From: Planctomycetota bacterium
Lineage (GTDB): Bacteria > Planctomycetota > SZUA-567 > H5-PLA8
Assembly: GCA_045863855.1 (NCBI GenBank)
Contig: BTVV01000002.1
Coordinates: 78,083-142,082, forward strand
Direction of reading: 5' to 3'
Length of the DNA: 64,000 nt
Positions 1-64,000 of this stretch are shown here, in pieces. Position 1 is the stretch's first letter; each line of letters begins with the position of its first letter. The position numbers were made by a program, and so were the translations under genes. Below the pieces are notes generated by a model. That model ran no database searches. It saw nothing but the letters and a program-made list of their open reading frames with translations, and was not told the origin of the DNA.

Positions 1-5
1 AGCGC

Positions 6-233
6 ATGGTCAACTTAATGCACGAGTTGCAGCGTTCGCATGCCGAGATCCGGCAGTTGGCGACGTTGTTGCCGGTCTGCGCGTGGTGCCGCAAGGTCCG
101 CAACGACGACGGCTATTGGAACGATCTGCAGCTCTATATCGTCGATACGCTGGGCACGAAGATCACGCACGGGATCTGCCCGTCGTGCAAGAGCGAGCAG
201 ATGAAGAAGCTGGCGCCCAAGAAAAAGACCTGA
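6..233 (+). CDS. C-terminal fragment of a signal-transduction protein (response regulator/sensor-type tail), probably 5'-truncated by the window edge
   Basis: Characteristic tail LLPVCAWCRKVRNDDGYW...ITHGICPSC. Confidence 0.7.
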   Translation: MVNLMHELQRSHAEIRQLATLLPVCAWCRKVRNDDGYWNDLQLYIVDTLGTKITHGICPSCKSEQMKKLAPKKKT

Positions 234-268
234 CTTGGCGTGGCGGGTCCGGCGGATACGCTGCGTGC

Positions 269-916
269 GTGTGTTCCCGCGCTGAAAAGGCCGTGCTGCT
301 ACTGGCGTATGCGCTCACCTTTGGCGCGCTGGCGATAAATCCCCGCGAACGCGACGCCTGGGCGCTCGAGAACCTCGTCCCATTCCTCGAACTGCTGGCC
401 TGCGCGATCTACTACCGCTGGGTGGAACTGACGCGCGCGAGCTACGTGCTGATCTTCGTGCATCTCGTGATCCAGATGATCGGCGGGCATTACACGTACG
501 CCGAGGTGCCGCTGTTCAACTGGCTGCGCGACGAGTTCGGCTGGTCGCGCAATCATTACGACCGCGTGGCCCATTTCGCCGTGGGATTCTGCCTGTACGT
601 GCCGGTGCGCGAGATCTGCCTGCGGCGTTCGCCGCTGGCGGGAAGCAAAGCTTGGACGTCCTTTTTCGTGTACAGCGTGCTGACGGCCGTGGCGGGGATC
701 TGGGAAGTCTGGGAGTGGCTGGTGGCGGAATGGGCGTACAGCGACCTGGGGACGGCGTACCTGGGCACGCAGGGCGATGCGTGGGACGCGCAGAAGGATA
801 TCCTGCTCGCGCCGGTGGGCGCGGTGGCCGCGGCGTTGCTCTTCACGCGCTGGCACAACCGGTTGCTTAAGGGGCTGCCGCAAAAATGGGAAGCTCGCCT
901 CAAGGAGCCCGCATGA
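269..916 (+). CDS. DUF2238/YjdF-like inner membrane protein
   Basis: Motifs WALEN, GGHYTYAEVP, RNHYDRVAHF, LGTQGDAWDAQKD; hydrophobic; GTG start chosen at 269. Confidence 0.85.
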   Translation: MCSRAEKAVLLLAYALTFGALAINPRERDAWALENLVPFLELLACAIYYRWVELTRASYVLIFVHLVIQMIGGHYTYAEVPLFNWLRDEFGWSRNHYDRVAHFAVGFCLYVPVREICLRRSPLAGSKAWTSFFVYSVLTAVAGIWEVWEWLVAEWAYSDLGTAYLGTQGDAWDAQKDILLAPVGAVAAALLFTRWHNRLLKGLPQKWEARLKEPA

Positions 917-2013
917 AGACGCGCGCCGCCGTACTCTTCGAGACCGGACAACCGTTCGCAATCGAGACGCTGGACCTGGAGGCGCCGCGCGCGCGGGAGG
1001 TGCTGGTGCGCGTGCAGGCCGCGGGGGTCTGCCACAGCGACTGGCACCTCGCCACGGGCGACACGAAGCATCCGCTGCCGGTCGTGCCGGGGCACGAAGG
1101 ATCGGGCGTGGTCGAAGCCGTCGGCCCCGAGGTGAGCGCCGTGAAGCCCGGCGACTTCGTCGCCTTGAACTGGGCGCCGTACTGCGGGAGTTGCTTCTAC
1201 TGCACGCACGGGCGTCCGGCGTTGTGCGAAAGCTACGTCGAGCCGATCTGGAAGGGCTTGCAGATGGACGGCTCGACGCGCTGGACGCTGCGCGGGAAGC
1301 CGGTGCATCACTACTGCGCGCTTTCGTGCTTCAGCGAGTACGCCGTGGTGCCCGAAGCGAGCTGCGTGAAGCTCGAGGGTTCGATCGATCCGCGCATCGC
1401 GGCTTTGATCGGCTGCGCGGTGACGACCGGAGTCGGCGCGGCGGTAAATACGGTGGCGCTGCCGGCGGGGGCGAGCGTCGCGGTCTTCGGCGCGGGGGGC
1501 GTGGGGAGTTGCATCGTGCTGGGCGCGAAGGCCGCCGGCGCGGGTACGGTGATCGCGATCGACCGCGCGCCGGAGAAGGCGGCGCTGGCGCAGGCGCTGG
1601 GCGCGGACGAAGTGCTGGAGGCGGGGGCCGGCGTGCCGGCGCGGATCCGGCAGCTGACGGGCGGGCGCGGCGCGGATTACGTGTTCGAGGCGGTCGGCCG
1701 GCCGGAGGTTCAGGAGCAGGCGCTGCGCTGCGCGCGTCCCGGCGGGACGGTGGTGCTGGTGGGGCTTGCGCCGATGGGCAGCGCGACGAACCTGCCCGGC
1801 GCAGTGATCACGCGGCGGGAGCTGACCGTGATGGGGAGCTACTACGGGACGTGCGAGCCGCGGCGCGATTTCGTGCGTTTCGCGGAGTGGCACCGGTCGG
1901 GCAAGCTGCCGCTGGAGAAGCTGATCACGCGGACGTACAAGCTCGAGGAGATCAACTCGGCGTACGCCGATCTGCTGGCCGGCAAGCTGGCGCGGGGCGT
2001 GGTGGTGTTTTAG
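913..2013 (+). CDS. Zn-dependent alcohol dehydrogenase (MDR, class III-like)
   Basis: GVCHSD, GHEGSG, structural Zn CGSCFYC...C, GAGGVG; AAGGAG RBS and ATGA overlap with upstream gene. Confidence 0.92.
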   Translation: MKTRAAVLFETGQPFAIETLDLEAPRAREVLVRVQAAGVCHSDWHLATGDTKHPLPVVPGHEGSGVVEAVGPEVSAVKPGDFVALNWAPYCGSCFYCTHGRPALCESYVEPIWKGLQMDGSTRWTLRGKPVHHYCALSCFSEYAVVPEASCVKLEGSIDPRIAALIGCAVTTGVGAAVNTVALPAGASVAVFGAGGVGSCIVLGAKAAGAGTVIAIDRAPEKAALAQALGADEVLEAGAGVPARIRQLTGGRGADYVFEAVGRPEVQEQALRCARPGGTVVLVGLAPMGSATNLPGAVITRRELTVMGSYYGTCEPRRDFVRFAEWHRSGKLPLEKLITRTYKLEEINSAYADLLAGKLARGVVVF

Positions 2014-2129
2014 GAGCGTAAGGCGCCGGCCTCCATGCATTCAGCCCCCCGTTGCCAAGCGTCGGAGGCCGGTTAGGCTGTAGTCGCCTTATACGGGGAC
2101 CGAAACCACCCACTTCAGGAGGATAGGCC

Positions 2130-2513
2130 ATGCGAGCGTTACTGGCGACGGTGCTGGTGCTGGCGGTCTGTGCGGCGCCGCGGGTTTGCGCGTTCGGCGT
2201 CGATATCGGGCCGGTCAAAATCCATGGGACGAAGGTCAAGATCGGCGAGGACATCACGCTGCGGATGACCGTCGACCGGATCGACCGTGCCGAGAAGAAG
2301 GAAGGCGAGCAGGAAGGTAAGATCGTCAAGATCAAGACGCACCGCAAGGGCGACGACACGGATAACTTCGAGATCACGGTCAATCCCGACGACCTGGACG
2401 AAGACAGCCGCGACTACCTGCCGCGCGTGAAGGAAGAGCGCACGTACAGCATGAAGGTGAAGAAGCAGGACAGCGGCTGGAAGCTCCTGAAGGTGCGTCC
2501 GGACGACGACTAA
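2130..2513 (+). CDS. Small secreted hypothetical protein
   Basis: AGGAGG RBS, N-terminal signal peptide, host-like codon usage. Confidence 0.75.
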   Translation: MRALLATVLVLAVCAAPRVCAFGVDIGPVKIHGTKVKIGEDITLRMTVDRIDRAEKKEGEQEGKIVKIKTHRKGDDTDNFEITVNPDDLDEDSRDYLPRVKEERTYSMKVKKQDSGWKLLKVRPDDD

Positions 2514-2674
2514 GCCGGGGAAGCCGTAGCGGTCATTTGCGGCGCGCTTGGGGAACTCCCCGGCGCGCCGCGTGCATTTCCGGGCGCGGTTGACAGCACC
2601 GGCTGGGGACGGGAACATGCACGCGACCGAAGCCAGGTTCCTTTTAATCGTTTCCGCAGCGAGGACGCCACGCG

Positions 2675-4078
2675 ATGAGCTCGAGTTACCGCATCGAAAA
2701 AGACACGATGGGCGAGATGAAAGTCCCGCAGGAAAAGCTGTGGGGCGCGCAGACGCAGCGCAGCCTGGAGAACTTCAAGATCGGCGAAGAGAAGATGCCG
2801 CGCGCGCTGGTTTACGCGCTGGTGCTGGTGAAGAAGGCCGCGGCGCTGGTGAACGTGGAATTGAAGACGCTGGACGCCAAGCTGGGCGAAGCGATCGCGA
2901 AGGCCGCCGACGAGGTGCTGGCCGGGAAGCACGACACCGAGTTTCCGCTGGCGGTCTGGCAGACCGGGAGCGGCACGCAGACGAACATGAACTGCAACGA
3001 AGTCCTGGCTAACCGCGCGAGCGAACTGCTGGGCGGCGTGCGCGGCGAAGAGCGATTGGTGCATCCGAACGACCACGTCAACAAGGGCCAGTCGAGCAAC
3101 GACGTCTTTCCGACGGCGATGCACGTGGCGGCGGTGAAGGAACTGATCGAGCACACGCTGCCGAAGCTGCGCGCGCTGCGCGGCGCGTGGGCGGCGAAGG
3201 CGCGCGCGTTCATGGACGTGGTGAAGATCGGCCGGACGCACCTGCAGGATGCGACGCCGCTGACGCTGGGGCAGGAGTTCAGCGGGTACGTCTCGATGCT
3301 GGACCACGGGATCGCGCACGCCGAAGCGGCGCTGCCGCATCTGTGCGAACTGGCGCTGGGCGGCACCGCGGTGGGCACGGGGCTGAACGCCGCGCCGGGG
3401 TACGACGTGAAGGTGGCGGCGAAGATTTCGGAGCTGACCGGGCATCCGTTCGTGACGGCGCCGAACAAGTTCGAATCGCTGGCCTCGAAGGACGCCTTCG
3501 TCCACGCGCACGGGGCGCTCAAGACGCTGGCGGCCTCGCTGACGAAGATCGCCAACGACACGCGCTGGCTCTCCAGCGGGCCGCGCTGCGGGATCGGCGA
3601 GATCGCGATTCCCGAGAACGAGCCGGGCAGCAGCATTATGCCGGGCAAGGTGAACCCCACGCAGTGCGAGGCGCTGACGATGGCCTGCGCGCAGGTGATG
3701 GGCAATGACGTGGCGATCAACATCGGCGGAATGAGCGGGAACTTCGAGCTGAACGTGTACAAGCCGCTGATCGCGCACAACTTCCTGCAGAGCTGCCGGC
3801 TCTTGGGCGACGCCTCGGAGTCGTTCCGCACGAACTGCGTCGAAGGCATCGAGCCCAACCCGGCGCGGATCGAGCAGAACCTGCGCGAGAGCCTGATGCT
3901 GGTGACGGCGTTGAATCCGCATATCGGGTACGACAACGCGGCCAAGGTGGCGAAGCACGCGCACAAGAAAAACCTGACGCTGAAGCAGGCCGCGGCGGAC
4001 CTGGGGCTGGTGAAGCCCGAGGACTTCGACGCGTGGGTGAAGCCCGAAAAGATGATCGGCAACAAGCCGGTGGTTTGA
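2675..4078 (+). CDS. fumC: Class II fumarate hydratase
   Basis: [29 protein letters not shown], signature [15 protein letters not shown]. Confidence 0.98.
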
Positions 4079-4100
4079 ATGCGCGCGGAAAGTCCGAAAG

Positions 4101-4140
4101 GAATGCGGCCTTCGCGGCAAGAACCCTTCGTGCCGCATTC
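4101..4140. other. Inverted repeat/hairpin downstream of fumC
   Basis: GAATGCGGC...GCCGCATTC 9-bp arms; no clear U-tract. Confidence 0.45.
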
Positions 4141-4161
4141 TATCGAGACGCAGGGGCCGGC

Positions 4162-4983
4162 ATGAGCATCCAGCTTGTCATTATCGTCGGCATCATCGTG
4201 GCCTACGTGGCGGCGTCGGTGGCCGAAGGGATGGTCCTGAGCGGCGCGGCGAGCCTGCCTCCGGATGTGCGCGAGCGCGTCTTCCGGCGCGAGGCGGCGC
4301 TGGGCACGATCTGGCGGATCGTCGGCGGGCTGGGCCTGGCGCTGGTGGTGATCGGGCTGCTCAAGACGTTCGGGTTTATTCGGGGCGGGCCGAAGATCCC
4401 CTGGGGGCTGTACACGTTCGCGGGGGGCTTCGCGCTGATCTGCCTGGAGCGGACGCTGCGAAGCTGGGGCACGTTCGGCAGTTACGCGAAGGAAGATCCG
4501 CAGGGTCCGGCGCGCGCGGCGGCGTTGAACGCGGCGCTGCTGGTCACGCTGGTCGAGCTGGCGCTGGGCGTGGGCGTCGTCTGGTTCATCAAGGATAAGG
4601 CCATCGGGCCGGGCGGCGGTTCGAGCGCGTCCACGGCGCCCGCGGAGTCGGCATCGGACGAGGCTGAGGCAGACGGTTCGACCGGCGGCGGTCCGGCGCC
4701 CAGGCCGGAGAAGATCGCGATCTGGATTCCCGCGCCGCAGGCGAAGGCCTTGATCGGCAAAGACGACGCGTATTTCGACCTGCTGGTGAGGTGGGGCCAG
4801 GTGCGCAAGAAGGAAACCGGCGGCGAGCTTTTCTATCAGGCGCAAGACTTGAAGTCGCTGAAGCAGGCGGGGCTTCCGGCGGTGCAGGAGATGGAGGAAG
4901 GGTTGAAACGGATGCAGGCTGCGCCGCCCGAGCCGCCGGCCGCGGCGGTGAAGTCGCCGGAGGGCGAGCGGTTGGAGGAGTAG
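4162..4983 (+). CDS. Membrane protein (about 4 TM) with C-terminal HTH_17/excisionase-like segment
   Basis: Four hydrophobic stretches, low-complexity linker, then WIPAPQAKALIGKDDAYFDLLVRWGQVRKKETGGELFYQAQDL. Confidence 0.7.
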   Translation: MSIQLVIIVGIIVAYVAASVAEGMVLSGAASLPPDVRERVFRREAALGTIWRIVGGLGLALVVIGLLKTFGFIRGGPKIPWGLYTFAGGFALICLERTLRSWGTFGSYAKEDPQGPARAAALNAALLVTLVELALGVGVVWFIKDKAIGPGGGSSASTAPAESASDEAEADGSTGGGPAPRPEKIAIWIPAPQAKALIGKDDAYFDLLVRWGQVRKKETGGELFYQAQDLKSLKQAGLPAVQEMEEGLKRMQAAPPEPPAAAVKSPEGERLEE

Positions 4984-4996
4984 GCGGGTTTTAAGG

Positions 4997-5085
4997 CAAA
5001 CGGCAAACTTCAAACGGCAAACTTCAAACGGCAAGATCCAAACAAGCTTCAAGCTTCAAACTTCAAACTTCAAACGGCCATACGG
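4997..5085. repeat. Heptamer tandem repeat array (CAAACTT/CAAACGG/CAAGCTT units)
   Basis: About 11 seven-bp units read directly between convergent genes. Confidence 0.9.
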
Positions 5086-5136
5086 CCAACCCCAACCCCA
5101 TTCTCGATGCGTGACGCCAGTGGCTGCTCGCGGGGC

Positions 5137-5859
5137 TCATACGCCTGCTTCGTCGAGCTTCTTGGCCATCAATTGCAGCGTTGCTTCGAGGCACTCTTCG
5201 CCGAAGGCGGCCGAGGCGTCGCGGGGATCGGGGCCGCCGACGCCTTGCGGCCAGACGGAGCGGTCGGGGCCGAGTTGCGCCAGGTCGGGCAGATCGGGGC
5301 GCAGGGCCAGGACGAGCGAGGTCTCGTTCTTGGCGGCGTGGTCGGTCTGCGAGCGCCACTCCTTCACGATATCTTCGGTGACGCCCAACAGTTTGAGGCC
5401 GAAGCGGTCTTGGCGTTCGGCGAGGCCCGAACGCCACTGATGGCGCGAGGGGCCGTGCCCGTCGGCGAAGACCGCGCGGAAGCCGGCGCGTTTGAGTTGT
5501 TCGAGGATCGCGTCGAGCAGCGCGTTGAAGGCGCCGGGGCCGATCCAGTAACAGCTTCCGTCGAGCGGGCGGTGCGGCGTGGTGGACTCGTGGTATTCCA
5601 TGCCCTGGAGGACGACGCCCTCGGGCGTGGTCTTCTGGCGGTCGGGGCCGAGGTGAATGGGCGGCATCACGATCCCGCCGAAGCGCTGCGCGGCGCGTAC
5701 GAAAAGCCCCTCGCTGATGATCGCGTCGCTGCCGAGCGGGAGGTGTTCGCCGTGCCATTCGAGCGTGCCGAGCGGCAGGTAGGCCAGCGGGCGCTGCTTC
5801 AACCGCGCACGGAACTGGTGCGGCAGCAGATCGGAAAAGCGAACGCGTTCGTTGGACAT
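5137..5859 (-). CDS. Creatininase/creatinine amidohydrolase family protein
   Basis: GTLEWHGEHLPLGSD, DGHG, DHAAKNETS metal-binding motifs. Confidence 0.9.
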   Translation of the reverse strand: MSNERVRFSDLLPHQFRARLKQRPLAYLPLGTLEWHGEHLPLGSDAIISEGLFVRAAQRFGGIVMPPIHLGPDRQKTTPEGVVLQGMEYHESTTPHRPLDGSCYWIGPGAFNALLDAILEQLKRAGFRAVFADGHGPSRHQWRSGLAERQDRFGLKLLGVTEDIVKEWRSQTDHAAKNETSLVLALRPDLPDLAQLGPDRSVWPQGVGGPDPRDASAAFGEECLEATLQLMAKKLDEAGV

Positions 5860-5861
5860 GG

Positions 5862-8800
5862 TTACTCCGGTCCGGTGCGCACGGTGCCGGGGAGGTCCGG
5901 CTCGGGCTTCGTTCCAGGGACGGCATCGGGCTTCGCGCCGTCTTTCGCTTTCTCTTTTTCGTCCGGGCCGTGGGACGAGTAGCCCATGCTGAGGTATTCC
6001 TGGGCGAAGTTTCCGAAGCCGGGGTAATCGCGGCGGGCGTAGGCGGCGCGCTGGGACTCCAGTTCGGCGACCTTGCGCAGGAAGCGCATCAAGTCGGGGT
6101 ACTTCTCGGGCGTCACGCGCTGCATGGGCATCAAGTAGGAGCGGTTGCAGAAGAGCTTCGCGCCGCGGACGTTGAAATCGGCGAGGTAGAATCCGAACTC
6201 GCTGCACAGGAAGAGATCGTCAGGAACCTGAACCCAGGCGTGCCCGGCGGGCGCCTCGTAGACGATGTGGTGATCGAGGTCGGCGACTTCGCTGCGCACG
6301 AGGAGGTCGTAGGTGCGTTCGGGCGGTCCCATGAGGCGCTGGATGCCGGCGGGTCCGAGGAAGGGCTGGACGAACCAGGTGCTTTCGGCCTGACCGGCCA
6401 GCGAGGGCACGTTGCCGGCGTAGACGAAGCGCAGCGCGTCGCCGGCGTGTTCCTGCCCGTGGAGTTTGACCTGGCTGAGTCCGATATTGGGCCAGTAGCC
6501 GCGGACGACGCCTTCCTTGATCTGTTCGGCTTTGCGCGGATCTTCCAGTTCGCGCCGGACGGCTCCGGCGGTGGCGCCGAAGATGTGGAACTGGCCCTGG
6601 ACGGAGGCGTTGCCTTCGCCGTCGAGCGCGACGGAGACGTCGTGGCGCAGGGGGAGCAGGCCCAGGGATTCGGCGTGGAGGCGTTTGATGCGCACGCCTT
6701 CGTCGCCGACGGTGAGGGCGAGGGAGCCGGCCTGATTGGCGACGAGGAGGCCGAGGTCGAAGTAGCGCGCGGGCTGCCCGGAGAACTGGAGCCAGGATTC
6801 GGGTCCGTCCTTGGGCTGCAGGACGAGCATGCGGCCCAGGGATCCGTAATTGCCGAAGACGACGGGATCCCAGGACCGGGTGGCGTTCTTGCCGCGCCAG
6901 TTTCCGGCGGGGACGTAGGCGCCGTTGACGAAGGCGTGCCTTACGTCCAGGCCGGCGGCCTTGCACATCGCCTGCGCCAGTTCGCTCATCTGGGAGCTGC
7001 TTCCAGCGCGCAGCGCCCAGACGTCGTCGAGGTTGCGGGATTCCTGTCCGGGCTGGATGTTGCCGCGCACCCATTCGGCGATGGCGCGGAAGGCGTGTTC
7101 CTCGCTGGGCATGGCTTGGGCGAGCTTGACGGCGATTGCGGCGGCGTCGGCGGGCAGAAAGTTCTCGTCGCGGCGCATCAGCCAGCCGGTGGCCCGGAAC
7201 GGGCGTTCGGGCGATTCGATGAAGACCAGCGGAATGACTTCCTCGTCGCCCTCGCCCGCCATGTACGGCTCGACCTTGATCCCTTCCACCTGTTTATTGG
7301 ACCACTGGTAGACCGTATAGCCTTCGGGTCCGGGGAGGATTTTTTCTTCGATCAGCTCCGGGCGAATCTTGCGGATGCGCAGCTTGTGGTCCTTGGGCAG
7401 CAGGACGACCCAGCGCGAGATCGCGCGCGGGGCATCGAGCGCGTTGAAGTTGAAGGCCATCTGGAACGAAGGTTCGATCTCGTCGGCCTCGGCGTGTTCG
7501 AGGTAGGCGTGTTCGAGGATCGAGCCGGCGCCGACGCGGTAGTAGCTGGCCGATTGCGCGAAGTTGAAGTCGTGGACATTCTGGGGCATGAAGACCGAAC
7601 CGTCAGGGTTGAGGGTGCGGACGAAGACCATGTCCTGGCGCTGCGCGGCGACAAGCTGTTCGGAGAGTTCGTTGATGCCGTCGAGGTTGAGCACCTTCTG
7701 CGCGATGTGGACGTAGGATTCGCGGGAGAGATCGGGGAAGACCTTGGTGACCATGAAGTCGACGATCCAGGCGTGGTTGGCGCGCGGATAGTTGAGCTGG
7801 GAGAACTGCGAGGTATCGATCTGGGCGACCTCGACGTCGTAGGGTTTCCACCAGGGTTCTCCGCCGCGGCCTTCGATCTCGCGGAGCCTGCGGCGGAGTT
7901 CGAAATCGCCGGGGTGCTCTTTCAGGCGCGCCTGGATGCGCGCGGCGGCGGCTTCCTTGCGGCCGAGCAGGATTTCGAGATCGACGAGGCGCACGACGGC
8001 GGTGCGGTTCTGCGGCTGGCGCGCGGCGATCTCCTCGCGCAGCTTCAGCGCGCCTTCCAAGTCGCCCTGTTCGATCTTGAGGTCGGCGCGGAGCGAGAGG
8101 TGTTCGTCCTTGCGCTCGGGGAATGCGCGTTCCTGTTCGTCGAGGAGCTTGGCGGCTTCGTCGAGCGCGCCCTTGCGCAGGAGGCGCTGATAACGCGCGC
8201 CCTGCGGTTCGAGGCCGAGCGCGTAGAGCCGCTCGCGCAGTTCCCGCGCGCGGGGACGGCTGCCCGAGACCTCGTGGAAGCTGACGAGCTGCGGGAGAAA
8301 CGCGGCGTCGAGCTTGGCGGCGAGTTCGTACTGGCGTTCGGCCAGCGCGTAGAGTCCCTTCTGGTAGTACAGCAGCGCGAGACGCTCCTGCGCGAGCGGC
8401 GAATCGGGATACGCGGTGGCGCAGGCTTTGATGCGGTCGAAGGCCATGTCCTTCAGTTCGCGCTCCTGGAAGAAAGACGCCAGCGCCAGGAGATGCTGGT
8501 GATTGCCGGGCACGAGGCTCAAAGCGCGTTCGCGCATGCCGCGGGCTTCTTCTTCGTGGCGCGTCTCGGCGTTGCCGCCGTGGCGTCCGACGCTGGAGAG
8601 GACGTGCGCGGAGAAATCGAGCGCCTGTATGGAATCGGGCCAGGTGCCGGCGATGCGCCTCGCGACGGCTTCGCGCGCGGCGGCGTCGTTCTCCTGGCGT
8701 GCGGCCAGATCGAGCCAGCGCAATTCGGCGGCGTTCAGGTCGCCGGACTCGGCGAGCGCGGCGAGACCGTCCCTCGCGCTGCGGCGATCGGCAGGGAGCT

Positions 8801-9968
8801 TGGCGAGGAAGTACTCGGCCAGCGCTCCGGCGGCGGGTTGTGCAAAGCGGAAGCCCGCGACGGGCACGACGGCGTGCTTGGCCAGTTCTTCCGGAGGCAG
8901 CGGCGCGACGGCGACGCCGGCGAGGGGACCTTGGTCGAGGCCCAGGACGCGCAGCGCGATATCGCTTGCCACGGGCAATTTGACGAGGATCGGGTTGGCG
9001 CCTTTGAGCAGCCGCGTGCGGACGAGGACCGGATCGCGCGGAAAGCGTTCGTCCTGGGCGGGCAGGACGATGGGTACGCCGCGCAGGAAAATCTTGGCGT
9101 TGGACGGTCCGCCGAAGACGAGGAGCGCGTCGCGGTCTTCGTCGCTTTGCAGGCTGGTGAACGCGTAAAAAATGCCGCCTGCACCGGGAAAAAGGCGGCT
9201 GAGCTGGAGGACGCGGAAGGCGGCTTCGAGATCCTTGCGCACGGGGACGGGCTTCCCGCGGGCGTCGAGGAAGGTTAAGTCTTTGAGGCCCTGCTCGGGG
9301 GCGAAGCGGCGTTCCATGGGGTTGTTCTGGTCTTCTGCGCCGAAGGGTCCGGCGGCAAACTGCCAGCGGTCGAGGTAGCCGAGGTTCTTAATCGCATCGC
9401 GGGCTTTGGCCGGTTCGTCGCGCTGCATGTAGAGCGTGGCGAGTAGGTCGAGCATGGCCAGACGCACGGGGGGCGCGGCGGCGGGGACGGAGGTTTCGAG
9501 GGCTTGGATGAGTTCGGCACGGCATTCGGTGAAGGCGAGTCCGTCCATCGCGCGCATCGCGAGTCCCATGCAGAGGGGCGATTGGGCGGAAGCGCGGAGC
9601 ATGCGGATCGAGAGCGCCTGGGATTCGGCGTAGCGGCCTTCCATGATCGCGACGCTGCGCAACCCTTCCAGCGTTTCGAGGTCGTTGGGCTGGGCGTCGA
9701 GGGATTCATCGAACGCCTTGCGCGCGCCGGAAAAGTCGTTTTTGAAGACGAGTTCCCAGCCGCGCATGCTGAGCGCGGGGAGCTTGGCAGGGTGTTTGGC
9801 CGGCGCGATTTCCTGGCTGGCCGGCGGCGGCACTTTGGGCTCGGGCGGCGCTTCGGCCGGAGGCTGTTCTTCCTCTTGTTGTTGGGCGCGGATGGGCAGG
9901 GCGAGCGCGGCCCCCAGCATCAAGCAGAGCCAGCATGCCAGGCGCAGGCGCGGGGCGGGGATGAGCAT
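5862..9968 (-). CDS. Large exported TPR protein with DUF3857/transglutaminase-like/DUF3858-like C-terminal region
   Basis: Signal peptide, helical repeats, RTLNPDG and GSILE motifs, C-terminal RVTPEKYPDLMRF pattern. Confidence 0.75.
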   Translation of the reverse strand: MLIPAPRLRLACWLCLMLGAALALPIRAQQQEEEQPPAEAPPEPKVPPPASQEIAPAKHPAKLPALSMRGWELVFKNDFSGARKAFDESLDAQPNDLETLEGLRSVAIMEGRYAESQALSIRMLRASAQSPLCMGLAMRAMDGLAFTECRAELIQALETSVPAAAPPVRLAMLDLLATLYMQRDEPAKARDAIKNLGYLDRWQFAAGPFGAEDQNNPMERRFAPEQGLKDLTFLDARGKPVPVRKDLEAAFRVLQLSRLFPGAGGIFYAFTSLQSDEDRDALLVFGGPSNAKIFLRGVPIVLPAQDERFPRDPVLVRTRLLKGANPILVKLPVASDIALRVLGLDQGPLAGVAVAPLPPEELAKHAVVPVAGFRFAQPAAGALAEYFLAKLPADRRSARDGLAALAESGDLNAAELRWLDLAARQENDAAAREAVARRIAGTWPDSIQALDFSAHVLSSVGRHGGNAETRHEEEARGMRERALSLVPGNHQHLLALASFFQERELKDMAFDRIKACATAYPDSPLAQERLALLYYQKGLYALAERQYELAAKLDAAFLPQLVSFHEVSGSRPRARELRERLYALGLEPQGARYQRLLRKGALDEAAKLLDEQERAFPERKDEHLSLRADLKIEQGDLEGALKLREEIAARQPQNRTAVVRLVDLEILLGRKEAAAARIQARLKEHPGDFELRRRLREIEGRGGEPWWKPYDVEVAQIDTSQFSQLNYPRANHAWIVDFMVTKVFPDLSRESYVHIAQKVLNLDGINELSEQLVAAQRQDMVFVRTLNPDGSVFMPQNVHDFNFAQSASYYRVGAGSILEHAYLEHAEADEIEPSFQMAFNFNALDAPRAISRWVVLLPKDHKLRIRKIRPELIEEKILPGPEGYTVYQWSNKQVEGIKVEPYMAGEGDEEVIPLVFIESPERPFRATGWLMRRDENFLPADAAAIAVKLAQAMPSEEHAFRAIAEWVRGNIQPGQESRNLDDVWALRAGSSSQMSELAQAMCKAAGLDVRHAFVNGAYVPAGNWRGKNATRSWDPVVFGNYGSLGRMLVLQPKDGPESWLQFSGQPARYFDLGLLVANQAGSLALTVGDEGVRIKRLHAESLGLLPLRHDVSVALDGEGNASVQGQFHIFGATAGAVRRELEDPRKAEQIKEGVVRGYWPNIGLSQVKLHGQEHAGDALRFVYAGNVPSLAGQAESTWFVQPFLGPAGIQRLMGPPERTYDLLVRSEVADLDHHIVYEAPAGHAWVQVPDDLFLCSEFGFYLADFNVRGAKLFCNRSYLMPMQRVTPEKYPDLMRFLRKVAELESQRAAYARRDYPGFGNFAQEYLSMGYSSHGPDEKEKAKDGAKPDAVPGTKPEPDLPGTVRTGPE

Positions 9969-10075
9969 CGAGCGGCGTCTCCGGATCGGCAGCGCACAGC
10001 CTACGGGGAACCGAGCGCGCTTGCGAGCGCCGAGCCGATGGGTTCAGATGGAGCATCCGGCCGAAAGGAATACCC

Positions 10076-11011
10076 TTGGCTCAACGTCCGTCCCCGCCGC
10101 CCGCGATCCGCACGCTCAAGATGGCCGAGCATCTGCCCGGGCACGCGGGGTCGCTCCCGCTTTCGGTGCGCTGGCACGACGTGAATCAGATGGTCGGCGC
10201 GCACGATCACGACTTCTACGAATTGGTGCTGGTCACGCACGGGCGCGGCGAACACTTCACCAGCCGCCGGCGGGTGCTCACCACGGCCGGCGACGTCTGG
10301 GCGATCCGGCCCGGGCACTGGCATACGTATATGAACGCGAAGCATCTGGGCGTCTTCAACTGTCTGATCGGGACGAGCCTGTTCAAGGAGCTGGCGCCGG
10401 GCTTGCAACGCGCGCCGGGATCGGTGGAGCTGTTCTGGCGCGGACCGGCCAAGCAGGCGCGCGACGGCTGCTGCCTGTTGCGCCTCGACCCGGCGCGGCG
10501 TCTGGAAGCCGAACGGATTCTGGAGCGGCTGGCCGAGATACTTTCGCGCGGCGACGCGTCGGCCGAACTGGAAGCGCGGGGCGAACTGTGGGCTTTTCTG
10601 GCGATCCTTTCCCGCGCGGCGGAGACGGAGTTACTCGACGCGAAATCCGCGGAAGCGCGCGCCGATGCGAAGGCCCCCCGGCACGACGCAGCCGTCGCGG
10701 CGTTGGAACTGCTGGAGACGCGCTTCGCCGAGCCTCTGGCGGTGGAAGAACTGGCCGCGGCGGCAGGGGTGAGCGCGCCGCATCTGACGCGGCTCTTCCG
10801 GCGTCTGACCGGGCGCAGTCCAATGCAATACTTGAACGACGTGCGCATCCAGCGCGCATGCACGCGGCTGGCGGAATCGGACGAGCCGATCACCTCCATC
10901 GCCGGCGCGGTGGGCTGGCCCGACCCGAACCTATTTGCGCGGCGCTTCCGGCAGGCGCTGGGCGTTTCGCCGCGGGCGTACCGGGCGGAGAAGAAGGGGC
11001 GTGGGGGGTAG
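10076..11011 (+). CDS. AraC family transcriptional regulator (RhaS/RhaR-like, cupin N-domain)
   Basis: HDHDFYELVLV cupin motif; C-terminal ITSIAGAVGWPDPNLFARRFRQALGVSPRAYR; start could be 10120. Confidence 0.93.
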   Translation: MAQRPSPPPAIRTLKMAEHLPGHAGSLPLSVRWHDVNQMVGAHDHDFYELVLVTHGRGEHFTSRRRVLTTAGDVWAIRPGHWHTYMNAKHLGVFNCLIGTSLFKELAPGLQRAPGSVELFWRGPAKQARDGCCLLRLDPARRLEAERILERLAEILSRGDASAELEARGELWAFLAILSRAAETELLDAKSAEARADAKAPRHDAAVAALELLETRFAEPLAVEELAAAAGVSAPHLTRLFRRLTGRSPMQYLNDVRIQRACTRLAESDEPITSIAGAVGWPDPNLFARRFRQALGVSPRAYRAEKKGRGG

Positions 11012-11173
11012 GGTGCGGGAGAACGGCAAAGGGCCTCCATTGAAAGACTTCCCCGCCATGATCGTTTTATGCTAGTTCGTGCCCAGCGCGGACTAGTGCC
11101 GGACCCCCTCGCTGGGGTCTAATGCCTCCATGCGCGGAAGAAGCCGCGCCGGATGCTTCAGCGAGGAAACGAG

Positions 11174-12094
11174 ATGCCCGCCACCGTCCCGGCCGTCGAC
11201 TTCAACCGCACGATCCAGCTCAGCGACGAACAGATCCGCTTCTACCAGGAGAACGGGTTCATCCAGATCCTGAACGTGCTGACGCCCGACGAAGTCGATT
11301 TCGTCCGCGAGAGCATCGCCGAAGCGATCGATCACCTCTCGCGCACCAAGACCGGCAAAAGCCAAGGCAACCCCTTCTACAGCAAGGTCTTTCACCAGGA
11401 AGTGAACCTCTGGCGCATTCACGAGGGCGTGAAGCGCTACACCCTTTCGCGCCGCCTGGGCGAACTGGCGCGGCAGTTGACCGGCGTCGCCAAGATGCGC
11501 CTTTGGCACGATCACTGCCTGTACAAGATGCCCGAGCAGAGCCTCGCCAGCGACTGGCACCAGGACTGGCCCTACTGGCCGATGTACCACGCCGGCGCGA
11601 TGAGCTGCTGGATGGCGCTGGACGATGTGAACGAGACCAACGGCTGCCTGCAGTTCGTGCCCAAGAGCTTTAAGTGGGGCATCTACCCGGCCATCGCGCT
11701 GGGCAGCGGAAAGAAGCAGCTCGAAACGATGCTGAACGAGGAAGAGCGCGCGAAGTTCAAGCCCGTCGCGATGCCGATGCCGGCCGGGAGCTGCACGTTC
11801 CACGATGGGCTGTGTTTCCACTACGCCAATCCCAACCGCAGCGATAAGCCGCGCCGCGCGATTGCCACGATCTACCAGCCCGACGGGACCGAGTTCCGCA
11901 AGAAGGGGCATATCTGCACCGATCCGTTGAAGCTCAACGACGGCGACAAGCTGGTCGACGAGATCTTCCCGGTTGTGGCCGAAGGGAAACCCTATCCGAC
12001 GACCACCTTCTACGATGCGCGGGAGCGGCTGAAGAGCGAAGCCGCGCTGAACGACGCTCGCCACGCGCGCATGAAGGCGGCGGCGGAAGCGTGA
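11174..12094 (+). CDS. Phytanoyl-CoA dioxygenase (PhyH) family Fe(II)/2OG dioxygenase
   Basis: WHQDWPYW, WMALDD, NGCLQFVP, FHDGLCFHYANPNRSDKPRRA. Confidence 0.92.
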   Translation: MPATVPAVDFNRTIQLSDEQIRFYQENGFIQILNVLTPDEVDFVRESIAEAIDHLSRTKTGKSQGNPFYSKVFHQEVNLWRIHEGVKRYTLSRRLGELARQLTGVAKMRLWHDHCLYKMPEQSLASDWHQDWPYWPMYHAGAMSCWMALDDVNETNGCLQFVPKSFKWGIYPAIALGSGKKQLETMLNEEERAKFKPVAMPMPAGSCTFHDGLCFHYANPNRSDKPRRAIATIYQPDGTEFRKKGHICTDPLKLNDGDKLVDEIFPVVAEGKPYPTTTFYDARERLKSEAALNDARHARMKAAAEA

Positions 12095-12100
12095 ATCCAG

Positions 12101-12234
12101 TTCGGATTGAGGATATTAGATTGCGGCTTTCGGATTAAACGGCCGAGGCGAGCGTAGCGGCTTGTCCGTTGAAGTGCAGTCGTTCAATCCGTTATCCGCC
12201 ATCCGCCATCCGCCATTCACAATTCACAATCCCA
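12101..12234. repeat. Two inverted heptamer arrays (TGCGGAT-like x5; CATCCGC-like x7) around a ~50-bp core
   Basis: ttcggat tgaggat attagat tgcggct ttcggat at 12101-12135; aatccgt tatccgc catccgc catccgc cattcac aattcac aatccca at 12186-12234. Confidence 0.85.
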
Positions 12235-12238
12235 GGTA

Positions 12239-13060
12239 TTACCCATAGGGCCCCTTCCCGTGGAAGCCCAGCACGCGGCGCAGGCGCGCGTCGTCGCGCG
12301 TGCGCGCTTCGACCCATTCGGGCAGGCGGTAGTGCATGAACGGGTAGAACCGTTGGGCGACCCAGCGCATCCCGAAATGCATCTGGAGCAAGTAGCGCGT
12401 ATCGCCGGACGAATTCGGCGCTCCGCGGTGCCAGCATTGTCCGTTGTGCAGGTAGGCGTCGCCGGCGCGCGCGTACATGCTCACCGGCCCGCGTCCGTCG
12501 AACTTCGGCGCCGCCGTCTTCGGCGGCGGATGCCTTCCCGCGTAGTGGCTGGCCGGAACGAACTGCGTCGGCCCGTGCGTTTCGTCGAGGACGTCGCTGA
12601 GCAGAATCTGAAACGTGAACTGGCAGATGGGCATGCGCAGCCGGGCGTCGTGCCGTTCGATCCCTTCGGGCAGCGGAAACAGGAGATGCTCGTCCACGTG
12701 CCAGCCGTCGATGGCTTTGCCCGAAGGATTCACCACCGCGTTGTTCGCCACGAGGTGGCAGTGGGGCCCCAGGATCCGTTCGGCCAGCGAGATGAACGGT
12801 TCGCGCGTGAGCAGTTCCAGAAAGAGCGGGTCGAGTTCGAAGAGGCGGCACATCACGATGTCGCCGTAGCGGTTATGCGTATCGGCCAGGCCGGGGTTCG
12901 CGAAGGCTCGATCCAGCGCGGCGCGCAATGCGGCGCACTCGCCGGGCGCCAGGACCCCGGGCAGCGGACAGAAGCCGTCGCGTTCGAAGCGTTCGGCGAT
13001 CGCGCCTTGTTCGGCCTCGGCGGGCACGGCGGAGACGGCAGGCACGGTCAGCGTGGTCAT
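12239..13060 (-). CDS. PhyH family Fe(II)/2OG dioxygenase
   Basis: WHVDE, GPTQFVPASH, AGDAYLHNGQCWHRGAPNSSGDTR. Confidence 0.92.
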   Translation of the reverse strand: MTTLTVPAVSAVPAEAEQGAIAERFERDGFCPLPGVLAPGECAALRAALDRAFANPGLADTHNRYGDIVMCRLFELDPLFLELLTREPFISLAERILGPHCHLVANNAVVNPSGKAIDGWHVDEHLLFPLPEGIERHDARLRMPICQFTFQILLSDVLDETHGPTQFVPASHYAGRHPPPKTAAPKFDGRGPVSMYARAGDAYLHNGQCWHRGAPNSSGDTRYLLQMHFGMRWVAQRFYPFMHYRLPEWVEARTRDDARLRRVLGFHGKGPYG

Positions 13061-13223
13061 GGGCTTCGTCCTCGGGTCTGCTTCAGGTAACCCCACGGCG
13101 GAGCCGGACGCCATGGGTACTCGTTCCCCGAATCGGGCGGCTTGGGGGCTAAAATCGACATCTTTCCGTCCCGCGGGCCGATACGCGGTATACTGATAGG
13201 GAAGGCATCCCGAGGCCGCCGCG

Positions 13224-14177
13224 ATGAGCACTCGCCCGCCCGCGCCCGAATATTTGGCGCTCGACGAACTGCAGCCCCGTGTGGACCTCGCCAGTTACTG
13301 GCGCGTCGGGCCGGTCTGGTACACGTACCGCATCCCCGGGCACCACCTGCTCTTGATTCATCGCGGGACGCTGGAGGCCGATACGCCGCAGGGGCGCATC
13401 AAGGCCAAGGACGGCGATCTGATCTGCTTCCGGCCGACGGAGCACAACGAGTACGGCACGAAGGGGAAGCTGGAGTTCTTCCAGGCGCACATCGATTTCG
13501 CGCCGCCGCCCAAGGAGGCGCAGACGCCGTGGCTGGGCGAGGCCGGCCCGCTGCCGCTGCACCTGCCGATGGGGGATGCCTACGAGCCGCTCGCGCGGGT
13601 GTACGAGACGTTGATGCTGGAGTTGCCGCAAAGCGGCGCGGTCCACGAACTGCGGGTGCGCCAGGCGGTCTTCGAGATGCTGGCGCTTATCGCCGAAGCG
13701 CAACTGGGCCGCCAGCGCCGCCGGGGCGAAACGCAGGCGCCGCGCATCGACGCGTGGCAGCGCGCGCGGCTGCGGCTGGGCGCCGACCTGGACGCCGAGC
13801 TGCGGCTGGGGCCGCTCGCCCGCGAGCTGGGAGTCTCGCGCGATCATTACAACAGCCGATATCGCCCGCGCGTCGGCGTGAATCCGATCGAGCACCGTAC
13901 GCGGGCGCGGCTGCTGGCGGCGCTGCGGAGGCTGCGCGAAGGGACCGAGCCGGTGAAGGTCATCGCGCGCGCGCTGGGCTGGGCGGATACGAAGAGCCTC
14001 ACCCGCGCCTGCAAGCGCCACTTCGGCCTTGCGCCGCGGGATGTCCGCGCGGGGCAGAGCTTGCCGACGCCCGAAGCGCCGGGTACGGAGAGCGAGCGGC
14101 TGTATCCGATCAACAAGCATGTGGTGCCGCCGGAGGCGGGGGCGCGGTATTTCGAGAAGTGGAGGGTGCGGAAGTAG
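13224..14177 (+). CDS. AraC family transcriptional regulator
   Basis: Cupin-like N-terminus; VKVIARALGWADTKSLTRACKRHFGLAP second HTH; divergent from the PhyH gene. Confidence 0.88.
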   Translation: MSTRPPAPEYLALDELQPRVDLASYWRVGPVWYTYRIPGHHLLLIHRGTLEADTPQGRIKAKDGDLICFRPTEHNEYGTKGKLEFFQAHIDFAPPPKEAQTPWLGEAGPLPLHLPMGDAYEPLARVYETLMLELPQSGAVHELRVRQAVFEMLALIAEAQLGRQRRRGETQAPRIDAWQRARLRLGADLDAELRLGPLARELGVSRDHYNSRYRPRVGVNPIEHRTRARLLAALRRLREGTEPVKVIARALGWADTKSLTRACKRHFGLAPRDVRAGQSLPTPEAPGTESERLYPINKHVVPPEAGARYFEKWRVRK

Positions 14178-14190
14178 GGGACTGCATCGC

Positions 14191-14214
14191 CGCAGAGACG
14201 CGGAGGGCGTGGAG
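14191..14214 (+). repeat. Short 8-9-bp-period repeat (CRYRGAG x3)
   Basis: cgcagag-a-cgcggag-gg-cgtggag; similar to the element at 15427. Confidence 0.5.
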
Positions 14215-14419
14215 AAAGGCAAAAATGTCCTCTTCTCCCCATTCTCTTATTGCGCGCATGGCCTCCTCGTAGGCTTAAGAGTCCTTGCCTTTCAGTCCAA
14301 AATCCCCAATCGACCATCCCCCATGCGCGCTTTCCCCTTGCACTCGCATTCCCGCTTCCCCCCGCTAACTTGAACGCGTCGCCTGCCACAAACCGCTAAT
14401 CCGCCGCGAGGGTCGCGCC

Positions 14420-15397
14420 GTGAAGATCCAGCAGTTGGTGTTTCCCGATCAGCATCGTTGCGAAGTCGAAGAGACGGAGCTTTCCGAACGCCTGGGTCCG
14501 GGCGAGGTGCTGGTCAAGAACCGCGTCACGCTGGTGAGCGCCGGGACGGAACTGGCGATGTTCACGCGGACGCACCGCGGCTTCGACGAGCCGGATTTCG
14601 CGTACGCGAAGTATCCTTTCCGCCCCGGCTATGCGGCGGTGGGCGAGGTGGTCATCGGCGTCGGCGATATCAAGCCGGGGACGCGCGTCTTCCACGCCAC
14701 CAAGCACGGCACGTACGCGAAGCTTTCGGCGCAGGATGTCATCGTGCTGCCGGAAGGGCTGGCGGACGAGCACGCGACGTTCTTCGGCCTCGCTCAGATT
14801 TCGATGACGTCTCCGCGCCTCGCGCCACCCAAGATGGGCGAGCATGTGGTGGTGATCGGGATGGGGCTGATCGGCAACCTGTGCGCGCAGTTGTACGCGC
14901 AGGGCGGCGCCGGGCGCGTGGGTTGCGCGGACTTGACGCCCTTCCGGCTCGAGAAGGCGCGCGCCTGCGGCCTGATCGAAGGGTTTAACACGCGCGAAAA
15001 GCCGCTCACCGAGTGGGTCAAGCAGTTCGGCCCGCGCGGGGCCGAGATCGTCGTCGAAGCCGTGGGCATCAACCCCACCATCGACGCGGCGCTCAAGTCG
15101 GTGGCCGACCGCGGTCTGGTGGTGCTGCTGGGCAGCCCGCGCAGCAAGATGGAGATCGATCCGTACTTCGATATCCACCGCAAAGGCATCGCGGTGATCG
15201 GCGCGCACGGGCGGAACGTCGATGCCGTGACGAGGCAGCAGGATCAGCCGCTGTTGCTGGAGTGGCTGAAGAACGGGAAGCTGCGCGTGGAGCCGCTGAT
15301 CACGCAGCGCATGCCGTTTACGGAAGGCTTGAAGGCGTACGAGGGCCTGCGCGACCGGACGGATGAATATCTGGGCGTGATCCTGACGTATCCGTAG
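14420..15397 (+). CDS. MDR-family (zinc-binding dehydrogenase-like) oxidoreductase
   Basis: VSAGTE, PGYAAVGEV, GMGLIG Rossmann motif; GTG start. Confidence 0.88.
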   Translation: MKIQQLVFPDQHRCEVEETELSERLGPGEVLVKNRVTLVSAGTELAMFTRTHRGFDEPDFAYAKYPFRPGYAAVGEVVIGVGDIKPGTRVFHATKHGTYAKLSAQDVIVLPEGLADEHATFFGLAQISMTSPRLAPPKMGEHVVVIGMGLIGNLCAQLYAQGGAGRVGCADLTPFRLEKARACGLIEGFNTREKPLTEWVKQFGPRGAEIVVEAVGINPTIDAALKSVADRGLVVLLGSPRSKMEIDPYFDIHRKGIAVIGAHGRNVDAVTRQQDQPLLLEWLKNGKLRVEPLITQRMPFTEGLKAYEGLRDRTDEYLGVILTYP

Positions 15398-15426
15398 CGG
15401 ATTCGGACTCGGTGCAGGGCGTTTAC

Positions 15427-15451
15427 CACGGAGAACGCGGAGCGCACGGAG
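15427..15451 (+). repeat. Short 9-bp-period repeat (CRCGGAG x3)
   Basis: cacggag-aa-cgcggag-cg-cacggag between convergent genes. Confidence 0.55.
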
Positions 15452-15550
15452 TACGGGCTGGTATTCGATTGAAGGGCACGGCGAGCATCACTCGTATCGG
15501 TTCACGCGATGCAGGTGGTTCCTCATTCGCAGCGGCGAACGGTGTAAGCG

Positions 15551-16723
15551 TTATTTCTTTCTTGCCAAGACCAGATCGCGGAAGCGGCTGAACAGGTAGA
15601 AGCTGTCGTGCGGGCCGGGGCTGGCTTCGGGGTGGTACTGCACGCTGAAGGCGGGCAGTTCCTTGTGCCGCAGGCCCTCGACGGTGTTGTCGTTGAGGTT
15701 GATGTGGGTGACCTCGACTTCGCGCGGTAGCTTTTTCGGATCGACGGCGAAGCCGTGGTTCTGGCTGGTGATCTCGACTTTCTGCGTGCTCTGGTCGAGC
15801 ACGGGGTGATTCGCGCCGCGGTGGCCGAACTTGAGCTTGTAGGTTTGCGCGCCGAGCGCGAGGCCGAGCATCTGGTGGCCAAGGCAGATGCCGAAGACCG
15901 GCACCTTGCCCAGCAGGCCGCGGATCGTTTCGGGCGCTCCGGCCACGGCCGCGGGATCGCCGGGGCCGTTGGAGAGAAAGACGCCGTCGGGCTTGAGCTG
16001 GAGAATCTCGGCGGCGCTGGTGCGCGCCGGGACGACGGTCACTTCGGCGCCGACTTCGGCGAGGCAGCGCAGGATGTTCTGCTTGATGCCGAAATCGACG
16101 GCCACGCAGCGAAATTCGTTGGGCTTCGCGTGCAGCGTCGCCAGCGGACCGGCGGTCTCGGGGCGTTCGAATCCCTTCAGAAAGCCGCCTTCCCATCGGT
16201 AAGTCTTCTCGCAGCTTACGTCGAAAGCCAGGTTGCGGCCTTCCATGCGCGGGCTGCTGCGGGCCTGTTCGATCAAGTCGGCGTCGGAGCGCTTGGCGCT
16301 GGCTTCGCTGCACGCCAGCAGTCCGCGCATCACGCCGCCGACGCGCAGCTTCTTGGTCAGCGCGCGGGTGTCGATGTCTTCAAGCCCCGGAACGCCTGCC
16401 TTTTCGAGGAACGAGCTGAGATCGTCGCCGGCGCGGTAGTTGCTTTTGAGCGCGGCCAGTTCGCGGACCAGGAAGCCTTCGACCCACGGCTTATGCGATT
16501 CGTTGTCGTCGGCGTTGACGCCGTAGTTCCCGATCAGCGGATAGGTCATCGTCACGATCTGCCCCGTGTAGGACGGATCGGTGAGGATTTCCTGGTAGCC
16601 GGCCATGGAGGTGTTGAAAACGACTTCGCCGCAACGGTCGGTGCGCGCTCCGAAGGCTCGGCCGCGGTAGACCGTACCGTCTTCCAGCGCCAGCCGGGCG
16701 GGCGGCAGCGTGCGCATGCTCAC
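15551..16723 (-). CDS. carA: Carbamoyl-phosphate synthase small subunit
   Basis: [47 protein letters not shown]. Confidence 0.98.
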
Positions 16724-16876
16724 GAAGTCGATTCCTTTCCGTGCGGGGTGCGGGCGCGCGACAACGGAGAGCGTTTTATCCGCGCGCGCGCGGCGGCGCA
16801 ATCGCATGCGAAGCGTTCTTGCCCGCAGGCTCGGGCGCGTCAAGATAGGTGCATAGCCTTCGTCCAAGGAGCGCCC

Positions 16877-17911
16877 ATGGCCCGCTTGTACCTTTCGCCC
16901 TCCGAACTTCACGCGCGGATGATGCAGGATCTGGAACTTCCGCTGGCGTACCGCAAGGGGCCGGTGCCGGCCTGGCAGCGCAAGCTGCGCCCGAAGCTGC
17001 GGGAACTGGTGGGCGCGTGGCCGGCGAAGCGAGCCCCGCTAAAGGTACGGTCGCTCTGGAAGCGCGAACACCCGCTGGGCCGGATCGAGAAGATCGCGTT
17101 CCAGGCCGAGCCGTACAGCGACGCGCTGGCGTACGTGTGCCTTCCGCGCGACGTCAAGCCGCCGTACACGTGGTTCGTCTGTCTGCAGGGGCATTCGACG
17201 GGGATGCATAATTCCATCGCGGTGGATCGCGAGGACGAATCGAAGCCGATCGAGATCCAAGGCGACCGGGACTTCGGCTTGGGTTGCATGAAGCGCGGGA
17301 TCGCGGCGCTGTGCATCGAGCAGCGTTCGTTCGGACTGCGGCGCGAGCAGGTTCAGGAGCGCAAGGCGCAGCACGGCTGCCACGACGCGACGATGCACGC
17401 GCTGATGCTGGGCCGGACGCTGATCGGCGAGCGCGTTTTCGACGTGGACCGCGGTCTGGATTATCTGGAAACGCGCGGCGACGTGGACTGGAAGAAAGTC
17501 GGCGTGATGGGCAACAGCGGCGGCGGGACGATCAGCGTCTTCGCTGCGGCGCTCTTGCCTCGGCTGAAGTTCTGCATGCCGTCCTGCTACTTCTGTACGT
17601 TCCGGGGCTCGATCATGTCGATCGGGCACTGCATGGACAACTACATCCCCAGCTTGCTGCTGTATGCCGAGATGCCGGATGTGATGGGCTTGTTCGCACC
17701 GAAGCCGGTGGTGGCGGTCGCGGGGCTGACCGACGAAATTTTCCCGGTTAAGGAGGTGCGTTCGGCCTTCAGAGACTTAAAGCGCATTTATAAAGCGGCC
17801 GGGGCGGAGCGGCACTGCCATCTGGTGATCGGTCCCGAAGGGCACCGCTTTTACGCGGATCTGGCTTGGCCGAAGATGCTGGCAGAACTAAACCGGGCGG
17901 GAAAAGATTGA
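16877..17911 (+). CDS. Alpha/beta hydrolase (acetyl-esterase/dienelactone hydrolase-like)
   Basis: GNSGGG nucleophile elbow, DEIF, GHRFY; AAGGAG RBS. Confidence 0.88.
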
Positions 17912-17976
17912 GTCGGCCCTCCGCGGAGGTAAGGTAAACGGCCTTGGAGCTGGCCCTGTTGAAGGAAGGATGGACC

Positions 17977-18465
17977 ATGTCGCACCGCGCCGCGCTGGTT
18001 GAAGCCCTGGAAGCCAATCTTAACCGCACGCTGAGCTATTTCGATGCGCCGGCCGATGCGCTGGCGCGAGCGTATGCGCCGGGAAAGTGGACGCTGCAGG
18101 TATTGCTGGTGCATCTCAGCGATACCGAGGCCGTGTTTTTGGATCGCTTGCGGCGTATCGCGAGCGACGAAAAGCCGCTCTTGCTGGGCATGGACCCCGA
18201 CCGCTGGGCGGCCGGTCTGGATTACAAGCGCCGCGATGTGAAGCTGGCGAAGCTGCAATACGAAGCCGCTCGCCGCGGGATCATCGAACTGGCCGTGAAG
18301 GCTTCGCCCGCACTGGATGCCCGAAGCGCGCCGCATTCGGAAGGCGGCACGCGGACCTTCGCGCAAATCTTGAAGACCGCACTGGACCACGACGAGCATC
18401 ACTTGGAGCAGGCGCAGGCGATATTGGACGGGAAGACGTGGGTGGCTACGAAGAGCGGGTATTAA
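17977..18465 (+). CDS. DinB family protein
   Basis: YAPGKWT...HLSDTE and HDEHHLEQ motifs. Confidence 0.88.
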   Translation: MSHRAALVEALEANLNRTLSYFDAPADALARAYAPGKWTLQVLLVHLSDTEAVFLDRLRRIASDEKPLLLGMDPDRWAAGLDYKRRDVKLAKLQYEAARRGIIELAVKASPALDARSAPHSEGGTRTFAQILKTALDHDEHHLEQAQAILDGKTWVATKSGY

Positions 18466-19084
18466 AGCTGGCGCCAGACTTGGCGCGCGCATTCCGCCCG
18501 CTGGCTCGATGCATCCGCCAGAACAGGTAGACACTTCCCGTCCAGCACGCCAGCATACAGAGCAATCCCGCCTGGCACGTCAGCCAGCCGATCAGCTTGG
18601 CTTGCCTGAGCACCCGCAGTTTGCCGAACAGATACAGCCAATCGTGCTGCGCGTCGCCGCCGCCGATGGTAACCAGCGGTAGCACCAGTTCGGTGGCGTC
18701 GGCCATGTAGACGCCGGTGTGGTAGCAGTTCGTCGCCAGCCACGCGAAGCAGAAGCAGATCGCGAAGTAGTCGCGTTGCCGGAAAAACATAATCATGCTG
18801 CCCAAGGGCGCGGCGAACTGCAGGATCGTGCCGCCTGCCGCGCCAAGAAATGGGCCGAACCAGCTGAAGAGCGGATGGCCGGCTTCGTGGATCGGCAAGT
18901 TCAGGCTGTGCAGCAGAGTCCAGTAATGCGGATCCCAGAGCATGCGCAGACCGATGTAGATGCAGTACACGAACAGCGGCGCGCGCACGAGCCAACTGCG
19001 CCCACGGCACCAGTCCAGCGCATCGGCATGCACGAGGCCGGGGAATGTGCGGAGCCGTTCGATCCAGTTGGTGCCGCTCGCCAT
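18446..19084 (-). CDS. Membrane protein with HExxH motif (M50-like putative metallopeptidase)
   Basis: LPIHEAGH, GGTILQ, YMADA, HDWLYL; several TM segments. Confidence 0.7.
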   Translation of the reverse strand: MASGTNWIERLRTFPGLVHADALDWCRGRSWLVRAPLFVYCIYIGLRMLWDPHYWTLLHSLNLPIHEAGHPLFSWFGPFLGAAGGTILQFAAPLGSMIMFFRQRDYFAICFCFAWLATNCYHTGVYMADATELVLPLVTIGGGDAQHDWLYLFGKLRVLRQAKLIGWLTCQAGLLCMLACWTGSVYLFWRMHRASGRNARAKSGASFNTRSS

Positions 19085-19188
19085 GTCCGCTCCGGGTCCC
19101 ACCTATTGTTACCATAGCTTCAGATTCTTGACCCCGCTCTATCGGCGGGGGGCGAGCTTACATAGAAGCTCTAAGCGAGGATCCCCTC

Positions 19189-20340
19189 ATGTACCGTTAC
19201 CTGCTGCTCGTGATGCTGCTTTGGCGGGGGGCTGCGGCTTACTCGAGTGAGGCGCAGGTCACCGCCCTGCGCGTGCCGGAGGGCGGGATTCAGCCGCAGG
19301 CCGCTGTGGATACTCAAGGCCGTGCCCACCTGGTGTACTTCAAAGGTGCGCCGGCGGCGGGCGATCTGTTCTACGTGATCTCTTCGGACGGCGGCTCGAC
19401 TTGGTCGAAACCGCTTCGGATCAACCGGACGCCGAACAGCGCCATAGCCACCGGAACCATCCGCGGCGTGCACCTCGCGTTGGGCAAGAACAACCGCCCC
19501 CACGTGGCGTGGATGGGCAGCAAGGACGCTCAGCCGCGCGGACCGAACGGCGCGGCGCCGATGCTGTATACGCGGCTCGACGATGCCGGCACGGCTTTCG
19601 AATCCGAACGGAATGTGATGCAGACGACGGACGGTTTGGACGGCGGCGGCAGCCTCGCGGCGGACCCGCTGGGACACGTATACGTGGTCTGGCACGGGAA
19701 TGCGCCCGGGACCAGGGACGAAGCGGCGCGGCAAGTCTTTGTGGCTGCCTCGCAGGACGAGGGCCAAACCTTCGGGCGCGAGACGCCGGCTTCGGCTCAA
19801 GCGACCGGCTGCTGTGCATGCTGCGGGATGCGCGCCTTCTGCGATACGCAGGGCCGCTTGTACATCTTGTATCGCGCGGCGATCGAGAAGGTGAACCGCG
19901 ACATGGTATTGCTGAGCGGGAAGGCCGGACAGTTCCCGCTGCAAGGCGCGATGTTGCATCCCTGGAAGGTGCCCGCTTGCGTGATGAGCACCGCATCGCT
20001 GGCGCCGCAGGCTTCCGGAGCGCTGGCCGCGTGGGAGACGCAGGGACAGATTCATTACGCGCGCATCGACGGGAGCACCGGGAAGAGCGGAGCCGTCGCG
20101 GCGGCGCCCGGCGACGCCGGCAAACGTAAGCATCCCGTGGCGGCGTCCGACAAGAACGGACTTACGCTGCTGGCCTGGACCGAAGGTACGGGTTGGAATC
20201 AAGGCGGCGCGGCTGCTTGGCAGCTTATCGACGCCCAAGGCCTCCCGGTTGGCGCTTTGGGGCGAGCCGAAGGCGTGCCGGTCTGGGGCCTGGTCGCGGT
20301 CTTTCCCCGCCCGAACGGGGGCTTTGCGATTATCTATTGA
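19189..20340 (+). CDS. Secreted BNR/sialidase-like beta-propeller protein
   Basis: Signal peptide, Asp-boxes SSDGGSTW and SQDEGQTF, CCACC motif. Confidence 0.78.
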   Translation: MYRYLLLVMLLWRGAAAYSSEAQVTALRVPEGGIQPQAAVDTQGRAHLVYFKGAPAAGDLFYVISSDGGSTWSKPLRINRTPNSAIATGTIRGVHLALGKNNRPHVAWMGSKDAQPRGPNGAAPMLYTRLDDAGTAFESERNVMQTTDGLDGGGSLAADPLGHVYVVWHGNAPGTRDEAARQVFVAASQDEGQTFGRETPASAQATGCCACCGMRAFCDTQGRLYILYRAAIEKVNRDMVLLSGKAGQFPLQGAMLHPWKVPACVMSTASLAPQASGALAAWETQGQIHYARIDGSTGKSGAVAAAPGDAGKRKHPVAASDKNGLTLLAWTEGTGWNQGGAAAWQLIDAQGLPVGALGRAEGVPVWGLVAVFPRPNGGFAIIY

Positions 20341-20350
20341 TGCCGCGTCC

Positions 20351-21328
20351 CTAACTTAAGTGCTCGCCGGGGCGGGGGCGGATGTGGTGGCGGAGTTGCA
20401 GTTCCTTGGCGGCGTGTTCGAGGAAGGTGAGCAGTTGCGTGGCTTGGTCGGACTTCGCGTCCAGGGCCATGCGGTGGAACTGCTGCTTGAGGCCGACGAA
20501 ATAACGATTGGCGTCGAGGAGCCGTTTGGCAAGCAGCCGCGCGACGAACCAGGCCACGTCCACATGAGCGTGGAATAGCTTCTCTGCGCTCTCGACCACT
20601 TGAAACGTGCAGGGCTCCAGTGCGCGGACGGACGCGGTATGCCCGGTACCGAGCAGCGCCGAGATCTCGCCGAAGAGCACGCCGCGATCCCAAACCATGA
20701 ACAGCGGCGTTTCGTTCTTGAGCACCTCCACCGATCCGGTGCGCAGGATCAGCAGCTTTTCGTCTTTAACGCCCTGGCGCAGGATGGTTTCGCCGGGCAG
20801 GAACTGTTCGTATTTAAGCTGCACGTTCTCGAGCCCGATGGCTTCGTAATGCTGGCGCTCGAAGAGCTTCCAAGACTGGTGCCAGTACTCGGTAAAGCGT
20901 TCGAGCCCGCTGGCGTCTTCGGCGGCGGAAACATTCACGGCCTTGGAGCGGCGCATGAACTCCTGGCGCTGATCGGCGAGGAAGTTGCTGGTCTCGACCA
21001 GCCGCCACGCCAGCGTTTCGGCGACCTCGCGGCAGACTTCGGGTTCCTTGCGCAGGAAGCTTTTGACGTCGCTGACCACTTTGGCGCGCACGGGGGTAAA
21101 CGCACGAGCCGTGGCCATGTGCGGAAGCCCCATCAGCGCGCCGATCTCGCCAAGCAGCGCTCCGGCATCGCGCACCGAACAGATACGCTCGCCGCCTTTT
21201 ACGATCTCCACTTCGCCTTCGGAAAGAATATAAAGCAGGTCGCTGCTCTCGCCCTCCTTGAGCAGTTCATGCCCCGCGGGAAAGGACTGGTCCTGAACCT
21301 CCGCCACCAGCTTGAGGATCGTATCCAT
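20351..21328 (-). CDS. Tandem cyclic-nucleotide-binding domain protein without HTH
   Basis: Two cNMP barrels: LYILSEGEVEI..GEIGAL and LLILRTGSVEV..GEISAL. Confidence 0.85.
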   Translation of the reverse strand: MDTILKLVAEVQDQSFPAGHELLKEGESSDLLYILSEGEVEIVKGGERICSVRDAGALLGEIGALMGLPHMATARAFTPVRAKVVSDVKSFLRKEPEVCREVAETLAWRLVETSNFLADQRQEFMRRSKAVNVSAAEDASGLERFTEYWHQSWKLFERQHYEAIGLENVQLKYEQFLPGETILRQGVKDEKLLILRTGSVEVLKNETPLFMVWDRGVLFGEISALLGTGHTASVRALEPCTFQVVESAEKLFHAHVDVAWFVARLLAKRLLDANRYFVGLKQQFHRMALDAKSDQATQLLTFLEHAAKELQLRHHIRPRPGEHLS

Positions 21329-21409
21329 GCGCGTTCGCCTCGGTCCCGGGGATCCGGCAGGCCAAAGTGTCCGCAAACCGGCGCTCCCGTCAACCGAGTA
21401 GATCGCGGC

Positions 21410-22666
21410 TTACGGTACAACCCGCGCTGCTCCGCCGGCGAGACATACGCTCTCGATGCGAAGTTCCTGTTCCTTTCCGGCCGCAAAGACCGGTTCAAGC
21501 ACCAGCTCATGTATGCGCTCGGGGTCGAGCCCTGTTGCCACGAGGTGGCAGAGGTTTACGTTTCCGCCGAACTTGGCCGAGGAGGCATCGAACTCGGGGC
21601 CGTGGTCCCTATTTTGAATGTACTCGCCGTCGATCCGGACACGATACGTTCCCGACGCGGAGGTTTTGGTGCCGAAGAGCAGGACGGTGGAAGCTTGAAA
21701 TCGGAGCGTCCAAGGCGCAACAGAGGCCTTGGTCTGTTCTGCCGGACTTTCGGCGCCGGCGGTCACCTTTCCGGTATGCGCGCGCACTTCATCGTCCAGC
21801 CAGCGGCTCATGACGGAATCGTGCCAGGCGGCCGTACGCAGCGGAGGCACGACCGCCCAGCCCGAGGGCTTGGGCTCGGCTAGGGCCAAGCGGTAACGCG
21901 TCCAAGTGAAGTACGTCGCGCCGTGAAGCGGGCGCTCGGGAAGCTTGCAAACACGTTCTTCTTTCACGCATCGGGCAAGCGCTTCGAAAGCGGCTTCGGC
22001 AAAGATCAGATACCCTTCGTCGCCCGGATGAGCGGGATCGAAAGGCCAAAGCTTCTGGAGCGTCGTCGCGCCGCTCTTGACGCGCCGGTAGACGCGCTCG
22101 ACGGCATCGCCCGCGCACGTTCCGTAAGCTTCGGCCAGCGCCAGGTGCGCTTCGCGGCGCTTCATGCGCGGGAACCGGGACTCGTCGATATCGTACTTAA
22201 AGGGGAAGATGACCGGCAGGACGGGGCAGCGAGCTGCGCCGATGGTGCGGCGGAGGATGGATTCGTACGCCGCGAGGGAGTCCACGTCCTCGCCTTCGAT
22301 CCCGTCGTTGGCCGTGAAGTCCAGGAAAAGCAGGTCAGGCTTGTGGCGTAAAGCGTCCCGCTCGAGCCGGAAGACGCCGAGCAGCGAGCCGGTTCCGCCG
22401 ATGGCGGCGTCGTGAAATTCGAACCGTGCCTGCGGGTAGGTCTCGCGCAGCATGCGTGCGACTTGTGCGCGGTAAGAAGTGTACGCCTGATCGCTGGCGT
22501 TGGCGCCCCAGGTCAGCGAACCGCCGAGGAAGACGACGCTGAGGCGCTCGCCTGCCTGCGCGCGTTTGGCGAAGGCGGCAAAGCTGGCTTCGCCCGCGGA
22601 AAGCGCTGCCGCGGCACACGAGACGCCCAGCATCAGCGGAATGGCATTCGAACGGTGCGGACGCAA
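21410..22666 (-). CDS. Secreted SGNH/GDSL hydrolase
   Basis: FLGGSLT, AAIGGTGS, DFTAND, DPAHP blocks; signal peptide-like N-terminus. Confidence 0.88.
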   Translation of the reverse strand: MRPHRSNAIPLMLGVSCAAAALSAGEASFAAFAKRAQAGERLSVVFLGGSLTWGANASDQAYTSYRAQVARMLRETYPQARFEFHDAAIGGTGSLLGVFRLERDALRHKPDLLFLDFTANDGIEGEDVDSLAAYESILRRTIGAARCPVLPVIFPFKYDIDESRFPRMKRREAHLALAEAYGTCAGDAVERVYRRVKSGATTLQKLWPFDPAHPGDEGYLIFAEAAFEALARCVKEERVCKLPERPLHGATYFTWTRYRLALAEPKPSGWAVVPPLRTAAWHDSVMSRWLDDEVRAHTGKVTAGAESPAEQTKASVAPWTLRFQASTVLLFGTKTSASGTYRVRIDGEYIQNRDHGPEFDASSAKFGGNVNLCHLVATGLDPERIHELVLEPVFAAGKEQELRIESVCLAGGAARVVP

Positions 22667-22685
22667 AGCGGTTCTCCCGAACGGC

Positions 22686-25600
22686 TCAAAATCCCAAGTA
22701 ACCCCACAGCGCCGGCTCCAACCGCGCTTCGATGGCTTCGTCCGATGTGCCCGTGGCCATCCGGTTCGACCAGTAGATGCGCTCCTTGACCTGCACGCCG
22801 TCGTTGGAGGTCAGGAGCCCCCAATCGAATTTCAGGCGCAGCCCCGGCTTGGGCTTCAGGCCCAACGCGTTGAGCGGGATCGAGGCCTCCAGCGTGTAGG
22901 GACTGGCGCCGCCCATCGCGATCTCGAGGTCATTCAGTTCGACCACGCGTTCGAAGGCGGTCTCGCCGCCGGCGGGGGTGAAGGTCTTCCAGGCCTCGTC
23001 GGGCTTTGCGCCTTTGGCAAAGGCCTGATAGAGCACCGCCAGCGGCTTGCCTTTGACGAACGTAATGAGCAGGCGCTGATCGCCTTCGACGGGCTTGGTT
23101 CGCGCGGGCGCGGCGGAGGCGTTGGAGCTGAATTGCAGATCGAGGCACGCGCCGGTCTTGAAGCAGCGGTGGACATCGTCGGCGGCATTCTTGAGCGGCC
23201 CGGTGCCGATGGCCGTGAGACAGACGTAGAGATTGAACTCGTCGTACCCCAGGTCCAGCGTCGCGTTCACCTCGTCGCGGAGGCGCACGCCTTCGCCGCC
23301 CCATTCCTTCTTGCCGCGCTTGCCATCGATGACGGGCGGCTCATGCCGCGCTAGCGCCTGGATCAGCAACGGGCGGCCTTCGATTCGGCGGCGCTGCTGG
23401 TTGGCTTCCCACGCGCGCACGCGCTCCAGGTCCTCGGCAGTCACTTGGAACTCCGCTTCCGAGCGCTTGAACTTTTCGAGCCCGCGAACCTCCAGCACAC
23501 TCATGAAGGTGAACCCCGCGATGGCGTAAAACTTTCCGTCCGCTTCGCTGCGCGTGAAGAATCCGTGGAAATGCTCTTGGTTGCCGCTCAGCGGATCGAG
23601 CCGCATACCGGGCTTGGCTTCGGATGGACCGAAGAAGCGCGCGCGGGCGTCGCTTTTGTGGGAAAGGATCTGCCCGGCGAGCAGTCCATCGGAGGTCCAG
23701 AGCCACCACTGCCCGGTGTTGCCGTGGGTGACGAAGAACTCGCCCAACGCGCCATCCGTCATGGTCTCATGGCCGATGATCGCGAACTGGTTCGCGACCA
23801 AACCGGGTGTCCAAGGCGGGATGCTGAGGCCCGAGACGCCGCCGCCGGCCGGGTACTGCCAGAGCGTCTTGCCGGCTGCGTCGAGCGCGTAATTGACGGT
23901 CCGCTCTTCGCGCGAGGCGCTGCGGTGTAAGCCCACGAAGGCGCCGTTGCCGAGCGCGAAGTTGGCCGGACCGGGCAGCGGTTTGGATTCGAAAACGGGC
24001 GTGCCATTGGGAAGCACTTCCTTCACCGAATAGTACGATCCAAAGGCGACGCAGCCCAACTTTTCGTCGAACCGGTTGACGCCGCCGTAGCGATGGGCCT
24101 CGCCTTTCTTTTCGAAGCGGACCTCCGGCGGATCGACCTCCCCGTTGCCGTCCAGGTCGGACCAGACGAAGAGGTAGTGCTTGGGTACTTCTCCTTTCAG
24201 CAGCGCGAGCACGGGCGCTTTCATCAGCGGATCGTACCCGGTGGCATCGCCCATGGCCGCGACGCGCCGGACGGTCCCGCTGGCTTCGTCGTACAGGTAG
24301 ACCACGCCGCGCGAAGCGGCGGGATGCATCATCAGCGGCGCGGTGGCGAGGTAGGTGCGCTCGCCCAGTTTGTACGCCAGCAAGTCGGACTCGAGTCCCT
24401 GGGCCATCAGCCCCCGGATGCGGCTGGTATGGCGGGTCCAATCCAGCTCGAATTCCACGCGCCCGAAGTACGCGCGGGATTTGTCGAAGCGGTTGAGCGT
24501 CCCGCCGCCGCCGTAATTCGTGTTCCCGAGGATCTCTTTGACGAAGGTCCCGTCGGTCTTGTACTGAACGATGCGGCGCGGCTCGTTTTGGGATTCGAGC
24601 ACCCACAGGCTGCCGGCCGTATCCGCACATAGGCGATGGACCTTGCCGAAGCGCTGCGCGTCCCACGCGCCGGGCTGCATGCCGCCGGGCTTTCCGATCG
24701 TGCGTACTAATTGGCCTTGCCCGTCGTAGACGTGAATGGGCTCTTTGCCGTCATTGATCCAAGGCCAGACGTAGAAATGCCCGTCCGGGCCAACGGTCAT
24801 GACACTGGGCGAGCAATCCTTCACGATCTCGGTGAGGGCGCCGGTCTCGCGGTCGACTTCGACGATGGAGCGATGGTCTTCGCGGATGGCAAAGAGTCTG
24901 CCGTCGGTTCCGCAAGCGAGTCCGTGCCAGCCGAGCGCGGCGGGCAGTTCCTTCAAAGCTGCCCCGGTCTGGCCGTCGTAAACGCCCACGCGCTTGACCG
25001 AGGTCTCGACCACCGGCTTTTCGCCGCCCAGGTAGCTCAATGCCGCTACGCCGAGAATCCGGCAGCGCCGCGTATCGAGATTCACGATATGCGACCGCGT
25101 GAGGTGAACACCGTGCTCCAGCGGCCCGTCCGCGCGCGCACACTCGTTGTCTTCGCCGTTGTCGTACCAGGGCCGGACGACGCGCAAGCGCACTGCGCGC
25201 GTCTCGAACTCGGCGCCAAAATCGACGTAGCCGTCGAGGTAGCGCGCGAAAGGATTATCGGTCCACTTGTACTGCGCCGTGCGGCGGCGCTGCTTGTACG
25301 TGGCGACATGCCGCCAGCCGGGCTTCGACTCCCGTTCTTCGCAGGCCGGACCTTCCAGCGGAACCGGACCGGGGGCGCCCATCCATACATCTATTTCGGT
25401 AACGGCCGCTTCGATCTCCTTGATCGCCAGACCGCGGAGCTTCTGCGGTTGAGCCCATTCGAGCACGTACAACCCCGGCGCATCGTCGCTGAGCGGTTGT
25501 TCGCGTTGCGCGTCCCAGGACCCGTCGGGCTTGACGGCGCCCGAATTGACGCGGGCCTTGGCAGTCGATGCCAAGTTGGCGAAACGCCGCCGCAACAGCT

Positions 25601-27863
25601 TGAGCCCTTCGAGCCGCGCCATCCACGGTTGAGCGGGGAGCAGGTCGTCGCCGGTCCAAGTGAAGCGAATCGCGCGCGTCTCGCAGTTCGCTGGCGCGGG
25701 CACGCAATCCCACGCACTCAACTTCGAAACGTCGATGGGTGTCCAATCGGCGGCGTGATCCGGACGGGGCGGATACGTCGCGCCGGGCTTAAGCACGCTT
25801 AGCGTCATGGTCTCTTTGGCGTCCGATTTCGGAAAAACCAAGCTGCCCAGGGGGATCGGCTGTTTGAATGCGAGGACGAGATGCTGCGAGCTTTGCTCTT
25901 TCAGGCAGGTCGATTCCAAATAGACGCGGCCTTGGCCCATGGGCGTTCGCTTACTCGGATCTACGTCGCGGCCAGGCACGTGCCCGCCCATACGCAATAT
26001 GAAGGGCAGCAGGTGCTTTTCGTTCTTGAGGTCAGGCTGCGGCAAACAATGCTGCTGATCGAGGAGATCGCCGGCGGCGGCGTTCTCCAGCCACGAGGCC
26101 GATCCGGCTCCAAAGGTGAGGTAGATTTTGCCGCCGTGAGCGGCCATGGCGCGATACTGCCACTCGCGCCCGCCGCCCCCGTATGAAAAGAGTTTCTTGA
26201 TCTCGCGCGTCTGCGCATCCATGCGATAGACGGTTCCATGCGCGTTGATGTACACGGCTTCGGCGTCGGCGGCTAAGTCGCCTACGCCGATCCAGGGTCC
26301 GAAATCGTGCCGGCCCCATTGTTTCTTGCCGTTGAGGTCGCACTCGATGAAGCAAACACCGGCCTCGGCCATGGATGAACCGAAGTACACGCGGTCGCCT
26401 CGCGTGGCGCAGGCCCAAAACGGACTGTGGTCGGAAAGCCAACCGTTGGCGCCGCCGTGTCCGGTGAGCCACGGCGTGCGGTCGGGCCAGACCTGATCGA
26501 CGTTGGGATACGGCGTAAGTTGGTAAGCCAGTTCGACGGGCGGCGCGCCAATGGCCTTAAAGCGGTACGTGCCGGGCTCGACGTAGTTTCCGTTCTCGTC
26601 TTTCAAATCCCAGGCTTCGTCCTTGCTGCCCGGCGCGAGCGGCCGCTGGGCAAAGAGGTTGCGAACTCGCACGCCCGCGGCGGAATCGATGACCGCGGAA
26701 ACTTCGCCGTCAAGCGCCGCGGAGTACGGAATGCGCATCGGCGGGCGATCGTCTTGGGAGCGCGGAGCGGGTGGGGAGCCGTCCTTCAGATCCACGAAGG
26801 CTCCGCAGCCGTTGATCCACGGTTCCGGTCCGCCGCGGTCAACGGCTTCGATCGTCACGCGCAGCGCGCGGGTGGGCGCGGGTGCGAACGAGCACCAGCG
26901 GTAGGAGAAAGCCCAATGCTGGAAGCCGTGCGTTACCGCCGCTTCCTCGATGGGCTGGACGGCTTCCCAGTCCTCGTCGGGCGCAATGGCCGGATGCGTC
27001 TGCACCTCCGGCTTCAGGCGCTGGACTTGTTGCACGGTGGCGTTGGAGTACAGGAATACGCCCGCGATCGGGTGCGGCTCTTCCCAGGCCAGAACGGCCC
27101 ATGCAGGATCCTGGGCGGAGAGTTTCTTCGCGCGCTTGCCGCCCGACCAGCCCGCACCTTTGGGCAGTGCGTCGGGATCTTGCGCATCGGAGGTGCTGTC
27201 GCTGAAGCCGCGCGCGAGCGGCGTGAGACTGGCCAGGCGGCGCTTGTAGAAGCGCCAGTAGCCAAGCTGCGCCGGGCCGCTGGCGCGCACGTCCTTATAG
27301 AGGAAAGCGCGCGTGCTCAATCCCGGCGGCAGTGCCGCGAATTTCAAAAAAGGCTGCGCGGAAGCGAACTCGACCGCCGCCCATGCCTCGGGCTGCAGCG
27401 CATCCGGCACGCCCTGGACATTGGGCTTCAGGTAAAAGACCTCGCCGCCGCTGCGCGAGCCTTCGCCGTTCCAATCGGCCGCATGAATCGCCAAGCTGCC
27501 CACCGCTACGGGGGATTTGAGCACGATCAGGAACCGGTATTCGTTCTCGGCGCGGCCCTCGGCGGCCTCGGCTTCCCAGAGCTGCTCCTGCCCGTTGGCT
27601 TTCGGGTCTGCGAAGCCCAGCACCTTTTTGATGCGCAACGGATCGGCCGGCGCGGCTTGTCCGTTGACGAACTGCTTGGACAGTTCGAAATCGACGGCTT
27701 CCGGCGCGAAGGCGGGCGCGAAGAGCGGTTCCTGCGCGTGCCCCCAGCCGATGCAAAGGCCCGCGAGGAACGCCAGTCCCAGGCGAAGGAAGGCGGCGCG
27801 CGGCGATCTTACCGAAACCTGCATGGCGAAAGCTCCCGAGCGAACGGTTCCCGTCGTGTTCAC
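22686..27863 (-). CDS. Giant (~1700 aa) exported protein: discoidin-like modules, FlgD Ig-like domain, NHL-type beta-propeller, C-terminal CBM9/DOMON-like domain
   Basis: Signal peptide; VRVRNL..WDLKDENGNYVEPGTY (FlgD Ig); propeller blades; PVIDGKRGKKEW...YTLEASIPLNALG; start 27863 (GTGA overlap) or 27824. Confidence 0.75.
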   Translation of the reverse strand: MNTTGTVRSGAFAMQVSVRSPRAAFLRLGLAFLAGLCIGWGHAQEPLFAPAFAPEAVDFELSKQFVNGQAAPADPLRIKKVLGFADPKANGQEQLWEAEAAEGRAENEYRFLIVLKSPVAVGSLAIHAADWNGEGSRSGGEVFYLKPNVQGVPDALQPEAWAAVEFASAQPFLKFAALPPGLSTRAFLYKDVRASGPAQLGYWRFYKRRLASLTPLARGFSDSTSDAQDPDALPKGAGWSGGKRAKKLSAQDPAWAVLAWEEPHPIAGVFLYSNATVQQVQRLKPEVQTHPAIAPDEDWEAVQPIEEAAVTHGFQHWAFSYRWCSFAPAPTRALRVTIEAVDRGGPEPWINGCGAFVDLKDGSPPAPRSQDDRPPMRIPYSAALDGEVSAVIDSAAGVRVRNLFAQRPLAPGSKDEAWDLKDENGNYVEPGTYRFKAIGAPPVELAYQLTPYPNVDQVWPDRTPWLTGHGGANGWLSDHSPFWACATRGDRVYFGSSMAEAGVCFIECDLNGKKQWGRHDFGPWIGVGDLAADAEAVYINAHGTVYRMDAQTREIKKLFSYGGGGREWQYRAMAAHGGKIYLTFGAGSASWLENAAAGDLLDQQHCLPQPDLKNEKHLLPFILRMGGHVPGRDVDPSKRTPMGQGRVYLESTCLKEQSSQHLVLAFKQPIPLGSLVFPKSDAKETMTLSVLKPGATYPPRPDHAADWTPIDVSKLSAWDCVPAPANCETRAIRFTWTGDDLLPAQPWMARLEGLKLLRRRFANLASTAKARVNSGAVKPDGSWDAQREQPLSDDAPGLYVLEWAQPQKLRGLAIKEIEAAVTEIDVWMGAPGPVPLEGPACEERESKPGWRHVATYKQRRRTAQYKWTDNPFARYLDGYVDFGAEFETRAVRLRVVRPWYDNGEDNECARADGPLEHGVHLTRSHIVNLDTRRCRILGVAALSYLGGEKPVVETSVKRVGVYDGQTGAALKELPAALGWHGLACGTDGRLFAIREDHRSIVEVDRETGALTEIVKDCSPSVMTVGPDGHFYVWPWINDGKEPIHVYDGQGQLVRTIGKPGGMQPGAWDAQRFGKVHRLCADTAGSLWVLESQNEPRRIVQYKTDGTFVKEILGNTNYGGGGTLNRFDKSRAYFGRVEFELDWTRHTSRIRGLMAQGLESDLLAYKLGERTYLATAPLMMHPAASRGVVYLYDEASGTVRRVAAMGDATGYDPLMKAPVLALLKGEVPKHYLFVWSDLDGNGEVDPPEVRFEKKGEAHRYGGVNRFDEKLGCVAFGSYYSVKEVLPNGTPVFESKPLPGPANFALGNGAFVGLHRSASREERTVNYALDAAGKTLWQYPAGGGVSGLSIPPWTPGLVANQFAIIGHETMTDGALGEFFVTHGNTGQWWLWTSDGLLAGQILSHKSDARARFFGPSEAKPGMRLDPLSGNQEHFHGFFTRSEADGKFYAIAGFTFMSVLEVRGLEKFKRSEAEFQVTAEDLERVRAWEANQQRRRIEGRPLLIQALARHEPPVIDGKRGKKEWGGEGVRLRDEVNATLDLGYDEFNLYVCLTAIGTGPLKNAADDVHRCFKTGACLDLQFSSNASAAPARTKPVEGDQRLLITFVKGKPLAVLYQAFAKGAKPDEAWKTFTPAGGETAFERVVELNDLEIAMGGASPYTLEASIPLNALGLKPKPGLRLKFDWGLLTSNDGVQVKERIYWSNRMATGTSDEAIEARLEPALWGYLGF

Positions 27864-28945
27864 GCCACCTGCGCCGACCAGGCCGGCCGAGCGGTCTCTT
27901 CTTCGAAGACGGCCGGAATACGAACCGTCGAGTCGGCCTGCGCGCGGCCCGCACGCAAGGCGTCGATCAGCGCGCGTCCTTCCTCCAGCACCGCATGCAA
28001 GTCGTAGCCCAGGCGCTTGGCCGGTACGGCCAGCGGCGTGGCGCTGGGGAAATTTCCGTGCAGCACGACGTCCAGGTCTTGTCCGATCACGGCGCCGGCA
28101 TCGGCCAAACCCGCGAGCGCGTGTTCGATCAGGTGGTCGTCGGCGATCAGCAGGCCATCGGGGCGCAGGCGCTGGTCGGGATGCAGGAGCAGATGCGCCG
28201 CGTTTCGAGCACCGATGCCGAAGCGCGGGCTGACCAATTGCGTCCAGTGACGCTGGGTCTGCATGCCGCGTGCGGCCACGGCGGTGTAAAGCTTCTCGCG
28301 AAACGCCTCGGAATGAGTGCCCAGTACGAACCCGATGCGCGAGCGGCCGCAGGCTTGGAAGCGATCGAGCGCGCGCCGGATGTACGAGTCGTGGTCCAGC
28401 GCCAGCGCCGCGATGCCCGGCATTGGCCGGTCCATCACCGCCACACGCGGTATCGGAGCGGTCAGCAGGATCGAATCGGGCGCCAGGTAAATGGGGCCTG
28501 TCGCGAAGATCAGCCCCGCCAGTCTGCTGGATTCGACGTCTTCAACCAATCGGAAGTAGCTCTCGTGGTCCTTGAACTCGGCGCCGTAGTAGGAGGGCAC
28601 GCGCTGCGGTCCCGCCGCATCCGCCTGTTTCGCGACCTGCTGCAGTACTTCCCAAAAGCGCGACCAGTTCGCATCCTGGTTATTCCGGAACGGAAAGACG
28701 AGCCCGTAGCGCGAGAGGTGCGGAGGATGCTTGGAGACGAACGTACCCAACCGCCCGCGTGCATATACGAAACCGTCTGCGGTGAGCTGATCCAGCACGC
28801 GTTGCACCGTCATGCGGCTGGCTTGGAAGCTACGCTCCAATTCGGCTCGCGTGGGCAATTGCGCGCCCGGCGCGTACGGCCCCGCCACGATGCGCCGGCG
28901 TAGGTCCGCCAGGATCTCGACTTGTTTACTTTGCGGTCTACTCAT
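27860..28945 (-). CDS. GntR-HTH / LacI-type periplasmic-binding-fold transcriptional regulator
   Basis: GAQLPTRAELERSFQASRMTVQRVLDQL..G..GTFV HTH; PDGLLIADD effector domain. Confidence 0.9.
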   Translation of the reverse strand: MSRPQSKQVEILADLRRRIVAGPYAPGAQLPTRAELERSFQASRMTVQRVLDQLTADGFVYARGRLGTFVSKHPPHLSRYGLVFPFRNNQDANWSRFWEVLQQVAKQADAAGPQRVPSYYGAEFKDHESYFRLVEDVESSRLAGLIFATGPIYLAPDSILLTAPIPRVAVMDRPMPGIAALALDHDSYIRRALDRFQACGRSRIGFVLGTHSEAFREKLYTAVAARGMQTQRHWTQLVSPRFGIGARNAAHLLLHPDQRLRPDGLLIADDHLIEHALAGLADAGAVIGQDLDVVLHGNFPSATPLAVPAKRLGYDLHAVLEEGRALIDALRAGRAQADSTVRIPAVFEEETARPAWSAQVA

Positions 28946-29004
28946 AATGCCTCCATCATAACCGTATACGCCGACCATCTGCCATCGGCCGATGTTTATC
29001 ATGG

Positions 29005-29207
29005 CAATAACTATTATTTCAGTATGATGAAGTTTAAGATTGTCATTAAATCTTTATTTATAATGTATTATATGATAAGTAGCAGGTCATTATGCTTCCC
29101 TCAAGCAGGCCAATGCGCCATCTATTTTAAGTATATATTAACTATATGGCCGGGTGAGACTCAGAGATTTAATACTTTACTTATATTCACAACAATAAAA
29201 ATTATTG
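29005..29207. promoter_or_regulatory. AT-rich divergent promoter region with two CAATAA-N3-TTATTK palindromes and opposed TATAAT hexamers
   Basis: CAATAActaTTATTT 29005-29019; CAATAAaaaTTATTG 29193-29207; TATAAT 29059-29064 (+) and 29067-29072 (-). Confidence 0.6.
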
Positions 29208-29254
29208 GTGTAGCCGTACATTGTAAGGATACTCTGGGACAGCAAAGGAAACGC

Positions 29255-30385
29255 ATGCCTGCCATCGATTTGCCTTGGAACCTGGAGCATCTCCAGACCG
29301 CGCCAAGCTGGTCCTGGTGGGGCGACGCGGAAGCGGATGGCTTGCGTGGTCTGACTTACACGAACGAAACCTATCGCGGTCGCTCGTCCAGGGTGTTTGC
29401 TTGGTACGGGCGCCCCAAGGAGGCACGCGAGCCTGCTCCGGCCATGGTGTTGGTTCACGGAGGCGGTGGAAAAGCCTTTGGCGAATGGGTGCGCTTATGG
29501 GTCGCGCGAGGCTACGCCGCGCTGGCGATGGATCTTGGCGGCTGCGGACCTGACGGCCAGCGCCTGCTCGATGGCGGGCCGGGGCAGGATCACGACCGGA
29601 AGTTCATGTGCATGCACGAACCGCCCGAGTCGCACTGGTGTTTCCACGCCCTTGCCGCGGTCATGCGGGCGAACTCCCTGCTGCGCAGTTTTCATGAAAT
29701 TGATCCCGTACGCGTGGGCGTCACCGGCATTTCGTGGGGCGGCTTTTTGACCTGCCTCGCCGCGGGGCTCGATCCGCGCTTCGCGCTGGCGATGCCCGTC
29801 TACGGCTGCGGCTTCATCCACGAGAACAGTTCGGTGGATTGGCTGGCGATCTTCGCCAAGCTGCCGGCCGAACAGCGCGAGCGCTGGGTGCGCTGGTACG
29901 ATCCGTCCTCGCACCTGAGCGCCGCGCGTCTCCCGATGCTATTCGTAAACGGTACCAACGACTTTGCGTATCCACTGGACAGTTACATGAAAACCTTCGG
30001 ATTGCCGGCGGGTCATAAGCGCTTAAGCGTGCGCGTGCGGATGCCGCATGGCCATGAGCATGGCTGGGCGCCGCCGGAGTTGGCGCGCTTTGCCGACTGG
30101 CACCTGCGCGGCGGCGATGCGTTGACGGAATTCGGGCCTCTCGAACACCGGGGCGAATGCGGCTTCGCGCCGGTGCGGCCCGCATCGCAAGCCCACTCGC
30201 CGCAATTTCACTTCACCGCCGACGCCCTGGCTTGGCAGTCGCGCCATTGGCATTCGCTGCCTGCAATGCTGCATGATGGCGTGTTGACGACTCCGCCCAT
30301 TCCCGCGGAAGCTCGCGCCTGGTTCTGCACGCTCGAAGAACCCGGCGGTTCCTCGCAAAGCACCACGGTCGCGATCGCGCGGTAG
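29255..30385 (+). CDS. Alpha/beta hydrolase, acetylxylan-esterase-like
   Basis: VHGGGG, GISWGG, NGTNDFAY, MPHGH; AAGGA RBS before ATG 29255. Confidence 0.87.
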   Translation: MPAIDLPWNLEHLQTAPSWSWWGDAEADGLRGLTYTNETYRGRSSRVFAWYGRPKEAREPAPAMVLVHGGGGKAFGEWVRLWVARGYAALAMDLGGCGPDGQRLLDGGPGQDHDRKFMCMHEPPESHWCFHALAAVMRANSLLRSFHEIDPVRVGVTGISWGGFLTCLAAGLDPRFALAMPVYGCGFIHENSSVDWLAIFAKLPAEQRERWVRWYDPSSHLSAARLPMLFVNGTNDFAYPLDSYMKTFGLPAGHKRLSVRVRMPHGHEHGWAPPELARFADWHLRGGDALTEFGPLEHRGECGFAPVRPASQAHSPQFHFTADALAWQSRHWHSLPAMLHDGVLTTPPIPAEARAWFCTLEEPGGSSQSTTVAIAR

Positions 30386-30450
30386 GCGTTGCATCCCGCT
30401 TGCCGGGCAGTAGCCTCCGCTCATTCGAAGCCACGCCCCGGAGGCCGCCC

Positions 30451-31200
30451 ATGCTGCTCACCGAAGACCACGTCGATCTGCCAACTGCCCGCGGTCCGAT
30501 GCGCGCGTTCCGCTACCAGCCGGCTGTGCCCGGCAAGTATCCGGGCTTGGTGCTCTGGTCGGAGATTTATCAGGTTACCGCGCCGATCGCCCGCATCGCG
30601 CGCGCGCTGGCCGGTGAAGGGTACACGGTGCTCGCGCCGGAGGTGTACCACGAGTTCGAGCCGCCGGGCTCGCCCTTCCAATACGACAAAGCCGACACCG
30701 ACAAAGGCAACCGCTACAAATTCGAGAAGGAACTCGCCAGCTACGACGCCGATGCGCGCGCGGCGTTGGACCACCTGAAGTCGCTGCCCAGTGCGAACGG
30801 GCGGCTGGGTTCCATCGGCGTCTGCTTGGGCGGCCACTTGAGTTTTCGCTGCGCGTTCAACGCCGACGTGAACGCCGCGGCATGTTTTTACGCGACGGAC
30901 ATTCACACGGGATTCCTGGGCCGGGGCAAGCAGGACGACTCGCTCGCGCGCTCCCGCGAGATCAAGGGCGAACTGCTGATGGTCTGGGGGCGCCAGGACC
31001 CGCACATCCCGCTGGCCGGCCGGCGCCTGATCTACGATACGCTTTGCGCGGGCAAAGTGAATTTCACGTGGCACGAGTTCAACGCGCAGCATGCGTTCAT
31101 GCGAGACGAAGGCCACCGGTACAATCCGGCGCTGACACGGCTGTGTATGGGCATGGTACGCGAACACTTCCAGCGCACGCTGCAAGCCGGCGTGGCCTGA
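30451..31200 (+). CDS. Dienelactone hydrolase family protein
   Basis: SEIYQ, GVCLGG (Cys nucleophile), QDPHIP, QHAFMRDEG; GGAGG RBS. Confidence 0.93.
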   Translation: MLLTEDHVDLPTARGPMRAFRYQPAVPGKYPGLVLWSEIYQVTAPIARIARALAGEGYTVLAPEVYHEFEPPGSPFQYDKADTDKGNRYKFEKELASYDADARAALDHLKSLPSANGRLGSIGVCLGGHLSFRCAFNADVNAAACFYATDIHTGFLGRGKQDDSLARSREIKGELLMVWGRQDPHIPLAGRRLIYDTLCAGKVNFTWHEFNAQHAFMRDEGHRYNPALTRLCMGMVREHFQRTLQAGVA

Positions 31201-31209
31201 AGCCGAGCG

Positions 31210-32304
31210 TTAAGCATAGTCCGCCAGGTACACCGGTTGGCGCTTGGCGCCCCAGTTTCCCGGTTGCGCTTCAAAGACCCCGGGGCACGCCGTGCCGCAG
31301 TCGGGGCACGCGCCTTGGGGCGTCAGGCGGTACGCGAGTATCGTGTACCAGTCCCGCACGATCAGCGGCTTGCGGCAGCAGTGGCAGGAGGTTGTGCCGC
31401 CTTCCCGGTCGTGCACGTTTCCCGTGTACACAAAGCGCAACCCGTTCCGGATCGCAATCTCCCGCGCGCGCACGAGCGTCCGTGGCGGGGTGGGGGGGTG
31501 GTCCTGCATTTTCCAGTCCGGATGAAAGGCCGTGAAGTGGTGCGGCACATCCGGGCCCAATTCCCGCATCACCCATTGCGTCATGGATTCGATCTCGGAT
31601 TCGCTGTCGTTTTCGCCAGGAATCAGGAGCGTGGTGATCTCGAACCAGACCTTTGTCTCGTGTTTCAGATACTTCAATGTCTCCAGCACCGGCGCGAGCT
31701 GCCCGCCGCAAATCTTGGCGTAGAAGTTTTCGGTGAAACCTTTCAAGTCCACGTTGGCCGCGTCCATATAACGGTAAAACTCGGCGCGCGGCTCGGCACA
31801 CTGGTATCCCGCCGTCACGGCAACACTGCGGATCCCTTGAGCACGGCAGGCTTGCGCCACATCGATGGCGTACTCGTGGAAGATCACGGGATCGTTGTAT
31901 GTAAACGCGACGCTGCGGCAGCCCAGGTCTTTGGCGGCGCGTGCGATGGTATCGGGTTGCGCTCGATCGGCCAGCGTATCGAATTCCCGCGATTTGCTGA
32001 TGCTCCAATTCTGGCAGAACTTGCAGGCCAGATTGCAGCCGGCGGTGCCGAAGCTGAGGATCGGCGTGCCGGGCAGGAAGTGATTGAGCGGCTTCTTTTC
32101 GACCGGATCGATGCAGAAGCCCGACGACCGGCCGTAGGTGGTGAGCACCATCCCGCTCCCTTCGCGCTTGCGCACGAAGCACATTCCGCGCTGGCCGTCG
32201 TGCAAGCGGCAGAATCGTGGACAAAGGTCGCATTGAATGCGGCCGTCGTCCAGAATGTGCCAGAACTTTGCGGGGTGCGGTTCGAGTTTGTGGGACACGT
32301 TCAT
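31210..32304 (-). CDS. amrS: AmmeMemoRadiSam system radical SAM enzyme
   Basis: CDLCPRFC..GMC, DPVEKKPLNHFLPG, CNLACKFCQNW, AFTYNDP, C-terminal Cys pairs. Confidence 0.92.
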   Translation of the reverse strand: MNVSHKLEPHPAKFWHILDDGRIQCDLCPRFCRLHDGQRGMCFVRKREGSGMVLTTYGRSSGFCIDPVEKKPLNHFLPGTPILSFGTAGCNLACKFCQNWSISKSREFDTLADRAQPDTIARAAKDLGCRSVAFTYNDPVIFHEYAIDVAQACRAQGIRSVAVTAGYQCAEPRAEFYRYMDAANVDLKGFTENFYAKICGGQLAPVLETLKYLKHETKVWFEITTLLIPGENDSESEIESMTQWVMRELGPDVPHHFTAFHPDWKMQDHPPTPPRTLVRAREIAIRNGLRFVYTGNVHDREGGTTSCHCCRKPLIVRDWYTILAYRLTPQGACPDCGTACPGVFEAQPGNWGAKRQPVYLADYA

Positions 32305-32322
32305 CCTCCCGCGTCCACCGGA

Positions 32323-32556
32323 CTAATGCGGATGGCGCGTGGAGGCTTGCAGGCGCGCCACGATTTTCAACCCGTGGGAGCAGTACAGTGCCAGGTAACC
32401 GAACACCAGCGCTGGAGCGGCCATCGCATAGAGCAACGGGAATGGCATGTCCGTCGCATGCCAACCGAACAGACAAGCCGGAATCGATATCGCCCAGCTC
32501 AAGATAAGACCGGCGCCGAACATGGCCAGAATGCGGCTACGTACCCGGCTCTGCAT
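32323..32556 (-). CDS. Small two-TM membrane protein
   Basis: 77-aa hydrophobic ORF filling the gap between co-oriented genes; GGAGG upstream. Confidence 0.55.
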   Translation of the reverse strand: MQSRVRSRILAMFGAGLILSWAISIPACLFGWHATDMPFPLLYAMAAPALVFGYLALYCSHGLKIVARLQASTRHPH

Positions 32557-32585
32557 AATCCGAGCCTCCAGGCTCTAACTTCAAG

Positions 32586-34202
32586 TTATCGAGCGGGCGC
32601 GGGTGAAGTCAACGGCAATCCGTCACCGCCTTCGTTCCGTTTGGGCCGGTATACGCGCAGCGCCCCGTGTTGCGCTTCAAACTCGTAATGCTCGCGCATG
32701 ACGTCGAGCATGGCGTCGCTAAAGCGCTGCCGATGCCAGGACGGATCTCCGAAGAGATCGAACTTCAGAACGATGCGGTCGTAGCGACGATTGCGCAATT
32801 CATCCAGAAACGGTCCTTGAATCCACAAGCCCTGTTCGGCCAATTGCGTCATCTCGAAGGGCTGGAAACGAAGTTCTTTCCCGGCCAACACGACCAGCGT
32901 AGTGTCTTCCGAGAGCACGGCGCCCGGCGCGTCGCGCAGCGCTTTCAACACGAACGGATCCTGCTCTTCAAGGCGTCGTTGCAAGGCATGCTCCATTTCG
33001 GCGAGCAGTTTCAGGTGATCGAAGCGCACGAACTGAACGGTAAGCAACAGGATGGCCCCGCACGCGCCCAGCACGGGGAACAGGCCCTTGCCCCATAACT
33101 CTTTTAGCGGCGGCGCCGCGGCGAGGAGATCGGCGAGCAGCAATCCGGTAAGGACGCCGCACACGCACAGGAACTCCAGTTGGTAGTTGATGAACGCTCC
33201 GGCTTTCCCAATCATCAAGGATGTCGCGAATGCCGTGAGGCCGTAGAGGCACCACAAGAGCCTCGGGTGCGGACGCTCCGCGTGAGGAGTTTGCATCCAG
33301 GAGGTGAACTGCCAAAGACCGCCCAACCCACCCAGAACGACCAGGCGGCCGTGCTCTTCCATCAGCGATGCCAGCATGTGGCACGCCTGCGGCCAAGAGT
33401 AGTGATTGCGATTGGCCGTCACCAGGTGATTCCAGAAGCCGCCGTCCGTAAAAAGGGTTGCGAGGATCAGCAGGAGGAATCCCGCGCCGACGAATCCCGC
33501 CGTGAAGCGCAGGCCACGTCCCAGATTTTGCACGCAGGCCGCCGCGACGCACGCCGCGGGCGCCGCCAGCATCGACTGCTTGGTGAACAGCGCGGCAATG
33601 AGCAGTACGCCGACTGCGTAGGGGCCCCACGAACGCTCGAATGCTCGCGCGCTCACCACCACCGCGGCCAAGGAGCAAGCGACGGCCAGCGTGTCTACGC
33701 GCAGAAGCACGCCCCACAAGAAAGCGTAGGTGGGCGCGAGGACCGCGCCCCCCGCGGTCAATGCGAAGGCCAGCGCGGCGAGGTAATCGTCGCCGCTGCA
33801 CGCGCCGCGGCGGCGCAGATCCAGCGCATGTGCGCCCACGGCCCATGCGGCCAGCGCGGCCGATGCAAAGAGCGCAAGCACGCTGACCCAACGGCCCGCG
33901 GAAAGATAATCCCCCGTGAACCAGGCGGCGAAGCGCGTGGCGGCTCGGAACACGGGCGGATAGTTGGTGACCGTATGCGGAGGCTCGCGCCACGATTCGT
34001 AGAGGCCATGCCCGGCGTCAGCCGCGTGCAATTGCGCCAGAATCGGCCCTTCGCCGTAATCGAGTTCGTAAGGAAAGTGGGTTGCCGTCCAGGCCCAAAG
34101 CGCGAACTGCGCTCCCAGCCAGAAGCCCACGGCCACCGGCGGCGCCAGCGGAAGCCAGTTCCAGCGGCCCATCGGTTCAAGCGAATCCTGTTCCCGAATC
34201 AT
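32586..34202 (-). CDS. GT-C fold (ArnT/PMT-like) membrane glycosyltransferase, paralog 1
   Basis: FPYELDYGEG, NYPP, GRWVS, RVD, TKQS; polytopic; ATGA overlap with upstream paralog. Confidence 0.75.
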   Translation of the reverse strand: MIREQDSLEPMGRWNWLPLAPPVAVGFWLGAQFALWAWTATHFPYELDYGEGPILAQLHAADAGHGLYESWREPPHTVTNYPPVFRAATRFAAWFTGDYLSAGRWVSVLALFASAALAAWAVGAHALDLRRRGACSGDDYLAALAFALTAGGAVLAPTYAFLWGVLLRVDTLAVACSLAAVVVSARAFERSWGPYAVGVLLIAALFTKQSMLAAPAACVAAACVQNLGRGLRFTAGFVGAGFLLLILATLFTDGGFWNHLVTANRNHYSWPQACHMLASLMEEHGRLVVLGGLGGLWQFTSWMQTPHAERPHPRLLWCLYGLTAFATSLMIGKAGAFINYQLEFLCVCGVLTGLLLADLLAAAPPLKELWGKGLFPVLGACGAILLLTVQFVRFDHLKLLAEMEHALQRRLEEQDPFVLKALRDAPGAVLSEDTTLVVLAGKELRFQPFEMTQLAEQGLWIQGPFLDELRNRRYDRIVLKFDLFGDPSWHRQRFSDAMLDVMREHYEFEAQHGALRVYRPKRNEGGDGLPLTSPAPAR

Positions 34203-35773
34203 GGTTTCTCGCGCGCCGCTTGCCGCGGCCGGTACAGGAAGAAGGCGCCGATGCGGCGCTCGAACGCATACGCGTTTCCCATGGACTCGAGCATCTCTTC
34301 CGTGAAACGTTCGCGGTAAAAGCCCGGGTCCTTGCCCAGTTCGAAGTTTAACGCGATCAGAGCGTACTTCCCGGACTTCAGCTCTTCTAGGAACGGGCGC
34401 TGATCCCAAGCGCCCTGCAGGCTCAATTGAGTCATAATGAACGGCTCGAATTCGAGCGGCCGGCCGGCCAGAACCAGGTACGTGCAGTCTTCGCAGATGA
34501 CCGGGCCTTTCGTTTCACGAATGGCCTTTATCATCATGGGACCGTGCACGCGCTCCTGGGAATCTTTGTAACGCGTCGCGCTGGCGATCCAAAGCGTATG
34601 ATCGCCTCGCCCCAGACTCCAGGCCAGCAGCAGTGCGGCGCATACGCCTGCTACCGTTCGCCAGCCCGCTTCTTTGCGCGCGCAAGCGAGCAATCCGTCG
34701 GCGGCTAAAGCGCCTCCTAAAGCGATCGAGATGGCGAGCGCTTCGATGAAATAGTTGGGGTTGGATCCTACTTTTCCCACGCTGGCCGAAGCCAGCCAAG
34801 CAAATACGAAATAAAGCAGCGCGACCAGCCGCGCGTGGGGACGCGCGCCGCGCGGCGAGGTTGCATAAAGCCCGGCTTGGTGGAGCGCTCCGGCCAAGCC
34901 TAACAGGGCGAACCAGCGCTCGCTGACCAACGTTTCGGACCACATCGAAAAAATGCGCTCGACGAAAAATGCGTTGCGGTTTCCGGTGATAATATTCTCG
35001 AAAAATACGCGGCCGGTCAGCCACTCGCCCAAGCCGATCAGAGCCAGCCCGGAAACCCCCAGGGCGGCACAAAAGCACAGTCCTTCCTTCCAGGAGCGCA
35101 AGCACCACGCCAGGCCGATCGCCAAGGGTGCGGCGATCATCGAATGTTTCGTGTACAGCGCGAGGAGCAGCAGCGGCAGCAGGAGCCACGCCCAGCGTCC
35201 TCGCGCGGCCAACATCGGGTATACCGCCACGGCCGCGAGCGAGAGCGCCCAGCCCATGGCGTCGGGGCGGTAGAGCATGCCCCAGTAAAAAATGGGCTCG
35301 GAACCCAGGACGCTTAATCCTGCGGCGACGCAGGCGCCAGCGTGGAGTGCGCGCGAAGTACCGGCCGAGCTATCCGTGGTGAGGCGCCATACCAGCACGC
35401 TTGCGGCAGCGGCGGCCGCCAAGGTGCTTAGGGCGCTCAAAAGCCGGCCCCCGGCCAGCAGCGATCCCCAGGCTCGTCCCACGCCCCAAGCCGTCCAGAG
35501 ATAAACCGGCGGGTATACCGAAGCGCGGTACGGTGGCGTGGCCAGCGCGTCGTAATGGGGACCGCCCGAATCCAAGAGCGCCGTCTGCGCGAGAATGGTG
35601 CCTTCGCTGTAGTCGATGGCATAGTCGAAGCCGACGACCAGATCGGCCCATTGAACGAACTGCGCGCATCCGCGCAGGCTCAAGACCAGCATGGGCAGAA
35701 GCACCAGCCACGCAATCCAGGTGCGGCGCGCCGGGGGCTTCTCGGAAGGCGTAATTCCATTTGAGTCGGCCAT
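34199..35773 (-). CDS. GT-C fold (ArnT/PMT-like) membrane glycosyltransferase, paralog 2
   Basis: FDYAIDYSEG, VYPP, GRLLS, RPD, TKHS; colinear similarity to paralog 1. Confidence 0.75.
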   Translation of the reverse strand: MADSNGITPSEKPPARRTWIAWLVLLPMLVLSLRGCAQFVQWADLVVGFDYAIDYSEGTILAQTALLDSGGPHYDALATPPYRASVYPPVYLWTAWGVGRAWGSLLAGGRLLSALSTLAAAAAASVLVWRLTTDSSAGTSRALHAGACVAAGLSVLGSEPIFYWGMLYRPDAMGWALSLAAVAVYPMLAARGRWAWLLLPLLLLALYTKHSMIAAPLAIGLAWCLRSWKEGLCFCAALGVSGLALIGLGEWLTGRVFFENIITGNRNAFFVERIFSMWSETLVSERWFALLGLAGALHQAGLYATSPRGARPHARLVALLYFVFAWLASASVGKVGSNPNYFIEALAISIALGGALAADGLLACARKEAGWRTVAGVCAALLLAWSLGRGDHTLWIASATRYKDSQERVHGPMMIKAIRETKGPVICEDCTYLVLAGRPLEFEPFIMTQLSLQGAWDQRPFLEELKSGKYALIALNFELGKDPGFYRERFTEEMLESMGNAYAFERRIGAFFLYRPRQAAREKP

Positions 35774-35824
35774 GAGCCCAACAGGATAGTATGGGCGCTC
35801 GATTCGCACCAGACCGGGGCATGC

Positions 35825-37732
35825 TTAAGGATTGCGGTCGCGTTCGATGCGCGGAATCAGCTCACCGGCGTCCGGTCTGGTATCGTCCGTGCTCGATCGG
35901 CTTCGAAACTCGTCCATGCCGGGCGGTTCCGGAAACGCGCGCTCGGGGGACCATCCGGCCTGCCGCGCCTGTTGGTAAAGCGGTTCGTGGATGCGGTCGA
36001 AGACCATCCTTCGCACCTCGGCCGGCGAACGCTCCCAAAGCCTGGCCTTGAGCGGAATCGGCACCGCACCGGGCGGGCTGAGCATCGTCTGCACGAAGCC
36101 ATCGGCGACCAGGTTGACGAAGGGAGGCAGGACCAGCGCGCCGCGCGCCGTCAGGCGTCCGGCGGTGAATTCGCGCATGTAATGGTCGTAGATACGGTCC
36201 TTGGCCAGGCGCAGAAAGCGCTGCGCCGTTTCGGACTGCCCTTCCGCCCAGCCTTCGAGAATCGCGCGCTGAATCAACATGGCCAGCGTGGAGCGGACGT
36301 GCTCGATCACGTCTTGCCCGCGCGTGAGTTGGCGCACGACGAAATCCTCTAGCGGTAACGCGTAGGCGCCGCGCGCCTGCGCTCCGTACGTGCGGCGCAG
36401 TTTCTCGTAATAGCCTTCGGCGGCGGCCGGTCCCGAAAGAAGATACGCTTGCGGTACGGCCCATTCGAGAAATCCGCGATGCGAGGCCGCGAAATCGGCC
36501 GCGCTGTAAAAGCCCGTGTTCTTTCGTGCGCCCGCGTCCGTCAACGCTTTCTCGAAGGCATCGAAGAGCCGCGCGTCGGGGCTTTGACTGTAGTAGCCGT
36601 TGACCAGATCGAGATTCACGCGGCCGCCGAAGGCGAGCATCTGCAGACTGTGCAGGATGAAGCGGTCGGCGGTAAGCATGTCGTAATCGTACGCGTGCTC
36701 CACGGCTTCGCCGGCCGCGATGCCGCGATCGGCCCAGTACAAGCTGTGCGCGGCCGGATGACGCCAGTCGAGCGGTCCGAATTTTTCCGTCAGCGCCGCC
36801 ATGACGGACGGGTCCATGCGATAGTAGCGGCGCAGTTCCAGCGCGCGCCAGAAGGCCAGCGCCTTGGCCACGGTGCCGGCGTCACGGGATTCCGCGAACC
36901 ACGAGTAGACCCGCTCGTCGACGGCGCGGCGTGCCGGATCGGCTTCCCGCGCCAGTGCGGCCTTGATGCCGCGTTCGCCGAAGCGCCGGAATTCCAGCGC
37001 GCGTCCGATGCGCCGCACGCCTTCCGCGTGCTCCGGCAGTCCCAACGCCCACCACGATTTCAGCACTTCTGCCGCGGCGGGGCTTTGGAGAACCAGGGAT
37101 TCGAAATCCCCTGGAGCGTCCGACAGCGCGCGCATCGCCGCAAGCGCTCTGGACTGCCCGCCTTCCGGAGGCGCGCCCAACAACTCGTGCCACTCCGATG
37201 CGAACTGCCGCTTGTAGTACCAGTGCGAACCGACGGCGAACTTGCCGAGCTTGTGGAAATAGATCATCGAAAGTTCGTGATAGAGTCGAATCTCGTGCGG
37301 ATTGGCGGGAATGCCCTTGTCGCGAAGCAGGCGGATGCCGTTCTGCACCCACAGCCACTTCTCTTCGTCGGTCTGCACCGCATCGGAGATGTTGTAGGCC
37401 ATGTTCCAGGCCTGGAAGGCCCAGACCGAAGGAAAGCGGGGCTGCAGATCGGTGATCCAGCCGGCCAGTTCCATCGCTTCGTAGAAGCGGCCTTCATCCT
37501 GCATGCGTCCGGCACGCAGCCAGAGGTAATCGACCGCGAGCCCGCGAAAACTCCCCAACGCAGCCTGGGTGATCGCGATCTGCGGGGGCAACTCTTTGAG
37601 CCGTTCGGGATCGAGCGTCATCTGCAGCGCTTCGCGCCGCGCGTCGATGGCCGGCATGGTTTGCGCCGCGCCCAGCCAAGCCGCGGCGGCAAGACCCAGC
37701 GCCGTCAGGATCGCTCCGCGCTCCGAACTCAT
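35825..37732 (-). CDS. Membrane-anchored helical-repeat protein ('IRE'-annotated planctomycete family; PilG/XapA-like)
   Basis: LGSFRGLAVDYLWLRA, LQPRFPSVWAFQAWNMAYNIS, GIPANP; N-terminal anchor; ATGA overlap with permease. Confidence 0.7.
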   Translation of the reverse strand: MSSERGAILTALGLAAAAWLGAAQTMPAIDARREALQMTLDPERLKELPPQIAITQAALGSFRGLAVDYLWLRAGRMQDEGRFYEAMELAGWITDLQPRFPSVWAFQAWNMAYNISDAVQTDEEKWLWVQNGIRLLRDKGIPANPHEIRLYHELSMIYFHKLGKFAVGSHWYYKRQFASEWHELLGAPPEGGQSRALAAMRALSDAPGDFESLVLQSPAAAEVLKSWWALGLPEHAEGVRRIGRALEFRRFGERGIKAALAREADPARRAVDERVYSWFAESRDAGTVAKALAFWRALELRRYYRMDPSVMAALTEKFGPLDWRHPAAHSLYWADRGIAAGEAVEHAYDYDMLTADRFILHSLQMLAFGGRVNLDLVNGYYSQSPDARLFDAFEKALTDAGARKNTGFYSAADFAASHRGFLEWAVPQAYLLSGPAAAEGYYEKLRRTYGAQARGAYALPLEDFVVRQLTRGQDVIEHVRSTLAMLIQRAILEGWAEGQSETAQRFLRLAKDRIYDHYMREFTAGRLTARGALVLPPFVNLVADGFVQTMLSPPGAVPIPLKARLWERSPAEVRRMVFDRIHEPLYQQARQAGWSPERAFPEPPGMDEFRSRSSTDDTRPDAGELIPRIERDRNP

Positions 37733-39309
37733 GACGCGCCCCGCGCCACTTCGCGCTTGCGGAAGATCAGCCAGGCGGTCACACCCGTCGCGCCTGTCCA
37801 GGCCAGTCCGATCCACCCTGCGCAGGCCCATACTTCGCCGCCTTCAACCAGCCGGCCGCTGACCACGGCATCGACGGGTGCGAAGCGGCTGAACTGCTTC
37901 AATACGGCCGCCAAGGCGCCGACGACGACCTTCAGGACCGCCGCCAGCAGTTTGGCGGCCTCGCCGGGCGTATTCTCGCCGAAGAATTCCAGCGCCTCGC
38001 CCAGGTATCCGCTCGAACTTGCGAAGACTAAAACCATCAACGCCAGCAGGCTTGCGACGGGAAATCCGAGGAACGTGGCCGCACAAAGCCCCAGCGCGCC
38101 CAGGAAGATCAGTTTGACCCACTGCATCGCCAGTGCGCGCGCCAGGTTTCCTTCGAAGCTCCCCGCCGCATAAAGCACTTCCAGTCCTTCACCGGGCAGA
38201 AACGTGGCGGTCGTATCGAAGGTCTGTTGCGGTGCAAGCGGGTTTTCGTGAACGATGGTGAGTTCCAGCCGCCCATCGGGGCCGATCTCCTCGAGCGGTA
38301 CGGGCAGCACGAGGTACGCGTTCACCGGCATGCGAATGCCGCGTTCGCGCCCGTTGAACGCGATGCGCATCAGCAATTCCAAGTTGGGCGGCGCGCCGGA
38401 TGTGCGCATCCGCATGCGCAACTGCACAGCCGCGCGGTCTCGTACCGCCTGCTCCAGTCCGGTGAAGATAAACGTGCGGCGCTGGTGCGGCGAAAGGTTG
38501 TGCGCGTTCAGTTCCACCTGATGCCGAACCTGGCGTTCGAATGCGGCGCGTCCCGTTTCGGCGACGAAGGCCGGATCGTTCGCCTCAACTTCTCGGATGC
38601 GCCGGCGAACTTCCTCCTCCAGGCCCGCGGACGCTTCCGGGGCCAGCGCCTTCCGCGCGGCGAGCACATCTTCCGCGACCGCCCGCGCGTCCTCCACATC
38701 GAGCGCCGGCTGCGTGGCCAGCAAGCGCGTGAAGCCCCAGATCGCCAGTCCCGCGACGCAAAGCAGCAGTGCATTAAGCAGCGCCAGTCCGATCCCCTTG
38801 CCCAGCAAGTACGCGCCGCGCGAAAGCGGCTTGCTCAGTACTGTATAGATGCGTTTGTCTTCAATTTCGTGGCAGACCGTCCCGCACGCCAGGAAAATGG
38901 TCATGAAGCTCAGCAATAGACCGGTCGCGCCGAGGGTGTAACTCAAAAAAGTTTGGATCCGGTAGCGCAGCGGCGAGCCCGGATCGAGCGTCAGCGGAAG
39001 CGTGACGAGCAACAGCAGCAACACGCAGACGAAGACGACGGCCACCCGCATGCGCAGCGCTTCGTCGAGAAACGTGCGCGCCACGCCCAGCGGCGCCCAG
39101 GCGTACGAGAGCAGTCCGCGCACCAGCGCCAGCCCGGCGAAGAACGTCCACGTCGCGGCGGTTGCACCCAAAATGGCCACGCCGGCGCCCGCGCGCCACG
39201 GCGCCCATCCCGTGGCCGCCCACACGATCGCGCCCGCGACGCCCAATCCGGCAAGCGTCAGAATCGCCGCCCAACCCCAGCGGCCTGCGGCGCTGTGGGG
39301 CATCTTCAC
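37729..39309 (-). CDS. ABC-2-type exporter permease with large extracytoplasmic loop
   Basis: EIEDKRIYTVLSKPLSRGAYLLGK motif; multiple TMs; GTGA overlap with ATPase stop (alternative ATG 39303). Confidence 0.85.
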   Translation of the reverse strand: MKMPHSAAGRWGWAAILTLAGLGVAGAIVWAATGWAPWRAGAGVAILGATAATWTFFAGLALVRGLLSYAWAPLGVARTFLDEALRMRVAVVFVCVLLLLLVTLPLTLDPGSPLRYRIQTFLSYTLGATGLLLSFMTIFLACGTVCHEIEDKRIYTVLSKPLSRGAYLLGKGIGLALLNALLLCVAGLAIWGFTRLLATQPALDVEDARAVAEDVLAARKALAPEASAGLEEEVRRRIREVEANDPAFVAETGRAAFERQVRHQVELNAHNLSPHQRRTFIFTGLEQAVRDRAAVQLRMRMRTSGAPPNLELLMRIAFNGRERGIRMPVNAYLVLPVPLEEIGPDGRLELTIVHENPLAPQQTFDTTATFLPGEGLEVLYAAGSFEGNLARALAMQWVKLIFLGALGLCAATFLGFPVASLLALMVLVFASSSGYLGEALEFFGENTPGEAAKLLAAVLKVVVGALAAVLKQFSRFAPVDAVVSGRLVEGGEVWACAGWIGLAWTGATGVTAWLIFRKREVARGAS

Positions 39310-40562
39310 GAGCGCCGATCCTTGTCGAGCAAATCGTCGAGTACGCTGCGATCCACGCGAGCGGCATCGTTCAGCAGAGGTTGCGCGGGTTTGGCTGGCG
39401 CGGGAGGCTTGGGCTGGGGAGATTCCGACGCGGCGCCGGTAAGCAGTTCGTTCAATACCTGCCGGTCGGCCACCGGTGGGCTTGCCTGCGTTTCGGCAGC
39501 CGGCGCCGGCTCGGCCCTCGGCCGGGGCGCGGTTGATTGCGCGAGTTCCGTAAGCACCTCGCGGTCCACGCGCGTGCCCGTTAACGCCACGGAGGCCGGC
39601 GTGAGCACCGGCTCGGCCGCGGCAGCCGATTCCACTCCCGCTCCCAAAAATCCCGCCACGGGTCCGCCCGCACCGGCGCCATGCGTCGTCGCGCCTTCGG
39701 CGTGCGCCTGTTCGACCAGTTCCAAAAACAACGCTTCGAGCTTCTTTCGCGGCGCTTCGACGCGCCGAACTTTCGCGTGTCCCGTACCTTCGATCAGCGC
39801 CCGCACCGGCTCGACTTCCTCCGGCTTCAGACCTTCGGCCTCGAAGATCACCGCGTCGCGCTTGGCGAGCAGTTCGTCGACGGTGCCTTGCGCGCGCACG
39901 CGGCCGCCGTACAGCACCGTTACGCGGTCGCAGACGTCTTCGACATCGGCGAGCAGATGGCTGCACAGCAGCACGGTCTTTCCGCGTGCTTTCAGATGTA
40001 AAATCAAATCTTTAATCTGGCGCGTGCCGATCGGATCGAGCCCCGTCGTGGGCTCGTCGAGGATCAGCAACTCGGGATCGTTGATCAGCGCCTGCGCCAG
40101 TCCGATGCGCCGCTGCATGCCCTTCGAGTATTCGCCGACGGGGCGATGCTGCACGGCTTCGAGGCCGACCATCTCCAGCAGCATGTCGATGCGCCGCTTC
40201 CGCTCGGATCGCTCCAACTCGAACAGCCGCCCGTAGTACTCGAGCGTCTCGCGCGCATTGAGGAAGCGGTACAAGTAAGATTCTTCGGGCAGATACCCGA
40301 TCTTCGCCTTGGCGCGGACATCCGAAGGCAGCCGGCCGAAGACGCTGATTCGGCCGGACGTGGGATGCAGCAGTCCCAGGATCAACTTTATGGTGGTGGA
40401 CTTGCCGGAACCGTTGGGCCCCAGCAACCCGAAGACTTCGTGCGCGCGTATCTCCAGGTCCAGGCCGTTCAGCGCCTTTACGCGCGGGCGCAGCCAGAAA
40501 TCGCGGAAGACCTTGGTCAGGCCGCGGCATTCGACGAGCGCGGTGGGGGCGTCGTTGGACAT
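39306..40562 (-). CDS. ABC transporter ATP-binding protein with long C-terminal tail
   Basis: GPNGSGKST, YSKGMQRR, LILDEPT, CSH. Confidence 0.96.
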   Translation of the reverse strand: MSNDAPTALVECRGLTKVFRDFWLRPRVKALNGLDLEIRAHEVFGLLGPNGSGKSTTIKLILGLLHPTSGRISVFGRLPSDVRAKAKIGYLPEESYLYRFLNARETLEYYGRLFELERSERKRRIDMLLEMVGLEAVQHRPVGEYSKGMQRRIGLAQALINDPELLILDEPTTGLDPIGTRQIKDLILHLKARGKTVLLCSHLLADVEDVCDRVTVLYGGRVRAQGTVDELLAKRDAVIFEAEGLKPEEVEPVRALIEGTGHAKVRRVEAPRKKLEALFLELVEQAHAEGATTHGAGAGGPVAGFLGAGVESAAAAEPVLTPASVALTGTRVDREVLTELAQSTAPRPRAEPAPAAETQASPPVADRQVLNELLTGAASESPQPKPPAPAKPAQPLLNDAARVDRSVLDDLLDKDRRS

Positions 40563-40567
40563 GGCGT

Positions 40568-41968
40568 TCAGCGCTTCGGCGGCGGCGCGGCCTCCTGCTG
40601 CTGTTCCAGGTAGCGCCGGCGTTCGCGCTCGGCGCGGATGCGCGGGTCGCGGTTCACTTCCAGATACAGTTCCTTCGTGCCGGACGGAAGGTAGAACGTC
40701 TCAACGTCTCCGGCCAGAATCTCTTCCAGCGCGTCCTGCAAATGCCGGCTGCGGACAATGCGCGGATTCTGCAAGTACTGCGGCGCCAGCGCCTGGAACG
40801 TTTCGGCTTCCGCGCGGACTTCCTGGACCTCGTTGCGCCGGTAGGTGCGCGCTTCTTCCATCAGGCGCGCGACGGTGCCGTACACGTCCGCGCCCAGTAA
40901 CTGCTCGTCGAGGGCCGCTTCGGCTTCTCGCACTTGTGCTGAGATCTTCGCGCGCCGGGCGGTCTCGTAGAGCGCAATGGCGTCGAGCAGCTTCAGGTAG
41001 CGGTCGCCGGCCATATCGGTCAGCGTCTGGCTGCGGAATTTCGCGGCGGCCTCCAGCTTGTTGGCCTTCTCGCTCTCGGACGCGATCACGGCCTGAAAAT
41101 CCTGCCGCAGCGCCAGCGGCGGCGTGGGATCGGCCAGCGCCACGTTGACGACGCGGATTCCCGTACCCATGCGGTCCAGCGCCGCTTGCACGACCGCGCG
41201 CAAATCTTCCTTGGCGATCTGCCCCGCGCGGAATGCGTCGGCGCTGGTCCGTGCCGCCAGATGCACCGCGGCCTGCTCCGAAGCCGACCGAACCAGCTCC
41301 TCGGCGCGCTTCAGCATCCCCGGTCGACCGCCCGCGGTCCCGATCGCCGAAGCGAAGCGCACGGCCTCTTCGCGCGGCACCGCCCACGTCACGCTCCAAT
41401 GCGCATGGAAAATGTTCCGGTCGCCCGTCAGCAGCGAGCCGTCCTGCCCCGGCACCAGCCCGCCCGTGGGAACTTTTAATTCTTCAAGCTTCTTGCCGTG
41501 GTCCTCGGGCTTCACCTCGAACCAGAACGCGCGATCCAAGTTCACGACCTGTTGCGTCGTCGGAACCGTGATGACTTCGTCGATCGGCTGCGGAAACGCG
41601 AAGTATGGCCCGCCGGCTTCGCGAACCGTACCGGCTTCGGTGGCCACCACACGGCCCAGCCGCAGCAGCACCGCGACTTCGCCTTCCTGGACGTAGAACC
41701 AGCCGCTTCCGAAGAAGGCGACCACCAGCAGCGCCATCACCCATTTCAGGAGCCCAAAGCTGACCTTCAGCGCATCCGAAAGCGAACGGTTGGCCGGATC
41801 GAGGTCTTTATCCGCATCCGGTCCTTCCGGCTCGGCGTGATGATGGTGATGATCGTGCCCGAAGATCGAGATCTTCTTGGGCTCGTGCCCGTGGCCGTGA
41901 TCGTGCGCATGCCCATGGTCATGCCCGTGATCGTGCCCGTGCGTATGTTCGTGTTCGTGGCCGGCCAT
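40568..41968 (-). CDS. HflK-like SPFH protein with His-rich N-terminus
   Basis: TM, VQEGEVAVLLRLG, FPQPIDEV, LLTGDRNIFH, coiled-coil tail; 19 His in first 44 aa. Confidence 0.88.
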   Translation of the reverse strand: MAGHEHEHTHGHDHGHDHGHAHDHGHGHEPKKISIFGHDHHHHHAEPEGPDADKDLDPANRSLSDALKVSFGLLKWVMALLVVAFFGSGWFYVQEGEVAVLLRLGRVVATEAGTVREAGGPYFAFPQPIDEVITVPTTQQVVNLDRAFWFEVKPEDHGKKLEELKVPTGGLVPGQDGSLLTGDRNIFHAHWSVTWAVPREEAVRFASAIGTAGGRPGMLKRAEELVRSASEQAAVHLAARTSADAFRAGQIAKEDLRAVVQAALDRMGTGIRVVNVALADPTPPLALRQDFQAVIASESEKANKLEAAAKFRSQTLTDMAGDRYLKLLDAIALYETARRAKISAQVREAEAALDEQLLGADVYGTVARLMEEARTYRRNEVQEVRAEAETFQALAPQYLQNPRIVRSRHLQDALEEILAGDVETFYLPSGTKELYLEVNRDPRIRAERERRRYLEQQQEAAPPPKR

Positions 41969-41984
41969 GCCGCGCTCCCGATTC

Positions 41985-42917
41985 CTACTTCTTCTCGCCC
42001 ACGTCCGGCTTCGGCATGGGCCGCGCATCCGGCTTCAGCAGGTCGAAAGGCGCGGTTTCCATGTCGAGCAGGAAGGTGGTGTTCTGCTTCAGCGTCTTGC
42101 GCAGCGCTTCGATTTCGCGCAAAAAGATCGCGAAGTCCTCGCTCTTCTCGAAGACGTTGTAGTACTCGGCGGCCGCGGCGTCGCCTTCGGCGCGGATCGC
42201 TTCGGCGCGCCGGTCGGCGAACGCCTGGATGATCCGAGCCTGCGATTCGGCTTCGCTGCGAATCTTGCTCGCGATCGCGTCGCCGCTGCTGCGCGCGGTG
42301 CTCGCCATCCGCTCGCGCGTCTCGCGCATGCGCGTGAAGACCGTCTTCGAAACGTCCTCGGGCAGACCCAGCCGCTTCAAGCCCACCGTCTCGACCTGGA
42401 TGCCGTAGCCCTGCGCGCCCAGTTCTTCCTGCAGCCGCGTCTTGATCTTCTCTTCGACCTCCGCCAGCTTGAGCTGCTGCGGATCGGTGCTCGTCAACTC
42501 GTCGAAACGGTACCGGCTCACGATCGCGTTCGCTTCGCGCAGGCGTGCTTCAAGCTGCTTCTGGCCGTCGGTTACGTTTCCCAGCGAGCGGAAGAAGGCC
42601 AGCGGGTCGCCGATCCGCCACGCCACGTAAGCGGTCACGATCAGCGTGTGATTGTCTCGTGTCGTCATTTGCTCCAGCCGCGTCTCGTGAAGCTGCACCC
42701 GCCGGTCGAAGACGCGCACATCCTGGATCGGATAGGGCCACTTCCAATACAGGCCCGCGCCTTCGCCGTCGGCGTTCTTCACGGCGCCGTCGCCGGCTTT
42801 ACCGAAGGTCGTCACCACCGCGGCTTCGTTGAAGCGCACGGTGAACGAGACCATGTAGAGCAGCAGAACCAGCACCACGAGGATGCCGGCGGCCATCGAA
42901 TGAAGGTGCTTCGGCAT
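41985..42917 (-). CDS. HflC-like SPFH protein
   Basis: AVVTTFGK, GLYWKWPYPIQ, TRDNHTL, WRIGDP, RMRETR, IRAEGDAAAA. Confidence 0.92.
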   Translation of the reverse strand: MPKHLHSMAAGILVVLVLLLYMVSFTVRFNEAAVVTTFGKAGDGAVKNADGEGAGLYWKWPYPIQDVRVFDRRVQLHETRLEQMTTRDNHTLIVTAYVAWRIGDPLAFFRSLGNVTDGQKQLEARLREANAIVSRYRFDELTSTDPQQLKLAEVEEKIKTRLQEELGAQGYGIQVETVGLKRLGLPEDVSKTVFTRMRETRERMASTARSSGDAIASKIRSEAESQARIIQAFADRRAEAIRAEGDAAAAEYYNVFEKSEDFAIFLREIEALRKTLKQNTTFLLDMETAPFDLLKPDARPMPKPDVGEKK

Positions 42918-42924
42918 GGCGGAC

Positions 42925-44967
42925 TTACTCCTTGGACTGCAAGTTCACGGGCGCCAGTTCCGCGCCCTGGTCCTTCAGGTCGAAACGAACGGTCAGATTA
43001 CGGCGGTCGGCCAGGAGCAGATACTTGCGCCGCTCGGCCAGCCCGTCGGCCAGCACTTCCAGGTATCGGCGCATGCGGTACAGCCGCGGCGCGCGAGCGT
43101 AAGCGAGCAATTCGCGCTCGAAGCGCTCGGCCTTGGCGCGCTCCGCGTTTTCGCGTTCGTGCCGGTAGGCCCGGGCCTCGGCGATTCGTTTCGAAGCTTC
43201 GCCGCCGGCCGACTGTAGCAGCGTTTCGATCTTCGCTTCCTGCGCCGCCAGCGCCGCGGCATCGCTCTGATCCTGGCGCAAGGCTTCGAGCCGTTCGATC
43301 TCCGCGCCGATCGTACGAGCCAGTTCGGGTGTGCCGGCCGCGGCGGCGAGTTGTCCGATTGCTTCGCGCAGCGCGACTTCGATCCGCGCTTCGCGTTCCT
43401 GGTGCGCTTGAACTACGCGGTGGAACGCTTCGGCAACTTCCTGCGGAGGATGGATACCGGCCATGCCCACGAAAACCACGTCCAGGCCCAGCCGTTCGCG
43501 GTCGGCCTCGGCTTGCAGAAGTTCGCGCAGCTTCGGGCCCAAGGCTGCGCGTTCGGGCCCCAACCAGGTGTCTTCGTCGCCGGCCAGAAGTACGCGCGCC
43601 GTCTCGCGCTCGGCCAGCGCCACCAGCGCCGCTTCCGGATCCTTCTGATGGCGCGAGTACGCCACCAGATCTTTGATCCGGTAATTGAGGAAGACTTCCG
43701 CCGCCAGCAGCGAGACCGAAGGAGCCTTGCCGCCGCCGGTTTCGCCGTCGCCTTGCGGCATCTGAATCAGCGCCCGCGGCGGAGCGACGAGCAGCAGTTC
43801 TTCGGCTTCCGCGTGCTGATTATTCCAAAGGATCGGAGCCTGATCGTCCATCATATGCGCGTGCGAGCCCACGACGATCTGCCGGATGCGCGTCACGTCG
43901 TACAGTTCCGCGCGTTCCACCGGCCAGGGCCATTTGAGATGCAGTCCCGGATCCAGCGGCTCGGAGCGGGACAGTTCCCCGAAGCGCAGCACGAGCGCCT
44001 GCTGCTGCGGTTCGACTTTCACCAGACACGAGAGCAGCAACAGCGCCGCGACGGCCACGCCGGTTAGCGGCGCCAGCCAGAGCGAGAGCAACTTCCAGAA
44101 CCAGCTCCGCGTCACTTCGAAGCCGAACTGATAGTTCACCGCTTCTTGCAGCGCGCTGGCCAGGCTGCCGGGACTGGTCAGCAATCCCAGCAAACGGCTG
44201 TCGAACGCCGGCCGCGGTGTCTCGCCGGGCTTGCGCGGGCGATACAGGTTCAACACCAGCCCCGCCAGCATCTCCGCGCCCAGCAGGCCCTCCAGTACGC
44301 ACAGGACAAAGGGCAGGTAATGCAGCAGCGCGTAGGATTCGAAGTGGACGAATGCCAGCGCCAGCGTCACGGCCGCCGAGACCAGCGCGGTGCCCATCAG
44401 GAAGCCCGCGCCGCCGCGCAACAGGATCCACTCGGCCTGCCGGGTCATCCCTGCCACATAGCGGCCGATCAGGAAGGTCGCGAATGCGATGCCCAGCGCG
44501 AAGGCCATGGGCAGAAGAGGGCGCGTCAGCCCGTGTGCGCTTTCGGCATGCGCGCTCAGCCAAGTCTCGGCCGCGCCCATCCGCCAGATCGCTCCTGCGA
44601 GCAGGAAGATTCCGGTGCACAGGCCCGTCAGCGGCAGCCCGATGCGGCGAAGCTGTTCCAAACGCCGCTGCGCGACGTTCAATTCGGCCGCGGTCTCGCC
44701 GAAAAGCTGCGTGTCCGGCCCGGCCGAGGCAAGGCGTTCGGCCTCCAACGCTTCCATCCGCTCGAGCCGGTGTTGGTGATAAAGGAGCAGCAAGCATAGC
44801 CACACGGGGATGCCGCCGGCCGCGTACCAAGCCGCGGGCAAAAAGACGATCGGATCGCCGGCGAACGCGATCGCCGCCAGCCCCGCCGCCGCCGCCAGTT
44901 GCGCGCCCAAACCGAGCAACGCGCCTGCTACCGCGCGCTGGTAACTTTGCGGAGTCAGCGCGCTCAT
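42925..44967 (-). CDS. HflK-like SPFH protein with polytopic N-terminal membrane domain
   Basis: About 350-aa hydrophobic N-half, then ALVLRFG, PGLHLKWPWPVE, IHPPQEVAEAF. Confidence 0.88.
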   Translation of the reverse strand: MSALTPQSYQRAVAGALLGLGAQLAAAAGLAAIAFAGDPIVFLPAAWYAAGGIPVWLCLLLLYHQHRLERMEALEAERLASAGPDTQLFGETAAELNVAQRRLEQLRRIGLPLTGLCTGIFLLAGAIWRMGAAETWLSAHAESAHGLTRPLLPMAFALGIAFATFLIGRYVAGMTRQAEWILLRGGAGFLMGTALVSAAVTLALAFVHFESYALLHYLPFVLCVLEGLLGAEMLAGLVLNLYRPRKPGETPRPAFDSRLLGLLTSPGSLASALQEAVNYQFGFEVTRSWFWKLLSLWLAPLTGVAVAALLLLSCLVKVEPQQQALVLRFGELSRSEPLDPGLHLKWPWPVERAELYDVTRIRQIVVGSHAHMMDDQAPILWNNQHAEAEELLLVAPPRALIQMPQGDGETGGGKAPSVSLLAAEVFLNYRIKDLVAYSRHQKDPEAALVALAERETARVLLAGDEDTWLGPERAALGPKLRELLQAEADRERLGLDVVFVGMAGIHPPQEVAEAFHRVVQAHQEREARIEVALREAIGQLAAAAGTPELARTIGAEIERLEALRQDQSDAAALAAQEAKIETLLQSAGGEASKRIAEARAYRHERENAERAKAERFERELLAYARAPRLYRMRRYLEVLADGLAERRKYLLLADRRNLTVRFDLKDQGAELAPVNLQSKE

Positions 44968-45028
44968 GCCGCCCTCCGTCTTGCCAGAAGTGGCGCTTTC
45001 CGGGCCAACCGCGGCGCCTGCTCGCGCG

Positions 45029-45034
45029 TATAAT
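45029..45034 (+). promoter_or_regulatory. Consensus -10 hexamer upstream of the divergent permease
   Basis: TATAAT in a GC-rich intergenic gap, 40 bp before ATG 45075; no clear -35. Confidence 0.45.
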
Positions 45035-45074
45035 CGGCAGCCGTTCGATTCGTCTGCGCCCACGGGATGCCGGC

Positions 45075-46049
45075 ATGCCGAGCCGACTCTGGACAATCGC
45101 CGCCAATACGTACTGCGAATCGATCCGCCAGCCGGTCTTCGTCGTGCTGCTTTGCGGCGCCAGCCTGCTCCTGATGCTTAACATCGCCGTCTGCGGCTAC
45201 GCCTTCGAGGACGACAACAAACTGCTCCTGGACCTGGGCCTCAGCACGATCTTCCTGGGCGGACTGCTGCTCGCGGCCTTCACCGCGACGGGTGTCTTCA
45301 GCCGCGAGATCGAGAACAAGACCGTACTGACCGTGATCAGCAAGCCCGTCGGACGTCCGCTCTTCGTGGCCGGCAAGTTTCTGGGCGTCGCCGCCGCGCT
45401 GGCCACGGCGTGCTGGGTCTGGACCCTTTTGTTCATGCTTACCGTTCGCCACGGCGTCATGACCCGCGCCAACGATCCCTTCGACGAGCCCGTGCTGCTT
45501 TTCGGCCTCGGCGGTTTTGCGCTCGCGGGGTTGCTCGCCGCCTCGGCCAATTACGCGTACCGCTGGGTCTTCGCTTCCACCTTTACCGGAGCGCTGGTCG
45601 TCATCGAATCGATCGCTTACATCCTGGTGCTCTGCCTTGGCAAAGGTTTTGTCATTCAGCCGCCCGAGACCGATTTCGATCCGCGCCTTTGGCTGGCCGC
45701 GCTGCTGGTCTTCGAGGCTCTGGCTGTGCTCTGCGCCGTAGCTATCGCCGTTTCCACGCGGTTGGGTCAGGTCATGACCCTGGCGATCTGCTCGGCGGTC
45801 TTCCTGCTGGGCTTGAGCAGCGACTTCTTGTTCCGCGCGCGCGCCGAAGAGAACGCGCTCGCCAAGATCGCCTACTCGCTCGTGCCGAATTTGAACTTCC
45901 ATTGGCTGGCCGAACTGCTGCATCGCGAACACACCCACCTGGATGAACTCTGGCCCTTGCTGGGGCTTGTCAGCGCCTACAGCGCGCTCCACGTGGCCGC
46001 GATTCTGGCGCTGGCCGTGGCGTTCTTTCAGACCCGCGAGGTCGGATAG
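45075..46049 (+). CDS. ABC-2-type exporter permease (PilI-like)
   Basis: IAANTYCESIRQP, EIENKTVLTVISKPVGRPLFVAGKFLG, LVPNL. Confidence 0.88.
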   Translation: MPSRLWTIAANTYCESIRQPVFVVLLCGASLLLMLNIAVCGYAFEDDNKLLLDLGLSTIFLGGLLLAAFTATGVFSREIENKTVLTVISKPVGRPLFVAGKFLGVAAALATACWVWTLLFMLTVRHGVMTRANDPFDEPVLLFGLGGFALAGLLAASANYAYRWVFASTFTGALVVIESIAYILVLCLGKGFVIQPPETDFDPRLWLAALLVFEALAVLCAVAIAVSTRLGQVMTLAICSAVFLLGLSSDFLFRARAEENALAKIAYSLVPNLNFHWLAELLHREHTHLDELWPLLGLVSAYSALHVAAILALAVAFFQTREVG

Positions 46050-46105
46050 TTCCGCGCCGCCGTTCGTTCTCGTGTGCTTCAAACCATTCACGTTCGTCTG
46101 TCCAT

Positions 46106-48109
46106 TCATGCCGCATGCGCCGCGTGCACGCGCGCCGGTTCCGCCAGCGGCGCTTCCGCCGGACCGTCCAGGTCTTCGCCTTCGCGCACCAGCCGGGCGG
46201 AATTGAAGATCACGATCGCTTCCGCGCCCGCGTGCAGCAACGCCGCGAGCGCCGGCGGCAGGCCGCCCGCCGCGCTGACCGCCAGCAGCGATACGATGAA
46301 CAGCCCGCCGAAGATCAAGTTCTGCCGCACCACGGTCGTGGCGCGCTTGGAGAGCCGAATGAGGAACGGAATGCGGTTGAGGTTCTCGTTCATCAGCGCG
46401 ATCGAGGCCGAATGAATCGCCACGTCGCTGCCGGCCGCGCCCATGGCGATGGAAATGTGGCCGGCCGCCAGTGCCGGAGCGTCGTTCACGCCGTCGCCCA
46501 CCACCGCCACTAAATGCCCGCGCTTTTTGATCCCTTCCACGATTTCCAGCTTCTCGCCGGGCAGCACTTCGGCCTTGAGGTCCGTGCAGTGCATCTCGGC
46601 CGCGACGCGCCGTGCGACGCTGACACGGTCGCCCGTTACCATCACGAGCTGCGGGACGCCCAGCGCGCGCAGCTCGTCCAGCGCCGGAGCGGCCGACGGT
46701 CGCGTCTTGTCTTCCATGCCGATCCAGCCCAACACCCGCGCGCCGCGCGAGACATGCAGCAGGCTCAAGCCTTCGGCTTCCGCGCCGGGCGCTTCACCCA
46801 GGTCGAGGCCGCGTTCGGCCAGCCAGGTCGCGCGTCCGACGCACAAGTCTTCGCCGTCCAACACCGCCAGGACGCCGTGCCCGGAGACTTCCTCGAAGCG
46901 TTCGGGCTCCCGGATCGGTATCCGCGCGCGCTGGGCGACTTCCAGGACCGCCTTGGCCACCGGGTGCTTGCTGTGCTGTTCCGCGATCGCCGCCGCCGCC
47001 AGCAGTTCCGCCGCGTCCACCCCCGGCGCGGGGCGCAGCTTGGTGACCGAAAGCGTTCCCGTGGTCAGCGTGCCGGTCTTGTCGAAGATGATGGCCGTCA
47101 GGTTGCGCGCGACTTCCAGATCGCTGGCCTTCTTGATCAGAATCCCCAGCCGCGCGGCGGCCGAAAGCGCCGCGACCATCGCCGTCGGCACCGCCAGGAT
47201 CAGCGCGCACGGCGTCGCGATCACCAGCATCGAGATCGCACGGTTCAGATCTTTGGTGAAGAAGAGAACGATCCCCGCCAGCATCAGGACCGTCGGCGTG
47301 TACCAGCGAGCGTAGCGGTCCATCAGCCGCGCGATCGGCGTGCGCGTCCGTTCGGCCTGCAGAATGAGCTGCTGCACCTGGCCCAGCGTCGTGTCTTCGC
47401 CGGCCTTCGTGATCTTGACCTCCAGCGTGCCGGTTAAGTTGATCGTGCCGCCGAAGACCTCCGCCCCCTGGCTCTTGTCCACGGGGATCGATTCGCCCGT
47501 GATCGTGGCTTGATTGACCGTGCTGAACCCGGTGAGCACGACGCCGTCGCCGGGGATATTGTCGCCGGGCCGCACGCGAACTACGTCGCCGGCGCGCAAA
47601 TCCTTCGCCTCGATCTCCTGCTCGCCTTCGGGTCCGACCTTGAACGCCCGCGTCGGCGTGACGCGAATCAGGCTCTCGATGGCCGCCCGCGCGCCCAGCG
47701 CCGTGCGGCTCTCGATCAGCTCGGCCAGGATCATGAAAAATGCGATCGCGCCGGCGGTGAGGTATTCGCCCATGGCGAATGCCGCGAGGAAGGCCAGCGC
47801 CACCAGCTCCGTCATGTGCGTGTGGCCGGTGCGTAGATCTTTCCAAGCGTTCGCGACGATCGGCGCGCCCAGCAAAGCCGCCGCAAGGAAGGCCAGCGCA
47901 TCGGAGTAGAAATTCCGGACCACGTGCGGCTCGGCGAAATCCGGATGGATTCCTACCGTGCCCGAGGGTTCGCCCGTCGCAGCCGCAAAGAGGTACCGCG
48001 CCGCGAGGCTCGCGACCAGCAGCACCCCGCCCAGCAACGTGACCACGATCTCCAGGCTGGCCTGCCCGGAATCGGCGGTGATCTGATCCTTCAAGTTCGA
48101 ATGGGCCAT
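46106..48109 (-). CDS. Heavy-metal-type P1B ATPase
   Basis: TGES, ATPCAL, DKTGTLT, SKHP, TGD, GDGVNDAPAL; no N-terminal CxxC domain. Confidence 0.95.
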   Translation of the reverse strand: MAHSNLKDQITADSGQASLEIVVTLLGGVLLVASLAARYLFAAATGEPSGTVGIHPDFAEPHVVRNFYSDALAFLAAALLGAPIVANAWKDLRTGHTHMTELVALAFLAAFAMGEYLTAGAIAFFMILAELIESRTALGARAAIESLIRVTPTRAFKVGPEGEQEIEAKDLRAGDVVRVRPGDNIPGDGVVLTGFSTVNQATITGESIPVDKSQGAEVFGGTINLTGTLEVKITKAGEDTTLGQVQQLILQAERTRTPIARLMDRYARWYTPTVLMLAGIVLFFTKDLNRAISMLVIATPCALILAVPTAMVAALSAAARLGILIKKASDLEVARNLTAIIFDKTGTLTTGTLSVTKLRPAPGVDAAELLAAAAIAEQHSKHPVAKAVLEVAQRARIPIREPERFEEVSGHGVLAVLDGEDLCVGRATWLAERGLDLGEAPGAEAEGLSLLHVSRGARVLGWIGMEDKTRPSAAPALDELRALGVPQLVMVTGDRVSVARRVAAEMHCTDLKAEVLPGEKLEIVEGIKKRGHLVAVVGDGVNDAPALAAGHISIAMGAAGSDVAIHSASIALMNENLNRIPFLIRLSKRATTVVRQNLIFGGLFIVSLLAVSAAGGLPPALAALLHAGAEAIVIFNSARLVREGEDLDGPAEAPLAEPARVHAAHAA

Positions 48110-48370
48110 AGGCGTTCAGTATCGTATCGGTCGAGTAAGGTCCGGCGATTACATCCTTTAAGGAAGTGTCAGGCGGCGCGCGAACGCGCATCTCCGTGTC
48201 ATACGGACGCCAAGCGTCTCCTGTTCTCCTAAATCCAATCCAAGAACCAGAATAGGAGGCTTTAAGGGCTACAAGGTGGGGACCCTATTTGAAGCGATAT
48301 CCATCTCAAAACGAACCGACTATCCCTGTAAGAATTGTAATTACATTAGGTTATGTGAATATAGGCGCGC

Positions 48371-48409
48371 AAAAGAAAACGCCCACAGGTCTGACCGACC
48401 CGTGGGCGT
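48371..48409 (-). terminator. Rho-independent terminator after rpmB
   Basis: ACGCCCAC...GTGGGCGT stem followed on the minus strand by a T-rich run (AAAAGAAAA on +). Confidence 0.8.
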
Positions 48410-48435
48410 GATATTTCGAAGTACCGAGCGTGACC

Positions 48436-48723
48436 TTACTTCTTCTTGGCCGCACCCTTCTCGGCGCGAATCTCGCGCAGGATGCTTTGCTTCGGCGCCT
48501 TCGTGATCTTGCCATCGCGCAGACACTTCGTGCATACCCACACGCGGTGGACATGTCCGTTCGTCTCGACGACTTTCATCTTCTGGAGGTTCGGCTTGAA
48601 CCAGCGCTTGGTCTTGCCGGTAACCTTGACGCCGACGCCGCCCTTGGCCTTCGCCAAGCCACGATGGACGTAAGACACGCCCGCGACCGGAGCCTTCTCA
48701 CAGACCTGACAATGCGACGCCAT
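48436..48723 (-). CDS. rpmB: 50S ribosomal protein L28
   Basis: CQVC..HRGLAKAKGGVG..TKRWFKPNLQ..VCTKCLR; GAGG RBS. Confidence 0.96.
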   Translation of the reverse strand: MASHCQVCEKAPVAGVSYVHRGLAKAKGGVGVKVTGKTKRWFKPNLQKMKVVETNGHVHRVWVCTKCLRDGKITKAPKQSILREIRAEKGAAKKK

Positions 48724-48762
48724 CGTGACACCTCTGCTTCTCAAGCATCCTAGAGCGGCTAA

Positions 48763-48838
<76 letters not shown>

Positions 48839-49097
48839 GCAAAAAACGAGGGGTCATTGTAGCGACGATCCATGAGCGCGCAAGAGGCATTGGGCTGCTC
48901 ACGCGCATTCCTCATTAAGCGCCTGGAAAAGCCTACAAGGTGCAGCACACCTGAAGGCTCAAAATCCTCTTGCGCCAAGGAACCCTGTGCCTAAAATCGT
49001 TCGGCTTGGATGGTTTCCTTGCTCGGATCGGCGGTTTTGCGCCCAAACCCTGGCAGCCACAGTTGTAACAGAACGTACTCGCGTACGGGGAGTCGCC

Positions 49098-50411
49098 ATG
49101 TCTGCGGACGTTAATGTGCTCGGCCTTGTCGATGAAATTTGCGCGCAGCCGCAACTTACGCCAGAGCTTTTGCTCAAGCTGCGCGGCGTGGCTCGGAATA
49201 ATCTGGCTGAGCGCAAGGCGCTACAGCAGCGGCTTTCGGTTCTGGAAGGCGAGAGCCTCTCCGCCGAAGAGAAGGCACTGCGCAAGGCGGCGTTCACATG
49301 GATTCTCGATCGCTCCGACCAAGGGCTCAAGGATTACCACGGCTCGCTGGCCGATCTGATCCGCGGCGAACTCGCGCTTGATCGCGGCGATCACGCGCAG
49401 GCGATCCAGCAGCTTAAGGCCGGCGCGCAGCGCCATCCCAATTCGCCCAAGATCGAGATCGAACTGGCCGCCGCGCATCTGGCGTCGAAGCAGACCGACG
49501 AAGCGCTGGCCATTCTGCAGCGCCTCGAAAGCCAGGGCCTCAAGGACGCCGACTTGTTCTTCCAGAAGGGGCATGCGATCGAGATGCAGGGGCGGCAGGA
49601 AGCCGCGTGCAGCGCGTACGAGCAGGCGCTGGCCGTGGACGCTCAGCATGCCGACGCCGCTTTCCGTCTCGCGTACTACCTCGATTTGCGCGGCGAAGAC
49701 AAGAAGGCCATCGAACTTTATAAGCGCGTCACCGGGCAAGGTCCGTCTTTCGTCAACGCGATGGTCAATCTGGCGTTGCTGCTGGAAGATCAGGAAGACA
49801 TGGACGGCGCGATCCATTGCCTGAAGGAAGCGATGCGCGTCGATCCGCAGAACCGCCGCGCGGCGATGTACTTGCGCGACTGCATCGAATCGCTGGACAT
49901 GTACTACGACGAAAACGAGCGCAAGGAAAACGAGCGCCTCGAATCGGTCCTGCGCATTCCGATCTCCGACTTCGAACTCTCGGTGCGCAGCCGCAACTGC
50001 CTCGCGAAGATGAACGTCAAGGCGCTGGGCGATCTGGTCCGCAAGACCGATCAGGAGCTGCTCAGCTACAAGAACTTCGGCGAGACGTCGCTGACCGAGA
50101 TCCGCCACCTCCTCGAATCCAAGGGCCTGCGCCTGGGGATGTTTAAGGACGAAGAAAACAAGCGCGCGCGTGCCAACCGCATGCGCAGCGGCAATACCGA
50201 GAACGCCGCGATGCTCAAGCCGATCACCGACCTCGAGCTTTCCGTGCGCAGCCGCAAGTGCATGCAGAAGCTGAACATCGAGACCATCGGCGACATCATG
50301 GAAAAGAGCGAGGCCGACCTGCTGGCGACCAAGAACTTCGGCCAGACCAGCCTCAACGAAGTGAAAGCCAAGCTGGCCGAGATGGGCCTCTCGCTCAAGC
50401 CGCTCAACTGA
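49098..50411 (+). CDS. TPR protein with two RNA polymerase alpha-CTD-like domains
   Basis: TPR helices, then PISDFELSVRSRNCL..KNFGETSLTEI and PITDLELSVRSRKCM..KNFGQTSLNEV. Confidence 0.92.
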   Translation: MSADVNVLGLVDEICAQPQLTPELLLKLRGVARNNLAERKALQQRLSVLEGESLSAEEKALRKAAFTWILDRSDQGLKDYHGSLADLIRGELALDRGDHAQAIQQLKAGAQRHPNSPKIEIELAAAHLASKQTDEALAILQRLESQGLKDADLFFQKGHAIEMQGRQEAACSAYEQALAVDAQHADAAFRLAYYLDLRGEDKKAIELYKRVTGQGPSFVNAMVNLALLLEDQEDMDGAIHCLKEAMRVDPQNRRAAMYLRDCIESLDMYYDENERKENERLESVLRIPISDFELSVRSRNCLAKMNVKALGDLVRKTDQELLSYKNFGETSLTEIRHLLESKGLRLGMFKDEENKRARANRMRSGNTENAAMLKPITDLELSVRSRKCMQKLNIETIGDIMEKSEADLLATKNFGQTSLNEVKAKLAEMGLSLKPLN

Positions 50412-50440
50412 GCGTTCGAGATCCGTTCATGCGCTTTACG

Positions 50441-50469
50441 GCGGCAGCTTCGGCTGCCGCTTTTTTTTT
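50441..50469 (+). terminator. Rho-independent terminator
   Basis: GCGGCAGC-TTCG-GCTGCCGC followed by T9. Confidence 0.93.
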
Positions 50470-50533
50470 GAGCTACAGAGCCGCCGCGGTTGGCGTAGGA
50501 TCGCCCGCGACTCCACAGACCCCGGCGGCGACC

Positions 50534-51178
50534 ATGTACCATCACCTGCGCGGCACGCTGATTCGCAAGATGCCCGGCGAAGCGGTCGTCGAAGCCGGCG
50601 GCGTCGGCTATCTCCTGCTCATCTCCCTGCCCGGCTACCAGGCGCTTCCCAACCTCGGGCAGCCCGTCACGCTGTACACGCATCTGCAGGTTACCGACGA
50701 CGCGTTGACGCTCTTCGGCTTCGTGACCGAAGCGGAGCGGCATTTTTTCCGCCAGTTGATCCATAACGTGAAAGGCGTCGGCCCGCGCATGGCGCTGACG
50801 GTGCTTTCGGGCGGCCGGATGGAGCATTTGCAGCAAGCGATCCGGCTTGGCGACGTGGATACGCTCAAGCGCATCAAAGGCGTCGGCGAGAACACGGCCA
50901 AGCGCATCGTGCTGGAACTGGGCAAGATGCTGGTCAAGGAATCCGAAGGCGCGGCGCCGTCGCGCGCGCGAGGAACGCCGGAAGCGTCCGCCGCACCGCT
51001 CGCGCACCTGGACGAACTTACCGAACTGGCCGTCCGGGCCGTGGCGCAGCTTCAGGAAGTTCCCAACGACGTGGCGCTCAAAGCCGTCCAGCGCGCGTGG
51101 GACGACTTGCGCGCGGAACGCAAAAAACCCGAGCAGGTGCAGGACCTGATCCGCCGCGCGCTGCCGTACACCGAATAG
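50534..51178 (+). CDS. ruvA: Holliday junction branch migration protein RuvA
   Basis: MYHHLRG, GGVGY, LFGF, VKGVGPRMAL, IKGVGENTAKRIVLEL. Confidence 0.96.
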   Translation: MYHHLRGTLIRKMPGEAVVEAGGVGYLLLISLPGYQALPNLGQPVTLYTHLQVTDDALTLFGFVTEAERHFFRQLIHNVKGVGPRMALTVLSGGRMEHLQQAIRLGDVDTLKRIKGVGENTAKRIVLELGKMLVKESEGAAPSRARGTPEASAAPLAHLDELTELAVRAVAQLQEVPNDVALKAVQRAWDDLRAERKKPEQVQDLIRRALPYTE

Positions 51179-51216
51179 CCGTGGCGGCTTGCCGGGCGTC
51201 GAGAGCCAACTAGAGT

Positions 51217-52008
51217 ATGGCCATGAGCTTGGACGAGTATCGGATTATGAATTCCGCCGGCACCGACCAGCGGTTGCAGCGCGCCGCCGAAGGCTGGCTT
51301 GCGTTGACTGACCTTTGTTCACGGCTGCGCCTTGGTTTCGTTAAAGAACATAAGAGAAAAGCGAGTGCCGAGCGTGTGGCCGAAGATGCGGAGTCGTATC
51401 CCATGCAAGCCGCCGTGAATCCTCCATCCGTGCACTTATTCAAAGCGCTGATTTCAGGCGCCAAAGCCTTAAATGAAGCTGGTGTGCGATACGTACTGGG
51501 TGGTGGGATGGCTTTGTCGTTTCATCATCACGAAAGAGCCACTCGCGTTGTGGACTTCTTTCTATTGTTCGACCGCAAGCGCCTGAGCGATCTCGGTGCC
51601 ATCCTGGCCAAGTACGATTTGCGCTCGAATCCGAACGAAGGTTCCAGTTGGCTCCCGCCCGATGCGCAATTCTGGTGGGAGCCCATGCAATACGGGCTCC
51701 CCGATGGACCGCCTGTGGATGTGGATTTAAGGGCTTCGCAACATGAGTTCATGGCCTTCTTGCATACCAGCGGCCTTGAAGGGTCGATCGAAAATACCAG
51801 GGTGCGCGTCCTGAGCGCGGAAGGTTTGATCCTGCTCAAACTGAAGGCCTTTCGCGATAAGGATAGATGGGATCTTAAGACGGTGTGGTCGAGAACGCCC
51901 AAGGTGGATAGGAAGCTTTTAGAGTCCTGGTCGAAACGCTTCAAGGTCGAGGAACGCCTGCTTCAAATGGAGCGCGAAATCGAAGCGGAAAAAAAGGGGC
52001 TCGGCTGA
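51217..52008 (+). CDS. Nucleotidyltransferase-fold protein (MenT1/AbiEii-like) with fused N-terminal helical module
   Basis: YVLGGGMALSFHHHERATRVVDF, VLSAEGLILLKLKAFRDKDRWDL; visibly lower GC than ruvA/ruvB. Confidence 0.78.
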   Translation: MAMSLDEYRIMNSAGTDQRLQRAAEGWLALTDLCSRLRLGFVKEHKRKASAERVAEDAESYPMQAAVNPPSVHLFKALISGAKALNEAGVRYVLGGGMALSFHHHERATRVVDFFLLFDRKRLSDLGAILAKYDLRSNPNEGSSWLPPDAQFWWEPMQYGLPDGPPVDVDLRASQHEFMAFLHTSGLEGSIENTRVRVLSAEGLILLKLKAFRDKDRWDLKTVWSRTPKVDRKLLESWSKRFKVEERLLQMEREIEAEKKGLG

Positions 52009-53096
52009 TGCCACGCCCGCCGCGCCGCAAAGCCGCCGCTTCGGACCCGGAGTCCGATCCGCTCCCGCCTCCGGTAAGCCCCACCGCGCCCGCCAGCGCC
52101 GGCGAGGACGAAGACGCCTTCGAGGCCACGCTGCGCCCGCAGAGCTTCAAGGACTTCGTGGGCCAGAGCCGCGTCGTCGAGAATCTGCGCGTGTACGTCA
52201 AAGCGGCGCTCAAGCGCGGCGAAGCCATCGACCACGTGCTTCTTTCCGGGCCGCCCGGATTGGGCAAGACCACGCTCGCGCGAATCGTCGCGAACGAATT
52301 GGGCGTCGAGTATCACGGGACGTCGGCCCCGGCGCTCAAGAAGCCCGGCGATCTCGTCGGCCTGCTCACCAGCCTGCCGCCACGCACGGTGCTGTTCATC
52401 GACGAGATTCACCGCCTTTCGCCGGTGCTCGAAGAGTACCTATACTCGGCGATGGAAGACTTCTTCATCGACCTCACCGTCGATCAGGGCGCCAGCGCGC
52501 GTCCGATCCGCTTCCAACTCCAACCGTTCACGCTTGTCGGCGCGACGACGCGCGACGGGCTGCTCTCGCGTCCTTTCCAAGACCGCTTCGGGATTCCGCA
52601 GAAGCTGAGCTTCTACAACGTGGAGGAATTGGCGCGCATCGTGGCGCGCTCGGCGAAGATTCTGGGTATCGAGACCGGCGGCGAAGCCGCCGACGAGATC
52701 GCCGCGCGCGCGCGCAAGACCCCGCGCATCGCCAACCGCCTGCTGCGCCGCCTGCGCGATTGGGCCGAGGTGGAAGGCGACGGCACGTTGACGCTGGCCA
52801 TCGCGCAGAAGGGGTTGGAGCGCGAAGGCGTGGACGAATTGGGACTGGATGCGATGGACCGCCGCATTCTACAGGCGCTGGCCCAGCACGGCGGGCAACC
52901 GCTGGGCGTGAAGACCATCGCCGCGATGGTGGGCGAGGAACCGGATACGGTGGAAGAGGTGTACGAGCCGTTTCTGATTCAGGAAGGCTTTATTTTGAAG
53001 ACCAGCCGCGGGCGGATGCTCGGCGGGCGCGGGTACGAGCATATTGGGTTGAAGGCGCCACAAGCACCACCTGAAACAGATACATCACTTTTTTAG
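52008..53096 (+). CDS. ruvB: Holliday junction branch migration ATPase RuvB
   Basis: LRPQSFKDFVGQ, GPPGLGKTT, FIDEIHRL, GATTR, EPFLIQEG; TGATG coupling. Confidence 0.98.
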   Translation: MPRPPRRKAAASDPESDPLPPPVSPTAPASAGEDEDAFEATLRPQSFKDFVGQSRVVENLRVYVKAALKRGEAIDHVLLSGPPGLGKTTLARIVANELGVEYHGTSAPALKKPGDLVGLLTSLPPRTVLFIDEIHRLSPVLEEYLYSAMEDFFIDLTVDQGASARPIRFQLQPFTLVGATTRDGLLSRPFQDRFGIPQKLSFYNVEELARIVARSAKILGIETGGEAADEIAARARKTPRIANRLLRRLRDWAEVEGDGTLTLAIAQKGLEREGVDELGLDAMDRRILQALAQHGGQPLGVKTIAAMVGEEPDTVEEVYEPFLIQEGFILKTSRGRMLGGRGYEHIGLKAPQAPPETDTSLF

Positions 53097-53104
53097 CCAC
53101 TTCT

Positions 53105-54676
53105 TCAAAAGTCTTTGAATTCCGTAAGTATGCTGGGATTTGAAACCCAAAGAGCGAAATAGGGAAGCGGCGCGTTTCTTTTGGCAAGTAAAATAAGGAA
53201 CGGCCCATCAAAAATCAAACTGCGGGGTTTTTGCGGCAGGTCGCCATTCGAAACCACCCATGTAGCCCAGGATATGACTTCCGCACCGCGCTCATTCAAC
53301 TCAAAACGAATACTTTGCATACCTCCAGAAAGTATTAGACCTTCCAGGCCTGGATTCTGGATTGGCCGGCCACTAATTTCTTGGAATACACGCTCAATCT
53401 CGAACTTCAAAATTGGTATCTCTAGTTTATCTCCCTCGTGAAACGCAAGTGCCTTCTCCTTGTCAATTGCCCTAATAACGCTTTCGGAAGCTAACCGCAA
53501 GGTCTCTTGAAGTGGCAAGCGTGCCAGTACCAAGCGTTCTTCACGGGATTTGGTTAGTAACTCAACTATAAATCTAGAAGGGTTCTGATATTCCCAAATG
53601 GCTATTTGATCTGACAAGTCATGCCAACCATCTTCCCCATCCCACAATCCAAATGATGCGACAGGTTTTCCTTGGAAATGAAGGGGTGCTTTCTTCTTAT
53701 GAAATGGCTTTGCAAACTCAAGCACCTTCTCCAAATAGGAGTATGCAATTAGGTCGCTAGATTCTCCCACTTCAGGCATTCCTGGCGGCAGGAACTGAGC
53801 GCCAAAACGACTTTTGCCTTGCTCGCGAATTTTCTCAAGGACAGTTGGCATTTTTCCCGCTACAGCAATGCAGCTAGATTCTGAAATCATCGCTTTGTCA
53901 AAGGGTGATTCATTCAGTGCGCTCAGCCATGCCGGTGGGTTCTGAATCAGGACTGGTCCACCCAAGAATTCTTTCAACTCATGCCAAGCAAGGTCAGATG
54001 TGCCACACCAGATCGTACTACGAGAGTCCTGAAGTGGCGTATCTAAAGTCGGCGAAACTTCGATTTCGGCAAGATTGCTCAGAGATTTGGTTGGATATAC
54101 TACTCCATGTTCTTGAGTACCGGTGTTGCCCATGTAAGTCATTGCAAGTGCTGTGTCCTTCTGTATTGAGCCCAAATTCTTCGCATAGATGGTTCCAGTA
54201 TTGTTGACCAAATACGTGTTTCTTCCCGATATTCCATACTCCGCAGGAAATGCAAGTAGTCCGTAACCTAAAGTTAGATTTTCACTTACTAGGTATGACT
54301 TTGATCCACCCGGCGCGTGAATCCCTTGCCCGGTAAGTATACTAAAAAAATAACCAAAGTACGGTTCTGGGTCAGGAGACGAGAGAAAGGCCCGAGAGAT
54401 GCTTTCATTCAATAACTTAAGGTCGCCCGAACCTGCTTTAAGCTCATACAATCCATTCGGCCCCATCGTACTAGTCGCGTACTCCAAGACGCCATCAAGG
54501 TCATAGTCAGTACGTCTATAAGCGTCTTGCGCCTCGACGTATTGCTTACAGGCTTCGATTACCTTTTCTTCATTTCGACCAATCCGCCAATCTCGCCAGA
54601 AAAATCCAACTACAACCAACGAGCAAATAGCAATGACGGCCAATCCGAGAATAATGACGCGAGATCGTGTCATCAT
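53105..54676 (-). CDS. Membrane-anchored DUF2950-like / serpin-like fusion protein (low GC)
   Basis: N-terminal TM; DGVLEYA, PYFGYFFSILTGQG..APGG, AFPAEYGISGRNTYLVN..GTIYAKNLG; C-terminal FELNERGAE...IFDGPFLILL...FALWVSNP; start could be 54721. Confidence 0.72.
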   Translation of the reverse strand: MMTRSRVIILGLAVIAICSLVVVGFFWRDWRIGRNEEKVIEACKQYVEAQDAYRRTDYDLDGVLEYATSTMGPNGLYELKAGSGDLKLLNESISRAFLSSPDPEPYFGYFFSILTGQGIHAPGGSKSYLVSENLTLGYGLLAFPAEYGISGRNTYLVNNTGTIYAKNLGSIQKDTALAMTYMGNTGTQEHGVVYPTKSLSNLAEIEVSPTLDTPLQDSRSTIWCGTSDLAWHELKEFLGGPVLIQNPPAWLSALNESPFDKAMISESSCIAVAGKMPTVLEKIREQGKSRFGAQFLPPGMPEVGESSDLIAYSYLEKVLEFAKPFHKKKAPLHFQGKPVASFGLWDGEDGWHDLSDQIAIWEYQNPSRFIVELLTKSREERLVLARLPLQETLRLASESVIRAIDKEKALAFHEGDKLEIPILKFEIERVFQEISGRPIQNPGLEGLILSGGMQSIRFELNERGAEVISWATWVVSNGDLPQKPRSLIFDGPFLILLAKRNAPLPYFALWVSNPSILTEFKDF

Positions 54677-54904
54677 CAGAGCCCCTTCAAGAAGACCAGC
54701 TTGACGCTTGAGGCCAGTCATATTTTGAGTTGTGGCGGAGCGTGTTCATCCTGTTGCCTGGAATTTAACGGATGGGTACTGGTTATGTCGTAAGAAATAG
54801 GTAAACAAAGTTTAGTCGCTTGGGCTAATCAGGCTACTCTATTCATTTGTAGAGTACTAAGCTAAACTGATTGTAAAGTTCCTTAAAAGGACAGGAGCCA
54901 CGCC

Positions 54905-55432
54905 ATGCCCCAACACGCCGTCCTTACCGCCGTCGGACCCGACAAGCCCGGGCTCGTTAACGCCGTCTCGAAGTTCATTCTCGACTGCGGCGGGAATATC
55001 GAAGACAGCCGCATGGCCGTGCTGGGCGGCGAATTCGCGATGCTGATTCTCGTCAGCGGCGAGGCGCCGGCCGTCGAGCGGGTGCTCGCGGGCGCCTCGC
55101 AGGCGGGCGAGGCGGCGGGGCTCTCGATCCTCGCCAAGCGCACCCAAGGCGGCGCGAGCGGGCGCGGCACGATTCCCTACGCACTCGACGCCTACAGCAT
55201 GGACCATCCGGGCATCGTACAGCGCGTCAGCCGCTTCCTGGCCGAACGCGGGATCAACGTGCGCGCGCTCGATACGCGGCTTACCCACGCGCCCATTACC
55301 GGACAGCCGCTCTTCAGTCTGCACGCGACGCTGGATGTTCCCAGCAGCGTGAAGGTGGCCGAACTCCGCCGCGCGCTTGAGCAGATCGGCGCGGAAGAGA
55401 ATATCGACCTTGAGTTGAAGCCGGCGAACTAA
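54905..55432 (+). CDS. GcvR-like tandem ACT domain protein
   Basis: AVGPDKPGLV..GGNIEDSRM..GGEFAM; DHPGIV second ACT; AGGAG RBS. Confidence 0.9.
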   Translation: MPQHAVLTAVGPDKPGLVNAVSKFILDCGGNIEDSRMAVLGGEFAMLILVSGEAPAVERVLAGASQAGEAAGLSILAKRTQGGASGRGTIPYALDAYSMDHPGIVQRVSRFLAERGINVRALDTRLTHAPITGQPLFSLHATLDVPSSVKVAELRRALEQIGAEENIDLELKPAN

Positions 55433-55468
55433 GGGCAACGGTCAAGAAGCCAGAGCGGTTCAAAAGAC

Positions 55469-56953
55469 TTAAAGACCCAGGCTCTCGAACTTCCATTCGG
55501 CCCAAGGCGTCATGCGGGTTCCGTCCATCTCGCAGGAAGCGTCCACCCCGAAGCCGGGGCGCGCGTTCAGCGAGGTGACGTCGAGGGTCCCGCGCTCGGT
55601 GTCCAATGCGATGAGCGAGTCGTCGAACTTCCGGTACAGCCGCGGGTGGCTTTTGAGCAGCGCTTCGCGTTCGCCGGGCGCGAGGTGATCCAAGCCGCGG
55701 CAGAAGTGATGGCCGTTGCGCTCCACATGCTCCACGCCCAGCGCGGCCATGACGACCAGATCGGTATGCAGCGGCAGGACGGGCACGTTCATCATGTCTT
55801 CGCCGCTTACGATGCCCCGCGCCGGCCGGTTTGGGTGGCGTTGCACCGCGGCCTTGTTAAAGATCGCTTTGAGCGGACCTTTAGCGCTCTTGATCGCGTA
55901 GCCGGCGTACCCCAGCTCCAGCGCGCGCGGCACGCTTTCCAGATTGGCGTCCGACTCGTCGATAATCACCGGTTTGATGCGCGAGGTTCGCGCAAGTTCC
56001 GCACGCACGCTCTCGTCCAGCGTCTTCGCGCGCGGGTACGGCTGCTCGACGAAGAGGACCGCCGCGGCGAAGCGCTCCGAGACCGCCGGAGGCTTCAGCT
56101 GCTCTAGGATCGCCGTGAGCGCTTCCGGCGGATCGCACTGTTCGTTGCCGTCCAGCGTCACGAAGTACGGCTCGGACGCGGGGATGTGTTCGTCCAGCAG
56201 TCGCGCGATGCGGCCCAGTCGCTGGAGGTCGGCCTTGGAATCGTGTCCCAGCTTGAGCTTGAAGTAGCGCAGCTTCTCGGCGCGCAGGTAATCCTCCAGC
56301 GTCTGCGGGAGACCGTCGCGCAGGCGCTTGCCCGGCGCCACGTCGCCTTCGGTCAGCGGATCGACGCCGCCGACGGTGTGCCGCACGTGGATCGTCGAGC
56401 GCGGGCGCTCGGAGAGCGCTTCGGCGGGCCGCCAGCCGTTCAGGAAAGGATGCACCGCCTCCGGCTTGAGGCCGAGCAGGTTATCGGCGATCAGCTTATG
56501 AAACGGCGCGTTCGTATGCTTGCCGGCCGCGTCGATCAGCGCGCGCTCGAAGAGCGAAGTACCGAGATTGCCGACGAGGTCGGGCAGATCGCGCGCGCGC
56601 GCCCATTCGAGCTGGTGCTTGTACAGGTCGCGCCAGAGCGCGAAGACCGAGCGCGGCTGCGCGCGGCCGAGGTCCAGCACGGTTCGCTGCGCTTCGGCGA
56701 CGGCCGCGGACAAATCTTCGACGTCCTGGCGGTAGGTGCGTCCGGGTCGCTTGTCGTACCAGCCCGGCGGAAGGCTATCGCCGGCCAGGCCCGTCACGCG
56801 CGCGCCGCTCTCGGTTTCGCAGGTGAGCCACAGATGCGCGAGGGGGCAGGCGACGAGGATGGTCGCGCCGTACTTCGGCGTCATGCGCGTGCGGACATTG
56901 CGCATACGCAGTTCGGCGGCGACCGGGCGAAGGTTCACGACGGGCTGAGCCAT
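55469..56953 (-). CDS. Enolase-superfamily (mandelate racemase-like) protein
   Basis: YFKLKL, LDGNEQ, FVEQP, IIDESD, ERNGHH. Confidence 0.82.
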   Translation of the reverse strand: MAQPVVNLRPVAAELRMRNVRTRMTPKYGATILVACPLAHLWLTCETESGARVTGLAGDSLPPGWYDKRPGRTYRQDVEDLSAAVAEAQRTVLDLGRAQPRSVFALWRDLYKHQLEWARARDLPDLVGNLGTSLFERALIDAAGKHTNAPFHKLIADNLLGLKPEAVHPFLNGWRPAEALSERPRSTIHVRHTVGGVDPLTEGDVAPGKRLRDGLPQTLEDYLRAEKLRYFKLKLGHDSKADLQRLGRIARLLDEHIPASEPYFVTLDGNEQCDPPEALTAILEQLKPPAVSERFAAAVLFVEQPYPRAKTLDESVRAELARTSRIKPVIIDESDANLESVPRALELGYAGYAIKSAKGPLKAIFNKAAVQRHPNRPARGIVSGEDMMNVPVLPLHTDLVVMAALGVEHVERNGHHFCRGLDHLAPGEREALLKSHPRLYRKFDDSLIALDTERGTLDVTSLNARPGFGVDASCEMDGTRMTPWAEWKFESLGL

Positions 56954-56996
56954 GCGGACATTCCCTTTCGAGCGTGGACGGCGGTGCGCAATAGAC

Positions 56997-59465
56997 TCAA
57001 GATTCGCGGCGCAGTTCTTCCAACACTTCGAGCGCGCGCAGCCGCGCGAGCGGATCGCGTCCGCGCACGACTTCTTCCAGAATCGGAATTGCGCGCGCAC
57101 CGAACTGCTTGAGCGTCCGGCCCGCCGCGCGCGCCACGAAATCTTCACGGTCGCCCAGCAGGCGGACGAGCGCCGGGATCATCTCGGGCCGCTCGGGCGC
57201 GTACTGGCCCAGCAGTTCCGCGATGGTGCCGCGTTCCAGGGGCAGCATGCCGGGGCGGGTCAGCTTCAGCATGCGCGGAATCGCGACCTCGGGATCGGCT
57301 TTCAACCGCGCCATCACGCGCAGCGCCCAGTACGGCGCTTCGCCGTCGTCGAGCTTCAGCAATTCCTGCAGCGGCTTGAGCACCGCCGGACCGAGCGCTA
57401 CAAGCCCCGAATGCGCCGCGCGCGCGACCTTCTCGCGCGGGTCCAGAATTCCCGCGATCAGCGCTTCGATCGCGCCGTACTTATCTCCGGCCAGCGGATC
57501 GAGACCCAGATCGCCCAGCGCCCACGCCGCGGCCATTCGACGTTCGGGGAGCGGGCTGGTGAGCAATTCGATCAGGGCGGGGCTGGCTTGCCGCGCGGCC
57601 TGGCCCATGGCGCCGATGGCGAGCAATGCGGCTTCGGCCAGATCCTGATCGGCGCCTTCCGCCAGCTTGAGCAATTCCGGCAAGGCCACCACGCCAGGCG
57701 CACCCATTTCGCGCACGGTCAGCGCGATCCGCTTGATCTCCGCGGGGGCGCCTTCTTGCAGCGCGCGCAGCAGCCAGGGACCGGCTTGTGCGCCGTGCGG
57801 GCGCAGAGCGAGTCCCAGCAATTCGCGCGTCTCCGCGTCGTCGGCAAACTCGGAGCGCGCGAAATGAACCAGCGGCAGCCCCGCGCGTTCGGCTTCGGGG
57901 CCCAACCCGGCCAGCGCGGCCAGCGCCGCCCGGTGCCGGCGCGGATCGTCGGAGCCGAGCCAATCCAGCAGCGGCGGCGTCGCGGCCTTCGCGTGCGCGC
58001 CGTAAATCGCCAAGGCGCGCGCGGCGGCCAAGCGTACGTCGACCTCGGTGTCGTTCAGCGCCGCGATCAGGGACTTCGCGTTTTCGGCGGCTTGGGCGCC
58101 CTCGGCGCGACCGCGCAACGCGGTCGCGGCCTCGGCACGGTAGCCGGGATCGAGGCTGACGCTCAAGATCTCGCGAAGCTGCGCGTCATCGGCCAGTTCG
58201 GCGACCGAAACGAGCGGCGGCGCCTGCGGATCGCGTCGGACGTTCGCTTGCGCCAGGAGCGCATCTTCGCGCAAGGCGCGCAAAACGGGATTGGCTCCGG
58301 GGCCGCCGATGCCTTCGAGCCAGGCGCCCAACGGCTCGGCGGCCGCTTTGGCTTTGGGGCCCAGCTCGTTGATCGCTTCAAGGACCGTGCGGCGCACTTC
58401 CAGCGCCGGATCGTCCAGAGCGGCGAGCAACTGGGGCAACGCGTCCGCGCCGGGTGCGCCGAGTTTTCCGAGCACCTGCGCGGCCGCCGCGCGCGCGGAT
58501 GGCGCGCCTTTCAAATCGCTCAGAACCGCGCGCAAAACCGGAACGGCGCCCGTTCCGCCGCGCTGCAGCGTCTGCGCGGCCAACGATCCGACCTCGGGCC
58601 GACCCAATAAAGCTCCGCATGCCTGCAGCGTCACGGGACTGAGCGGATCGATGCCCGCCAGCGCGTACAATGCTTCGTTCTGCAACTCCGGATCGTCCGA
58701 TTCCCGCGCGATGCGCGCCAGCGGCTCCAGCGCCGCCACGGCCCACGGACCCATTTGTCCCAGTGCCTTGACCGTCGCGAGTTGCGCGGGGCCGCCGCGC
58801 GCGCGCTCCAGCGCACGCAGCAACGGCTCGATGCCGGGCTTGCCCAGGCAGCGCAGCGCCGAAGCCGCCGCCGGAGCATCCTTCGCGTCGCGCAGCGCGC
58901 GTTCGAGCCGGTCGCGCAAATCGCCGCGCAGCTCTTTCGGACCGTGGAAGTATACCGTCACGGCCGCGTTAAACGCCGCGCCGCGCAGTTCGAGATCGGG
59001 GCTGCGCAACGTGCCGAGCACCGCTTCGGCGACGGCCGGATCGTCGGGCGCGACGCGCACCACGGCGTCGAACACGATCTGCTTCAGCCGCGGCGGCGCC
59101 TTGCGGTCGGCGTAAATCGCCAGCAGATCCGGCGCCGCGGCCCGCGCTTCCGCGCCGATGCGGCCCAAGGTTTCCATCGCCAGCCGCCGCACGCTTTCGT
59201 CGCGCGCCGTTCCCGCCAGTTTGCGCAACAACGGCACCGCCGGCGCCGCTTGCGCGCCGAATTCGCCGAGCACGAACAGGCCTTGCTGGACTTCCTCGGG
59301 CAGCTCGTGAGTTTCGAGATGCGCGATCCAGCCGGCTACGTCTTTGCCGAGGATACGCTCGTTTTCGGCGGGCTCTTCGGCTCGGACCGAGGCCATCCAC
59401 GCCAAGCCCGCGAGGGCCAGCAGCACGGGCGCATGCATGAAGAAGGGACGTACGCGGTGGCGCAT
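56997..59465 (-). CDS. Exported HEAT-repeat protein
   Basis: Signal peptide; repeated VRxxAAxALGxxGxxAxxAxPxL units. Confidence 0.9.
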   Translation of the reverse strand: MRHRVRPFFMHAPVLLALAGLAWMASVRAEEPAENERILGKDVAGWIAHLETHELPEEVQQGLFVLGEFGAQAAPAVPLLRKLAGTARDESVRRLAMETLGRIGAEARAAAPDLLAIYADRKAPPRLKQIVFDAVVRVAPDDPAVAEAVLGTLRSPDLELRGAAFNAAVTVYFHGPKELRGDLRDRLERALRDAKDAPAAASALRCLGKPGIEPLLRALERARGGPAQLATVKALGQMGPWAVAALEPLARIARESDDPELQNEALYALAGIDPLSPVTLQACGALLGRPEVGSLAAQTLQRGGTGAVPVLRAVLSDLKGAPSARAAAAQVLGKLGAPGADALPQLLAALDDPALEVRRTVLEAINELGPKAKAAAEPLGAWLEGIGGPGANPVLRALREDALLAQANVRRDPQAPPLVSVAELADDAQLREILSVSLDPGYRAEAATALRGRAEGAQAAENAKSLIAALNDTEVDVRLAAARALAIYGAHAKAATPPLLDWLGSDDPRRHRAALAALAGLGPEAERAGLPLVHFARSEFADDAETRELLGLALRPHGAQAGPWLLRALQEGAPAEIKRIALTVREMGAPGVVALPELLKLAEGADQDLAEAALLAIGAMGQAARQASPALIELLTSPLPERRMAAAWALGDLGLDPLAGDKYGAIEALIAGILDPREKVARAAHSGLVALGPAVLKPLQELLKLDDGEAPYWALRVMARLKADPEVAIPRMLKLTRPGMLPLERGTIAELLGQYAPERPEMIPALVRLLGDREDFVARAAGRTLKQFGARAIPILEEVVRGRDPLARLRALEVLEELRRES

Positions 59466-59517
59466 CGCTTCGATTATCGGCCGGGGCCGGCAGGCGTCAA
59501 AATCGGAACTGAGGCGG

Positions 59518-59940
59518 TCAATTCAGGAAGGTGACGATGGTGTAGGCGCTGGCCAGCAAGACGACGAGGAGCAGGAAGAAGAGCACAAGCAGGCCGGAAC
59601 GGCGTTCCAGCCAACTGCGGTAAGACTTTTGCCTCCGCGCGTGAAGTTCGATCGATTCGAGTTCGTCGTCGGCCCGGAAGCCGCGTTCGGCGCGCAGCCT
59701 CGAATCGCCGGGTGCGCGCAGGCGCTCGCGCGCGTGGTCGCTCAGTTTCAAGCGCCGCGCTTCCTCGGCGCCGGACGCATCCAAGGGTTCGGCTTGGCTA
59801 GGCGCGGAATGCCGGTGCCGCCGGTTCAGGAAAATCAATACCTGCCGCTCCAGCGCTTCCCGCCAGTTCAAACCCGGGCGCGCTTCGAGCTCATCGAGCC
59901 GGCGCCTGCGCGCTTGGGATATCGATGGGCCGCCGCTCAT
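59518..59940 (-). CDS. Hypothetical protein with single C-terminal TM
   Basis: Arg-rich ORF ending in GLLVLFFLLLVVLLASAYTIVTFLN. Confidence 0.55.
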   Translation of the reverse strand: MSGGPSISQARRRRLDELEARPGLNWREALERQVLIFLNRRHRHSAPSQAEPLDASGAEEARRLKLSDHARERLRAPGDSRLRAERGFRADDELESIELHARRQKSYRSWLERRSGLLVLFFLLLVVLLASAYTIVTFLN

Positions 59941-60049
59941 GGCACGAAACCCCGCCTTCCATAGGCTGGACGCGTTCGGCGCGGGATACTTGGTGCAATT
60001 CTCGCTATTGGAAGCACACAACGTACTTAAGGAAGGACGAAGCGGTCTT

Positions 60050-60211
60050 TTAGCCCACCGGTGCGCCGGGCGCGCCCGGGAGCGTGGCTTGCTGCGTCCA
60101 ATACCAAGTCAGCGCGCACGCGCAGGCCATCAGAACGAAGAAGAAGAAGGTGATCCAGCCGTCGGAAAGCGCCGTGCGCTCGTGCTCGGAAGAGGATTCG
60201 GGCGTGCTCAT
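60050..60211 (-). CDS. Small single-TM protein (53 aa)
   Basis: MSTPESSSEHERTALSDGWITFFFFVLMACACALTWYW...; fills the intergenic gap. Confidence 0.5.
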   Translation of the reverse strand: MSTPESSSEHERTALSDGWITFFFFVLMACACALTWYWTQQATLPGAPGAPVG

Positions 60212-60271
60212 GGCTTGTTCATAGCTCGAAGGATGGCTTCGATCAAGCGCCCGCATGTGGCTCCAAACGAA

Positions 60272-60298
60272 GCAGGCCGCGCCAAGTGCGCGGCCTGC
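60272..60298 (-). terminator. Probable terminator hairpin after the anti-sigma-like gene
   Basis: GCAGGCCGCGC-CAAGT-GCGCGGCCTGC, followed on the minus strand by TTCGTTT. Confidence 0.65.
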
Positions 60299-60327
60299 CT
60301 CGTGAGCACAGTTCCGATACTCGCGGG

Positions 60328-62253
60328 TTAGCGATGGATCGGCATGTAGCGGTAGTAGACTTCCAGACACAGCGCGCCGAGCGCGGTGGACATCACGCGT
60401 CCACCGTAAATGTGACCCTGCGGCTCGGAGAAGAGCGGGTTCCAGGAGCCGTCGAAGTCGCCGTCCTTGCGCTGAGTGGGCAGGAGCGCGGCTTTCATGC
60501 TCTCGTTCCAGAGCTTCCAGTGCTCGCCGCCCTTCTGGAACATGACCAGCGTGCCGTAGTACCAGTAGTAGAGATTGAAGTGCGCATCGTTCGGCGTGGG
60601 CAGGTTCTGCTGCTGCTTCATCAGGTTGCAAGGCCCGGCGATGCCCGGATGGTCCATCGGCTCGCCGCCGACCATCATGCGCGTGAGCGCCGCGGCGGAG
60701 GTCATGGCCATGTTCTTGCGGCCGTTCGGATTGTCGAGCGTGCCGCGGTAGGTCATCATCCCGCCTTCCCAGTACTCGGCCGCCCCGTTGCCTTCGGGCG
60801 CACCCTTCAGATCCTGACCGGCGTTGATCCAGCGCATGGCGCCGGCGAACGCGGCCGGATCGATGCTCAGCCCGGCCACCTTGGCCGACTTCAAGGCCAT
60901 GATGTTCCAGCCGGTGACCGAGGTGTCGCAGACGCCCGTACCCGGCTGGTAGTCCCAGGCCAGGTAATCGCTCTCGTCGAGCTTGATCTGGCCTTTGACC
61001 ACGCCGTCGATCGCGCGCTGCGCGGCGGCTTTCACCAGCGGGTTTCGTCCCATCGCGGCTGCTTCGGCCAGCGCCAAGGCCGCGACTCCGTGTGTGTAGT
61101 TGCTGCCATGGTTGTTCAGCCAGCGCCCGGCGCCCATCGTTTTTTCCTGCTCTTCGAGCGTCTTGACCAGCCACTCGGTGCCGATCTTGACGTTGTTCTT
61201 GTACTTACCCACGCGCTCGGTGTGCCCCGCGCCCAGGAAGGCCAAAAGCGCGAACCCGGTGACGGCCACGTCGCCGTTCAAGCCGTTGACGCGTCCGTCG
61301 GCTTTGCCTTCGTGCTTGGTCGCGCCCCAACTGCCGTCCGGTTCCTGGTGCCGCGCGAGCCACTCCAGCGCCTTGTCCACGGCCGACTCGGTAGCCTGGC
61401 CGCCGCCGCCGCGCAGCGCGCGCCTCAGCCGGCCGCCGCCGCCGTTGGGCCGGCCGAAGGCTCCGCCGCCTCCGCCGCCCATGCCGATCGCCGCCACCGT
61501 TCCCGTGCCGCCCAGGAAGACGTCGCTGATCCCGTCTTCGCCCTTCGCGTCGGCGGCATCGGATTCGTTCGCGGTTTCCGCATGGTCGGCGACCTCCACT
61601 TCTTCATGCACCAGCACCGGCTGTTCGACCGAGACTTCCGTCGTGTTCATTTCCACTGGCTGCTTGAAGACATCGCGCGGGAGCTTCTTTTCTTCTTCCG
61701 GCGGCGGTTCGGGCTTGCGCGAAAGATCGGTCACGATCACGACTTCGTTGGGATTCGCGCGCAGCACCGCCATGCCGATCAAGGTCAGGAGGAGCAACAA
61801 GAGCGCGTGGAATGCGCCGGAGACCATCCACCACGGCGCCGCTCCGAATTTCGCGGCGAGCGTTTCGAAAAAGCCCGTGGGGGGCGGCGCGAAAAGCTCT
61901 TCGTCTTCGGGCGTGACCTCCCCGTACTCGCCGGTGATCGGCGCGGGCGTGCGTGGCAGGGTATTCGGATTGGGCAAGGCCACGCCGGGCGGCGTCTGCT
62001 TAAGTTTGGCTTCGGTCTGCTGCACGAACTCCGGGCTGAGCGGTCCGGCGCCGATCGTGCGGTTCATCAGTTTGTACATGCGCTTATGCTCGGCCAGAGC
62101 CTTCTGGCAGCGCGCACAGCCGTTCACGTGCATTTCCAGGAGTTTTGCCTCTTTGACGATCAGCTCGCCTTCGAGGTAATTGCGGAATTCGTCCTGAGCC
62201 GAGCGGCAATCGAAGCCCGTGGCGCGCAGATTCAGTTCGCTGGTGGTGCTCAT
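60328..62253 (-). CDS. zf-HC2 anti-sigma domain + TM + prenyltransferase/squalene-oxidase-repeat domain protein
   Basis: C..HVNGCARC zinc motif, WWMVSGAFHALLLLLL TM, ALEWLARHQEPDGSW, YYWYYGT, QRKDGDFDGSW. Confidence 0.87.
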   Translation of the reverse strand: MSTTSELNLRATGFDCRSAQDEFRNYLEGELIVKEAKLLEMHVNGCARCQKALAEHKRMYKLMNRTIGAGPLSPEFVQQTEAKLKQTPPGVALPNPNTLPRTPAPITGEYGEVTPEDEELFAPPPTGFFETLAAKFGAAPWWMVSGAFHALLLLLLTLIGMAVLRANPNEVVIVTDLSRKPEPPPEEEKKLPRDVFKQPVEMNTTEVSVEQPVLVHEEVEVADHAETANESDAADAKGEDGISDVFLGGTGTVAAIGMGGGGGGAFGRPNGGGGRLRRALRGGGGQATESAVDKALEWLARHQEPDGSWGATKHEGKADGRVNGLNGDVAVTGFALLAFLGAGHTERVGKYKNNVKIGTEWLVKTLEEQEKTMGAGRWLNNHGSNYTHGVAALALAEAAAMGRNPLVKAAAQRAIDGVVKGQIKLDESDYLAWDYQPGTGVCDTSVTGWNIMALKSAKVAGLSIDPAAFAGAMRWINAGQDLKGAPEGNGAAEYWEGGMMTYRGTLDNPNGRKNMAMTSAAALTRMMVGGEPMDHPGIAGPCNLMKQQQNLPTPNDAHFNLYYWYYGTLVMFQKGGEHWKLWNESMKAALLPTQRKDGDFDGSWNPLFSEPQGHIYGGRVMSTALGALCLEVYYRYMPIHR

Positions 62254-62254
62254 G

Positions 62255-62845
62255 TCAGGCGTCCTCCTCGGCCCAGAGTTGCCGCAGGGTATTCAGCAGG
62301 ATCCGGTCGGCCCGCGCGAGGCGGCTTTTGACCGTACCTTCCGGAATACCCAATCGAGCGGCAATCTCGGCGTTTTTGAGTTGCTCCCAATACCGCATCA
62401 CCACGACTTCCCGGAACGAGTCGGGCAGCGTGTCCACCGCGCGCGCCACTTTGTCGGCGGCGCTGCGGCGGCCCGCGGCTTCGAGCTTCGTGCCGGTAGG
62501 GGTCGTGAGGGGAGCGGGGACCTGTGGATCCAGCACCGGACTCGTCTGCATCCGCTCGGTGCGCCTGCGGCGCAACACCAGCAACGCGTTATTGCGGTTG
62601 ATGGTGCGCAGCCAGCGCCCGAGCTTTTGCGGATCCGCCAACTGCGGCAGATTACGGAAGGCGATGCACAGCGATTCCTGCGCGACGTCTTCCGCGTCCG
62701 GCCGGTTGCCCAGAATGCCCATCGCCTGGTTCACCAAGTCGGCCCGGAAGCGTTCCACCAGTTGCCAAAAATGGTCCTGGGGTACGCCGCCCGGATCGTG
62801 GCGCATGGCAACCAACGCTTCGATCATCATCGCGGTGGTTGGCAT
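62255..62845 (-). CDS. ECF RNA polymerase sigma factor
   Basis: DAEDVAQES..WLRTINRN (sigma2); LPDSFREVVVMRY..EIAARLGIPEGTVKSRLARA (sigma4); start may be 62875. Confidence 0.94.
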   Translation of the reverse strand: MPTTAMMIEALVAMRHDPGGVPQDHFWQLVERFRADLVNQAMGILGNRPDAEDVAQESLCIAFRNLPQLADPQKLGRWLRTINRNNALLVLRRRRTERMQTSPVLDPQVPAPLTTPTGTKLEAAGRRSAADKVARAVDTLPDSFREVVVMRYWEQLKNAEIAARLGIPEGTVKSRLARADRILLNTLRQLWAEEDA

Positions 62846-62886
62846 GAGGTTCAGGCACTCCGCTTCGGTTCCCACTCCTCCGCCCA

Positions 62887-62914
62887 GTTGATGCGGCAGG
62901 AGAACGCCAGTTCC
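62887..62914 (-). promoter_or_regulatory. Candidate ECF-type promoter upstream of the sigma gene
   Basis: Minus strand GGAACTG-N16-TCAAC. Confidence 0.5.
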
Positions 62915-63013
62915 CGAAATCTTGGAAAAAGACTACTGCACATAGAGCAAAATGGAAAGGGTGTAGCCCCTTATGTTTTCATAACTAATTATCATCAATA
63001 AGTTTACGGCATG

Positions 63014-64000
63014 TTAAGGCAGCAAACGTGCTTTCACGTTTCGGTATCCCCCCGCACCTCCAAAGGTACCAAGGGAAAACCCAACGGAGCCTGCCGGAAG
63101 CGTGGTTCGCTCAAACAGCACTTGGTCGCCATGCAACACCTGCAAGGCGGTCCCGCGGCTTCGGATCGTGCAAGCTTGCCATTGTTTGCCCGCCACCGTT
63201 TTCTTGGCCAAGCTGTTGTGCTTACGAGCGGTTCGATCCCACTGCGTGACCTCCACCTTGTCGTCTCCAACGACCAAGTAGTAAATCGAATGCTTGTCCT
63301 GGCGCATATAGACCCGCACGCTGTCCGCCGTGACGGTGCGCATTTCGAGGGAGACTTCATAGTTAGGAGAGGTAAGGCCTGGTATTCGGAGTGAGCCGGT
63401 TCCGAACAAGCCGCCTTCTTGTGGTTTCCAGTGTTTGAACTCGCCGTGGTAATCCCAGAAGGCACGATCCTCCGGCTGGAACATGGGAAGCATGGCCGGA
63501 GCCAGCAGTTTCCGAGCGTACTCCTTAACTGCCTGCGTGCGCTGAATCCGAGCTTCCATCGCATCCAGGTCCAGCGCGCCGGTAATGGTCAGATTGCTGA
63601 TGTGGGTCGTCCAGCCCGAACCCAAGGCCACGCGGCCTTTTCCGCTGCCGGAAGGATCGACAAATCCCAGCATCTCCTTCTGGTCGACCAGCACCGCCGC
63701 GCGCTTGGTGGCTTCCGTATACGTGTACTCTATCGCATACATCTGACCGGATTTGACTTTGGCATCCGAGGTGGCCAACGGACGTCTGTAGCCATCGTGC
63801 TCGGTGGATCGCCAGATCCTGGTGGACTTGTTGTCGTCGTACCCAAACTCACCCAAATAATCGTAAAAGCGCAGCAAGATGCGGCCGGCAGACTGCGCGT
63901 TGCACTGCGCCTGGAAGGTGACGCGCAGATCGCCCTTGAATGGCAGGTCGTGGCCTAATGTGATGCTGCGGGCAATCAAGTCCCCGTTTACCAGCTCCAC
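63014..64000 (-). CDS. C-terminal part of a protein with concanavalin/LamG- or DUF1080-like beta-sandwich domains (5'-truncated)
   Basis: Open to window edge; beta-rich, GRVALG..ISNLTI and GSVGF..YRNVKAR domain ends. Confidence 0.6.
   Translation of the reverse strand: MELVNGDLIARSITLGHDLPFKGDLRVTFQAQCNAQSAGRILLRFYDYLGEFGYDDNKSTRIWRSTEHDGYRRPLATSDAKVKSGQMYAIEYTYTEATKRAAVLVDQKEMLGFVDPSGSGKGRVALGSGWTTHISNLTITGALDLDAMEARIQRTQAVKEYARKLLAPAMLPMFQPEDRAFWDYHGEFKHWKPQEGGLFGTGSLRIPGLTSPNYEVSLEMRTVTADSVRVYMRQDKHSIYYLVVGDDKVEVTQWDRTARKHNSLAKKTVAGKQWQACTIRSRGTALQVLHGDQVLFERTTLPAGSVGFSLGTFGGAGGYRNVKARLLP

Follow-up and report, generated by a model that had tools for sequence, protein, structure and literature searches.

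The window analyzed here, a stretch of 64,000 nucleotides of planctomycetotal DNA, contains a conserved unit of eight genes, not twelve, which comprises three SPFH genes (K1, C and K2), a P1B ATPase (the pump), an ABC-2 ATPase, two permeases and a TPR-like, helical protein (table 1). The co-conservation of this cluster suggests a scaffold for transporters, not for the FtsH protease. The best reading, which we hold as a tentative one, is that of a putative SPFH cage dedicated to its co-encoded transporters instead of FtsH, with the pump as primary client and the ABC-2 transporter functionally tied to this module. A cage organizing pump and exporter had already been proposed in a sequence-only reading of this DNA; the co-conservation supports that part of the proposal, stripped of its coupling to glycosylation.

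Table 1. Genes of the cluster and its downstream neighbours, with positions in the window
Feature	Position	Strand	Match or basis	Status
P1B-type ATPase (pump), 667 aa	46106..48109	-	TIGR01525, 534 bits	core
ABC-2 type permease B, 324 aa	45075..46049	+	ABC2_membrane_2, E 1.1e-6	core
K1, HflK-like, 680 aa	42925..44967	-	Band_7, E 3e-16	core
C, HflC-like SPFH protein, 310 aa, one TM	41985..42917	-	TIGR01932, 137 bits	core
K2, HflK-like SPFH protein, 466 aa, single TM	40568..41968	-	Band_7, E 1.8e-16	core
ABC-2 type ATPase, 418 aa	39306..40562	-	ABC_tran; DrrA/GldA-like, under both cut-offs	core
ABC-2 type permease A, 526 aa	37729..39309	-	ABC2_membrane_2, E 7.8e-7	core
Helical (TPR/HAT-like solenoid) protein, 635 aa	35825..37732	-	predicted model	core
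GT1, probable GT-C (PMT_2-like) membrane glycosyltransferase, 524 aa	34199..35773	-		local passenger
GT2, GT1 tandem paralogue, 538 aa	32586..34202	-		local passenger
Hydrophobic small ORF, 77 aa	32323..32556	-		passenger
amrS (AmmeMemoRadiSam radical SAM enzyme), 364 aa	31210..32304	-	TIGR04337, 648 bits	family-level neighbour only

All ten genes of the minus-strand run described earlier were recovered in place, and the divergent second permease with its adjoining P1B ATPase likewise; the gaps of 5-51 bp and the three ATGA/GTGA overlaps were reproduced exactly. The intervals are 7, 16, 5 and -4 (GTGA) bp from K1 through C, K2 and the ABC ATPase to permease A, followed by -4 (ATGA), 51, -4 (ATGA), 29 and 18 bp from permease A through the helical gene, GT1, GT2 and the small ORF to amrS. 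Permease B lies 107 bp from the start of K1, from which it diverges, and the pump gene converges on that of permease B with a gap of 56 bp. Domain searches found Band_7 in all three SPFH genes, ABC2_membrane_2 in both permeases and E1-E2_ATPase/Hydrolase in the pump. (The cluster is surrounded here by housekeeping genes, namely tRNA-Lys, an L28-like ORF and ruvAB.)

An AT-rich inverted repeat was shared by at most 2 of 51 pump and 4 of 85 K1 upstream regions in a crude word count, no Zur/Fur-like palindrome common to the pump or K1 upstream regions was found in 51 and 85 loci, respectively, and the palindrome TGTAATTACA, upstream of the window pump, is unshared with other loci. Promoter and terminator scans stayed at chance level (1 vs 2.5 and 18 vs 18.4). 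The best share of words among RNA runs was 0.11; RNA contigs that stem from relatives of roughly 90-95% likeness cover parts of most genes. None of these contigs spans the cluster, and they carry no information on strand or on a single transcript. Contigs over the small ORF and amrS, from two runs of one study, end at 32562, an observation too weak for a promoter call.

Synteny was counted by tblastn in the 37 relatives with fully flanked K1 loci. The SPFH trio K1-C-K2 is intact in all 37, and the ABC ATPase, permease A, permease B and the helical gene are each present in 35. The pump is adjacent in 22 of the 37 and not in the other 15, the latter figure counting against a transporter-dedicated cage; every one of 19 tested genomes with a pump-less locus has a pump match elsewhere (E <= 1e-120), with at least 51% identity in 17 of them. 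The pump follows K2 in five loci (L007, L011, L015, L062 and L078), precedes permease B in the window genome and sits elsewhere in others; because its position differs among loci and yet the association persists, the linkage outlives rearrangement. We also read by eye the co-occurrence of these genes across 151 genomes of the phylum, bearing in mind that the compared genomes are kin and not independent samples. Full-length K1 is present in 25 of the 151, spanning 13 families, and each of these 25 genomes possesses the helical protein (within 12 kb in 20) as well as the pump (adjacent in 17). The 37-locus synteny and the 151-genome survey agree in the co-conservation of SPFH, P1B and ABC-TPR genes, so that the proposal of the sequence-only reading withstands the lack of co-conservation that it had named as a refutation. 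K1 loci number at least 588 in all, and one of the loci, L022, is a complete chromosome with all eight genes.

The same data bear on a somewhat unlikely alternative, namely that two machines share one operon: the SPFH trio with its pump, as in the hmtA locus, and an ABC-2/TPR envelope exporter found phylum-wide, with a layout like that of PilGHI or GldAFG. The two would have been neighbours since one ancestral event, kept together by shared regulation or slow rearrangement. Each half is indeed found alone, since K1-C-K2-P1B occurs without the ABC genes in L098, L099, L100, L102 and L108, and the ABC-permease-helical genes occur without the trio in L111 and L113 and, by ORF reading, in L112 and L114. 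The ABC/helical module is also far wider, the N-domain of the helical protein being present in 114 of 151 Planctomycetota genomes vs 25 for K1; all sampled linked HflC proteins lie in one clade, so that a single ancestral joining accounts for the pattern, and the placement of the cluster amid housekeeping genes is equally in line with this alternative. However, at protein identities of 25-45%, 13 of the 15 fully flanked loci from which the pump has gone still have the ABC genes next to the trio, and permease B adjoins K1 in either orientation; the downstream neighbours (GT, amrS) change within a genus or family.

These downstream neighbours, the GT-C genes, the small ORF and amrS, are bystanders. 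The GT-C genes occur at 1 of the 37 fully flanked loci, because of which we discard the glycosylation arm of the earlier proposal. Among loci L001-L097, 35 of which show 1.7-3.6 kb past the helical gene, the GT profile matches only the window and a 97%-identical sibling locus; of 41 related genomes, 4 show a GT1 match, and in the other genome of the genus a distance of about 420 kb separates the GT1 homologue from the SPFH genes, so the glycosylation of a surface substrate is not supported. The order helical gene, then amrS, is limited to two genomes of the same family (L003 and L005), and the frame of the small ORF is preserved in one other genome (G002; 84% DNA identity, ungapped over 213 bases). 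The GT-C label itself is supported via homologues only, 4 of the 9 members of the GT alignment matching PMT_2 (best E 2.7e-7), whereas GT1 and GT2, which are 35% identical to each other, have no Pfam match of their own and no PDB match. That the cage couples metal delivery, export and GT-C surface glycosylation, with the GT genes and amrS included, is an extremely improbable scheme, largely refuted by synteny even if the tight spacing and an ATGA overlap extend through the GT genes and their homologues match PMT_2.

Another alternative, which we regard as unlikely, takes the trio for the FtsH-regulating HflK/C cage of this lineage, with HflK duplicated and with the pump and ABC proteins as neighbours or as substrates of FtsH turnover. 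By hydropathy and HflK alignment, the SPFH proteins combine the SPFH/Band_7 domain, N-terminal membrane anchor and coiled coil of the SPFH3 (HflK/HflC) class, and among PDB sequences the K1 profile matches HflK best (E 1.8e-37). C passes the cut-off of the HflC equivalog TIGR01932, if marginally (137 vs 134.4 bits). The window genome encodes one intact FtsH, in which a periplasmic domain accompanies two TM helices, and a further HflK/C pair was not found in this genome; FtsH could thus use this trio. The window does lack ftsH and hflX, as previously remarked, the sole Peptidase_M41 match of the genome being on contig C59 and the HflX homologue on contig C5. However, the argument built on this absence has no weight: in E. 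coli K-12, too, ftsH is not beside hflKC, which neighbours hfq-hflX instead, so that the absence of ftsH nearby is uninformative. FtsH, moreover, belongs to the zinc enzymes. Papers on Zn limitation interpret PA2437-9 of Pseudomonas aeruginosa as FtsH-regulating HflK/C (PMC11761036).

Against this alternative, K1 and K2 score 101.9 and 72.1 bits with the HflK equivalog TIGR01933, below its cut-off of 159.4, and align with E. coli HflK across 74-91 residues only, whereas two genomes (G143 and G073) possess, besides this cluster, a separate E. coli-like hflK-hflC pair with matches over 260-270 residues. P. aeruginosa similarly retains canonical hflKC besides its SPFH trio (PMC13086221). Instead of a two-gene hflK-hflC operon, three SPFH genes are found in all the fully flanked loci, and a tree that excludes L103 (match of <200 residues) puts the window HflC in a clade of 23 rows (100/99) to which E. 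coli HflC does not belong. The contact residue quoted for FtsH binding in PMC12048511 as Arg191 is Ala191 in the K-12 numbering. The N-terminal tail of K2 before its TM is His-rich in the window; at least five His are present in 34 of 66 loci, the feature being weak or absent in 32. For an SPFH cage placed around transporters there is a precedent in stomatin with AQP1/UT-B (PMC12407830).

Further evidence comes from K1, in which a six-helix domain of CDF/ZnT fold (approximately residues 1-245) is followed by a linker, an anchor helix, an HflK-like SPFH domain and a coiled coil. In the predicted model (pLDDT 90.9), the N-terminal domain has the six-TM CDF fold, resembling SLC30A10 (Z 14.4, rmsd 3.1, 182 aligned) and ZnT3 (Z 13.3); the six best Foldseek rows for it are YiiP and ZnT1. 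A CDF profile match of 91.5% (E 8.8e-7, 194 columns) compares with at most 0.4% for four control membrane alignments. Pfam Cation_efflux has no match in K1, and sequence-only searches miss this domain. (It had also been overlooked in the earlier account of the 680-aa protein.) Site A, with (H/D)xxxD in TM2 and HxxxD in TM5, is not retained: in an alignment of 112 K1 proteins, position 48 is H in 54 and position 52 is G in 108, while position 188 is G/S/A in 104 and position 192 is G in 97. As judged from this alignment, the metal site of the CDF domain is degenerate, both Asp positions being now Gly. Intact CDF::HflK fusions with HxxxD/HxxxD sites are found in L012, L105 and L121, where they lead a similar three-SPFH operon, as does a 995-aa P1B::HflK open frame in L104. 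Such transporter::HflK fusions indicate transporters as clients and argue against an FtsH cage. The N-domain of a proteobacterial K1 (L122, the only one tested) gave no alignment with that of the window (probability 1.5%). Modelling the membrane domain of K1 (1-317) together with the pump (10-650) as a complex scored 0.00 in two runs, which speaks neither for nor against an interaction.

The pump possesses the DKTGT, TGES, GDGVND and HP motifs together with xPC in the membrane, and exceeds the cut-off of TIGR01525. Its TM motif is TPC, CPC being found in 43 of 48 orthologues; the His of the last TM is present in the window pump and in 45 of 48 orthologues, and an N-terminal metal-binding domain is absent from the window protein. 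It lies with SPFH-linked proteobacterial pumps on the same side of a 99% (SH-aLRT) branch, away from CopA- and ZntA-like proteins, and belongs, by phylogeny, to an SPFH-linked, probably HmtA-like subfamily. K1-C-K2-P1B recurs on replicons of Paraburkholderia, Burkholderia, Rhizobium and Klebsiella, one such module having a PCu(A)C chaperone and an ABC importer for Zn as neighbours; a metagenome scan with Paraburkholderia K1 returned two loci. The window shares the hmtA-type layout of a long HflK-like, an HflC-like and a short HflK-like gene with a P1B ATPase nearby. In P. aeruginosa, the PA2439-PA2434 (hmtA) locus combines three SPFH genes and the P1B ATPase in a single operon (PMC4542158, PMC13086221), so the claim of an undescribed machine does not extend to this half; no paper was found in the literature on the eight-gene form or on the CDF domain of K1. 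Zn depletion raises PA2437-PA2439 and hmtA 5.6-14.4 fold (PMC4542158, Table 2) and Zur shifts the PA2439 promoter, although hmtA mRNA was not Zn-repressed in one study (both in PMC8531726); import activity is reported for HmtA (PMC8456098, PMC11923076). PA2437-9 are probably PaFlo5-6-7 (PA14_33070/33080/33110) of PMC13086221, the main text of which does not contain the word 'ATPase'; it describes slight phenotypes only for a triple SPFH deletion and little phenotype under standard conditions after removal of all nine SPFH genes.

The other candidate client has an ABC ATPase with Walker A, the signature YSKGM, Walker B with the catalytic Glu and the H-loop, which, together with ABC2_membrane permeases, conforms to an ABC-2 exporter. 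Permease A shows a large extra-membrane loop by hydropathy. The helical protein has a hydrophobic N-terminus and an all-helical model (pLDDT 83); fold searches gave generic TPR matches only (best Z 10.9, rmsd 6.3), and it has no Pfam family, unnamed Atlas clusters and 68 shorter homologues without informative name.

Returning to the cage dedicated to co-encoded transporters, we propose, by analogy with their family, that K1, C and K2 would form an HflK/C-like periplasmic ring or cage serving these proteins instead of FtsH. The CDF-fold domain of K1 may descend from an intact CDF::HflK fusion and, once its metal site was lost, could act as a membrane scaffold built into the ring. The P1B ATPase would be the primary client and would move a transition metal, for which Zn or Cu, the metals reported for HmtA, are most likely, and the His tail of K2 may buffer or pass on metal at the cytoplasmic side. 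The module would then have gained, in Phycisphaerae and lineages close to them, an ABC-2 transporter made up of the ATPase, both permeases and the anchored TPR-like partner; gene order suggests that this transporter is a second client or an exporter needing the same metal supply. Weighing against this reading are the separate occurrence of the two halves, the variable His tail of K2, TPC in place of CPC in the window pump, the absence of a common upstream palindrome, the hmtA mRNA that Zn did not repress in one study, the slight phenotypes of the P. aeruginosa triple deletion, the unaligned N-domain of L122 and the possible use of the trio by the sole FtsH. A decidedly unlikely extension is that the dead CDF domains of K1 are adaptors holding the pump and ABC-2/TPR, with metal delivered inside the cage to an exported or maturing substrate. 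If true, this extension would describe a bacterial SPFH cage in which two unrelated transporters, both driven by ATP, are built-in clients and a pseudo-transporter serves as scaffold. The cluster supplies candidate clients and a test condition (Zn/Cu supply) for non-FtsH roles of bacterial SPFH cages, and the series of HflK-like N-termini, from intact CDF and whole P1B pump to CDF without metal site, makes the idea of cage plus transporter directly testable. It also gives an entry point to an uncharacterised ABC-2/TPR module of about three quarters of the sampled Planctomycetota.

Among known systems, PilGHI of myxobacteria and GldAFG of Bacteroidota are likened to the ABC-2 part by their layout of ABC-2 ATPase, permease and anchored partner. 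The window ABC ATPase remains below the GldA cut-off (E 5.9e-57, 193 bits vs 402.6), and the genes inspected in the 22.7-54.7 kb interval include no pilin genes; PilGHI has been termed ABC-like without experimental support (PMC6060248). The hmtA-type loci are closer in the sizes of their SPFH proteins, which are 666/346/337 aa in P. aeruginosa (supplement of PMC13086221), 672/339/346 aa in the Rhizobium module and 680/310/466 aa in the window, putative orthology being judged by gene order, size and plasmid-borne modules; unlike the window, the P. aeruginosa locus has no ABC-2/permease/TPR module in the reports cited above. The SPFH domain and coiled coil are common to the cluster and the E. 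coli HflK/HflC-FtsH complex (PDB 7vhp, 7wi3, 9cz1), from which the cluster differs in having three subunit types vs two, a K1 enlarged by six TM helices with CDF fold, a separate HflC clade and linkage to transporter genes, not to hfq-hflX. With the CDF/ZnT transporters YiiP, ZnT1, ZnT3 and SLC30A10, K1 has in common the predicted six-helix membrane domain; it departs from them by its degenerate site A, by a conserved helical segment inserted between TM2 and TM3 and by the replacement of the CDF cytoplasmic domain with an HflK-like SPFH domain.

Twelve genes, with the gaps and overlaps claimed for them in the sequence-only reading, were all borne out on re-reading of the window, and their labels agree with family scans except for the two GT-C-like genes, GT1 and GT2, which have no match of their own and owe the label to homologues (PMT_2 match in 4 of 9). 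For the alignment of K1, the 680-aa HflK-like protein, at least 588 relatives were found among species-representative genomes (600 candidates), of which the best 80 were kept, with titles that are mostly Phycisphaerae or Planctomycetota. The source genome, too, belongs to Planctomycetota by the names of its homologues. At these 80 loci, many of them cut by contig ends, K1 is accompanied by the other two members of the SPFH trio, namely the 310-aa HflC-like protein C in 73 and the 466-aa His-rich HflK-like protein K2 in 71, and by the genes of the ABC module as follows: permease B (permB) in 73, ABC ATPase in 61, permease A (permA) in 59 and the 635-aa TPR-like helical protein in 55. The P1B ATPase, hereafter the pump, is found in 45, GT and amrS in one each. 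Of these 80 loci, 37 are fully flanked, L018 (a sibling locus at 97% identity) and three from close kin being among them; here C and K2 are present in 37/37, each ABC-module gene in 35/37 (all four jointly in 34/37), the pump in 22/37, and GT and amrS each in 1/37. No statistic is attached to this co-conservation, since kin genomes are not independent.

All 19 genomes tested for which the locus is pump-less match the pump elsewhere (E <= 1e-120; 17 at >=51% identity). An even sample of 151 genomes across the phylum contains full-length K1 (E <= 1e-90, the next best being 8e-63) in 25, spread over 13 families; each of these 25 also has the helical protein (E <= 1e-49), on the same contig within 12 kb in 20, and the pump (E <= 1e-115), adjacent in 17, as cross-read by eye. 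The order on a single strand in L007, L011 and L015 is permB-K1-C-K2-P1B-ABC-permA-helical; in L062, L069, L078 and L082 the pump follows K2 and permB is flipped, and in the source genome the pump is relocated ahead of permB. The cluster is dispersed in genome G020 (L013, L109, L131), with K1 on contig C38, C on C49, a K2-like gene on C48, the helical gene on C83 and the pump on C28, all being retained; it offers a natural test case of function without linkage.

The suggested coupling to glycosylation of a surface substrate did not hold, for among L001-L097 the GT profile has no match outside the window and L018, even though 35 of these loci extend 1.7-3.6 kb beyond the helical gene. GT1 has a match in 4/41 related genomes; in the one further genome of the same genus, it and the SPFH genes are separated by ~420 kb. 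The amrS gene stands behind the helical gene in two genomes only, both of the same family. As neither the GT genes nor amrS is kept beside the unit, the idea was dropped.

The eight-gene cluster of trio, pump and ABC module sits in housekeeping surroundings (see table); in L023, L027 and L037 the gene end upstream is presumably pheS. The gene combining TPR and RNA polymerase alpha C-terminal domains also lies upstream of the pump in the same-family loci L003 and L005, and the nucleotidyltransferase gene has a GC3 of 0.64, below that of its neighbours.

Pump and features surrounding the cluster in the window
Feature	Position	Strand	Remark
1725-aa secreted-looking protein, FlgD Ig-like domain	22686-27863	-	family scan
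GntR-family regulator with sugar-binding domain	27860-29002	-	ahead of the 1725-aa protein gene
P1B ATPase (pump)	46106-48109	-	
Short basic ORF resembling ribosomal protein L28	within ~48430-48840	-	after tRNA-Lys, directly upstream of pump
tRNA-Lys(CTT)	48763-48838	-	directly upstream of pump with the following ORF
TPR protein with two RNA polymerase alpha C-terminal domains	49098-50411	+	family scan
AbiEii/DUF2204-like nucleotidyltransferase	51217-52008	+	between ruvA and ruvB

The unit is composed of two separable modules. K1-C-K2-P1B occurs without ABC genes in other Planctomycetota (L098, L099, L100, L102, L108) and on replicons of Burkholderia, Paraburkholderia, Rhizobium and Klebsiella, while the ABC-permease-helical module occurs without the trio in L110, L111 and L113 and, by ORF reading, in L112 and L114; the N-domain of the helical protein is found in 114/151 genomes of the phylum. 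In L110 and L111 the latter module is followed by an ORF which, from its HDHLDGG motif, we assume to be adenosine-deaminase-like. In Paraburkholderia (L017:28-7622) the triple-SPFH module is preceded by genes for a GTP-binding protein, for an ABC importer of zinc and for a copper chaperone of the PCu(A)C type. In an unrooted tree of 38 HflC rows, that of the window falls in a 23-row clade (support 100/99) to which neither E. coli HflC nor the HflC of pump-only modules belongs, and 21 of the 23 rows have ABC-module neighbours. The pump tree, also unrooted, places the window's pump among SPFH-linked pumps of both kinds (18/23 rows, SH-aLRT 99), from which CopA- and ZntA-like pumps fall away. A His in the last TM is common to SPFH-linked pumps of both kinds; in the window and L002 (same genus) this TM carries a Glu (LHAGAE), most relatives having LHxxSS, and residues 299-301 are TPC, CPC being found in 43/48 orthologues, a substitution that may alter pump selectivity in the source genus.

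The first 317 residues of K1 have a predicted fold (mean pLDDT 90.9, 112-row alignment) that on structural comparison comes closest to CDF transporters, with SLC30A10 at Z 14.4 (rmsd 3.1, 182 aligned) and ZnT3 at Z 13.3 standing over unrelated ferritin-like bundles (Z <=9.7), but the CDF reading needs support beyond these scores because helical bundles can attain ~13 by chance, according to the tool's own warning. In Foldseek the six best rows are YiiP and ZnT1 (E 0.04-0.17), and the Atlas structure search returned Cation_efflux (TM 0.52/0.60). The profile of residues 1-250 matches the N-domains of three intact CDF::HflK fusions at 91.5% (E 8.8e-7), against <=0.4% for four control membrane alignments. 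These fusions (L012, L105, L121) keep HxxxD in TM2 and TM5; the metal-site Asp positions of K1 are Gly in 108/112 and 97/112 sequences, and its TM5 His position is G, S or A in 104/112. With these residues lost, K1 is, on the predicted fold, most likely a pseudo-transporter.

The intact fusion heads HflC and a second HflK in all three loci, followed in L012 (5607-11933) by a ZntA-like pump that has a metal-binding domain at its N-terminus. In L121, an Aquibium plasmid whose annotation calls the fusion simply hflK, the genes that come next encode a peptidylprolyl isomerase and a P1B pump. A similar operon in L104 begins with an open frame of 995 aa (6920-9904, minus strand) in which a P1B ATPase runs on into an HflK-like domain, and continues with HflC and HflK. 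Given the established membrane topology of CDF transporters and the seventh helix that follows the six-helix CDF-fold domain, the SPFH domain of K1 would be periplasmic, like that of HflK/C (PMC2636767).

The source genome has one FtsH, on contig C59, and HflX on C5. The window does lack ftsH, as the sequence-only reading stated, yet as an argument against an FtsH link this is uninformative, because the hflKC locus of E. coli K-12 (miaA-hfq-hflX-hflK-hflC-yjeT-purA) lacks it too. Regulation of FtsH by the trio in the source lineage stays a live rival, since that genome has no separate E. coli-like HflK/C pair (its four Band_7 matches are the three in the cluster and a flotillin-like one on C32), and C narrowly passes the HflC cut-off; K1 and K2, however, fail the HflK cut-off, and genomes G143 and G073 keep such a pair (32-35% identity to HflK, 260-270 residues) in addition to, and separate from, the eight-gene cluster, so that we regard this role as unlikely.

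We favour instead a mechanism in which the trio would assemble into a ring with the pump as its putative client and zinc or copper as the probable metal, the ABC module being perhaps functionally tied to the SPFH/pump module. A literature search covering few subscription journals returned no paper on CDF::HflK fusions, on SPFH with cation efflux and HflK, or on SPFH proteins in Phycisphaerae; in the accessible part of a paper matching Planctomycetes, HflK and HflC, neither 'ATPase' nor 'cation' appears. The supposedly undescribed machine is real as a cluster, but half of the unit is already in print as an operon: judged by order and size, the K1-C-K2-P1B module is the PA2439-PA2435 locus of P. 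aeruginosa. In a 2026 study, deletion of a three-SPFH operon in PA14 had slight effects, its main text leaving the ATPase unmentioned (PMC13086221), and Zur binds the PA2439 promoter, hmtA mRNA nonetheless not being Zn-repressed (PMC8531726). Loss of znuA raises expression of the locus 5.6-14.4 fold (PMC4542158), its proteins are more abundant in low Zn (PMC11761036), and import of Cu/Zn is ascribed to HmtA (PMC8456098).
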